Origin: Eledone cirrhosa
Lineage: Eukaryota
Assembly: GCA_964016885.1 (NCBI GenBank)
Contig: OZ024743.1
Coordinates: forward strand, 11,718,001-11,782,000
DNA: 64,000 bases
Direction of reading: 5' to 3'
In this document: piece by piece, positions 1 through 64,000 of the stretch
Layout: every line of letters begins with the position of its first letter
How positions within the stretch are numbered: position 1 is the stretch's first letter
Made by a program: the position numbers and the translations under genes
The notes under the pieces: model-generated
What the model was told of the DNA's origin: nothing
The model's input: only the letters and a program-made list of their open reading frames with translations
Databases searched by the model: none

Positions 1-506
1 GAAAGACTGCACTGAGCCAATCCCACTCTCTGAGCGACAGTAGCTATAACTCGAAAAGAAGAAAATATCAACATCATCGGTAACTACTGCGCCGCAGGTT
101 TTATATCGGAGTTATCCCAGTTTCCTGAGTTGCCTTCTCCTAGAAGAATGCCCTGACAAAGGCTAGGGGTCCTTCACTCCCAGTGGTTTAACCGCGCGAT
201 CGGGTATCCAGCCCGATTATTTCTATGTCCCCGCGCATGTACATACACATGCACCCATGTATATATACATATACATACATACATATGTACATACATATTT
301 ACACACTTTTGGATGGCCGTTGACTTATGAGATCTTCCGCCCTTTTGTCAAGTTTTGTATTTTGTCCAAATTCACCCTCCTCACCAAGTAAACTTGGTGG
401 GGCTGCCGGTTTAGTCGCCGACGACCCAACCATGCAACAGATTGTACTGGGTTACATGTTACCAATAGCACTCAAGAGTGACCTGACATACATACATACA
501 TACTAC

Positions 507-3340
507 ATGATGGCTGCAAACTCGTGTTCAAGTATTGCCATCGCCCAATAAAATGTTCAAAAATGTGAAGCACAAATGTGACTCTTTAAACCAGCCAAAT
601 ACTTGCACCCTCTGGCACACACATGGCAACTTTAGGGTCCCCCAAAACCTTCCATTGCTTTGTTCTGGCTGTATGTTCACATGTATCTTTTAAGACCTCC
701 CATGCTTGTACATTTCTTACACCTTTTCAGATCATAATCTACATGAGGTCTACTGATATGACTTTGTTCATGTCTAATCAAACCAGCTTTGCTCAGGCTG
801 ACTCGACCACAGTGCTGGCAAACCAGATGATGTTCAACAGCAGGCAGTTCAGAACAGTCTCAATGTTAGGTGTTCTCAGTGTTAGGTGTTCTCTCCGACG
901 AGTTTCAAAGTGTTCACCACCTGTCTTGATCAAACGTCTCCACTTCACACGCTCGTCAGCCATTTTCTCCCATTCGTCAGATGAAATTCCAGCACAAGCC
1001 AAGGTGCCCCTGATACAGTCCCGGTACCACCTTTTCGGTTTATGTGGTGGTCGCCTTCCTTCACACAGTTCTCCATAGAGAAGTTGCTTTGGAATACGAT
1101 CATCAGACATCCGGACCACGTGACTGCACCACCTCAACCGATACTGAAAGATTATGCTCTCTCTAGAGCCACATGGCTTAGTGGTTAGAGCATTGGCTTT
1201 GCAATCGAAAGGTTGTGAGTTCAATTCTCAGACCGGGTGATGTGTTGTTTCCTTGAGCAAGACACTATTTCACATTGATCCAGTTTACTCAGCTGTAGAA
1301 ATGAGATGATAGGGACTGGGGTCCCTATCATTCCACTGCAAAGTGGTCGTGGAGGTGCCACGGCAAAAAACCACCCAGCACTCACTGTAAATGAGGTTGG
1401 TGTTAGGAAGGGCATCCAGCTGTAGAAATCAAGCCAGAATCAGTTCCCGTCCCACCCTTGCAAGCAGGGAAAAGTGGACGTGAAATGAAATGATGATAGT
1501 CACGCACCTGCTCCGTTCTAGAACTTCCAAATCACTGGCGAACATTTTCCACCACACCCCAAGTAACTTATGAAGAGATTGTTGGTGAAATCTCTCCAGA
1601 TCCTTGAGGTGCTTTCTGTATGTGACCCACGTTTCACAAACATAAAGTAAAGAGGAGACGACACAAGTCAGATACACTTTCACCTTGGTTACGATAGTGA
1701 TACCTCGTCTGGACCATAAACATTGATGCAGCCGTCCCAAAGCATCACTGGCTTTCTTGATTCTTAAGGATATTTCATTATCATGTGTGCATGAAGTGTT
1801 CAATGTACTACCAAGGTAAACAAACTTGTCAGCAACTTTTAGCCTCTTTCCGTACACGTACACACTTGGTGCAGTGTACTCGTTTCCAGGTACTGGCTGA
1901 TACATCACAACAGTCTTTTCCAAGTTTACTGTGACGCCCAAAGTGCTGCAAGCTGCAGAAAAAGAGTTTATAATAGGCTGCATGTCACTTTGTGAGTTTG
2001 CAAAAAGATCGCAGTCGTCTGCATACAAAAACTCTCGGATTATAGATGTTAATACCTTTGTGCTTGTACCAAAGCGCCTGGTGTTGAACAACCTTCCTGA
2101 AGTGCGATACCTGATGTAAACCCCATGAGAAACACTATCGTAAAATATAAGGAAAACGGAGTTGGAGCCGGAATGTCCCCCTGCTTCACTCCATTTTCAA
2201 CTAATATCCAAACCCATGCAAGCGTGGAACACGGACGTTAAACGATGATGATGATGATTGGTTCAGAGATGCTACCACCAATACTGACCAAAGCCTTCAT
2301 GTCATCATGGAAAAGATGCAGAATCTTCTACCCTACCTTGGATTTTTTTCCTACAACGCAGTTCGATTGACAGTTTCAAAGGCCTTTGTCAAGTCAACAA
2401 AGACCTGGTAAAGGTCCATACATTGTTCGATACACTTTTCTTGCAGCTGCCGAGCAGAAACGATCATATCCACTGTTCCTCTTTCGTTTCTGAACCCACA
2501 CTGCGACTCAGGCAACACATTCAGAGCAACTCTTGGGATCAATCTATCCATCAATATTCGACACGACTTTACCAACTACTGAAAGAAGGGATATGACATG
2601 ATAATTGCCACATTTGTCCTTTCCTTTATGGAGAATCACCATGAGCGCATCCTTCTTGTGGGACATTCTCATCTTCCCACACCATTTTCATGAGGTCAGT
2701 CAGGCGCTGCATGAAGTTTTCACCACCACACTTCAAAACCTCTCCACTCAGACCATCCATACCAGGAGACTTACCACAGTTCAGCTTATGCACAACAGAA
2801 GACCCCTCTGCAAGAGAAGATACATTAGCCATCTCATATGCTTCACTGGTTCAATTGGAATGGAACAAATGAAATCATCATCAACCTGGGATGACTGATT
2901 TAAGAGCTCATCAAAGTGATCTCTCTATCTGTCGAGTGTCTTTTGGGTCGCGCAGTAATTGCTTGCCATCTTTTGATCTCAAAGGGGCCACTGGAGAGCT
3001 GAAAGGGCCATACACCTCTGTGAGTAGAAAGTGCGACAGTTTCACATTGTTGCCGTCAGATGCCACTTGAACTTCATCTGCTTTGTTGCTCCACCAGGTA
3101 TTTTGCATAGCCCTGAGTTTCACCTGCACTTCCTTCTTTACCTGTCTGTAACGCTCATAATTGTCACCAACAGAGCTACTACCTTTAAGAACTTTATCAA
3201 GTGCCTTTTGTTTTCTGTCTAGCAGAGCCTTGACCTCCTGGTCATTCTCATCAAACCAGTCCTTGTTTTCTGTGACAAAGCCAAGGACCTCTGCTGAAGC
3301 CTCATAGACCGAGCTCCTGAAGTCCTTCCAGTTGTTCTCA
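507..3340 (-). mobile_element. Degenerate, 5'-truncated RTE-clade LINE (RT plus C-terminal C2H2-like fingers), interrupted by a SINE and a short LINE-tail insertion
   Basis: Minus-strand ORF pieces carry RTE motifs: DWFDEND (2911-3429), GKSPGMDG (2626-2832), LPESQCGFRNERGTVDM...FVDLTKAF (2351-2575), FLYADD...FVYLGS (1429-2091), LRWCSHVVRMSDDRIPKQLLYGEL (793-1224). Multiple frameshifts; (TATG)n-like tracts at both ends. Confidence 0.92.
1163..1498 (+). mobile_element. tRNA-derived SINE inserted into the RTE element
   Basis: A-box-like TGGCTTAGTGG and B-box-like GAGTTCAATTC head, central ccttgagcaagacact core, and 3' LINE-type tail ggaaaagtggacgtgaaatgaaatgatgat; it splits the RTE reading frame. 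Confidence 0.8.
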
Positions 3341-4078
3341 TACACGCATACATACTTACATATATACATACATCCATCCATCCATATATACATGTATACA
3401 CACATCCATCCATACGTGTATACATACATACATACAATGGTTAAAGTGTTTGACTGACGACCATAAGTTCATGGGTTCATATTTGGGACCGAGTAGTTAT
3501 TGAATCAACCTGATATCAATGTTTATTATACAGCACACTTCCTCTTTGGTATAATATGACACATAGTAATATCTAACATAGTACCCATCTAATCTGTTAT
3601 ATGATTTACCTTTCCTCTGTGAAGGCACATGCCTTAGGGCTTACGGTACTGGACTAACCATTATAAAGTCATGGGCTCGTTTCTTCGATCCTGCAGCATG
3701 TTGCGTCCTTCAGTAAAATACTTTAGTTTGTGTAGCATCTTCTACCAGGACTTGCGGCAGACAGATAATATCAGTAATGGAAAAAACCTTGTTTCATTAG
3801 TATGACCTGGAAATCAGTTCCACTCTATTTATCTTCTTTATTAAAGGCAATCAAATTATTTTTTATTTTATTCTTTTTCTTATTTTTCCATGTTTGTTAA
3901 ATAAATTCCAAAAAATCGAACTAAATTGAAATTTTGTAAAATTTCCATAAAAGTTAATGTTTACAATACAATAAAATGTAATAAAATGTATTGAAGTCGA
4001 CGAAATGTGGACCTTCATTTTCGAAAGATGGATAATGCTATAAGCAGGCCTTACAATATTGTACCACAATTTTCCTTT

Positions 4079-4180
4079 GTGCAAAAGTGGGCAGCCGAAT
4101 TTAGGAAAGGATAGGGGATTCTTGAAGATGACCCAATGTCTGGACGTCCTACAACTACCACTACCGAGGAAAACATTGAT
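4079..4180 (+). mobile_element. Mariner-type transposase fragment (DNA-binding region)
   Basis: Translates VQKWAAEFRKG*GILEDDPMSGRPTTTTTEENID, matching the mariner W...F..G...LED.PRSGRP motif; contains an in-frame stop. Confidence 0.8.
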
Positions 4181-4456
4181 CTCAGTACTGCAACGCCGAT
4201 GGAAGAAGTTAAGGGCCACCTATATTTTCATTTAAGTAACTCCACTTACATCGATATGCTTTATAACCATGACTTTTTTTCTATTTGTTTTCTAATTTGG
4301 CCCTTTTATGTCTTCTCTCTCTCTCTCTCTCTCTCCTCTTCCCTCTCTCTCTCTCAAAAAAACGCGTGAAAACTCCACTTACGCGTGGTAGTAATACGAA
4401 AATAAACGATGTTTCACCACGAAAGTGACAACCGACCGCACCTCACACCTTAGGGG

Positions 4457-5961
4457 TTAACTGCACACTTTCAGACAAGCCAACACACTTGCAGCATCAC
4501 CACGGACGATGGCGAGGCTAAGGTGTTGAAATAACCAAGCACCCTCACAGGCATCACCTGACACCTCAGTAAGGTGAGCCGCTAGTGATGACAAGTACCT
4601 CGCTGTCAGCGGCCCATCTCCACCGAACGTCTTGATCGCCATTTGATAACTCCTGGTATTTCCGAATTTTATTCGGGTCGGCAGCGGAAGCATTGACCTT
4701 CACCACGGCGTCTATGATGTGGCAGGAAGCACGAGTCACTGACTGTGACGTCCCAGATGAGACACCTACTTCTCATCCAGGGACAAAGGGTAACACCGTC
4801 TGGTCTCTTTCCATCACTTCTGGATAAATCAGCCAGTTTCAGAACTGTGGAGATTATTACCCAAGCCAGGGCCCGTTTTATGATCAGGTTTAACTCAGTG
4901 TGATGGGCAAAACGAACAGCATTCAGGCGGCAGGACAAACCATGTAAACCTGTGGAGTCAAGGCATCTTCCACAGCAGCAACTCAAACCCCCTCCCCACA
5001 GACGTCGGCTCCCACACGAAGTGCAATGTTGGCCACAGGCAGGGCATCAATCCAGTCACCTGAGGACTTTTCGCTAGCAGAAAGTAAGCGGCACCTAGAA
5101 AATTGATCGGTAAGATCAAAAAGAGTTAAAAGTTTCCCTCGAACGCAGATTGTCCCATACTCTTTGTTTCCATCTATCCTCATCAGTAACTGGGACTGAC
5201 AAACCCAGCTCTCTCCACTAAAGCTTCATCCAACTTCCTGGTGGAACTAGTCCAAGTCGGGATGGATGGGATGTCACCCACCAAAGGGGAGCAGGCGTGG
5301 ATGGAGGAAAGAAAGCAGTGCACCCAACTGTTATGAGGCGAAGGTGACCGTTGCATTTTGTGGGACCAAACAGTTTAGCTCCAAAGAACAGGGAATGGAT
5401 ATGAGAGAGCACAAGAACAGGATGAAATGGGTTAGATTCTCTAAGAGCTCAAGGCCGGCATCCCCAGTCGATAAGGAGACACCGTCCTTGAGGTGCTGAG
5501 GTCGAAGACCATCAATCCTTGCAACAGAACCTGCCGGAAAGGATATTATCATTTTCCTAGCGATAGCTGGGGTGGAGCCAGGTTGAAAATAACCTGTGTG
5601 GTCATCCGAAGGAGCAGGAGGATGTTTTGTCTCAGTCGGTTGAGAGAATTATTGCTCATTTCAGGTTGACGATCAACTCAGTTCCAACCAATGGTTGATT
5701 GCCAGACTTAAAGAAGGCCGTCAGTGCTAAATTCAATAAATTTGACATTAAAGGGGCTGTTTGCCTCCTCTCTGTCAACCCTCACCTAGTGCACTAAAGA
5801 TTCTCTCAACCGACTGAGACAAAACATCCTCCTGCTCCTTCGGATGACCACACAGGTTATTTTCAACCTGGCTCCACCCCAGCTATCGCGAGGAAAATGA
5901 TAATATCCTTTCCAGCAGGTTCTGTTGCAAGGATTGATGGTCTTCAACCTCAGCACCTCAA
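4457..5961 (-). mobile_element. Degenerate CRE-clade non-LTR retrotransposon (RT plus zinc knuckle plus restriction-like endonuclease) with inverted 5' segment
   Basis: Minus-strand peptides SFPAGSVARIDGLRPQHLKD, FFGAKL, IALRVGADVC, CCCG...GLHGLSC...HTELNLIIKRAL...DGKRPDGVTLCPW...LIWDVT, WLFQHLSLAIVRGDAASVLACL. Segment ~5655-5961 is element sequence on the plus strand. Confidence 0.85.
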
Positions 5962-6039
5962 ATATGGAATAGATCTCTGTCAGTTTCGACAATGAATGTT
6001 CAAGCTGTTCACTCAAGAAATTAACCTGTGAGTGGCTGA

Positions 6040-6300
6040 GCATTCCACAGACATGTGTACCCATAACATAATTCTCGGTGTATTTCAGCATGACATTGTA
6101 TGTGCAACAAAGCGGACCCCTTGAATTACAGATACAGTCCATCCGACAGACTTTCAAACAGTTTCTGTCTATCTAATTTCACTTGCAAGACATAGATCAG
6201 CCTGTGGCTATGGCAAATAATAGTTGCCCAAGATGTCACACAGTTGAATTGAACCCAGGACTTAATAAATGCAAAGCAAACTCTTTAATCTTTTGGCCAT
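6040..6300 (-). mobile_element. Degenerate SINE; related copy at ~59040-59360
   Basis: Blocks gcattcca(c/t)aga, aattctc, ttgaattacag, cagttt..gtcta and gaacc are shared with 59100-59360; tRNA-like head on the minus strand. Confidence 0.6.
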
Positions 6301-8708
6301 GTTGCATTCACCAAACCAAATATGGGATATGGTAATTAGTAAAGAATAACACACACATCTAAACAGTAGTAACAATCAAACTTCTTTTAATTCCCGATAG
6401 ACAAAATTGTTAAATTTTATTAGGATACTGGCGTTGTTAGTTCTGATTTAATGTTTAATTTCTTTTCCACTAAATATTTTTTCTTTTTCAAAGCATCTGC
6501 AATACCATTTGCAACACAACATATTTAAAAGTCTTAAATCAAGATATGTTTGTACTAATCTTTAGAACTATCATTGAAATCTAAATTATAATATAAAGTA
6601 AGGAGTGTGGGACTGCGTCCAGAATATATTTTTTTATCCCGTTTGTAAAATAAGTTGGATTACTTTGAATAAATAATGAATGAATATTACATAATTTATC
6701 TACTAATTTTCGTTATTCTTGATTAAATATAAATAATTTTGTTGCTTGTTTTAAGATTTACTTCTTTAAAATTTTCAAATGTGAACACTTCCGATTATCG
6801 ATCGCTTAAATAAACATTCATATATTTCCGTCACTAATTTTCTGCTAATGCAGTTTATACATAATATCATCTTTTTTAATGTATCATGGATTATGTTACT
6901 GATTACATAAGACAGTGTAACATAGTATTCGTTCAATTTCTGTGTATATTGTCAATTACGATTTTATTTGATGTATCATATCTACATGCATATATACTTG
7001 CATATAATATCAATATGCACACTACACATGCTAGCAGAAAACCACCCGGATGGTGGTTTTTCTGCTAGTATATTATAATAATTCCCAAAAGCTTGTTAAC
7101 TGTAATATCATTGTGAATTTTTCTAGTAGAAAACTAACATTTCCAATTCTAATACCAGAAAAAAAACATCTTCATTGAAGTGTGGATCAGCACCTTCATT
7201 ACAATATTGGCACATTTGGTATGATGTGACTTCACTTTGGATATAGTTTCACTATCAGGTTTTATATTTTTTAATAAATTTACTAAATGATCACAAGTGT
7301 TTGTAGCAAGCTACTTTCCTTTGGCGCATTGATACTCTTTCCATACGTGCTTTGGCTAAGTTAAGCCAATCGATGCTAACCAAGCTTAATCCAGCTCTTC
7401 TCATCTTTGTTAATAAATCATATAAAAACATGTTAAAGTCTTGTGATGCTATTTGCCACAGCCATCGTCTATAAATGTGATATGGAAATATTCTTTCCAG
7501 AGTTATATTCACAGCAACAGCAACTGAGACTTACAGCAACCTGTAAATTCAACTTACATTTATTGATATAACAAACCATACCTTTCCAATTACAAACAAA
7601 TACATTGTTGTTACATAATCTCGTTGCTATTACATGCTGCTATATTGGCGATCTCTTTTGATACACAATACACATATACAAATAATAACTATTATCCTTT
7701 TTAAATGCTGTCTTCATGTTAAATGAAGAATAGCAGAAAATATATATTACTATGTTAGCTTCAAGCATCAAGGCTTCATCACATTTTCTCATCAAATATT
7801 TGAAAACAGAAATTATTTTATGCTTTTTTCATTTAGAAATAGCTTACTAACATAGAATATTTTGCTATGATATCTCTTCTTCTTCGCCCACTTATTCCTG
7901 AAAGGGTCGTGGGGGCAGAGTCCTCAAACACTCCTTCCAGCAAGTCATGTCAGAAGCAACCATCTCCAACTGATCCGGCTGGATCCCCAAGCTCATGGAT
8001 GTTATCCAACCATCTTGCTCAGGGTCTACCCCTGGTTCTCATCTACAAAATTTGCAGTTCATTTTAAACAAATGAGCAGGAACATCAGACAATCAATTAC
8101 AAAATCTTGACATAGCACACCATTGATCATCATCATCTTCATCATCACCAAATCTCCTTCAAATTATACCTTAGCCACTTTAAACAATGGAAAAAGGCAA
8201 TAAATAGTATTTTCGTCTATATCTGATGATTAGTGTGAAAGTGGAGTATCTGAAATGGCAGAAAGGTGTTTTTTCTTGACCATGTTTATATACACGACCT
8301 ATATATTTTGTTACTAAATGTGATATACACACACACACACACCATCATCATCATCATCATCATCAACATCATTTAATGCCTGTTTTCCCAACTAGCAAAA
8401 TTTGAACAGGTTGCTATAAACCAAGTTAGTAATCAAGTCTCACAGTTGAGCTGTGAGCCTGTATCTTACTCACTCATATTTCTGCATTGTACTAAGTACT
8501 CAATTAGTTAGCAATTTGCTGAAAAATTGCATCATGTTTGGATGGTTACCAGCAACAACAAGCGTTATAGTACAACCTTGGAAGTTTCTGCTCACAGTTT
8601 CTGCTCACTATATTTCCTACACTTTCAGGTATGAATTATGAAACCTCACTATTAGTTTAGATTTAGATGTAATATTATTTAAAAACTTCTAGCTAAAGCA
8701 CAGTACTG

Positions 8709-9200
8709 TCATCATCATCATTATCGTTTAACATCTATTTTCCATGCTAGCAAGGGTTAGACGGCTTTGTCTCATTAGAGGCATGTTGGGTCAGATACCT
8801 ACGTCTTCCTCATATAGGACTGCTTCCAGCTAGATTTCTACGGTAGGATGCCCTTTCTAATGCCAACTACATTTACTGAGTGTGCTGGGTGCTTGTTGTC
8901 GTGACCCCCTACATGACCACTTTACAGTGTGGGCTGGATGCTTTTGTGATACCAACATAACTTTACAGTGTAAGGGTGGTGTGGGGTGTAGTGGGAAGGT
9001 GGTGTAGTGGGTGTATAGTGGATTAAGAGGTGCCTACTGGGTTTATGTTTGAGTCTGTGTGCAATGGAAGGCAGGTCTTCTGTATTACTGCATAACACCA
9101 AAGATCTTGATCCTGTGTCATTGTCTTTGAGAGGTGCAATTGTGCAAGGTCAGCTTTTATCCCCTCGTCCAGGCCTTCCTACTCTGTAGCTTCCAGATGT
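8709..9200 (-). mobile_element. LINE 3' end remnant with (GAT)n tail
   Basis: catcatcatcat...tttaacatctattttccatgctagca is the reverse complement of the tail at 2207-2258 and ~1470-1498; shorter copies near 8343 and 9328. Confidence 0.65.
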
Positions 9201-9669
9201 ATGCAAAGTTTTATCTGATGGGGGACAGCTTATGATCAGGATTTCTATGTTTATCAAACATTTTTGTTTTTTGTTCATTTATTGTTGCCATGATTCACTA
9301 TTTTTGTCCCATTTTGAATTATACATATCATCATCATCATCACCATTTTAATGTCCGTTTTTCCTGCTAGCAATGGTATATAAATAATGCCAAAAGTGCT
9401 AAATACTTTTAATGCTAGTTTTCCTGCCTAGTTAGATTAAGGATTTTCCTGGTAAATTACTAGAAAAAAAGCTACATATGGCATTGAATATGCTAATTGT
9501 GTAACACTACCTTAAAGGTAATCTGCCTATACCCATTCCAACTTTTGTGCAAATATAGTACACAGAGGATGATAATATCCATGTGTCCTATATTTTTTAA
9601 GACAATATGATTTGGTTGCTATTTCTAGCAGGCCTATGAACCATATAAGAGTTTGTTAAACTATTGTAT

Positions 9670-10093
9670 TTAATCCTACTCTATATTTACTTTAGTATTT
9701 TCACTGTAAAGACTTTCTCTCACATAGTAGCGAATCTATGAGATTTTGATATTATTTATTTTGAGAACAATACCTTAACCCTTTAGCATTTAAACCGGCC
9801 ATATCCGGCCAGAATTCTCTCACCCCTTTCTGTTCAAACCTGTTGTAACTGGCCACTCATACTGACATTAAAGTATTGTTCACAAAATAAATAATAACAT
9901 CATCAAAATCTCATAGATTCCATATTATGTGAGATAATTATATAAGATCAAGCCTTTACTATGAAAATATAATAGAGTAATGTAAATGCTAAAAGGTTAA
10001 AGTTGGTATGAGGGGCCAGTTATGGCTGATTTGAACAGAAAGAGGTGAGAGAATTCTGCCCAGATATGGCCGGTTTAAATGCTAAAGGGTTAA
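9670..10093. mobile_element. Nested pair of TTAA-targeting (piggyBac-like) MITEs
   Basis: Inner copy 9779-9996 has CCCTTTAGCATTTA...TAAATGCTAAAAGG termini and TTAA at 9775-9778 and 9997-10000. The outer copy is in opposite orientation and split at its internal TTAA. Confidence 0.85.
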
Positions 10094-11102
10094 GCTAGTT
10101 GTTGTTTAGCCCCAGGTCAATTTTGGAATGACTAAACTTAAGATCAAAGGAGATATTTCTGTCATGGTTATCCTGCATTTTTATACAGAAAGGACTATGT
10201 GTTCTTTGCTTTTTAAGGTGGTAGGGTGTGATTTAAGGGAGATTTGGCAGCTATTTCTTGCAAGTAGAGAATAACACATTGTCCCATTCATGAGATCAAT
10301 TTGTAGCAATTCCAAGGACTTTAATTGTGTTTTAATGCATAGTGAGACTGCTACCTTTAATTGCGATAAGGGTTTTTGTTTATGGAAATTATTCCATCAA
10401 CATATTATTTTCTATTCATGGAGGCAATGCAGTTCAAAGTAGGGTGACTAGGCTATGTGTGAGTGTTGCCTGTTAGTGGAATATTATCAAAAAGAGAAGA
10501 GTGGTATAAACTGCATAGAAGTGTGTACAATAAACGTGAAAATAGAACAGTCATTAATGTACAGAATAAATAAGTATGGGAGACTTATAGCTAGACTTTA
10601 GGGTACACCAGATTGATAGTCAGTAGATCAAAGAAAGACCCATGTGCTTGTGCTTGGTCAGCAATGAAGCATTGTGTCAAGAAACTCTTGACCAAAGAGA
10701 TGAGAAATAGATGCAACTTATAGGTAGTCAACTTAGCTAGCAAGTTTTCATGGTAGAGAAGAAGATAACAAACACTACTATCATTGAAGTTCCCAAGTTT
10801 GGAAGACTACTAGTATATGTTTTAAGAGAGCAAGTTTGTGGAAGATCTGGTGATACAAATACTGACTGGTTGGTTGTAGGAAATTGTCTGATACTCAATT
10901 CTACTCAAGACAGTGACATTTTAATACCAACTCCATTACCTTCAAGGATGTTAGCAATGATTGTGGTAAGTCAATAATTGACACGGGCAGAGAGGTTATC
11001 CATCTTGGAAATGGGATAAACTCTACAATGTTTTCATAAATTAAGACAGACATGTAGAGAGAAAGATTGAAGCATAACATCACCAACATTTTATTATATT
11101 AA

Positions 11103-11321
11103 CCCTTTAGCATTTAAACTAGCGATATCCAGCCAGAATTCTCTCACCTCTTTCTGTTCAAACTGGCTGTAACTGGCCACTTATACTGATGTTAAGGTAT
11201 TGTCCTCTAAATAAATAATATCAATCTCACAGATTCGATATCATGTGAGATAATTATGTGAGGTAAAGTCTTTTCTGTGAAAATACAACAGTAAATATAG
11301 AGTAATGTAAATGCTAAAGGG
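11103..11321. mobile_element. TTAA-flanked MITE, same family as 9779-9996
   Basis: TIRs CCCTTTAGCATTTA / TAAATGCTAAAGGG with TTAA at 11099-11102 and 11322-11325; internal sequence aligns with 9779-9996. Confidence 0.88.
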
Positions 11322-11487
11322 TTAAAGAATTATTAGATTATTTTTTTTGATTAGACACAAATACTTTTTTTTTTTGTTAAAACATCTTGTGCATATAAAC
11401 ACAGAATATGATTTATAAAAGAAATACAACAATAAAATTTAATAAAAAAAATAAGAGAAACTGTACACACTACAAGGAATGCTGGTG

Positions 11488-11660
11488 TTAACCTAAAAAA
11501 ATTTTAAGGCAAGCCAAGATACTCATAGCATACCCAGGGGTGATAGCAGTGCAAAGATACTGGAATAGCGAAACAGTCACAAGCATCCCCTGATCAGTAA
11601 TGCGCGCTGCAAACACCGACAAGAATTTCTTTGTCAGCGGCTCAGCTCCTGCAAATACCT
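11488..11660 (-). mobile_element. CRE-like retroelement C-terminal relic
   Basis: LFQYLCTAITPGYAMSILACLK resembles LFQHLSLAIVRGDAASVLACLK of the 4457 element. Confidence 0.6.
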
Positions 11661-12671
11661 TCAGTGTCACAGAGTCTGAAAGATGTAATTTTCTAATATT
11701 CAAAGAATGGAGTAAGGTAATTTCAGTCGATTTCAGCTATTTATTTTAACAATACCAGATGGATGATTAGCAAGCAATGGCACTACCTTATCGCGGCAGA
11801 ATAATTGGGTCGTGCTTGGTCAGTCGCCAGGCCTTTAAGTCGACGGAGGAGGAATACCAAGCAGAAATTTCTGCCCAGCAAGGGATTTCGTGCCTTTTTT
11901 TACTTCTACCTATCAGTTACGGCTTCCATTTCGTGGACACAAGAAGTCACTAATTACGTTCCCGGTCGATACTAGCAAGATGTAGCACTTAACAAGGAAC
12001 TTCGGCCCTCTCAGCAAGGGCCCAGCAACATTCCTTTCTACCAAAATATCTATTCACTTGAGTTGCGTTCCAGGCTCCGTTCTGAGTGGACTCATGCAAC
12101 TCCTTACTGATTTTTATGCAGCTTACTTCACGGTGAAACTATGTGTTAATTCATTTTAAAGATAATAAACCATTATTACAAGTTTAAATAAGCTTTCGGA
12201 TTCTTTCATCAACTATGGAACTTATTACTAAACGTAAGCACGCAGCCTATCAATTTATATCCATACCTAAGGGCATCCTCTCTTCCTTCAATGGAAAATC
12301 CAGCAGCACCGCGGACTATACCAACCTATAAATAAATATCATCTTTTCTGATCCCTTTCCGCAACCAAGAACAAAATACTTAAACGCTTGCTGTTAAAGT
12401 GATCTCACAACTAAATCTTTTCTAGCTAAAGATGAAATATATAATTATAAAAACATTGTGAAGTCTTGTGATGCTATTGCCACAGACATAGCCTTTAAAT
12501 GTAATATGGAAAGATCCTTTCCAGAGTTATTATCACTGCAGCAACAGAACCTGGGACTTACAGCCGAACCCCAATTCAACTAACATCGCCATATAACAAA
12601 ACCGTTACATTTATTGATATAACCAAACCATACCTTTCCTGCTACAACAAAACACATCATTATTATTATTA

Positions 12672-12785
12672 TTGCCAAGGTTAACTTTGCCTTTCATCCT
12701 TTCGGGGTCGATAAAATAAAGCACCAGTAATGTACTAGGTAATTGCTGGCCTTGTGCCAAAAGTAGAAACAATTATTATTATTAT
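12672..12785 (+). mobile_element. Truncated SINE with (ATT)n tail; related minus-strand copy at ~63785-63885
   Basis: actttgcctttcatcctttcggggtcgataaa...accag...aattgctggccttgtgc..aaagtagaaac. I recognise this motif from octopus SINEs from memory; not verified by search. Confidence 0.65.
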
Positions 12786-13398
12786 TGTCGTTGCTATTAT
12801 TATTACATGGCATAATATTATTTTTCTGCTAAACTGGTGACTATTAAATGTCTGCTATATAGTTGATCTCGATGAAATAACGACAGGTAACATTGTAAAA
12901 CGAACAGTGTTTACTTGAGCCGTCTTCAGTTAATACCGACATGTTTTTAAATAGTTAATTAAAAACGAAGACTTGTCTTTGAAGTATGATAGAGTTATCT
13001 CCATTAAACAACATCAAGAATTTGTAACCAAATCGCTCAAATCACATCCTAGTCCATAAAAAGTGAGACACATGAGGCGATGCTGTAGTGGTTAAACTAT
13101 AGCTGAAAAGATGTTTGATAATAAATCTACTCAATTAGGTCTAATCCGAATCGAAACATTAACTGAGGATAATAGGCCTAGTCTAACACTACTCTTCTAT
13201 AAAAGCCATGCCTTGTGTATTATCCTCACATCCATACGCACTGATGAATTGACTGGTTGTAAACAAAGTATTGGAGATCGATTGACGCAACATCAAGCGA
13301 TTAGCGAGCTCTAGACCTACCAGATCAACGAAACAATTGTCAGCACTGTGAATAAAGCCCTTATTGTACAGCCAACCCCATGTTACACTTCTTTCTTG

Positions 13399-13450
<52 letters not shown>

Positions 13451-13452
<2 letters not shown>

Positions 13453-14319
13453 AACTTGCTCCTGTAGAATCAAAAGTGAATGCCCATTACAAGGTAAATG
13501 CAACACCAAAGCCATTGTATATGCGGCTAAAGTGACAACCATCAGCAACAACCATCCAGTCACCAGTGAACGATATGTGGGTATGACGCAAGACAGATTC
13601 AAAACGCGTTATTACTCACATGTCGCATCCTTTCGACATCCAGAAAAAAGATTTACAACAGCTCTGGCTAGCAGAATCTGGGATTTGAAAGACCAAGGCA
13701 TCCAATATAAACTAGATTGGTCAATTTTGAACCAATCTAAAAAATATGCTAGAGGAACAAGAAAATGCACACTCTGCATAAATGAAAAATTTTGGATATT
13801 GCAAAATCTTAAATCACCAAAGACCTGCCTGAACACAAAGACGGAAATTTTTACCAGTTGCCCACACATGAAATCACACCTGCTTTCCAGCTCATATAAA
13901 CTTAACACACTTTCAGATACTTATCCTCCATAAACTCTTATTATTCTCTTTTTAATTACCCTTTCTGACTTACTTTCATTCTTATCCTTGTCAATAATTT
14001 CATTTATTTTCACTTTTATTTATTTTTACTTCACCCCCCCCCCCCCTTTATTCTCCGATCCACTTCCTATTTTCTATTTTTTACTTCCCTTTCTTTTACT
14101 TCCCTTTTCCTCCACTAACTGATTATACTTGTCTTTTGTGTTTTTCAATCCAGATATATTTTTCATTTTTATTTTTATTTTATTTTTGCGCAGCCTATCT
14201 TACAATTTTATACTTGTACTTATTTATACACATTTCAATATGGCTGAACGCCTTAATGTGTGTATACTTTTTATATATGTACATGAGTGACTACGTATGT
14301 GCGCGCGCGTGCGTGTATG

Positions 14320-14350
<31 letters not shown>

Positions 14351-15227
14351 GTGCGCGTATGTATGTGTGTGTGTATAGGTGTTTGTGTGTGTGTGTATGT
14401 ATATATTATGCGTATGTGTAGTTGTCTTTATATCCGTGTTTTTGACTTTTCGTTTTTATGTTTTTGTTCCTTTTTTCTTCTCCCCCCCCTCCCTCTTTTG
14501 TTACTTACTCAGTTTCATACGTGGGCATGCAAATAGGTTTATATGCGCTAGTATAAGTATGTGTGTGTGTGTGTGTATGTACGTATCGAACGTATGGAAG
14601 TGTAATTGCGCGTGTGTATATAAGCATAATTATTTTTACATTTCTTTTGTGAGACACGCGTGTCTGTGTATGTATGTACCCCCCCCCTTTTTTTTGTTTT
14701 CTTTAATTTTTTCTTTCTAATTTATCGTTACTATATTTTTATAAATATAGTAAGACCGATACTTTTCTTTTAAATATTATACACTCTTTACCTCCTTTCT
14801 TTCCGCATCTAAGTGTACGAGTGTCCAGGCGTTTTTATGCGCGCGACTTTATATTCTTATATTTACGATGTAACCATTTCTGTCTGTATAATACAGACAT
14901 ATAGATACACTTGCCCTAAATTTTTATAATTACGCACACTTTCTAACTATACATTTACATGTGCACATATACATATATGCACATCTATGAGCGTATATAC
15001 ATACACATACACACACCTAACTATTTTTCTTGATAGATTTTTATATATTTCAATTTCTATTTCATTTATCTATATATTTTTTGGATTTTCTTGATGTGTT
15101 TTTCTAAGTATTTGCCCATGTTTTATTTTGCCTCGTCTGACGAACGAATGAAGTCGTTTATTTCGTATTCGCCTCATTCGGGAAACCTCTGGTAATGAGG
15201 TAATAATATTGTATTGATTTTATACAT
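13451..15227 (+). mobile_element. 5'-truncated Penelope-like element: C-terminal GIY-YIG endonuclease plus 3' UTR, between (TA)n tracts
   Basis: Open frame from 13451 to the stop at 13933: QTCSCRIKSECPLQGKC...AIVY...YVGMT...FKTRYYSH...KCTLCINEK...CLN...EIFTSCPH. (TA)n at 13402-13450 and 15228-15245; hammerhead motif near the 3' end. Confidence 0.88.
15128..15203 (+). ncRNA. Type I hammerhead ribozyme motif in the Penelope-like 3' region
   Basis: Stem I ttgcctcgt/atgaggtaa; core CTGACGA (15137-15143); stem II cgaatga/tcattcg; GAAA (15182-15185); stem III acc-tct-ggt; cleavage triplet GUA (15192-15194). The first stem II pair is a non-canonical A.G. Confidence 0.75.
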
Positions 15228-15614
15228 TATATATATATATATATAGTAAAATGACGGAGTAAAGGGCTCGCGTATAATCCTGTAATCAAATGAGCTCAAA
15301 GGAAAGAGTTTCCCTGGGCACTTTAAAATACAATATATAGAAGGGAAAAAACACAGGAGAGTGTGTTCTTTCATTTACAGGATGTTAAACCACCAGCGTG
15401 AAGGGAATATAAGCTAAGAGACGTATAGGAAAAACATTATAATTAAAAGTATAAATTAAAATGAGAAACCAACCTCATAACTAAGTCACACATGTACAAA
15501 CTCACTGGGAGATTGTTTCGCCATATAGTGGGTTCCAATTCGGCTTAGTGGGTCATCAGCATGTGTAAAGACCGATATTGTCCGCACTACTAAAGAGAGA
15601 GCTATAGTAAACAA

Positions 15615-15901
15615 CCATGCTCTATCAGACATCTGCGTACAGCATGTGAACGAGCTAAACGAACCCTATCAAGCAATACAGAAGCTTCAGTAGAACTGGA
15701 TTCTCTCTATGAAGGCATTGATTTTTACTCGAAGATTACAATAACAGTCTAGCAGAAACAGATGAATTTACCTACAAACTGCAGGAAGCACAGAAATTCT
15801 GCTCTCCAATAATGTCGAAACTACACACATCATCTAATTCTAACAAAAATAATTCTACATCACAACCAACCAGTGGACCAACCATAGAAGAAATGGATTA
15901 A
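15615..15901 (+). pseudogene. hsp70: Hsp70 pseudogene fragment at the 5' edge of the array
   Basis: Matches gene copy 1 ~21615-21739, joined to 22587 onward (about 847 bp missing, 'ac' microhomology), ending ...EEMD-stop and followed by the 3' UTR; no 5' end or promoter. Confidence 0.93.
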
Positions 15902-16329
15902 GACATTTATTCGCTCATATACTTTTTCTAAAATACTGTAATATATCTGTAACTGTATAGTGTACTGTTCTCACATCTCACACAATATCACATTACATGA
16001 TTCTTGAAGATATTCTGGTTAATATCTTTTCAACAACGTCGTGTACTCTCATTATTTATTTTATATATAATATATTGTAAACAACTTCGAAACCTCATAT
16101 TATTTTTATATTTATTATAAACAATAAATTATATTTTCTTTTCCAACACTTTCGATGTTATCTTATTTTTGCTTATTCTTTGTTACATCTAAATGTTGCT
16201 ATTGTTATGTCATGCCCGGCCGCTTCCTTTTCGTACTGGTCCCCGTCGACCTCTCATGTGTCCTTAAATCTACATTTAAAGAATCTGAAAGCAAAAGGTT
16301 CGGCAACGTTATATGTCTTGATCACCAGA

Positions 16330-16856
16330 ACCGTGAGGTGTCCCAAATAGCAAAGCATTGTTCTAGTGTGAACAAGGATGTTGAGTGAAAATATGTCTGA
16401 GATAACTCAGGTGCAGGATCAGTTGCTCCGAAGAAAATGCTGGGACCTGGCATTATAAGAGGTTGATGAATCTGGAGAATAGGTGGAAACAAGAGACATC
16501 ATCCGCAGTTGACTAAATAGAGAGACCAACTGTCTATATTGACAGTTACAGGACCAAAGAAGCAATCAGAGAAAACATGTAAAAGCAGCTGGAGTGTTAG
16601 ATATATTTTCTTAGATGCTAAAATCTTCTGTTGAAGTTGGAGAAGAGTATTCTTACCAATAATCAATTAGGTAATACATGTGTTGTCATACCCAACAGCT
16701 GGTGTAACAGCATAATCTATAATTGCTACAGGGGAAAATGTGATGCTCTAGAAATGAGTAACTATAGAGGCCTAAACCTGGTGAGCAAAGTAATGGAAGT
16801 GATGGAGTGATAGCCTAACAAATTAGAGAGAGAGAGAGAGCGGGGGGAGGCGGGGT

Positions 16857-16901
<45 letters not shown>

Positions 16902-17708
16902 TATCAAATTTGATGAGATGCAATTTGGTTTTATACCAAGAAGGAGCACAACAGATATTTCCGAACTTGTGAGAGAATTACCGGAATAACACATAGTGAT
17001 GTTAACGTATCTATAACTTGCTTTGTTGATGGTAGCTGTTTATCATTTTTTGATATCTGCCTTTTATTATAGTCCTCAATACCATAACAGGTCAGTTTAT
17101 GGCCGGGTCACATATAAAAATCTTTAAGCTGGTGACCCACTTCTTATTGATGAATCTATGAAAGAGCTACAGAAAAGTCCCTATAGTAGAAACTGAACTT
17201 AGAGTCAGAGTAAACAAAGCAACAATTCAATGCTGCAGTTAGTAAGAAAGAAGACATGGCTCCGGAGCCATTAGGGAACTGGCTATGTTTTATATGTAGA
17301 ACATATGTAGATGTGAACTCTAACGAATGTACATAATGTAAAACATTGGTAGATAAGGGATGCAGTAGGGTTCTGGGCAGACAAACAGAAAATGTAGAGG
17401 ATTTACATGAATAATTATTTGTAAGAGACTGGGTGTAATAAACTTTCTTTAAACCATGTATGGACATATGAAGCGTATAGATGTAGATTGTGTGTGGAAT
17501 AGTGTTGGGTGTTCGAAGTAAAAGGAAGAAGTAGTAGACGGTCAAGGAAGACTGGACAGAAGATTTAGAGAGGTCTCAAAACGCAGAACGTGACAGAGGA
17601 GATGACGTGGGAATGTATTAGGTGAGAGGAAGTTGTATGGGAAAGGCATATCCCATCCTGGCAAGATTAGAGAATAGGACATAAATATATGATGATGATG
17701 ATGATGAT
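16330..17708 (+). mobile_element. Decayed RTE-like LINE relic in the array spacer, split by a (GA)n microsatellite; repeated at ~23.2, 30.8, 38.4, 46.0 and 53.5 kb
   Basis: Residual RT peptides CYRGKCDALEMSNYRGLNLVSKVMEV and KFDEMQFGFIPRRSTTDI; ends in a (GAT)n tail. Confidence 0.75.
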
Positions 17709-18370
17709 GGTGTGTGTATCTGTGTGCGTGTATATCATATGTAGTAACAAAATATATCGGCCCTGTATATAAACATAAGCGAGAAGAAACACATCTCTCC
17801 GCGAGGAAATTACTTGGTATATTTCTCTGGCACTGTACATCAGACACTCCATTATCACCCCGGTCATCAGAAATAGACTAAAATAGTACATTTTAAAAAA
17901 TTTGATGCTTATCTTCAAAATTTGCGCCTAATAAAAATTCTACTTTAGTTTTTCGTGTTTTTTATGTCTTCGGTGTTGTCAACCTCCAAAATGACAAAGT
18001 TTCCATCAATAACAAACCATCATATTTTATCCAGTAAAACATGTGTTGTGCAATTCCTTCATTTAAAAAAATGTTATGATATTAGGGAGATTTGACTGCT
18101 ATGTCTAGCGAGTCTGCACAGGTTCACATCTTGACATAATTATGATTTTATCGGCTGAAAAGGGAAATCATTTTGTTTATGAAACTGAGCTACGAATGTG
18201 TTAGGAAACTATGAAGTGATATAAAGGTGTCACCTTCGTCAGCGAGCGCGAAATTTTCAGTGAATGGGTTGATGTTCAGTGAATGGGTCTTTGCAAGTAA
18301 ACATGTATATACGTCACACCTGATACAATACAGAGTTCTTTGTGTATTGTCATAACTTCGATGAAAGTTA

Positions 18371-18413
18371 TCTATATATATATGTAAAACTGAGGGTGTG
18401 TGTGTGTGTGTGT

Positions 18414-18500
<87 letters not shown>

Positions 18501-18970
18501 TGTGTGTGTATGTGTGTGTGTCTATGAGTTTGATGCCTAAAACTCGAGAAGTAACCAAGGGAATTTTTTTCAGACTTTACATGTGTATTACTTATGTTTC
18601 AGGGAGTGTTATGCACATAAATTTAACCTTTTGATTCCCTACGGCCCGCATCAGGTGAAATACTGCGTTTTTTTTTCAGCATTTTAGGGTTGTTTTGAGG
18701 CGTTACGTCTGACCGATTTTTCCGAAATATCAAGGCATATTATGCACATAAAAAAAATTCATTTTCTTGATCCCTTAGGGCCCGTATTAGGTGAAAACCT
18801 GCATTTTCCCTTCTTCATCGAGGAAAATCTTAAAGGCTATCCAGCCATCAGAGTATTCGGTTTATTTTCTTTACATATTGTCCAGACAGGCAGTTTTTCC
18901 ACGATTAGGTCTGTTGGCGGCCCGCGTTCCAAAATACCTTATCCCGTGCAACGTCGGGTACCACTGCTAG
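18371..18970 (+). mobile_element. Non-autonomous Helitron-like element; copies at 26032-26589, 33632-34195, 41184-41755 and 48763-49332
   Basis: 5' A|TCTATATATA start, internal (GT)n, 3' imperfect GC hairpin CCCGTGCAACGTCGGG (18943-18958) followed by CTAG|T; no target-site duplication. Confidence 0.75.
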
Positions 18971-19479
18971 TATTTAATAAATTAGTAACATAGAGGCTTT
19001 GTGTTATTGTGGTTTATATATTTCATTTTCTATGTGATCAAGGTAAATCACTTACCCAGGGAACCATCACAAGACCATCATCATCATAATCAGCACTGTT
19101 ATACACTTACTGGTACACCCGCTTTCTCTGTTCACACTATATCAGGCACATCAAACTTCTTTTGCCTACACTCTACACAACAGTGACCACATCACTGAGC
19201 ACTTCACAAGTGAGTACAGACACAACAACCGAATCAACACCACAACACCACCAACCATCATAGCACCATATTTGCTATAATTGGTAATGAGGGCCGCCAC
19301 AGTCATTGATTCTTTCGCTCCTTCCTACATTCTGGGTGCTACATTAAATGTGAGGGCCACTGTTTCCCTAGCCGAACGGAATAAAAGACTAAAATACTGG
19401 CAATTATCGATATTATTTCCAGGTTGTGGCGTTGGAGACGTTTGGGGGTAACTGAACCGCTGGCAACAGAGCTCGTTTC

Positions 19480-19605
19480 ATAGTTTACGGCTAGCTTTAC
19501 CATGGAATCAGGTGTCGTCCACCGGGCTGCTCCCTTATTCCACCACCTTAACCCCGCTCCCACACGCAGTAAAGCTGCTAGTGTGTTGGCTTGCCTCAAA
19601 TGGTA
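19480..19605 (+). mobile_element. CRE-like retroelement 3' relic, present in each array unit
   Basis: gctgctagtgtgttggcttgcctcaaa (AASVLACLK) matches the C-terminus of the 4457 element. Confidence 0.5.
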
Positions 19606-20460
19606 TACGAGGGATGATCTGGTACCCATTATTGTGTGAGATCGATTTCCACACTTAGTGTTGATTTAATATTTTCTTTCGTTTTGAGTCCATATTTTCA
19701 TGTGAAATATTTAATTAAGTAATAGTGACATACCTGTAGCGAGGAAAATTTTTTCACGGTTGATTTTCCGAAAACTGCGGCCACCTGGGCATTGACCTAT
19801 GACCTGCGTGATATCACTTTCGTCTATGAAAGAATCTCGACGTCCAATTAAACATTTCTAAGTAACGAACCATCGTTAAAAAGATTAGCTGGGAATTCGG
19901 CTTGTCCAGTCTGCAAAGTTTCGCCTCTTTTCTCTGCAGGAAAAATTCGCTTATTACGAGATTTCACCATGAAACATTTTGTTTTGACAAATCCTTGCAT
20001 ATTTAAAAAATATATACATTTTTTCCCGCCAACGATGTAGAAGTAACCGTTCCACGTACACAGAGATAGATTTAATAACTCTATCCTATTGTACATTATC
20101 AATTGTATTTTTTGTGAAGTAAAGCTATTAATTAAATAAGTATTTTGATACCTGTCGTGTTTACATTTTCTCCGAACTTACCACAACAAATGGACTTCGC
20201 TTCATATATGTGTAACGGGGAATATTGACAGCTATGTCATTTGTATTTTTATTTCAATCTATCTATATTGTCAACATACTTGTTAGAGAAAAAAACTTTG
20301 CTATTATGTGATGTTATGTACATCGTTTATTTTGATATAATTTCACGAGCTACATTATCATAGTTTTAGGACAATGTTTTCACTGAACAGGTTATATTTA
20401 CTTAAATCTTCATATTTTCGAGCAACTATTCTATCGAAATTGATATTTTCAGCTGAAAGA

Positions 20461-20597
20461 AGTAATGGAACTATGTAGAGGTATCTAGAAAATTCGAGAA
20501 ACATGTAGATCATTACAGAATGTTGCAGAAATGGCTGGAAAATACTAGCGATGACGTCAAACTAGGAGGAAGAGGAGGTAACTCTCCAGTATAAATA
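20461..20597 (+). promoter_or_regulatory. Hsp70 copy 1 promoter: HSE array, CRE, TATA
   Basis: Perfect HSE aGAAaaTTCgaGAAa (20487-20501) within eight 10-bp-phased GAN units; TGACGTCA at 20552-20559; TATAAATA at 20590-20597. Confidence 0.88.
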
Positions 20598-20840
20598 TTT
20601 GAATCGCTTAGCTTGTCACTCAATATCTACACTAACAACTGCTGTAAACAACACGAGAAAGGAATCTTACTCGCGAAATATTTCTTCAACTTATACATTC
20701 TACGAAGCAAAAGTTATCTACATATCTTCGAGTTATATAACAGAAATACAAACTAACAACAAGAAAAGATAATCAAGAAGAAAGAAGTCGAACAAGCTAT
20801 TTATTTACATATTTGAAGAAGAGTACATAAATTAAGAATA

Positions 20841-22748
20841 ATGGTGAAAACGCCTGCTATTGGTATCGATCTGGGAACAACCTATTCTTGTGTAGGTGTG
20901 TTTCAACATGGCAAAGTAGAAATCATTGCCAACGACCAAGGAAACAGGACAACTCCAAGCTACGTGGCTTTCACGGAGGCCGAAAGACTGGTGGGCGATG
21001 CAGCGAAAAACCAAGCGACCCTCAACCCCGAGAACACTGTGTTTGATGCTAAACGTTTAATTGGACGCCACTTTAACGATACTTCCGTACAACAAGACAT
21101 GAAGCATTGGCCATTCGGAGTGGTGAACAAAAATGGTAACAAACCACATGTGCAAGTGGAGTACAAGGGAGAGCAAAAGCAGTTTTCGCCCGAAGAGATT
21201 AGTTCGATGGTATTGAGTAAAATGAAGGAGACAGCCGAGTCTTACCTGGGTTGTGAAGTTAAAGACGCAGTAGTAACAGTACCAGCTTACTTTAACGACT
21301 CTCAAAGACAGGCAACGAAAGATGCAGCCAGTATAGCTGGTCTGAATGTGTTGAGAATTGTGAACGAACCAACGGCCGGCGCGCTCGCTTACGGTCTCGA
21401 GAAAAACTTATCTGGTGAGAAGAACGTTCTAATCTTTGACTTGGGTGGTGGTACATTCGACGTTTCCATCTTGGCAATTGATCAGGGATCTCTTTTCGAG
21501 GTGAAAGCTACAGCTGGTGACACACATCTGGGTGGAGAAGACTTCGATAACCGGCTCGTTGATCACTTTGCCGACGAATTCAAACGTAAACACAAGAAAC
21601 ATATCAAAGAAAATCCACGTTCTATCAGACGTCTGCGTACAGCATGCGAACGAGCCAAACGAACCCTATCGAGCAGTACAGAAGCTTCAGTAGAACTGGA
21701 TTCTCTCTATGAAGGCATTGATTTTTACTCGAAGATTACCAGAGCACGCTTCGAGGATCTTTGCAGTGACCTCTTCCGATCCACTTTAGAACCAGTTGAG
21801 AAAGCACTGCGAGACGCCAAGTTTGATAAATCGAGCATTCATGACATTGTGTTGGTCGGTGGATCAACACGCATTCCAAAGATCCAGAAATTACTTCAGG
21901 ACTTCATGCAAGGAAAGCCGATCAACAAATCTATCAATCCAGACGAAGCTGTTGCCTACGGAGCTGCCGTACAAGCTGCAGTTCTCTCTGGAGACATGAG
22001 TGATTCCATCAAAGACGTACTACTTGTAGATGTAGCGCCTTTGTCGCTTGGAATAGAAACGGCTGGTGGTGTGATGACTAAACTTATCGAGCGTAACAGC
22101 AGAATCCCGTGTAAAACATCCGATGTATTCACTACCTATTCAGATAACCAGCCGGGTGTGTCTATTCAGGTATTCGAAGGAGAAAGAGCAATGACAAAAG
22201 ACAACAACTGCCTCGGACGTTTCGAATTGAGTGGCATTCCACCAGCTCCTAGAGGTGTACCTCAAATAGAAGTCTCTTTTGATATGGATGCCAATGGAAT
22301 ACTTAACGTTTCTGCTGTTGACAAAAGTACCGGCAAAAGCAACAAAATTACCATCACCAACGACAAAGGACGTTTGAGCAAAGAGGAAATCGAAAGAATG
22401 ATCAATGAAGCTAAACAATACGAGGCAGAAGACGAAAAACAACGACAACGTATTGCAGCTAAGAATCAGTTGGAACAATACATATTCAACGTGAAACAAG
22501 CACTCAATACAGACAACGATAAACTATCCGAGCAAGTTAAAAATCAGGCTCTTGATATGTGTAACAAAACGTTAGATTGGATAGACAATAACAGTCTAGC
22601 AGAAACAGATGAATTTACCTACAAACTGCAGGAAGCACAGAAATTCTGCTCTCCAATAATGTCGAAACTACACACATCATCTAATTCTAACAAAAATAAT
22701 TCCACATCACAACCAACCAGTGGACCAACGATTGAAGAAATCGACTAA
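20841..22748 (+). CDS. hsp70: Inducible-type cytosolic Hsp70, copy 1 (A212, C-terminus EEID)
   Basis: 635-aa intronless ORF with Hsp70 signatures [22 protein letters not shown] and [15 protein letters not shown], cytosolic RARFEDL, GSLFEV serine insertion, and no GGMP repeats. Confidence 0.99.
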
Positions 22749-22969
22749 GACATTTATTCACTGATAAACTTTTTCTAAAATACTGTAATATATCTGTAAC
22801 TGTATAGTCTACTGTTCTCACATCTCACACAATATCACATTACATGATTCTTGAAGATATTCTGGTTAATATCTTTTCAACAACGTCGTGTACTCTCATT
22901 ATTTATTTTATATATAATATATTGTAAACAACTTCGAAACCTCATATTATTTTTATATTTATTATAAAC

Positions 22970-22975
22970 AATAAA
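22970..22975 (+). terminator. Poly(A) signal of Hsp70 copy 1; equivalents at 30589, 38172, 45755 and 53332
   Basis: AATAAA ~220 bp after the stop, followed by T/GT-rich sequence; ATTTA motifs upstream in the 3' UTR. Confidence 0.7.
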
Positions 22976-23710
22976 TTATATTTTCTTTTCCAACACTTTC
23001 GATGTTATCTTATTTTTGCTTATTCTTTGTTACATCTAAATGTTGCTATTGTTATGTCATGCCCGGCCGCTTCCTTTTCGTACTGGTCCCCGTCGACCTC
23101 TCATGTGTCCTTAAATCTACATTTAAAGAATCTGAAAGCAAAAGGTTCGGCAACGTTCTATGTCTTGATCACCAGAACCGTGAGGTGTCCCAAATAGCAA
23201 AGCATTGTTCTAGTGTGAACAAGGATGTTGAGTGAAAATATGTCTGAGATAACTCAGGTGCAGGATCAGTTGCTCCGAAGAAAATGCTGGGACTGGGCAT
23301 TATAAGAGGTTGATGAATCTGGAGAATAGGTGGAAACAAGAGACATCATCCGCAGTTGACTAAATAGAGAGACCAACTGTCTATATTGACAGTTACAGGA
23401 CCAAAGAAGCAATCAGAGAAAACATGTAAAAGCAGCTGGAGTGTTAGATATATTTTCTTAGATGCTAAAATCTTCTGTTGAGGTTGGAGTCGAGTATTCT
23501 TACCAATAATCAATTAGGTAATACATCTGTTGTCATACCCAACAGCTGGTGTAACAGCATAATCTATAATTGCTACAGGGGAAAATGTGATGCTCTAGAA
23601 ATGAGTAACTATAGAGGCCTAAACCTGGTGAGCAAAGTAATGGAAGTGATGGAGTGATAGCCTAACTATTTAGAGAGAGAAAGAGAGAGAGAGAGAGATT
23701 GTGTGTGAGA

Positions 23711-23798
<88 letters not shown>

Positions 23799-25214
23799 CA
23801 AATTTGATGAGATGCAATTTGGTTTTATACCAAGAAGGAGCACAACAGATATTTCCGAACTTGTGAGAGAATTACCGGAATAATACATAGTGATGTTAAC
23901 GTATCTATAACTTGCTTTGTTGATGGTAGCTGTTTATCATTTTTTGATATCTGCCTTTTATTATAGTCCTCAATACCATAACAGGTCAGTTTATGGCCGG
24001 GTCACATATAAAAATCTTTAAGCTGGTGACCCACTTCTTATTGATGAATCTATGAAAGAGCTACAGAAAAGTCCCTATAGTAGAAACTGAACTTAGAGTC
24101 AGAGTAAACAAAGCAACAATTCAATGTTGCAGTTAGTAAGAAAGAAGACATGGCCCCGGAGCCATTAGGGAACTGGCTATGTTTTATATGTAGAACATAT
24201 GTAGATGTGAACTCTAACGAATGTACATAATGTAAAACATTGGTAGATAAGGGATGCAGTAGGGTTCTGGGCAGACAAACAGAAAATGTAGAGGATTTAC
24301 ATGAATAATTATTTGTAAGAGACTGGGTGTAATAAACTTTCTTTAAACCATGTATGGACATATGAAGCGTATAGATGTAGATTGTGTGTGGAAAAGTGTC
24401 GGGTGTTCGAAGTAAAAGGAAGAAGTAGTAGACGGTCAAGGAAGACTGGACAGAAGATTTAGAGAGGTCTCAAAACGCAGAACGTGACAGAGGAGATGAC
24501 GTGGGAATGTATTAGGTGAGAGGAAGTTGTATGGGAAAGGTATATCCCATCCTGGCAAGATTAGAGAATAGGACATAAATATATGATGATGATAATGGTG
24601 TGTGTATCTGTGTGCGTGTATATCATATGTAGTAACAAAATATATCGGCCCTGTATATAAACATAAGCGAGAAGAAACACATCTCTCCGCGAGGAAATTA
24701 CTTGGTATATTTCTCTGGCACTGTACATCAGACACTCCATTATCACCCCGGTCATCAGAAATAGACTAAAATAGTACATTTTAAAAAATTTGATGCTTAT
24801 CTTCAAAATTTGCGCCTAATAAAAATTCTACTTTAGTTTTTCGTGTTTTTTATGTCTTCGGTGTTGTCAACCTCCAAAATGACAAAGTTTCCATCAATAA
24901 CAAACCATCATATTTTATCCAGTAAAACATGTGTTGTGCAATTCCTTCATTTAAAAAAATGTTATGATATTAGGGAGATTTGACTGCTATGTCTAGCGAG
25001 TCTGCACAGGTTCACATCTTGACATAATTATGATTTTATCGGCTGAAAAGGGAAATCATTTTGTTTATGAAATTGAGCTACGAATGTGTTAGGAAACTAT
25101 GAAGTGATATAAAGGTGTCACCTTCGTCAGAGAGTGCGAAATTTTCAGTGAATGGGTTGATGTTCAGCCTGTAGAACAACCTGTGGCTTCCTCAGTTTAG
25201 AAGTGCTCCACATT

Positions 25215-25700
25215 AGCATTGCACTGAGAATGGGAAATGATGTTTGTGGATTACTAAAATGTCACTTTGGTTGGCCTCACGACTCCACAGCTGTCCATGA
25301 TTTGTTTGAATGCTGTTCATTTCTCTGGCCATACCGTACTAAACGTAATTATTAAGCGGACCTTGACTCGGGTAAATATTCCTTCAATTCTGTAGCCGGC
25401 TGGATTGTCCAGAGTTGATTGAAAGACATCAGACGGTTTTACTCTGGGTAAGAGGTAGATATGTTGCAATAGCTTGATACTTTCCTCAATAAAGTTTCTT
25501 TCACACTATCAAGCGGTTACCATGAAGCCGACCTTGATGGTCTCATAGATAAGTTACCATTGTGATTCGGCGTTCGAGTCACCAATATGTCTGAGATTTT
25601 GACATATCAAACGGCCATCTCTTTATTCTCGAGTCCCGAACACAAAGGGAAGCAAGACTCATAAATTATCTGCTCCCACATTAAATTTAGCAATTGTAGA
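25215..25700 (+). mobile_element. Decayed CRE-like RLE-domain relic in the spacer; also at ~32.9, 40.4 and 48.0 kb, partly deleted at 55.7 kb, absent from the first unit
   Basis: Residual ALRMGNDVC...HTVLNVIIKRTLTRVNIPSIL*PAGLSRVD*KTSDGFTL, homologous to 4669-5183. Confidence 0.72.
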
Positions 25701-25766
25701 GTTCATACTGACTAGCTAATATGTAATAGTCGACTGTCTCACACACCGACCACTTTGGGTCTATCT

Positions 25767-25858
<92 letters not shown>

Positions 25859-26060
25859 CACTCTCCCTCTTTAGTCTACTTCTCTCTCAGCCAGGTCAAC
25901 GAAATTTATCCCATCAAGAGAAATTTGGTAAATGCATCTTAAATAGAGTCTTTGCAAGTAAACATGTATATACGTCACACCTGATACAATACAGAGTTCT
26001 TTGTGTATTGTCATAACTTCGATGAAAGTTATCTATATATATATGTAAAACTGAGGGTGT

Positions 26061-26135
<75 letters not shown>

Positions 26136-28079
26136 TGTGTCTATGAGTTTTATGCCTAAAACTCGAGAAGTAACCAAGGGAATTTTTTTCAGACTTTACA
26201 TGTGAATTACTTATGTTTCAGGGAGTGTTATGCACATAAATTTAACCTTTTGATTCCCTACGGCCCGCATCAGGTGAAATACTGCGTTTTTTTTTCAGCA
26301 TTTTAGGGTTGTTTTGAGGCGTTACGTCTGACCGATTTTTCCGAAATATCAAGGCATATTATGCACATAAAAAAAATTCATTTTCTTGATCCCTTAGGGC
26401 CCGTATTAGGTGAAAACCTGCATTTTCCCTTCTTCATCGAGGAACATCTTAAAGGTTATCCAGCCATCAGAGTATTCGGTTTATTTTCTTTACATATTGT
26501 CCAGACATGCAGTTTTTCCACGATTAGGTCTGTTGGCGGCCCGCGTTCCAAAATACCTTATCCCGTGCAACGTCGGGTACCACTGCTAGTATTTAATAAA
26601 TTAGTAACATAGAGGCTTTGTGTTATTGTGGTTTATATATTTCATTTTCTATGTGATCAAGGTAAATCACTTACCCAGGGAACCATCACAAGACCATCAT
26701 CATCATAATCAGCACTGTTATACACTTACTGGTACACCCGCTATCTCTGTTCACACTATATCAGGCACATCAAACTTCTTTTGCCTACACTCTACACAAC
26801 AGTGACCACATCACTGAGCACTCCACAAGTGAGTACAGACACAACAACCGAATCAACACCACAACACCACCAACCATCATAGCACCATACTTGCTATAAT
26901 TGGTAATGAGGGCCGCCACAGTCATTGATTCTTTCGCTCCTTCCTACATTCTGGGTGCTACATTAAATGTGAGGGCCACTGTTTCCCTAGCCGAACGGAA
27001 TAAAAGACTAAAATACTGGCAATTATCGATATTATTTCCAGGTTGTGGCGTTGGAGACGTTTGGGGGTAACTGAACCGCTGGCAACAGAGCTCGTGTCAT
27101 AGTTTACGGCTAGCTTTACCATGGAATCAGGTGTCGTCCACCGGGCTGCTCCCTTATTCCACCACCTTAACCCCGCTCCCACACGCAGTAAAGCTGCTAG
27201 TGTGTTGGCTTGCCTCAAATGGTATACGAGGGATGATCTGGTACCCATTATTGTGTGAGATCGATTTCCACACTTAGTGTTGATTTAATATTTTCTTTCG
27301 TTTTGAGTCCATATTTTCATGTGAAATATTTAATTAAGTAATAGTGACATACCTGTAGCGAGGAAAATTTTTTCACGGTTGATTTTCCGAAAACTGCGGC
27401 CACCTGGGCATTGACCTATGACCTGCGTGATATCACTTTCGTCTATGAAAGAATCTCGACGTCCAATTAAACATGTCTAAGTAACGAACCATCGTTAAAA
27501 AGATTAGCTGGGAATTCGGCTTGTCCAGTCTGCAAAGTTTCGCCTCTTTTCTCTGCAGGAAAAATTCGCTTATTACGAGATTTCACCATGAAACATTTTG
27601 TTTTGACAAATCCTTGCATATTTAAAAAATATATACATTTTTTCCCGCCAACGATGTAGAAGTAACCGTTCCACGTACACAGAGATAGATTTAATAACTC
27701 TATCCTATTGTACATTATCAATTGTATTTTTTGTGAAGTAAAGCTATTAATTAAATAAGTATTTTGATACTTGTCGTGTTTACATTTTCTCCGAACTTAC
27801 CACAACAAATGGACTTCGCTTCATATATATGTAACGGGGAATATTGACAGCTATGTCATTTGTATTTTTATTTCAATCTATCTATATTGTCAACATACTT
27901 GTTAGAGAAAAAAACTTTGCTATTATGTGATGTTATGTACATCGTTTATTTTGATATAATTTCACGAGCTACATTATCATAGTTTTAGGACAATGTTTTC
28001 ACTGAACAGGTTATATTTACTTAAATCTTCATATTTTCGAGCAACTATTCTATCGAAATTGATATTTTCAGCTGAAAGA

Positions 28080-28216
28080 AGTAATGGAACTATGTAGAGG
28101 TATCTAGAAAATTCGAGAAACATGTAGATCATTACAGAATGTTGCAGAAATGGCTGGAAAATACTAGCGATGACGTCAAACTAGGAGGAAGAGGAGGTAA
28201 CTCTCCAGTATAAATA
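28080..28216 (+). promoter_or_regulatory. Hsp70 copy 2 promoter: HSE array, CRE, TATA
   Basis: Same sequence as copy 1; CRE 28171-28178, TATA 28209-28216. Confidence 0.88.
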
Positions 28217-28459
28217 TTTGAATCGCTTAGCTTGTCACTCAATATCTACACTAACAACTGCTGTAAACAACACGAGAAAGGAATCTTACTCGCGAAATAT
28301 TTCTTCAACTTATACATTCTACGAAGCAAAAGTTATCTACATATCTTCGAGTTATATAACAGAAATACAAACTAACAACAAGAAAAGATAATCAAGAAGA
28401 AAGAAGTCGAACAAGCTATTTATTTACATATTTGAAGAAGAGTACATAAATTAAGAATA

Positions 28460-30367
28460 ATGGTGAAAACGCCTGCTATTGGTATCGATCTGGGAACAAC
28501 CTATTCTTGTGTAGGTGTGTTTCAACATGGCAAAGTAGAAATCATTGCCAACGACCAAGGAAACAGGACAACTCCAAGCTACGTGGCTTTCACGGAGGCC
28601 GAAAGACTGGTGGGCGATGCAGCGAAAAACCAAGCGACCCTCAACCCCGAGAACACTGTGTTTGATGCTAAACGTTTAATTGGACGCCACTTTAACGATA
28701 CTTCCGTACAACAAGACATGAAGCATTGGCCATTCGGAGTGGTGAACAAAAATGGTAACAAACCACATGTGCAAGTGGAGTACAAGGGAGAGCAAAAGCA
28801 GTTTTCGCCCGAAGAGATTAGTTCGATGGTATTGAGTAAAATGAAGGAGACAGCCGAGTCTTACCTGGGTTGTGAAGTTAAAGACGCAGTAGTAACAGTA
28901 CCAGCTTACTTTAACGACTCTCAAAGACAGGCAACGAAAGATGCAGCCAGTATAGCTGGTCTGAATGTGTTGAGAATTGTGAACGAACCAACGGCCGGCG
29001 CGCTCGCTTACGGTCTCGAGAAAAACTTATCTGGTGAGAAGAACGTTCTAATCTTTGACTTGGGTGGTGGTACATTCGACGTTTCCATCTTGGCAATTGA
29101 TCAGGGATCTCTTTTCGAGGTGAAAGCTACAGCTGGTGACACACATCTGGGTGGAGAAGACTTCGATAACCGGCTCGTTGATCACTTTGCCGACGAATTC
29201 AAACGTAAACACAAGAAACATATCAAAGAAAATCCACGTTCTATCAGACGTCTGCGTACAGCATGCGAACGAGCCAAACGAACCCTATCGAGCAGTACAG
29301 AAGCTTCAGTAGAACTGGATTCTCTCTATGAAGGCATTGATTTTTACTCGAAGATTACCAGAGCACGCTTCGAGGATCTTTGCAGTGACCTCTTCCGATC
29401 CACTTTAGAACCAGTTGAGAAAGCACTGCGAGACGCCAAGTTTGATAAATCGAGCATTCATGACATTGTGTTGGTCGGTGGATCAACACGCATTCCAAAG
29501 ATCCAGAAATTACTTCAGGACTTCATGCAAGGAAAGCCGATCAACAAATCTATCAATCCAGACGAAGCTGTTGCCTACGGAGCTGCCGTACAAGCTGCAG
29601 TTCTCTCTGGAGACATGAGTGATTCCATCAAAGACGTACTACTTGTAGATGTAGCGCCTTTGTCGCTTGGAATAGAAACGGCTGGTGGTGTGATGACTAA
29701 ACTTATCGAGCGTAACAGCAGAATCCCGTGTAAAACATCCGATGTATTCACTACCTATTCAGATAACCAGCCGGGTGTGTCTATTCAGGTATTCGAAGGA
29801 GAAAGAGCAATGACAAAAGACAACAACTGCCTCGGACGTTTCGAATTGAGTGGCATTCCACCAGCTCCTAGAGGTGTACCTCAAATAGAAGTCTCTTTTG
29901 ATATGGATGCCAATGGAATACTTAACGTTTCTGCTGTTGACAAAAGTACCGGCAAAAGCAACAAAATTACCATCACCAACGACAAAGGACGTTTGAGCAA
30001 AGAGGAAATCGAAAGAATGATCAATGAAGCTAAACAATACGAGGCAGAAGACGAAAAACAACGACAACGTATTGCAGCTAAGAATCAGTTGGAACAATAC
30101 ATATTCAACGTGAAACAAGCACTCAATACAGACAACGATAAACTATCCGAGCAAGTTAAAAATCAGGCTCTTGATATGTGTAACAAAACGTTAGATTGGA
30201 TAGACAATAACAGTCTAGCAGAAACAGATGAATTTACCTACAAACTGCAGGAAGCACAGAAATTCTGCTCTCCAATAATGTCGAAACTACACACATCATC
30301 TAATTCTAACAAAAATAATTCCACATCACAACCAACCAGTGGACCAACGATTGAAGAAATGGACTAA
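28460..30367 (+). CDS. hsp70: Inducible-type cytosolic Hsp70, copy 2 (A212, EEMD)
   Basis: 635-aa ORF identical to copy 1 except I634M. Confidence 0.99.
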
Positions 30368-31374
30368 GACATTTATTCACTGATAAACTTTTTCTAAAAT
30401 ACTGTAATATATCTGTAACTGTATAGTCTACTGTTCTCACATCTCACACAATATCACATTACATGATTCTTGAAGATATTCTGGTTAATATCTTTTCAAC
30501 AACGTCGTGTACTCTCATTATTTATTTTATATATAATATATTGTAAACAACTTCGAAACCTCATATTATTTTTATATTTATTATAAACAATAAATTATAT
30601 TTTCTTTTCCAACACTTTCGATGTTATCTTATTTTTGCTTATTCTTTGTTACATCTAAATGTTGCTATTGTTATGTCATGCCCGGCCGCTTCCTTTTCGT
30701 ACTGGTCCCCGTCGACCTCTCATGTGTCCTTAAATCTACATTTAAAGAATCTGAAAGCAAAAGGTTCGGCAACGTTATATGTCTTGATCACCAGAACCGT
30801 GAGGTGTCCCAAATAGCAAAGCATTGTTCTAGTGTGAACAAGGATGTTGAGTGAAAATATGTCTGAGATAACTCAGGTGCAGGATCAGTTGCTCCGAAGA
30901 AAATGCTGGGACCTGGCATTATAAGAGGTTGATGAATCTGGAGAATAGGTGGAAACAAGAGACATCATCCGCAGTTGACTAAATAGAGAGACCAACTGTC
31001 TATATTGACAGTTACAGGACCAAAGAAGCAATCAGAGAAAACATGTAAAAGCAGCTGGAGTGTTAGATATATTTTCTTAGATGCTAAAATCTTCTGTTGA
31101 GGTTGGAGTCGAGCATTCTTACCAATAATCAATTAGGTAATACATCTGTTGTCATACCCAACAGCTGGTGTAACAGCATAATCTATAATTGCTACAGGGG
31201 AAAATGTGATGCTCTAGAAATGAGTAACTATAGAGGCCTAAATCTGGTGGGCAGAGTAATGGAAGTGATGGAGTGATAGCCTAACAAATTAGAGAGAGAG
31301 AGAGAGAGAGAGAGAGCGGGGGGGGGGGAGAGTGAGAGAGAGCGGGGGGGGGGAGTGAGAGAGGGAGAGAGAGA

Positions 31375-31434
<60 letters not shown>

Positions 31435-33420
31435 CAAATTTGATGAGATGCAATTTGGTTTTATACCAAGAAGGAGCACAACAGATATTTCCGAACTTGT
31501 GAGAGAATTACCGGAATAATACATAGTGATGTTAACGTATCTATAACTTGCTTTGTTGATGGTAGCTGTTTATCATTTTTTGATATCTGCCTTTTATTAT
31601 AGTCCTCAATACCATAACAGGTCAGTTTATGGCCGGGTCACATATAAAAATCTTTAAGCTGGTGACCCACTTCTTATTGATGAATCTATGAAAGAGCTAC
31701 AGAAAAGTCCCTATAGTAGAAACTGAACTTAGAGTCAGAGTAAACAAAGCAACAATTCAATGCTGCAGTTAGTAAGAAAGAAGACATGGCTCCGGAGCCA
31801 TTAGGGAACTGGCTATGTTTTATATGTAGAACATATGTAGATGTGAACTCTAACGAATGTACATAATGTAAAACATTGGTAGATAAGGGATGCAGTAGGG
31901 TTCTGGGCAGACAAACAGAAAATGTAGAGGATTTACATGAATAATTATTTGTAAGAGACTGGGTGTAATAAACTTTCTTTGAACCATGTATGGACATATG
32001 AAGCGTATAGATGTAGATTGTGTGTGGAAAAGTGTCGGGTGTTCGAAGTAAAAGGAAGAAGTAGTAGACGGTCAAGGAAGACTGGACAGAAGATTTAGAG
32101 AGGTCTCAAAACGCAGAACGTGACAGAGGAGATGACGTGGGAATATATTAGGTGAGAGGAAGTTGTATGGGAAAGGCATATCCCATCCTGGCAAGATTAG
32201 AGAATAGGACATAAATATATGATGATGATGATGGTGATGATGATGATGATGGTGTGTGTATCTGTGTGCGTGTATATCATATGTAGTAACAAAATATATC
32301 GGCCCTGTATATAAACATAAGCGAGAAGAAACACATCTCTCCGCGAGGAAATTACTTGGTATATTTCTCTGGCACTGTACATCAGACACTCCATTATCAC
32401 CCCGGTCATCAGAAATAGACTAAAATAGTACATTTTAAAAAATTTGATGCTTATCTTCAAAATTTGCGCCTAATAAAAATTCTACTTTAGTTTTTCGTGT
32501 TTTTTATGTCTTCGGTGTTGTCAACCTCCAAAATGACAAAGTTTCCATCAATAACAAACCATCATATTTTATCCAGTAAAACATGTGTTGTGCAATTCCT
32601 TCATTTAAAAAAATGTTATGATATTAGGGAGATTTGACTGCTATGTCTAGCGAGTCTGCACAGGTTCACATCTTGACATAATTATGATTTTATCGGCTGA
32701 AAAGGGAAATCATTTTGTTTATGAAACTGAGCTACGAATGTGTTAGGAAACTATGAAGTGATATAAAGGTGTCACCTTCGTCAGCGAGCGCGAAATTTTC
32801 AGTGAATGGGTTGATGTTCAGCCTGTAGAACAACCTGTGGCTTCCTCAGTTTAGAAGTGCTCCACATTAGCATTGCACTGAGAATGGGAAATGATGTTTG
32901 TGGATTACTAAAATGTCACTTTGGTTGGCCTCTCGACTCCACAGCTGTCCATGATTTGTTTGAATGCTGTTCATTTCTCTGGCCATACCGTACTAAACGT
33001 AATTATTAAGCGGACCTTGACTCGGGTAAATATTCCTTCAATTCTGTAGCCGGCTGGATTGTCCAGAGTTGATTGAAAGACATCAGACGGTTTTACTCTG
33101 GGTAAGAGGTAGATATGTTGCAATAGCTTGATACTTTCCTCAATAAAGTTTCTTTCACACTATCAAGCGGTTACCATGAAGCCGACCTTGATGGTCTCAT
33201 AGATAAGTTACCATTGTGATTCGGCGTTCGAGTCACCAATATGTCTGAGATTTTGACATATCAAACGGCCATCTCTTTATTCTCGAGTCCCGAACACAAA
33301 GGGAAGCAAGACTCATAAATTATCTGCTCCCACATTAAATTTAGCAATTGTAGAGTTCATACTGACTAGCTAATATGTAATGGTCAACTGTCTCACACAC
33401 CGACCACTTTGGGTCTATCT

Positions 33421-33458
<38 letters not shown>

Positions 33459-33663
33459 CACTCTCCCTCTTTAGTCTACTTCTCTCTCAGCCAGGTCAAC
33501 GAAATTTATCCCATCAAGAGAAATTTGGTAAATGCATCTTAAATAGAGTCTTTGCAAGTAAACATGTATATACGTCACACCTGATACAATACAGAGTTCT
33601 TTGTGTATTGTCATAACTTCGATGAAAGTTATCTATATATATATGTAAAACTGAGGGTGTCTC

Positions 33664-33731
<68 letters not shown>

Positions 33732-35662
33732 TGTATGTGTGTGTGTCTATGAGTTTGATGCCTAAAACTCGAGAAGTAACCAAGGGAATTTTTTTCAGAC
33801 TTTACATGTGTATTACTTATGTTTCAGGGAGTGTTATGCACATAAATTTAACCTTTTGATTCCCTACGGCCCGCATCAGGTGAAATACTGCGTTTTTTTT
33901 TCAGCATTTTAGGGTTGTTTTGAGGCGTTACGTCTGACCGATTTTTCCGAAATATCAAGGCATATTATGCACATAAAAAAAATTCATTTTCTTGATCCCT
34001 TAGGGCCCGTATTAGGTGAAAACCTGCATTTTCCCTTCTTCATCGAGGAAAATCTTAAAGGTTATCCAGCCATCAGAGTATTCGGTTTATTTTCTTTACA
34101 TATTGTCCAGACATGCAGTTTTTCCACGATTAGGTCTGTTGGCGGCCCGCGTTCCAAAATACCTTATCCCGTGCAACGTCGGGTACCACTGCTAGTATTT
34201 AATAAATTAGTAACATAGAGGCTTTGTGTTATTGTGGTTTATATATTTCATTTTCTATGTGATCAAGGTAAATCACTTACCCAGGGAACCATCACAAGAC
34301 CATCATCATCATAATCAGCACTGTTATACACTTACTGGTACACCCGCTTTCTCTGTTCACACTATATCAGGCACATCAAACTTCTTTTGCCTACACTCTA
34401 CACAACAGTGACCACATCACTGAGCACTCCACAAGTGAGTACAGACACAACAACCGAATCAACACCACAACACCACCAACCATCATAGCACCATACTTGC
34501 TATAATTGGTAATGAGGGCCGCCACAGTCATTGATTCTTTCGCTCCTTCCTACATTCTGGGTGCTACATTAAATGTGAGGGCCACTGTTTCCCTAGCCGA
34601 ACGGAATAAAAGACTAAAATACTGGCAATTATCGATATTATTTCCAGGTTGTGGCGTTGGAGACGTTTGGGGGTAACTGAACCGCTGGCAACAGAGCTCG
34701 TGTCATAGTTTACGGCTAGCTTTACCATGGAATCAGGTGTCGTCCACCGGGCTGCTCCCTTATTCCACCACCTTAACCCCGCTCCCACACGCAGTAAAGC
34801 TGCTAGTGTGTTGGCTTGCCTCAAATGGTATACGAGGGATGATCTGGTACCCATTATTGTGTGAGATCGATTTCCACACTTAGTGTTGATTTAATATTTT
34901 CTTTCGTTTTGAGTCCATATTTTCATGTGAAATATTTAATTAAGTAATAGTGACATACCTGTAGCGAGGAAAATTTTTTCACGGTTGATTTTCCGAAAAC
35001 TGCGGCCACCTGGGCATTGACCTATGACCTGCGTGATATCACTTTCGTCTATGAAAGAATCTCGACGTCCAATTAAACATTTCTAAGTAACGAACCATCG
35101 TTAAAAAGATTAGCTGGGAATTCGGCTTGTCCAGTCTGCAGGAAAAATTCGCTTATTACGAGATTTCACCATGAAACATTTTGTTTTGACAAATCCTTGC
35201 ATATTTAAAAAATATATACATTTTTTCCCGCCAACGATGTAGAAGTAACCGTTCCACGTACACAGAGATAGATTTAATAACTCTATCCTATTGTACATTA
35301 TCAATTGTATTTTTTGTGAAGTAAAGCTATTAATTAAATAAGTATTTTGATACCTGTCGTGTTTACATTTTCTCCGAACTTACCACAACAAATGGACTTC
35401 GCTTCATATATATGTAACGGGGAATATTGACAGCTATGTCATTTGTATTTTTATTTCAATCTATCTATATTGTCAACATACTTGTTAGAGAAAAAAACTT
35501 TGCTATTATGTGATGTTATGTACATCGTTTATTTTGATATAATTTCACGAGCTACATTATCATAGTTTTAGGACAATGTTTTCACTGAACAGGTTATATT
35601 TACTTAAATCTTCATATTTTCGAGCAACTATTCTATCGAAATTGATATTTTCAGCTGAAAGA

Positions 35663-35799
35663 AGTAATGGAACTATGTAGAGGTATCTAGAAAATTCGAG
35701 AAACATGTAGATCATTACAGAATGTTGCAGAAATGGCTGGAAAATACTAGCGATGACGTCAAACTAGGAGGAAGAGGAGGTAACTCTCCAGTATAAATA
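35663..35799 (+). promoter_or_regulatory. Hsp70 copy 3 promoter: HSE array, CRE, TATA
   Basis: CRE 35754-35761, TATA 35792-35799. Confidence 0.88.
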
Positions 35800-36042
35800 T
35801 TTGAATCGCTTAGCTTGTCACTCAATATCTACACTAACAACTGCTGTAAACAACACGAGAAAGGAATCTTACTCGCGAAATATTTCTTCAACTTATACAT
35901 TCTACGAAGCAAAAGTTATCTACATATCTTCGAGTTATATAACAGAAATACAAACTAACAACAAGAAAAGATAATCAAGAAGAAAGAAGTCGAACAAGCT
36001 ATTTATTTACATATTTGAAGAAGAGTACATAAATTAAGAATA

Positions 36043-37950
36043 ATGGTGAAAACGCCTGCTATTGGTATCGATCTGGGAACAACCTATTCTTGTGTAGGTG
36101 TGTTTCAACATGGCAAAGTAGAAATCATTGCCAACGACCAAGGAAACAGGACAACTCCAAGCTACGTGGCTTTCACGGAGGCCGAAAGACTGGTGGGCGA
36201 TGCAGCGAAAAACCAAGCGACCCTCAACCCCGAGAACACTGTGTTTGATGCTAAACGTTTAATTGGACGCCACTTTAACGATACTTCCGTACAACAAGAC
36301 ATGAAGCATTGGCCATTCGGAGTGGTGAACAAAAATGGTAACAAACCACATGTGCAAGTGGAGTACAAGGGAGAGCAAAAGCAGTTTTCGCCCGAAGAGA
36401 TTAGTTCGATGGTATTGAGTAAAATGAAGGAGACAGCCGAGTCTTACCTGGGTTGTGAAGTTAAAGACGCAGTAGTAACAGTACCAGCTTACTTTAACGA
36501 CTCTCAAAGACAGGCAACGAAAGATGCAGCCAGTATAGCTGGTCTGAATGTGTTGAGAATTGTGAACGAACCAACGGCCGGCGCGCTCGCTTACGGTCTC
36601 GAGAAAAACTTATCTGGTGAGAAGAACGTTCTAATCTTTGACTTGGGTGGTGGTACATTCGACGTTTCCATCTTGACAATTGATCAGGGATCTCTTTTCG
36701 AGGTGAAAGCTACAGCTGGTGACACACATCTGGGTGGAGAAGACTTCGATAACCGGCTCGTTGATCACTTTGCCGACGAATTCAAACGTAAACACAAGAA
36801 ACATATCAAAGAAAATCCACGTTCTATCAGACGTCTGCGTACAGCATGCGAACGAGCCAAACGAACCCTATCGAGCAGTACAGAAGCTTCAGTAGAACTG
36901 GATTCTCTCTATGAAGGCATTGATTTTTACTCGAAGATTACCAGAGCACGCTTCGAGGATCTTTGCAGTGACCTCTTCCGATCCACTTTAGAACCAGTTG
37001 AGAAAGCACTGCGAGACGCCAAGTTTGATAAATCGAGCATTCATGACATTGTGTTGGTCGGTGGATCAACACGCATTCCAAAGATCCAGAAATTACTTCA
37101 GGACTTCATGCAAGGAAAGCCGATCAACAAATCTATCAATCCAGACGAAGCTGTTGCCTACGGAGCTGCCGTACAAGCTGCAGTTCTCTCTGGAGACATG
37201 AGTGATTCCATCAAAGACGTACTACTTGTAGATGTAGCGCCTTTGTCGCTTGGAATAGAAACGGCTGGTGGTGTGATGACTAAACTTATCGAGCGTAACA
37301 GCAGAATCCCGTGTAAAACATCCGATGTATTCACTACCTATTCAGATAACCAGCCGGGTGTGTCTATTCAGGTATTCGAAGGAGAAAGAGCAATGACAAA
37401 AGACAACAACTGCCTCGGACGTTTCGAATTGAGTGGCATTCCACCAGCTCCTAGAGGTGTACCTCAAATAGAAGTCTCTTTTGATATGGATGCCAATGGA
37501 ATACTTAACGTTTCTGCTGTTGACAAAAGTACCGGCAAAAGCAACAAAATTACCATCACCAACGACAAAGGACGTTTGAGCAAAGAGGAAATCGAAAGAA
37601 TGATCAATGAAGCTAAACAATACGAGGCAGAAGACGAAAAACAACGACAACGTATTGCAGCTAAGAATCAGTTGGAACAATACATATTCAACGTGAAACA
37701 AGCACTCAATACAGACAACGATAAACTATCCGAGCAAGTTAAAAATCAGGCTCTTGATATGTGTAACAAAACGTTAGATTGGATAGACAATAACAGTCTA
37801 GCAGAAACAGATGAATTTACCTACAAACTGCAGGAAGCACAGAAATTCTGCTCTCCAATAATGTCGAAACTACACACATCATCTAATTCTAACAAAAATA
37901 ATTCCACATCACAACCAACCAGTGGACCAACGATTGAAGAAATCGACTAA
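36043..37950 (+). CDS. hsp70: Inducible-type cytosolic Hsp70, copy 3 (T212, EEID)
   Basis: 635-aa ORF; SILTIDQ variant. Confidence 0.99.
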
Positions 37951-38958
37951 GACATTTATTCACTGATAAACTTTTTCTAAAATACTGTAATATATCTGTA
38001 ACTGTATAGTCTACTGTTCTCACATCTCACACAATATCACATTACATGATTCTTGAAGATATTCTGGTTAATATCTTTTCAACAACGTCGTGTACTCTCA
38101 TTATTTATTTTATATATAATATATTGTAAACAACTTCGAAACCTCATATTATTTTTATATTTATTATAAACAATAAATTATATTTTCTTTTCCAACACTT
38201 TCGATGTTATCTTATTTTTGCTTATTCTTTGTTACATCTAAATGTTGCTATTGTTATGTCATGCCCGGCCGCTTCCTTTTCGTACTGGTCCCCGTCGACC
38301 TCTCATGTGTCCTTAAATCTACATTTAAAGAATCTGAAAGCAAAAGGTTCGGCAACGTTATATGTCTTGATCACCAGAACCGTGAGGTGTCCCAAATAGC
38401 AAAGCATTGTTCTAGTGTGAACAAGGATGTTGAGTGAAAATATGTCTGAGATAACTCAGGTGCAGGATCAGTTGCTCCGAAGAAAATGCTGGGACTGGGC
38501 ATTATAAGAGGTTGATGAATCTGGAGAATAGGTGGAAACAAGAGACATCATCCGCAGTTGACTAAATAGAGACCAACTGTCTATATTGACAGTTACAGGA
38601 CCAAAGAAGCAATCAGAGAAAACATGTAAAAGCAGCTGGAGTGTTAGATATATTTTCTTAGATGCTAAAATCTTCTGTTGAAGTTGGAGAAGAGTATTCT
38701 TACCAATAATCAATTAGGTAATACATCTGTTGTCATACCCAACAGCTGGTGTAACAGCATAATCTATAATTGCTACAGGGGAAAATGTGATGCTCTAGAA
38801 ATGAGTAACTATAGAGGCCTAAATCTGGTGGGCAGAGTAATGGAAGTGATGGAGTGATAGCCTAACAAATTAGAGAGAGAGAGAGAGAGAGAGAGAGCGG
38901 GGGGGGGGGGAGAGTGAGAGAGAGCGGGGGGGGGGAGAGTGAGAGAGGGAGAGAGAGA

Positions 38959-39006
<48 letters not shown>

Positions 39007-40974
39007 CAAATTTGATGAGATGCAATTTGGTTTTATACCAAGAAGGAGCACAACAGATATTTCCGAACTTGTGAGAGAATTACCGGAATAACACATAGTG
39101 ATGTTAACGTATCTATAACTTGCTTTGTTGATGGTAGCTGTTTATCATTTTTTGATATCTGCCTTTTATTATAGTCCTCAATACCATAACAGGTCAGTTT
39201 ATGGCCGGGTCACATATAAAAATCTTTAAGCTGGTGACCCACTTCTTATTGATGAATCTATGAAAGAGCTACAGAAAAGTCCCTATAGTAGAAACTGAAC
39301 TTAGAGTCAGAGTAAACAAAGCAACAATTCAATGCTGCAGTTAGTAAGAAAGAAGACATGGCTCCGGAGCCATTAGGGAACTGGCTATGTTTTATATGTA
39401 GAACATATGTAGATGTGAACTCTAACGAATGTACATAATGTAAAACATTGGTAGATAAGGGATGCAGTAGGGTTCTGGGCAGACAAACAGAAAATGTAGA
39501 GGATTTACATGAATAATTATTTGTAAGAGACTGGGTGTAATAAACTTTCTTTAAACCATGTATGGACATATGAAGCGTATAGATGTAGATTGTGTGTGGA
39601 AAAGTGTCGGGTGTTCGAAGTAAAAGGAAGAAGTAGTAGACGGTCAAGGAAGACTGGACAGAAGATTTAGAGAGGTCTCAAAACGCAGAACGTGACAGAG
39701 GAGATGACGTGGGAATGTATTAGGTGAGAGGAAGTTGTATGGGAAAGGTATATCCCATCCTGGCAAGATTAGAGAATAGGACATAAATATATGATGATGA
39801 TGATGGTGTGTGTATCTGTGTGCGTGTATATCATATGTAGTAACAAAATATATCGGCCCTGTATATAAACATAAGCGAGAAGAAACACATCTCTCCGCGA
39901 GGAAATTACTTGGTATATTTCTCTGGCACTGTACATCAGACACTCCATTATCACCCCGGTCATCAGAAATAGACTAAAATAGTACATTTTAAAAAATTTG
40001 ATGCTTATCTTCAAAATTTGCGCCTAATAAAAATTCTACTTTAGTTTTTCGTGTTTTTTATGTCTTCGGTGTTGTCAACCTCCAAAATGACAAAGTTTCC
40101 ATCAATAACAAACCATCATATTTTATCCAGTAAAACATGTGTTGTGCAATTCCTTCATTTAAAAAAATGTTATGATATTAGGGAGATTTGACTGCTATGT
40201 CTAGCGAGTCTGCACAGGTTCACATCTTGACATAATTATGATTTTATCGGCTGAAAAGGGAAATCATTTTGTTTATGAAACTGAGCTACGAATGTGTTAG
40301 GAAACTATGAAGTGATATAAAGGTGTCACCTTCGTCAGCGAGCGCGAAATTTTCAGTGAATGGGTTGATGTTCAGCCTGTAGAACAACCTGTGGCTTCCT
40401 CAGTTTAGAAGTGCTCCACATTAGCATTGCACTGAGAATGGGAAATGATGTTTGTGGATTACTAAAATGTCACTTTGGTTGGCCTCTCGACTCCACAGCT
40501 GTCCATTATTTGTTTGAATGCTGTTCATTTCTCTGGCCATACCGTACTAAACGTAATTATTAAGCGGACCTTGACTCGGGTAAATATTCCTTCAATTCTG
40601 TAGCCGGCTGGATTGTCCAGAGTTGATTGAAAGACATCAGACGGTTTTACTCTGGGTAAGAGGTAGATATGTTGCAATAGCTTGATACTTTCCTCAATAA
40701 AGTTTCTTTCACACTATCAAGCGGTTACCATGAAGCCGACCTTGATGGTCTCATAGATAAGTTACCATTGTGATTCGGCGTTCGAGTCACCAATATGTCT
40801 GAGATTTTGACATATCAAACGGCCATCTCTTTATTCTCGAGTCCCGAACACAAAGGGAAGCAAGACTCATAAATTATCTGCTCCCACATTAAATTTAGCA
40901 ATTGTAGAGTTCATACTGACTAGCTAATATGTAATGGTCAACTGTCTCACACACCGACCACTTTGGGTCTATCT

Positions 40975-41006
<32 letters not shown>

Positions 41007-41215
41007 CCGTCACTCTCCCTCTTTAGTCTACTTCTCTCTCAGCCAGGTCAACGAAATTTATCCCATCAAGAGAAATTTGGTAAATGCATCTTAAATAGAG
41101 TCTTTGCAAGTAAACATGTATATACGTCACACCTGATACAATACAGAGTTCTTTGTGTATTGTCATAACTTCGATGAAAGTTATCTATATATATATGTAA
41201 AACTGAGGGTGTCTC

Positions 41216-41291
<76 letters not shown>

Positions 41292-43245
41292 TGTATGTGT
41301 GTGTGTCTATGAGTTTGATGCCTAAAACTCGAGAAGTAACCAAGGGAATTTTTTTCAGACTTTACATGTGTATTACTTATGTTTCAGGGAGTGTTATGCA
41401 CATAAATTTAACCTTTTGATTCCCTACGGCCCGCATCAGGTGAAATACTGCGTTTTTTTTTCAGCATTTTAGGGTTGTTTTGAGGCGTTACGTCTGACCG
41501 ATTTTTCCGAAATATCAAGGCATATTATGCACATAAAAAAAATTCATTTTCTTGATCCCTTAGGGCCCGTATTAGGTGAAAACCTGCATTTTCCCTTCTT
41601 CATCGAGGAACATCTTAAAGGTTATCCAGCCATCAGAGTATTCGGTTTATTTTCTTTACATATTGTCCAGACATGCAGTTTTTCCACGATTAGGTCTGTT
41701 GGCGGCCCGCGTTCCAAAATACCTTATCCCGTGCAACGTCGGGTACCACTGCTAGTATTTAATAAATTAGTAACATAGAGGCTTTGTGTTATTGTGGTTT
41801 ATATATTTCATTTTCTATGTGATCAAGGTAAATCACTTACCCAGGGAACCATCACAAGACCATCATCATCATAATCAGCACTGTTATACACTTACTGGTA
41901 CACCCGCTATCTCTGTTCACACTATATCAGGCACATCAAACTTCTTTTGCCTACACTCTACACAACAGTGACCACATCACTGAGCACTCCACAAGTGAGT
42001 ACAGACACAACAACCGAATCAACACCACAACACCACCAACCATCATAGCACCATACTTGCTATAATTGGTAATGAGGGCCGCCACAGTCATTGATTCTTT
42101 CGCTCCTTCCTACATTCTGGGTGCTACATTAAATGTGAGGGCCACTGTTTCCCTAGCCGAACGGAATAAAAGACTAAAATACTGGCAATTATCGATATTA
42201 TTTCCAGGTTGTGGCGTTGGAGACGTTTGGGGGTAACTGAACCGCTGGCAACAGAGCTCGTGTCATAGTTTACGGCTAGCTTTACCATGGAATCAGGTGT
42301 CGTCCACCGGGCTGCTCCCTTATTCCACCACCTTAACCCCGCTCCCACACGCAGTAAAGCTGCTAGTGTGTTGGCTTGCCTCAAATGGTATACGAGGGAT
42401 GATCTGGTACCCATTATTGTGTGAGATCGATTTCCACACTTAGTGTTGATTTAATATTTTCTTTCGTTTTGAGTCCATATTTTCATGTGAAATATTTAAT
42501 TAAGTAATAGTGACATACCTGTAGCGAGGAAAATTTTTTCACGGTTGATTTTCCGAAAACTGCGGCCACCTGGGCATTGACCTATGACCTGCGTGATATC
42601 ACTTTCGTCTATGAAAGAATCTCGACGTCCAATTAAACATGTCTAAGTAACGAACCATCGTTAAAAAGATTAGCTGGGAATTCGGCTTGTCCAGTCTGCA
42701 AAGTTTCGCCTCTTTTCTCTGCAGGAAAAATTCGCTTATTACGAGATTTCACCATGAGACATTTTGTTTTGACAAATCCTTGCATATTTAAAAAATATAT
42801 ACATTTTTTCCCGCCAACGATGTAGAAGTAACCGTTCCAAGTACACAGAGATAGATTTAATAACTCTATCCTATTGTACATTATCAATTGTATTTTTTGT
42901 GAAGTAAAGCTATTAATTAAATAAGTATTTTGATACCTGTCGTGTTTACATTTTCTCCGAACTTACCACAACAAATGGACTTCGCTTCATATATGTGTAA
43001 CGGGGAATATTGACAGCTATGTCATTTGTATTTTTATTTCAATCTATCTATATTGTCAACATACTTGTTAGAGAAAAAAACTTTGCTATTATGTGATGTT
43101 ATGTACATCGTTTATTTTGATATAATTTCACGAGCTACATTATCATAGTTTTAGGACAATGTTTTCACTGAACAGGTTATATTTACTTAAATCTTCATAT
43201 TTTCGAGCAACTATTCTATCGAAATTGATATTTTCAGCTGAAAGA

Positions 43246-43382
43246 AGTAATGGAACTATGTAGAGGTATCTAGAAAATTCGAGAAACATGTAGATCATTA
43301 CAGAATGTTGCAGAAATGGCTGGAAAATACTAGCGATGACGTCAAACTAGGAGGAAGAGGAGGTAACTCTCCAGTATAAATA
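43246..43382 (+). promoter_or_regulatory. Hsp70 copy 4 promoter: HSE array, CRE, TATA
   Basis: CRE 43337-43344, TATA 43375-43382. Confidence 0.88.
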
Positions 43383-43625
43383 TTTGAATCGCTTAGCTTG
43401 TCACTCAATATCTACACTAACAACTGCTGTAAACAACACGAGAAAGGAATCTTACTCGCGAAATATTTCTTCAACTTATACATTCTACGAAGCAAAAGTT
43501 ATCTACATATCTTCGAGTTATATAACAGAAATACAAACTAACAACAAGAAAAGATAATCAAGAAGAAAGAAGTCGAACAAGCTATTTATTTACATATTTG
43601 AAGAAGAGTACATACATTAAGAATA

Positions 43626-45533
43626 ATGGTGAAAACGCCTGCTATTGGTATCGATCTGGGAACAACCTATTCTTGTGTAGGTGTGTTTCAACATGGCAAA
43701 GTAGAAATCATTGCCAACGACCAAGGAAACAGGACAACTCCAAGCTACGTGGCTTTCACGGAGGCCGAAAGACTGGTGGGCGATGCAGCGAAAAACCAAG
43801 CGACCCTCAACCCCGAGAACACTGTGTTTGATGCTAAACGTTTAATTGGACGCCACTTTAACGATACTTCCGTACAACAAGACATGAAGCATTGGCCATT
43901 CGGAGTGGTGAACAAAAATGGTAACAAACCACATGTGCAAGTGGAGTACAAGGGAGAGCAAAAGCAGTTTTCGCCCGAAGAGATTAGTTCGATGGTATTG
44001 AGTAAAATGAAGGAGACAGCCGAGTCTTACCTGGGTTGTGAAGTTAAAGACGCAGTAGTAACAGTACCAGCTTACTTTAACGACTCTCAAAGACAGGCAA
44101 CGAAAGATGCAGCCAGTATAGCTGGTCTGAATGTGTTGAGAATTGTGAACGAACCAACGGCCGGCGCGCTCGCTTACGGTCTCGAGAAAAACTTATCTGG
44201 TGAGAAGAACGTTCTAATCTTTGACTTGGGTGGTGGTACATTCGACGTTTCCATCTTGACAATTGATCAGGGATCTCTTTTCGAGGTGAAAGCTACAGCT
44301 GGTGACACACATCTGGGTGGAGAAGACTTCGATAACCGGCTCGTTGATCACTTTGCCGACGAATTCAAACGTAAACACAAGAAACATATCAAAGAAAATC
44401 CACGTTCTATCAGACGTCTGCGTACAGCATGCGAACGAGCCAAACGAACCCTATCGAGCAGTACAGAAGCTTCAGTAGAACTGGATTCTCTCTATGAAGG
44501 CATTGATTTTTACTCGAAGATTACCAGAGCACGCTTCGAGGATCTTTGCAGTGACCTCTTCCGATCCACTTTAGAACCAGTTGAGAAAGCACTGCGAGAC
44601 GCCAAGTTTGATAAATCGAGCATTCATGACATTGTGTTGGTCGGTGGATCAACACGCATTCCAAAGATCCAGAAATTACTTCAGGACTTCATGCAAGGAA
44701 AGCCGATCAACAAATCTATCAATCCAGACGAAGCTGTTGCCTACGGAGCTGCCGTACAAGCTGCAGTTCTCTCTGGAGACATGAGTGATTCCATCAAAGA
44801 CGTACTACTTGTAGATGTAGCGCCTTTGTCGCTTGGAATAGAAACGGCTGGTGGTGTGATGACTAAACTTATCGAGCGTAACAGCAGAATCCCGTGTAAA
44901 ACATCCGATGTATTCACTACCTATTCAGATAACCAGCCGGGTGTGTCTATTCAGGTATTCGAAGGAGAAAGAGCAATGACAAAAGACAACAACTGCCTCG
45001 GACGTTTCGAATTGAGTGGCATTCCACCAGCTCCTAGAGGTGTACCTCAAATAGAAGTCTCTTTTGATATGGATGCCAATGGAATACTTAACGTTTCTGC
45101 TGTTGACAAAAGTACCGGCAAAAGCAACAAAATTACCATCACCAACGACAAAGGACGTTTGAGCAAAGAGGAAATCGAAAGAATGATCAATGAAGCTAAA
45201 CAATACGAGGCAGAAGACGAAAAACAACGACAACGTATTGCAGCTAAGAATCAGTTGGAACAATACATATTCAACGTGAAACAAGCACTCAATACAGACA
45301 ACGATAAACTATCCGAGCAAGTTAAAAATCAGGCTCTTGATATGTGTAACAAAACGTTAGATTGGATAGACAATAACAGTCTAGCAGAAACAGATGAATT
45401 TACCTACAAACTGCAGGAAGCACAGAAATTCTGCTCTCCAATAATGTCGAAACTACACACATCATCTAATTCTAACAAAAATAATTCCACATCACAACCA
45501 ACCAGTGGACCAACGATTGAAGAAATGGACTAA
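43626..45533 (+). CDS. hsp70: Inducible-type cytosolic Hsp70, copy 4 (T212, EEMD)
   Basis: 635-aa ORF with all Hsp70 signatures. Confidence 0.99.
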
Positions 45534-46530
45534 GACATTTATTCACTGATAAACTTTTTCTAAAATACTGTAATATATCTGTAACTGTATAGTCTACTGT
45601 TCTCACATCTCACACAATATCACATTACATGATTCTTGAAGATATTCTGGTTAATATCTTTTCAACAACGTCGTGTACTCTCATTATTTATTTTATATAT
45701 AATATATTGTAAACAACTTCGAAACCTCATATTATTTTTATATTTATTATAAACAATAAATTATATTTTCTTTTCCAACACTTTCGATGTTATCTTATTT
45801 TTGCTTATTCTTTGTTACATCTAAATGTTGCTATTGTTATGTCATGCCCGGCCGCTTCCTTTTCGTACTGGTCCCCGTCGACCTCTCATGTGTCCTTAAA
45901 TCTACATTTAAAGAATCTGAAAGCAAAAGGTTCGGCAACGTTATATGTCTTGATCACCAGAACCGTGAGGTGTCCCAAATAGCAAAGCATTGTTCTAGTG
46001 TGAACAAGGATGTTGAGTGAAAATATGTCTGAGATAACTCAGGTGCAGGATCAGTTGCTCCGAAGAAAATGCTGGGACTGGGCATTATAAGAGGTTGATG
46101 AATCTGGAGAATAGGTGGAAACAAGAGACATCATCCGCAGTTGACTAAATAGAGAGACCAACTGTCTATATTGACAGTTACAGGACCAAAGAAGCAATCA
46201 GAGAAAACATGTAAAAGCAGCTGGAGTGTTAGATATATTTTCTTAGATGCTAAAATCTTCTGTTGAGGTTGGAGTCGAGCATTCTTACCAATAATCAATT
46301 AGGTAATACATCTGTTGTCATACCCAACAGCTGGTGTAACAGCATAATCTATAATTGCTACAGGGGAAAATGTGATGCTCTAGAAATGAGTAACTATAGA
46401 GGCCTAAATCTGGTGGGCAGAGTAATGGAAGTGATGGAGTGATAGCCTAACAAATTAGAGAGAGAGAGAGAGAGAGAGAGAGCGGGGGGGGGGAGAGTGA
46501 GAGAGAGCGGGGGGGGGAGAGTGAGAGAGG

Positions 46531-46585
<55 letters not shown>

Positions 46586-48553
46586 CAAATTTGATGAGAT
46601 GCAATTTGGTTTTATACCAAGAAGGAGCACAACAGATATTTCCGAACTTGTGAGAGAATTACCGGAATAACACATAGTGATGTTAACGTATCTATAACTT
46701 GCTTTGTTGATGGTAGCTGTTTATCATTTTTTGATATCTGCCTTTTATTATAGTCCTCAATACCATAACAGGTCAGTTTATGGCCGGGTCACATATAAAA
46801 ATCTTTAAGCTGGTGACCCACTTCTTATTGATGAATCTATGAAAGAGCTACAGAAAAGTCCCTATAGTAGAAACTGAACTTAGAGTCAGAGTAAACAAAG
46901 CAACAATTCAATGCTGCAGTTAGTAAGAAAGAAGACATGGCTCCGGAGCCATTAGGGAACTGGCTATGTTTTATATGTAGAACATATGTAGATGTGAACT
47001 CTAACGAATGTACATAATGTAAAACATTGGTAGATAAGGGATGCAGTAGGGTTCTGGGCAGACAAACAGAAAATGTAGAGGATTTACATGAATAATTATT
47101 TGTAAGAGACTGGGTGTAATAAACTTTCTTTAAACCATGTATGGACATATGAAGCGTATAGATGTAGATTGTGTGTGGAAAAGTGTCGGGTGTTCGAAGT
47201 AAAAGGAAGAAGTAGTAGACGGTCAAGGAAGACTGGACAGAAGATTTAGAGAGGTCTCAAAACGCAGAACGTGACAGAGGAGATGACGTGGGAATGTATT
47301 AGGTGAGAGGAAGTTGTATGGGAAAGGTATATCCCATCCTGGCAAGATTAGAGAATAGGACATAAATATATGATGATGATGATGGTGTGTGTATCTGTGT
47401 GCGTGTATATCATATGTAGTAACAAAATATATCGGCCCTGTATATAAACATAAGCGAGAAGAAACACATCTCTCCGCGAGGAAATTACTTGGTATATTTC
47501 TCTGGCACTGTACATCAGACACTCCATTATCACCCCGGTCATCAGAAATAGACTAAAATAGTACATTTTAAAAAATTTGATGCTTATCTTCAAAATTTGC
47601 GCCTAATAAAAATTCTACTTTAGTTTTTCGTGTTTTTTATGTCTTCGGTGTTGTCAACCTCCAAAATGACAAAGTTTCCATCAATAACAAACCATCATAT
47701 TTTATCCAGTAAAACATGTGTTGTGCAATTCCTTCATTTAAAAAAATGTTATGATATTAGGGAGATTTGACTGCTATGTCTAGCGAGTCTGCACAGGTTC
47801 ACATCTTGACATAATTATGATTTTATCGGCTGAAAAGGGAAATCATTTTGTTTATGAAACTGAGCTACGAATGTGTTAGGAAACTATGAAGTGATATAAA
47901 GGTGTCACCTTCGTCAGCGAGCGCGAAATTTTCAGTGAATGGGTTGATGTTCAGCCTGTAGAACAACCTGTGGCTTCCTCAGTTTAGAAGTGCTCCACAT
48001 TAGCATTGCACTGAGAATGGGAAATGATGTTTGTGGATTACTAAAATGTCACTTTGGTTGGCCTCTCGACTCCACAGCTGTCCATGATTTGTTTGAATGC
48101 TGTTCATTTCTCTGGCCATACCGTACTAAACGTAATTATTAAGCGGACCTTGACTCGGGTAAATATTCCTTCAATTCTGTAGCCGGCTGGATTGTCCAGA
48201 GTTGATTGAAAGACATCAGACGGTTTTACTCTGGGTAAGAGGTAGATATGTTGCAATAGCTTGATACTTTCCTCAATAAAGTTTCTTTCACACTATCAAG
48301 CGGTTACCATGAAGCCGACCTTGATGGTCTCATAGATAAGTTACCATTGTGATTCGGCGTTCGAGTCACCAATATGTCTGAGATTTTGACATATCAAACG
48401 GCCATCTCTTTATTCTCGAGTCCCGAACACAAAGGGAAGCAAGACTCATAAATTATCTGCTCCCACATTAAATTTAGCAATTGTAGAGTTCATACTGACT
48501 AGCTAATATGTAATGGTCAACTGTCTCACACACCGACCACTTTGGGTCTATCT

Positions 48554-48585
<32 letters not shown>

Positions 48586-48794
48586 CCGTCACTCTCCCTC
48601 TTTAGTCTACTTCTCTCTCAGCCAGGTCAACGAAATTTATCCCATCAAGAGAAATTTGGTAAATGCATCTTAAATAGAGTCTTTGCAAGTAAACATGTAT
48701 ATACGTCACACCTGATACAATACAGAGTTCTTTGTGTATTGTCATAACTTCGATGAAAGTTATCTATATATATATGTAAAACTGAGGGTGTCTC

Positions 48795-48868
<74 letters not shown>

Positions 48869-50822
48869 TGTATGTGTGTGTGTCTATGAGTTTGATGCCT
48901 AAAACTCGAGAAGTAACCAAGGGAATTTTTTTCAGACTTTACATGTGTATTACTTATGTTTCAGGGAGTGTTATGCACATAAATTTAACCTTTTGATTCC
49001 CTACGGCCCGCATCAGGTGAAATACTGCGTTTTTTTTTCAGCATTTTAGGGTTGTTTTGAGGCGTTACGTCTGACCGATTTTTCCGAAATATCAAGGCAT
49101 ATTATGCACATAAAAAAAATTCATTTTCTTGATCCCTTAGGGCCCGTATTAGGTGAAAACCTGCATTTTCCCTTCTTCATCGAGGAACATCTTAAAGGTT
49201 ATCCAGCCATCAGAGTATTCGGTTTATTTTCTTTACATATTGTCCAGACATGCAGTTTTTCCACGATTAGGTCTGTTGGCGGCCCGCGTTCCAAAATACC
49301 TTATCCCGTGCAACGTCGGGTACCACTGCTAGTATTTAATAAATTAGTAACATAGAGGCTTTGTGTTATTGTGGTTTATATATTTCATTTTCTATGTGAT
49401 CAAGGTAAATCACTTACCCAGGGAACCATCACAAGACCATCATCATCATAATCAGCACTGTTATACACTTACTGGTACACCCGCTATCTCTGTTCACACT
49501 ATATCAGGCACATCAAACTTCTTTTGCCTACACTCTACACAACAGTGACCACATCACTGAGCACTCCACAAGTGAGTACAGACACAACAACCGAATCAAC
49601 ACCACAACACCACCAACCATCATAGCACCATACTTGCTATAATTGGTAATGAGGGCCGCCACAGTCATTGATTCTTTCGCTCCTTCCTACATTCTGGGTG
49701 CTACATTAAATGTGAGGGCCACTGTTTCCCTAGCCGAACGGAATAAAAGACTAAAATACTGGCAATTATCGATATTATTTCCAGGTTGTGGCGTTGGAGA
49801 CGTTTGGGGGTAACTGAACCGCTGGCAACAGAGCTCGTGTCATAGTTTACGGCTAGCTTTACCATGGAATCAGGTGTCGTCCACCGGGCTGCTCCCTTAT
49901 TCCACCACCTTAACCCCGCTCCCACACGCAGTAAAGCTGCTAGTGTGTTGGCTTGCCTCAAATGGTATACGAGGGATGATCTGGTACCCATTATTGTGTG
50001 AGATCGATTTCCACACTTAGTGTTGATTTAATATTTTCTTTCGTTTTGAGTCCATATTTTCATGTGAAATATTTAATTAAGTAATAGTGACATACCTGTA
50101 GCGAGGAAAATTTTTTCACGGTTGATTTTCCGAAAACTGCGGCCACCTGGGCATTGACCTATGACCTGCGTGATATCACTTTCGTCTATGAAAGAATCTC
50201 GACGTCCAATTAAACATGTCTAAGTAACGAACCATCGTTAAAAAGATTAGCTGGGAATTCGGCTTGTCCAGTCTGCAAAGTTTCGCCTCTTTTCTCTGCA
50301 GGAAAAATTCGCTTATTACGAGATTTCACCATGAGACATTTTGTTTTGACAAATCCTTGCATATTTAAAAAATATATACATTTTTTCCCGCCAACGATGT
50401 AGAAGTAACCGTTCCAAGTACACAGAGATAGATTTAATAACTCTATCCTATTGTACATTATCAATTGTATTTTTTGTGAAGTAAAGCTATTAATTAAATA
50501 AGTATTTTGATACCTGTCGTGTTTACATTTTCTCCGAACTTACCACAACAAATGGACTTCGCTTCATATATGTGTAACGGGGAATATTGACAGCTATGTC
50601 ATTTGTATTTTTATTTCAATCTATCTATATTGTCAACATACTTGTTAGAGAAAAAAACTTTGCTATTATGTGATGTTATGTACATCGTTTATTTTGATAT
50701 AATTTCACGAGCTACATTATCATAGTTTTAGGACAATGTTTTCACTGAACAGGTTATATTTACTTAAATCTTCATATTTTCGAGCAACTATTCTATCGAA
50801 ATTGATATTTTCAGCTGAAAGA

Positions 50823-50959
50823 AGTAATGGAACTATGTAGAGGTATCTAGAAAATTCGAGAAACATGTAGATCATTACAGAATGTTGCAGAAATGGCTGG
50901 AAAATACTAGCGATGACGTCAAACTAGGAGGAAGAGGAGGTAACTCTCCAGTATAAATA
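50823..50959 (+). promoter_or_regulatory. Hsp70 copy 5 promoter: HSE array, CRE, TATA
   Basis: CRE 50914-50921, TATA 50952-50959. Confidence 0.88.
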
Positions 50960-51202
50960 TTTGAATCGCTTAGCTTGTCACTCAATATCTACACTAACAA
51001 CTGCTGTAAACAACACGAGAAAGGAATCTTACTCGCGAAATATTTCTTCAACTTATACATTCTACGAAGCAAAAGTTATCTACATATCTTCGAGTTATAT
51101 AACAGAAATACAAACTAACAACAAGAAAAGATAATCAAGAAGAAAGAAGTCGAACAAGCTATTTATTTACATATTTGAAGAAGAGTACATACATTAAGAA
51201 TA

Positions 51203-53110
51203 ATGGTGAAAACGCCTGCTATTGGTATCGATCTGGGAACAACCTATTCTTGTGTAGGTGTGTTTCAACATGGCAAAGTAGAAATCATTGCCAACGACCA
51301 AGGAAACAGGACAACTCCAAGCTACGTGGCTTTCACGGAGGCCGAAAGACTGGTGGGCGATGCAGCGAAAAACCAAGCGACCCTCAACCCCGAGAACACT
51401 GTGTTTGATGCTAAACGTTTAATTGGACGCCACTTTAACGATACTTCCGTACAACAAGACATGAAGCATTGGCCATTCGGAGTGGTGAACAAAAATGGTA
51501 ACAAACCACATGTGCAAGTGGAGTACAAGGGAGAGCAAAAGCAGTTTTCGCCCGAAGAGATTAGTTCGATGGTATTGAGTAAAATGAAGGAGACAGCCGA
51601 GTCTTACCTGGGTTGTGAAGTTAAAGACGCAGTAGTAACAGTACCAGCTTACTTTAACGACTCTCAAAGACAGGCAACGAAAGATGCAGCCAGTATAGCT
51701 GGTCTGAATGTGTTGAGAATTGTGAACGAACCAACGGCCGGCGCGCTCGCTTACGGTCTCGAGAAAAACTTATCTGGTGAGAAGAACGTTCTAATCTTTG
51801 ACTTGGGTGGTGGTACATTCGACGTTTCCATCTTGACAATTGATCAGGGATCTCTTTTCGAGGTGAAAGCTACAGCTGGTGACACACATCTGGGTGGAGA
51901 AGACTTCGATAACCGGCTCGTTGATCACTTTGCCGACGAATTCAAACGTAAACACAAGAAACATATCAAAGAAAATCCACGTTCTATCAGACGTCTGCGT
52001 ACAGCATGCGAACGAGCCAAACGAACCCTATCGAGCAGTACAGAAGCTTCAGTAGAACTGGATTCTCTCTATGAAGGCATTGATTTTTACTCGAAGATTA
52101 CCAGAGCACGCTTCGAGGATCTTTGCAGTGACCTCTTCCGATCCACTTTAGAACCAGTTGAGAAAGCACTGCGAGACGCCAAGTTTGATAAATCGAGCAT
52201 TCATGACATTGTGTTGGTCGGTGGATCAACACGCATTCCAAAGATCCAGAAATTACTTCAGGACTTCATGCAAGGAAAGCCGATCAACAAATCTATCAAT
52301 CCAGACGAAGCTGTTGCCTACGGAGCTGCCGTACAAGCTGCAGTTCTCTCTGGAGACATGAGTGATTCCATCAAAGACGTACTACTTGTAGATGTAGCGC
52401 CTTTGTCGCTTGGAATAGAAACGGCTGGTGGTGTGATGACTAAACTTATCGAGCGTAACAGCAGAATCCCGTGTAAAACATCCGATGTATTCACTACCTA
52501 TTCAGATAACCAGCCGGGTGTGTCTATTCAGGTATTCGAAGGAGAAAGAGCAATGACAAAAGACAACAACTGCCTCGGACGTTTCGAATTGAGTGGCATT
52601 CCACCAGCTCCTAGAGGTGTACCTCAAATAGAAGTCTCTTTTGATATGGATGCCAATGGAATACTTAACGTTTCTGCTGTTGACAAAAGTACCGGCAAAA
52701 GCAACAAAATTACCATCACCAACGACAAAGGACGTTTGAGCAAAGAGGAAATCGAAAGAATGATCAATGAAGCTAAACAATACGAGGCAGAAGACGAAAA
52801 ACAACGACAACGTATTGCAGCTAAGAATCAGTTGGAACAATACATATTCAACGTGAAACAAGCACTCAATACAGACAACGATAAACTATCCGAGCAAGTT
52901 AAAAATCAGGCTCTTGATATGTGTAACAAAACGTTAGATTGGATAGACAATAACAGTCTAGCAGAAACAGATGAATTTACCTACAAACTGCAGGAAGCAC
53001 AGAAATTCTGCTCTCCAATAATGTCGAAACTACACACATCATCTAATTCTAACAAAAATAATTCCACATCACAACCAACCAGTGGACCAACGATTGAAGA
53101 AATGGACTAA
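51203..53110 (+). CDS. hsp70: Inducible-type cytosolic Hsp70, copy 5 (T212, EEMD)
   Basis: 635-aa ORF; protein identical to copy 4. Confidence 0.99.
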
Positions 53111-54084
53111 GACATTTATTCACTGATAAACTTTTTCTAAAATACTGTAATATATCTGTAACTGTATAGTCTACTGTTCTCACATCTCACACAATATCAC
53201 ATTACATGATTCTTGAAGATATTCTGGTTAATATCTTTTCAACAACGTCGTGTACTCTCATTATTTATTTTATATATAATATATTGTAAACAACTTCGAA
53301 ACCTCATATTATTTTTATATTTATTATAAACAATAAATTATATTTTCTTTTCCAACACTTTCGATGTTATCTTATTTTTGCTTATTCTTTGTTACATCTA
53401 AATGTTGCTATTGTTATGTCATGCCCGGCCGCTTCCTTTTCGTACTGGTCCCCCTCGACCTCTCATGTGTCCTTAAATCTACATTTAAAGAATCTGAAAG
53501 CAAAAGGTTCGGCAACGTTATATGTCTTGATCACCAGAACCGTGAGGTGTCCCAAATAGCAAAGCATTGTTCTAGTGTGAACAAGGATGTTGAGTGAAAA
53601 TATGTCTGAGATAACTCAGGTGCAGGATCAGTTGCTCTGAAGAAAGTGCTGGGACTGGGCATTATAAGAGGTTGATGAATCTGGAGAATAGGTGGAAACA
53701 AGAGACATCATCCGCAGTTGACTAAATAGAGAGACCAACTGTCTATATTGACAGTTACAGGACCAAAGAAGCAATCAGAGAAAACATGTAAAAGCAGCTG
53801 GAGTGTTAGAAATATTTTCTTAGATGCTAAAATCTTCTGTTGAGGTTGGAGTCGAGTATTCTTACCAATAATCAATTAAGCAATACATCTGTTGTCATAC
53901 CCAACAGCTGGTGTAACAGCATAATCTATAATTGCTACAGGGGAAAATGTGATGCTCTAGAAATGAGTAACTATAGAGGCCTAAACCTGGTGAGCAAAGT
54001 AATGGAAGTGATGGAGTGATAGCCTAACTATTTAGAGAGAGAAAGAGAGAGAGAGAGAGATTGTGTGTGAGAGAGAGAGAGCGA

Positions 54085-54182
<98 letters not shown>

Positions 54183-55999
54183 CAAATTTGATGAGATGCA
54201 ATTTGGTTTTATACCAAGAAGGAGCACAACAGATATTTCCGAACTTGTGAGAGAATTACCGGAATAACACATAGTGATGTTAACGTATCTATAACTTGCT
54301 TTGTTGATGGTAGCTGTTTATCATTTTTTGATATCTGCCTTTTATTATAGTCCTCAATACCATAACAGGTCAGTTTATGGCCGGGTCACATATAAAAATC
54401 TTTAAGCTGGTGACCCACTTCTTATTGATGAATCTATGAAAGAGCTACAGAAAAGTCCCTATAGTAGAAACTGAACTTAGAGTCAGAGTAAACAAAGCAA
54501 CAATTCAATGCTGCAGTTAGTAAGAAAGAAGACATGGCTCCGGAGCCATTAGGGAACTGGCTATGTTTTATATGTAGAACATATGTAGATGTGAACTCTA
54601 ACGAATGTACATAATGTAAAACATTGGTAGATAAGGGATGCAGTAGGGTTCTGGGCAGACAAACAGAAAATGTAGAGGATTTACATGAATAATTATTTGT
54701 AAGAGACTGGGTGTAATAAACTTTCTTTAAACCATGTATGGACATATGAAGCGTATAGATGTAGATTGTGTGTGGAAAAGAGTCGGGTGTTCGAAATAAA
54801 AGGAAGAAGTAGTAGACGGTCAAGGAAGACTGGACAGAAGATTTAGAGAGGTCTCAAAACGCAGAACGTGACAGAGGAGATGACGTGGGAATGTATTAGG
54901 TGAGAGGAAGTTGTATGGGAAAGGCATATCCCATCCTGGCAAGATTAGAGAATAGGACATAAATATATGATGATGATGATGGTGATGATGATGATGATGG
55001 TGTGTGTATGTGTGTTCGTGTATATCATATGTAGTAACAAATTATATCGACCCTGTATATAAATATGAGCGAGAAGAAACATCTCTCCGCGAGGAAATTA
55101 CTGGGTATATTTCTCTGGCACTGTACATCAGACACTCCATTATCACCCCGGTCATCAGAAATAGACTAAAATAGTATTTGAGATACTAAAAAAGGTACAT
55201 TATTAAGAATTTGACGCTATTCCTCAAAATTTGCTTCAAATTCTACTTTAGTTTTTCGTGTTTTCTATGTCTTCGTTGTTGTCAACCTCCAAGATGACAA
55301 ATTTTCCATCAATAAGAAACGTTTTATTTTCTTCCCATCATATTTTATCCAGTAAAACATGTGTTGTGCAATTCCTTCATTTAAAAAATGTTATGATATT
55401 AGGGTGATTTGACTGCTACGTCTAGCGAGTCTGCACAGGTTCACATTTTGACTTAATTATGATATTATCGGCTGAAAAGGGGAATCATTTTGTTTATGAA
55501 AGTATATGAAACTGAGCTGCGAATGTGTTAGGAAACTGTGAAGTGATATAAAGGTGTCACCTTCGTCAGCGAGCGCGAAATTTTCAGTGAATGGGTTGAT
55601 GTTCAGCCTGTAGAACAACCTGTGGCTTCCTCAGTTTAGAAGTGCTCCACATTAGCATTGCACTGAGAATGGGAAATGATGTTTGTGGATTACTGAAATG
55701 TCACTTTGGTTGGCCTCTCGACTCCACAGCTGTCCATGATTTGTTTGAATGCCCTTCATTTCTCTGGCCTTACTATTGTGATTCGGCGTTCGAGTCACCA
55801 ATATGTCTGAGATTTTGACATATCAAACGGCCAACTCTTTATTCTCGAGTACTGGACACAAAGGGAAGCAACACTCATAAATAATCTACTCCCACATTAA
55901 ATTTAGCAATTGTTGAGTTAATACTGACTAGCTAATATGTAGCGGTCAACTGTCTCACACACCGACCACTTTGGCTCTTTTTGGCTCTCTCTCTCTCTG

Positions 56000-56086
<87 letters not shown>

Positions 56087-56357
56087 ATATCTCTCTCTCT
56101 CCCTCTTTCTCTACTGCCACCTCTCTCTCAGCCAGGTAAACACCTCTTGATTTCGTTCCTCCAGTATAAACAATATGTAACGACAAAACATCACTATGGG
56201 CCTGGCTAACGCCTCAGCCAGTTGACCGTACCGTCTCAAAAGTTTGTTTGTTCATTTCTTTTGGCATGCCAGTCCAGCTAACGCAGCTCTTCTCGCAATC
56301 TTTGTTAATAAATTATATTAAAACGTTGTAAAGTCTTATGATGTTACAAACTTTTAA

Positions 56358-57042
56358 ATCTTCGAGTCATATAACAGAAATACAAACTAACAACAAGAAA
56401 AGATAATCAAGAAGAAAGAAGTCGAACAAGCTATTTATTTACATATTTGAAGAAGAATACATAAATTAAGAATAATGGTGAAACACCTGCTATTGGTATC
56501 GATCTGGGAACAACCTATTCTTGTGCAGGTGTGTTTCAACATGGCAAAGTAGAAATCATTGCCAACGACCAAGGAAACAGGACAACTCCAAGCTACGTGG
56601 CTTTCACGGAGGCCGAAAGACTGGTGGGTGATGCAGCGAAAAACCAAGCGACCCTCAACCCCGAGAACACTGTGTTTGATGCTAAACGTTTAATTGGACG
56701 CCACTTTAACGATACTTCCGTACAACAAGACATGAAGCATTGGCCATTCGGAGTGGTGAACAAAAATGGTAACAAACCACATGTGCAAGTGGAGTACAAG
56801 GGAGAGCAAAAGCAGTTTTCGCCCGAAGAGATTAGTTCGATGGTATTGAGTAAAATGAAGGAGACAGGCGAGTCTTACCTGGGTTGTAAAGTTAAAGACG
56901 CAGTAGTAACAGTACCAGCTTACTTTAACGACTCTCAAAGACAGGCAACGAAAGATTTATTACAAACAATAAATTATATTTTATTTTACAACAATTTCGA
57001 TGTTATATTATTTTTGCTTATTCTTTGTTACATCTAAATGTT
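56358..57042 (+). pseudogene. hsp70: Hsp70 pseudogene at the 3' edge of the array
   Basis: Partial 5' UTR, ATG at 56475 with a 1-bp deletion just after it, coding homology to ...QRQATKD (56956), then a jump to the poly(A) region of the 3' UTR (~1.63 kb deleted). The HSE array is absent. Confidence 0.95.
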
Positions 57043-57109
57043 ATTTTTATGACGATTTTAAAAGGCGAAACGTTTGAAAAGGCGAAACATGCGAAGCTTA
57101 TGAAAGTTA

Positions 57110-57530
57110 TATAACCATCTTGCTCGGTATCTACTCCTGAGTCTACTGCCGGTTGGTTTTGCCCCTAAAATCTGCTCATCGATTCTCTCCTGGGACATTC
57201 TAGCCATATGCCCAATCTATCGGAGCTGTGATCTTTCAATTCGAATTGAATATAGTGAGTTTAGCTACGACGCCTTCTCCTTTCTTCTGATTACTGAATG
57301 CTGAAGCTGGGGCATTACTGCACCAGCTCATGCAATTCGTGCACTTATTTCAGCCTACTGCCTTCCATCACTCGTGAAAACGACCCCGAAACACTTGAAC
57401 TTCTCTACCTGCTTCAGTGGAACTTCATTTCCATGTACAGTGCACTGCGCAGGTTTCCTTGATTTTTATTCTAGTCATGCAGCACTCGGCATCAAACCTA
57501 TTGAGTGTTAGTCGGAGATCACCCCTATTT
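57110..57530 (-). mobile_element. RTE-type LINE RT C-terminal fragment
   Basis: Minus strand reads VPLKQVEKFKCFGVVFTSDGRQ*AEISARIA*AGAVM, the F(K/V)YLG region of RTE elements. Confidence 0.7.
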
Positions 57531-59039
57531 CCAGGGAGACCTGTCTCCACGCAAATTGTAAATAATATATAATAAATAAAATCATTAATTTATATATAAT
57601 TACTAATGTAATATATACTATGTATAAACAAATATGTATTTTTTTTTATTTTACTATATATATATATATATATATATAATATGAATCATTTGATATTTAA
57701 TATACTATTATATCATTTCTACTGCCCCCCAGCACCCCTTGGCCTTCTCAAGCCACGCCCCTCCTGGGGGTAGCACCCACTTTGGGAACCTCTGAGTTAA
57801 CTCCTTCACATTTCTTGAAGTTACGTGTCAATGCAATAAATTAATATCAAATTCTTCTATTAGGCCAATATATTCCGCCTATGTTTTAACAATATGTTTT
57901 TTGTTCTTGTTTAAACCTTGATCAAGTAGAATTGTGGCCAAAGGTTTTGCCTAACCCCTGATCAGAAATGTTTCAGTCGTGTCCATCCTAATACCTTTCA
58001 TGAAATAGAACCACATTATCTGTTTTCTTTCTCGAATGGTACGGTGTGACGTGTGAGAGATTTTGCTGCTATTTCTAGCAGGTTGAGCGATCGCATAGAG
58101 GCTCCTTCGTTAGCTTGTAACAATGTGCTTACATTCTTTTAGTTAATTCCTACAAATTGTTCTAAAAATGACAGTTAAATGCGTCTTTGGAATGCAAAAC
58201 GTGACCAATTCTTAAATTAAAAAGAAAAGAAACGCCAAGAAAAGAAAATCACTTGAAACCCAAAACATTAATGTCGAAAATGTGTATTCTGTGTTCTTAA
58301 CGTAAAATAAATCTGATATTCCAATACAACGATAATTAAGCACATTTGAAAAGGAGGTAGGTAAGTAAAATTATTGTGTTAAAGATTATTTATATTTGAT
58401 AAAATGAATTACATATTTGATAATGCCAGGAAAAATGACATGCAACGCTTTATGCGTTTTGATACCAGTTGAACATTTCTGAGATTCACGATTTAGTTTT
58501 TTTTTTCTGCTCGCCTCTAACCCCATGAAATAAATTTCTGTCTATTCGTGCATCTTACATCAGTCATATTTATCCTTAAAACCATTTCTGTTTGTAGAGT
58601 TTACAACATGGTCTGCCAAGCTACTCCATTTACTAATAATTTTTTGAAAAAAAAAAAAAAAAAAAAAAGAGATCAACTGTATATCTCAACACTATCTTAA
58701 TTAGAAACATTACTTGCCCTACATACAAAACCAATAGATCGATATTGAAGATGATTAACTATCGATTTACTCTTCCCTTAAATATCAAGAAATTGTCGAA
58801 AAGTGTTCTGTTAAACTGTTCTGTTTGAAAATATTTCTATCCACACTGATATTAATATGTATATACTTGTGTGTATACGCAGACACACACACACACACAC
58901 TATTGCATGTTTATGCACACACACATATATACATAACTGTGTATGTAACAATATTAGTTAGAAAAATATTCTATATAGAATCCCACATAAAGCGAGTAGA
59001 ATTACTATGTAAGCTTTTCCAATATCAAAATATTAAAAT

Positions 59040-59360
59040 GGATCTCCGTCGGTTTCGACGATGAGTGTTTCAGTAAAGTCATCTCATGAAATTAACGTAT
59101 ACGTTGCTAAGCATTCCATAGATATGTGTATTTTTAACGTAATTCTCAGGGGTGAGTCAGCGTGTGACAAGGTTGGCCTTTTGAATTACAGGTAGTTCAC
59201 CCGACGGGCTTCCCAACAGTTTCCGTCTACCCAATTCACTCACAAGACATGGGTTGACCCGATGCGATGTTAAATGACACTTCCTCAAGACTCAATGCAG
59301 TGATATCGAACCCGGGACCTAATGATTATGAAACGAACTTCTTAACCATTCGGCCATGCT
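59040..59360 (-). mobile_element. Degenerate SINE
   Basis: tRNA-like head on the minus strand (gcatggccgaatggttaagaagttcg...gggttcgata); body shared with 6040-6300. Confidence 0.65.
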
Positions 59361-59603
59361 GCCACCATTATCAAAATATAAACCAAATATTAATACAAAA
59401 TATTAATACAGACTTTAACCGTTGAATAATTTTTATATCCAGCGTCCCCGATACTTTGTGACCACTGCAAAGCGCGTGAATAATACATCACAACTTAAAT
59501 GCTTTTTATTCTGAATCCAAAATTAAGTACAATTGTGTTTTTAATACATGTTTGAAAAAAAAAAAATGTCCCTATTTATACATACACGTCCAGGAATCCA
59601 CAT

Positions 59604-59846
59604 ATCCATCCATCCATGCATACATACATACATACATACATACATACATACATACATACATACATACATACATCATCATCAACATCAACATCATCATCAT
59701 CATCATCATCATCATAATCATCATCATCATCATCCTCCTCATCCTCATTATCATCATTTAACTCCGCTTTCCCTAGTACTGAAATGGGGCTACTGACTTC
59801 CCAGACAGGCCGAGGGGTATGTATGCCGTTTACATACACACACATC

Positions 59847-59910
<64 letters not shown>

Positions 59911-59942
59911 CCTATCTATCTATCTATACACACACACACACA
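59604..59942. repeat. Compound microsatellite: (CATC)n/(CATA)n/(CAT)n, (TATC)n, (CA)n
   Basis: Directly visible simple repeats. Confidence 0.95.
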
Positions 59943-60790
59943 GGTATCATTTCCTACGACCCACAAATTAATTGCTAAACACATTTGCCGCGTAGCAGCG
60001 CGGTAGAAATATCCAAAGTGACGGAGAGGCTATGATTTGGCGGGAATGAGTGTGGACTGTATAGTAGAAAATGCAGGCTTAATGCTTTTCTTGGTGTAGT
60101 CAAAGCAAAATGTCTCAAAAACTAGGTTTGTTGGCTTGCCAAAATGGAAGTGAAATTGTTTTTGTTTTTTTGTTGTTTTTTTGGGGGGTTGGGTAGGGAA
60201 AATAGAGAGGATACCTGGGAGAAGGGGAACACATTTTAGGGTCACCTTAGAACGCTAAATACCCAGGCGCCGACCCTGCTACGGGTACAACTTTAGAATT
60301 TCATATATCTTAATAGCTTTTCGGTCTTGTCAACAAGGTATACAATATTGAATTGTCACCCGTCAATGCACTGTGTTTGTGACTGAACCTTTTAAGTCCA
60401 GTACCCTTGTGAATGCAAGCAATGGAAATCTATTCAGCAGTAATACAGAATTACATCTCTCCTGAAAATAGATTGTATTGACCAGTCGAATTTGGTCTAG
60501 TGTTTGAGGCTAATATTTAGTGTTAAGGTTTATCACTATCCGCTAATATTGGGGCTTGCCAGAATTTCACGTCAAAGAAGTTTTTATCTAATAAGAAGAC
60601 CTCAAGGTAGTCCTTTTAGGGTAGATGCTACAATGTGATGATCTATTTTTTTACTGGACTAAACATCACCATGAGCTGGCTTCGAAATAAAAATGTAAAC
60701 ATTAAACTAATTTCACTTATTTTAAAAAGTATTTGTTTCCTGATGCTCCCGTCATATAATAAATGAAATTTATTTTTCAGGTTTTTCGCA

Positions 60791-61486
60791 ATGTCTTCCA
60801 CAATCCAGAAATTATTCTGGATGTGCATTACAATTTATATGGCATTTGATGGCAGTTCATTTGTACAAGGAAATAATCATATTTTGAAACTTGTAAATAC
60901 TTCAAAAGAAAACATTCATGAGGCAAAGCCACCTAAATCGAAATTAATAAAACACACTATAGCTGCACCAGGTCAGTCCAATATACAAGATGTGAGGTTT
61001 GCAAAGAATTCATCAAATTACCCTGTTTACAAAATGACAATGGCACCACCTTTGAAAACGGAAAAGTTTATCGCCTTGAAAAATAACACAGCTGACCAAA
61101 CCCAAAAGAAAATCAGTAATGTTTCTGCTACTTCAACACATTCTGAGAGTGGACAGCAGAAAAGAGTGTCTTTATTTTCCTCAAGGTTATTTACAAGAAT
61201 TTCTCATAATCTACTGGGCGTTGGAAATAAAAATGTCAGTAGTAAACCTATGAATGGTTTAAACACTCGTCTCGTTCGAGTATATTCCCCGATGCTGCAA
61301 GGTTTCCATAGGTTGTTCTTAAGGCGACAGCCTTTTGGTAATATTACAGACAAAAACGACACGCTCGTTAAAATTGTTGTAATTTCTAATGAAACCCCAT
61401 CGGAAAGCAATTTGTTCAAACCGTTTTTCGATTTTTTTCGAAAAATGACATTGTCTGTTAACTCATTTCTTCACACTGTGAAATAG
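60791..61486 (+). CDS. Putative secreted, basic, N-glycosylated protein of unknown family (231 aa, one coding exon)
   Basis: Long non-repetitive ORF in AT-rich DNA; hydrophobic N-terminus ending ...SFVQG; splice acceptor tttatttttcag at 60780, 10 nt before the ATG; AATAAA at 61532-61537; eight N-X-S/T sequons. Confidence 0.68.
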   Translation: MSSTIQKLFWMCITIYMAFDGSSFVQGNNHILKLVNTSKENIHEAKPPKSKLIKHTIAAPGQSNIQDVRFAKNSSNYPVYKMTMAPPLKTEKFIALKNNTADQTQKKISNVSATSTHSESGQQKRVSLFSSRLFTRISHNLLGVGNKNVSSKPMNGLNTRLVRVYSPMLQGFHRLFLRRQPFGNITDKNDTLVKIVVISNETPSESNLFKPFFDFFRKMTLSVNSFLHTVK

Positions 61487-61699
61487 ATTTTTGCAGTTAT
61501 TTATCGTTACCTTACTATAAAACGCTATTGCAATAAAGATTGATTTCTTTCATTGGTTTAGTTTATTTTATAAAAAATGATATTTATTTTGACATTGCAC
61601 AGAATCGATTTCTTTCTCCCATCTATAATAGGGGTGTAGTCAATTGAATGAATTCTGGTGTTACATTGATGATGATGATGATGTTACATTGACACTCCC

Positions 61700-63245
61700 A
61701 TTGAGATATTGATGAATCAAAAACCTGGGTGGCAATCGAGCTTCTTTTTGTTAGCTTCTTCAATACGACACGATCAGCTGTTTTGTTGATTCTGGGGTCA
61801 TGATCATGTCTGATTGGAACAGCGTTCGTACAATGTGCTGTGGAAACTTGAACCTAAATCAACATGCAGCTGCCACCCAGAGGCGGTGGAACGGCATACC
61901 CATCTTTGTTCTTGGTTATGTACAAGGATTTTCTCCGGCTTTGAAAAGGCTATAGCTTTCCTCGTAGCACTGTACTGGTGCTGCTGACGGTAGCTACACA
62001 CTCAGCAACTGCCATGGCGCCAACGATAGCGGTTCTCTCCAAGAGTTTTGGGCAACTGCTGAGTAGATGCTCTAATGATGCTATTCCAAAACAAAGCGGC
62101 CACACAGGTGTCTTGCTCTTGCCCCAGATGTGAAAATTAGATGGGTTAGCAGGACATCGTAAACTGCCTGAACCAGGAATCGATGGCGTTGAAGGTCTGC
62201 CCTCATGAAGTTAAACCAGGTAATCTTGCGCAGCAGCACACCTCCAGCCTCGCCCATGCTTCCAGGTGTATACGCCCTACAGTTCTGCTCATTCTATTTT
62301 TCTGCACACCCACTCAGACCTCTTCCTGAGTGAGATGCTGTATTTCATTGCTTCGGAGCTTTCGGACATATCCTAAGCCCTCTCTGCTGGGTGTAATAGT
62401 TCCACCAGCTTTTTTTTTACCCCAGTCTTGACTCTCTACCTACATTGCACTCACTACTCTTCATTTCATTCCCATCCTCATCTTGATACCGACTGTTGCA
62501 ACTTTCTGGTCTCTAGAATCTCTGTAGTTCCGTACCTCTCTTGTTCGTTTCACTATAAACCCCTCTGTGGGACTACTGAATGGGAGCTGCAAATTGTTGC
62601 TTATCTTGTACACTGTTCTGAAAGCCCAATTACATGAACAGAAAGCAGTTGATATTCCTTTCAAGGGACTCCAATGTTGTGAAAGGGGTTGCATAAATCA
62701 ACAGTGGCCACAGGATCTCAGACAGAATAACGTTGTAAATACAGGTCTTGTATATTCCGGGTAAGCTTGACTTATCGACCTTGGTAAGCCAAGCTTCCAG
62801 GTTTTTCTTGGACTCTTTAATGGCAGCATAGTCTTTCAACGTTGTGCTAAAGAACTTCGCCATACGCCTGACTGGTTTCTCTGAAATGGAGGGGATGATT
62901 TTGCAGAGCCGAACTTAGCCCCTGCCAATGTTATCAGCTTCTAGGGAGCCTGCAAAATTGGCTTACTCTTTAACACCGATATAGTTGTAGTGGTCAGGCC
63001 ATCCATGAAAGCTCACCGTGGGCTGAAGTACACCCGACTACGAAAGAGGGCCTCTGCACTTTACTTCGGCTGACTTAGTCACCATGTTCATAGCAAGGAC
63101 AATATAAATAAATAAATATATAAATAAATAAATGAGATGGTAAAACGTGTCATTGCTCTTTTCCCAAGCCAGTACCAGTCTGAAATTACTGGCCCAGAAA
63201 TGACCTTTAACTTGAAATTATTGTAGCAATTCAGGACTCAGTCTT
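61700..63245 (-). mobile_element. Degenerate RLE-type non-LTR retrotransposon (HERO/NeSL-like)
   Basis: Minus-strand peptides LEAWLTKVDKSSLPGIYK...ILWPLLIY...ESLERNINCFL, FLVQAVYDVL, LEHLLSSCPKLLGENRYRWRH, WQLHVDL; many frameshifts. Confidence 0.78.
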
Positions 63246-64000
63246 TGATCATACTGGGAACATGGTGATGGTGTAGTGCAGGCTCAACCTGTCTGTGTGG
63301 TATGGACCCATAGGCATAGATGTAATAATATACAGTAAAATATGCATATATAGTGTACATATTTTTATTAACCATTAGAGCAACAACATAGTTCAATAGC
63401 AAATAAATGAATATAGGAGTCAGTGTTAATTGATACAATGAGATTATTTATGTAATTGAATGATTAAAAACCAGGCCTTGGCTATTTGAGTGAAATTACC
63501 TGACCGAAAATCGGAAACCTAAACGTATACACAAACAACGAAACGAAATTAGTGTCCCATTCCCGACTTAGTTTCCATATAACTTTCTTAATAATATATA
63601 TATATATTCTAATTTTTTCCAAGCTTTATATTATGGTTATGTAGATGAAATTGTTAAAAATAATTTGTTATTGTTAAAATACTTTCATTAGTTTATAGTT
63701 TCACCTCCTAATGTTTTCATCTACAGAAAACTTGCGAAGTGTATTTATAGAAGGTTACAAATCCTGCCTTCTAATTTCATACGTGTTTCTACTTTCCGCA
63801 CAAGGCCAGCAATTTGAAAGGAATGAGAAAGTCGATTAAATCGATCTCTGTTCATTACTGGTACATTATGTTATCGACCCTGCAAGCTAACAGGCGGGAT
63901 TTTATAATAATATCACTCAAGATAAGTCCCAGATTTTACACTGCAAAATAATGTCATTTCTACAATTCTGAATTGTAGGAAAAATAAATACATATTAAAA

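What the first reader, a model, noticed from the sequence alone, without database searches (positions are those of the whole stretch)
15615..57042. Recently amplified or actively homogenised ~7.6-kb tandem array of inducible Hsp70 genes
Seen: five intact genes differ at only two amino-acid positions. About 5.7 kb of spacer per unit, mostly dead transposon sequence, is also nearly identical, differing mainly in microsatellite length and scattered SNPs. Near-identity of non-functional spacer cannot be explained by protein-level selection, so amplification is very recent or maintained by unequal crossing-over (rDNA/histone-like concerted evolution). Known: Hsp70 expansions occur in Drosophila and bivalves. 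Inference: a dosage-adjustable heat-stress locus, probably copy-number variable and collapsed in short-read assemblies. I cannot tell whether it has been described for this species.
Basis: partly seen in the sequence, partly recalled or inferred. Interest (0 to 1): 0.75.

Follow-up and report, generated by a model that had tools for sequence, protein, structure and literature searches.

The report
Self-homogenising octopus heat-shock gene array
Five nearly identical copies of a heat-shock (Hsp70) gene sit head to tail in an octopus-type genome, and their patchwork of differences suggests they are likely kept alike by repeated DNA exchange between copies, a process already known for these genes in flies and mammals.

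Summary
Observation confirmed. Five intact, intronless 635-aa Hsp70 genes repeat every 7.58-7.62 kb, each with a TATA box and a perfect heat-shock element. The coding sequences differ at 2 of 1908 bases. The closest proteins are from Octopus (91%). Four results favour ongoing turnover over one recent burst: (1) the array edges are 3-8% diverged against 0.35-0.8% inside; (2) 57 of 105 informative site pairs are incompatible with a tree; (3) the gene is more uniform than the spacer (3/2650 versus 38/3335 variable sites); (4) O. vulgaris and Argonauta also carry clustered copies that resemble each other more than other species' copies. A sixth, frameshifted copy lies in a segmental duplication 298 kb upstream. 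Contig depths from one public run (gene about 80, edge pseudogene about 30) fit the assembly's 6:2 ratio, but a clean single-copy control could not be obtained. About half of the spacer is shown to be dispersed repeat or microsatellite. Heat induction, copy-number variation and adaptive dosage are untested, and the region is duplication-prone anyway. Known process, apparently undescribed in octopods; the scan had no note here, only similar cases on other DNA (shark hsp30).

The parts
15615..15901 (+). Left-edge Hsp70 pseudogene: CDS 775-899 fused to CDS 1745-1908 by an internal deletion of about 845 bp; no 5' half, no promoter
   Evidence: 94.4% and 97-97.6% identity to the intact units; the deletion junction is in X1 contigs (depth 30.7) and in 3 reads of X7
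15902..18279 (+). 3'UTR and spacer of the left-edge partial unit; divergence from units 1-4 falls from 1.3% to 0-0.5% towards the array interior; ends in a deletion of about 780 bp
18288..25948 (+). Unit 1 (7661 bp)
25949..33548 (+). Unit 2 (7600 bp)
33549..41100 (+). Unit 3 (7552 bp)
41101..48679 (+). Unit 4 (7579 bp)
48680..55773 (+). Unit 5 (7094 bp to the point where collinearity breaks)
20488..20500 (+). Perfect three-unit heat-shock element (GAAnnTTCnnGAA), about 100 bp upstream of a TATA box at 20590; the same at 28107, 35690, 43273 and 50850
   Evidence: 5 matches in the window, one per unit; 0.97 expected by chance. The five are copies of one site, so they count once. The chromosome C2 paralogue has one at a similar distance from its ATG
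20841..22748 (+). Hsp70 copy 1 (Ala212, ends EEID)
   Evidence: Pfam PF00012 E=1.4e-254
28460..30367 (+). Hsp70 copy 2 (Ala212, ends EEMD)
36043..37950 (+). Hsp70 copy 3 (Thr212, ends EEID)
43626..45533 (+). Hsp70 copy 4 (Thr212, ends EEMD)
51203..53110 (+). Hsp70 copy 5 (Thr212, ends EEMD)
26025..26859 (.). High-copy dispersed repeat in the spacer (83-90% identical to copies on many chromosomes). Other, older repeat fragments in the same spacer: 23194-23680, 25438-25760, 26910-27960
55000..56074 (+). Right edge: older spacer type, 5% diverged from units 1-4 up to 55773, then 6-8% after a deletion
56134..56358 (.). Dispersed repeat standing where the promoter of the last gene would be
   Evidence: 85-92% matches elsewhere in the genome
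56358..57051 (+). Right-edge pseudogene: last 117 nt of the 5' leader plus CDS 1-483 with an early frameshift, fused to a 3'UTR remnant; no heat-shock element
   Evidence: 98.7% over 600 bp, then 91% over 100 bp; out-of-frame translation; no element found there

Best explanation
This is a head-to-tail array of five intact, intronless Hsp70 genes, each with its own heat-shock element and so predicted to be stress-inducible, and it is likely an older cluster kept uniform by repeated exchange between copies rather than the product of one recent burst. Unequal crossing-over in the 7.6-kb register would copy or delete whole units, spacer included, and leave older sequence and pseudogenes at the two edges (inferred). 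Shorter gene conversion together with purifying selection would keep the promoter-to-3'UTR stretch still more uniform than the spacer (inferred). The likely effect is more templates for a fast HSF-driven chaperone response (inferred from Drosophila; untested here).
For: Shown. (1) Edge-to-centre gradient: left pseudogene 5.6% and 2.4-3.0% diverged, right spacer 5-8%, against inner spacers at 0.35-0.78% and CDS at 0.06%. (2) Mosaic variants among 5 units: 15 informative sites in 7 patterns, 57 of 105 pairs four-gamete incompatible, at least 6 recombination events, and neighbouring sites share a pattern more than by chance (permutation p=0.016). (3) The left partial unit carries the inner spacer type, while its duplicate 298 kb upstream is closer to the old type (2.1% from unit 5, 3.3-3.9% from the others), as expected if the array later overwrote it. 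(4) Gene region 3/2650 variable sites versus spacer 38/3335 (Fisher p=3e-7) or upstream spacer alone 14/1944 (p=0.001). CpG decay does not explain this (2 of 38 sites), and synonymous sites do diverge in the long run (dS 0.38, dN 0.03 to the C2 paralogues). (5) Copies group by lineage: this genome's 7 proteins form one clade (99/97), the 8 annotated O. vulgaris and O. sinensis genome proteins another (100/98); 0-1 aa differences inside the array, 3-12 among those 8, 49-73 between lineages. Six O. vulgaris proteins have accessions within CAI9736037-047 on one chromosome, and four Argonauta genes (GAB1605542, 543, 545, 546) give two proteins 635/637 identical, which implies clusters. (6) In run X1, contigs over six-copy sequence have depth 75.7-81.9, left-pseudogene contigs (two copies in the assembly) 29.5-31.2, ratio 2.6 against 3.0 expected. 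(7) Lineage-A serine, no introns, heat-shock element and TATA box are present. Known: copy number tracked Hsp70 expression and thermotolerance in four D. melanogaster strains (PMC2257928, abstract).
Against: No clean single-copy depth control was obtained. The 6:2 ratio would be the same if the upstream block were the other haplotype; only incidental contigs from other loci (9 values, median 10.9, maximum 16.9) favour about 13-15 per copy. X1 may be the assembly's own sample, and its library is not on record. Haplotype switching in a diploid assembly could mimic mosaic variants. At synonymous sites alone the deficit is weak (0 seen, 3.0-4.8 expected; p=0.049 and 0.008), promoter and UTRs can be under selection, the region borders were set after viewing the alignment, and sites in one tract are not independent. 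Lineage-specific clustering also fits repeated birth and death of copies. Cluster layout in other octopods is inferred from accession order only. The neighbourhood is duplication-prone with or without Hsp70 (44% of 664 kb). Induction by heat was not tested.
Confidence: 0.72

Rival explanations
1. One very recent amplification (or a short run of serial duplications) made the five units, with no continuing exchange; they are alike only because they are young.
For: Inner spacers are under 1% apart and most single-unit differences are scattered substitutions and microsatellite lengths. The upstream segmental duplicate is equally young: 35 mismatches in 12.8 kb of flank.
Against: A burst gives star-like or nested variants, but 57 of 105 pairs are incompatible. 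The edges are 3-8% diverged. Other octopods also have lineage-specific clusters.
Confidence: 0.12
2. Assembly artefact: haplotypes are stacked, so that true copy number per haplotype is lower and the mosaic pattern is produced by the assembler.
For: The upstream block begins right at a contig start (gap at C4:11402306-505) and is collinear with the region before the window. Units 1 and 3 share alleles against 2, 4 and 5 at four sites. The depth ratio 2.6 is slightly below 3.0.
Against: No N lies between 11402506 and 11942000, so both blocks are on one gap-free stretch. The array's 3' flank has no second copy in 722 kb or in the genome search. The block's left part is only 90-94% identical to its counterpart, gaps included. 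Gene contigs are 2.6 times as deep as the edge pseudogene and about 7 times the median of incidental other-locus contigs.
Confidence: 0.08
3. The array is real and exchanging sequence, but its copy number is a neutral by-product of a duplication-prone region; selection needs only one or two good copies. This rival concerns why the array exists and does not exclude the mechanism in the best explanation.
For: The same 722 kb holds a duplication of about 100 kb, a 58-kb satellite and tandem arrays with 2.6-3.5 kb units in which no gene-like ORF was seen; 44% of the flanking 664 kb is duplicated. Three decayed copies accompany the five intact ones.
Against: All five inner copies are intact with their heat-shock elements, dN/dS is about 0.08, and clusters recur in O. 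vulgaris and Argonauta, which argues for recurrent retention of several copies.
Confidence: 0.35

Closest known systems
Drosophila virilis-group tandem hsp70 cluster (as described in PMC3071340, Discussion passages)
   Same: [quoted passage not shown]
   Different: Here the whole 7.6-kb unit, including 5.7 kb of spacer, is shared. No inverted pair was found in this array. It is a mollusc.
Stratiomys singularior hsp70 cluster (PMC3071340, abstract, section 5, passages)
   Same: Four tandem copies 4.7-5.9 kb apart, coding sequence homogenised by conversion, whole-gene deletions attributed to unequal recombination, transposon fragments in spacers.
   Different: Its intergenic regions share no significant homology; here they are 99% identical. 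Polymorphism between individuals was shown there and is untested here.
Mammalian HSPA1A/HSPA1B (PMC5865164, abstract and 12 of 32 passages)
   Same: Intronless inducible Hsp70 paralogues more alike within than between species, explained by gene conversion plus purifying selection.
   Different: Two genes in an old fixed arrangement; lineage B rather than lineage A in the scheme of PMC8423806; no turnover of whole units.
Metazoan cytosolic HSP70 lineage A (PMC8423806, 12 of 15 passages); database names 'HSP70 B2-like' and 'HSP68-like'
   Same: Extra serine in the ATPase domain; best named hits are mollusc and arthropod B2/68-like proteins at 75-91%.
   Different: The C-terminal motif reads EEMD or EEID rather than EEVD; EEMD is also found in Octopus, oyster and abalone proteins.

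Membership tests
Hsp70 family (PF00012) | Full-length match to the HSP70 profile | tested here: met
   E=1.4e-254, profile positions 1-597 of 599
Metazoan cytosolic HSP70 lineage A | Extra serine in the ATPase domain | tested here: met
   One-residue insertion at the serine relative to this genome's intron-containing HSC70-like gene; criterion from PMC8423806
Metazoan cytosolic HSP70 lineage A | Placement in clade 1 of a metazoan-wide tree | not tested
   The tree held 24 rows: 7 from this genome and 17 of the 120 listed hits, no lineage-B rows
Cytosolic Hsp70 | C-terminal EEVD motif | tested here: inconclusive
   EEMD in 3 of 5 copies and EEID in 2 of 5; variants of the motif, binding untested
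Heat-inducible hsp70 gene | Intronless, TATA box, proximal nGAAn array | tested here: met
   Single ORF, TATA at 20590, perfect three-unit element; motif definition recalled from established knowledge
Heat-inducible hsp70 gene | Transcript rises on heat shock | not testable with these tools
   No controlled expression data
Concertedly evolving tandem gene array | Paralogues more alike within than between species | tested here: met
   0-1 aa within the array versus 48-63 aa to Octopus and Argonauta proteins; O. vulgaris and O. sinensis copies are not resolved from each other
Concertedly evolving tandem gene array | Recombination or conversion signal among copies | tested here: met
   57 of 105 pairs incompatible, Rm at least 6, tract clustering p=0.016; rests on one assembly
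Concertedly evolving tandem gene array | Edges more diverged than the interior | tested here: met
   3-8% versus under 1%
Concertedly evolving tandem gene array | Copy-number variation between haplotypes or individuals | not tested
   No calibrated depth in a second individual; the one candidate single-copy restriction tag checked lay in a high-copy repeat

The most novel reading that the evidence does not exclude
Octopods run inducible Hsp70 as a lineage-wide, self-homogenising dosage array whose copy number varies between individuals, while the extreme C-terminal co-chaperone-binding tail escapes homogenisation: EEMD and EEID variants coexist in this array, and tail-less 623-aa paralogues ending at the same codon exist in this genome and in two Octopus species, each grouping with its own lineage's full-length copies.
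Probability: 0.15. Interest if true: 0.55.

Novelty: new member of a known kind. Interest (0 to 1): 0.3.

Why it matters
It is a clear molluscan example of a process known from fly and mammal hsp70 genes, with three layers readable in 41 kb: old edges, young whole-unit turnover and an even more uniform gene body. Practically, single-primer qPCR of 'HSP70' used as an octopus stress marker would sum several near-identical genes, and short-read assemblies would likely collapse the locus. If copy number varies with thermal tolerance it would be a directly testable candidate locus for heat resilience in a cephalopod. Nothing here is mechanistically new.

Tried and rejected
No RNA holder listed by the run search; this blank is not evidence either way. 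A single-copy read-depth control was planned but no result was obtained, so absolute copy number stays uncalibrated. A 255-bp restriction tag of matching size and GC, considered as a control for run X7, lies in a high-copy repeat and was dropped. Run X5 (another organism label) holds the gene only at depth about 2 and was not used. Lower mutation rate through CpG depletion was rejected as the reason for gene uniformity (2 of 38 spacer sites are CpG-type). Extreme synonymous constraint was rejected (dS 0.38 to C2 paralogues). Pfam found nothing for four other ORFs tested, including the 231-aa ORF at 60791. That both CDS differences are non-synonymous was not treated as a signal: two sites are too few. 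No absolute age was estimated because no substitution rate came from any call. No structure prediction was run; the protein is a standard Hsp70. The species was not identified; 'octopod' rests on protein similarity. Eight paper searches (listings seen: 20 of 46, 25 of 33, 14 of 14, 20 of 43, 4 of 4, 10 of 80, 8 of 8, 2 of 2) showed no title or abstract opening that describes an octopod hsp70 cluster; subscription journals and supplements were not seen.
Full report
What is there. The window lies at C4:11718001-11782000 of a 3.0-Gb animal genome. Five 635-aa ORFs on the + strand start at 20841, 28460, 36043, 43626 and 51203, 7577-7619 bp apart. They match Pfam HSP70 over the whole profile. The closest named full-length proteins are from Octopus sinensis and O. 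vulgaris (90-91%) and Argonauta (89%), then bivalve and other 'HSP70 B2/68-like' proteins at 75-79%, so the animal is an octopod; the species was not pursued. The genes have no introns, a TATA box at -251 and one perfect GAAnnTTCnnGAA element per unit, the only five in the window. They carry the extra ATPase-domain serine that PMC8423806 gives as the mark of lineage A, in which no gene was shown to be constitutive (12 of 15 passages read).

The CDSs differ at 2 of 1908 bases, Ala/Thr212 and Ile/Met634. Spacers differ by scattered substitutions, microsatellite length and a few indels. Genome searches show dispersed repeats at 23194-23680, 25438-25760, 26025-26859 and 26910-27960; with microsatellites this is about 2.9 of 5.7 kb, a lower bound. 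That these are transposon remnants is inferred, not tested.

The edges are older than the interior. On the left, a pseudogene joins CDS 775-899 (94.4% identical) to CDS 1745-1908 (2.4-3.0% diverged); divergence from units 1-4 then falls through 1.3% in the 3'UTR and 1.0-1.6% in the near spacer to 0-0.5% further on. On the right, unit 5's spacer is 5% diverged with its own indels and 6-8% beyond a deletion, followed by a repeat and a promoter-less, frameshifted pseudogene. That pseudogene is only 1.3% diverged over 600 bp, so the right edge is not uniformly old. Inner spacers are 0.35-0.78% apart.

The units are mosaics. With four microsatellite stretches masked, 15 sites are informative among the five units. 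They fall in 7 patterns, 57 of 105 pairs fail the four-gamete test, at least 6 exchanges are needed, and neighbouring sites share a pattern more often than by chance (p=0.016). A single burst would not give this. An assembly that switches between haplotypes could, and only reads spanning the array can exclude that.

The gene is more uniform than the spacer: 3 variable sites in 2650 bp from promoter to 3'UTR, against 38 in 3335 bp of spacer (p=3e-7), 14 in 1944 bp for the upstream spacer alone (p=0.001), or 37 in 4552 bp with unit 5 left out (p=4e-5). CpG decay is not the cause, and synonymous sites are free to change over longer times (dS 0.38, dN 0.03 against the C2 paralogues). The synonymous-only test is weak (0 seen, 3.0-4.8 expected), and the borders were chosen after seeing the alignment. 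I read this as conversion plus purifying selection, the explanation given for mammalian HSPA1A/B (PMC5865164, abstract and 12 of 32 passages), but selection on promoter and UTRs could carry much of it.

Other octopods look the same. In a tree of 24 proteins (7 from this genome, 17 chosen from the 120 listed hits; C-terminal tails trimmed), this genome's seven form one clade and the eight annotated O. vulgaris and O. sinensis genome proteins another. Six O. vulgaris accessions fall within a run of eleven on one chromosome, and four Argonauta genes with near-consecutive accessions encode two proteins 635/637 identical. Clustering is inferred from accession order; their DNA was not seen. Clustered, lineage-uniform copies therefore seem to be a general octopod state, by homogenisation or by repeated re-amplification.

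Is it real? A sixth copy lies 298 kb upstream in a 33-kb duplicate that also includes the 5' flank and the left pseudogene; it has a 2-bp frameshift. Both blocks lie on one gap-free stretch, the array's 3' flank is single, and the upstream block has its own rearrangements. Against this, the block's homology runs leftwards to a contig start. In run X1, contigs over six-copy sequence have depth 75.7-81.9, over eight-copy sequence 87.3-97.3, and over left-pseudogene-specific sequence 29.5-31.2: 13, 11-12 and 15 per assembly copy (for the first, the 97.3 value and the last). This fits the assembly and shows no sign of many collapsed extra copies. It cannot by itself separate a true duplicate from the other haplotype; nine incidental contigs from other loci (median 10.9, maximum 16.9) favour the former, but they are not a proper control and X1 may be the source sample. 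The pseudogene's deletion junction also appears in 3 reads from another sample (X7). A clean single-copy control was not obtained.

How it likely works. Mispairing in the 7.6-kb register at meiosis adds or removes whole units and spreads variants inward, leaving edges behind; shorter conversion and selection keep the gene near-identical; copies that lose their promoter or leave the array decay. Each intact copy would be switched on by heat-shock factor through its element, so more copies would give a faster or larger response, as copy number did in four D. melanogaster strains (PMC2257928, abstract and one passage). The exchange mechanism is inferred from sequence pattern; induction, copy-number variation and benefit are untested. 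The surrounding 664 kb is 44% duplicated, satellites and young repeats included, so the copy number need not be adaptive.

Comparison and novelty. Tandem hsp70 clusters homogenised by conversion and reshaped by unequal crossing-over are described in Stratiomys and the D. virilis group, the latter with 3' flanks near identical for over 1600 bp (PMC3071340: abstract, section 5 and 10 passages read). Hemizygosity in molluscs was linked to HSP70-12, not to this subfamily (10.1101/2020.09.15.298695, 12 of 14 passages). Octopus HSP70 is used as a qPCR stress marker (PMC11851374, 12 of 15 passages). Eight searches showed no paper on an octopod hsp70 cluster (listings only); supplements were not opened and gene-family tables in genome papers may list the copies. 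Verdict: a real, well-resolved new member of a known kind; interest 0.3.

Noticed in passing
G000:C4:11418149-11451410 (L073, L001-L004): A 33-kb segmental duplicate of the window's 5' flank, left pseudogene and one whole Hsp70 unit, 298 kb upstream. Its Hsp70 has a 2-bp frameshift at codon 19 but keeps its heat-shock element. Patchier homology continues leftwards to the assembly gap.
   Followed up: yes
L008:2724-4595 and 8025-9896 (C2:179.32-179.33 Mb): A tandem pair of 623-aa Hsp70 genes, 91% identical to the array, that stop at codon 624 and lack the EEVD-type tail; a decayed tail remnant follows the stop. O. vulgaris and O. sinensis also have 623-aa forms ending at the same place, but these group with their own 635-aa copies: convergent loss, or an old tail-less form whose body is homogenised.
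   Followed up: partly
window 20694-22849, run X4: Contigs of a second sample cover only the transcribed part, at depth 1100-10000 against 10.5 or less elsewhere. This looks like RNA, but the library is not on record and contigs cannot give levels. Both letters at codon 634 are present, and 10%-divergent contigs that may be the C2 paralogues appear at depth 67-99.
   Followed up: partly
G000:C4:11491198-11721365: A duplication of about 100 kb whose two copies flank a 58-kb satellite with a 47-bp unit (11597913-11655595), directly upstream of the window.
   Followed up: partly
G000:C4:11820639-11838961 and 11477466-11486825: Other young tandem arrays (units of 2.6-3.5 kb, 96-99% identical) with no gene-like ORF in a quick scan.
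   Followed up: partly
window 60791-61486: A single-copy 231-aa ORF with a hydrophobic N-terminus and no Pfam match; possibly a secreted-protein exon.
   Followed up: partly
window 18257-18290: The deletion junction between the left partial unit and unit 1 carries a short direct repeat of nearby sequence (13 bp, read by eye), as in template-switch repair.
   Followed up: no
L012 and L013 (C8:27.0 Mb and 9.78 Mb); L010; L011: Two intron-containing HSC70-like genes (one ending in GGMP repeats and EEVD), a 552-bp Hsp70 fragment on C3 at 95% and an older decayed copy on C2.
   Followed up: partly
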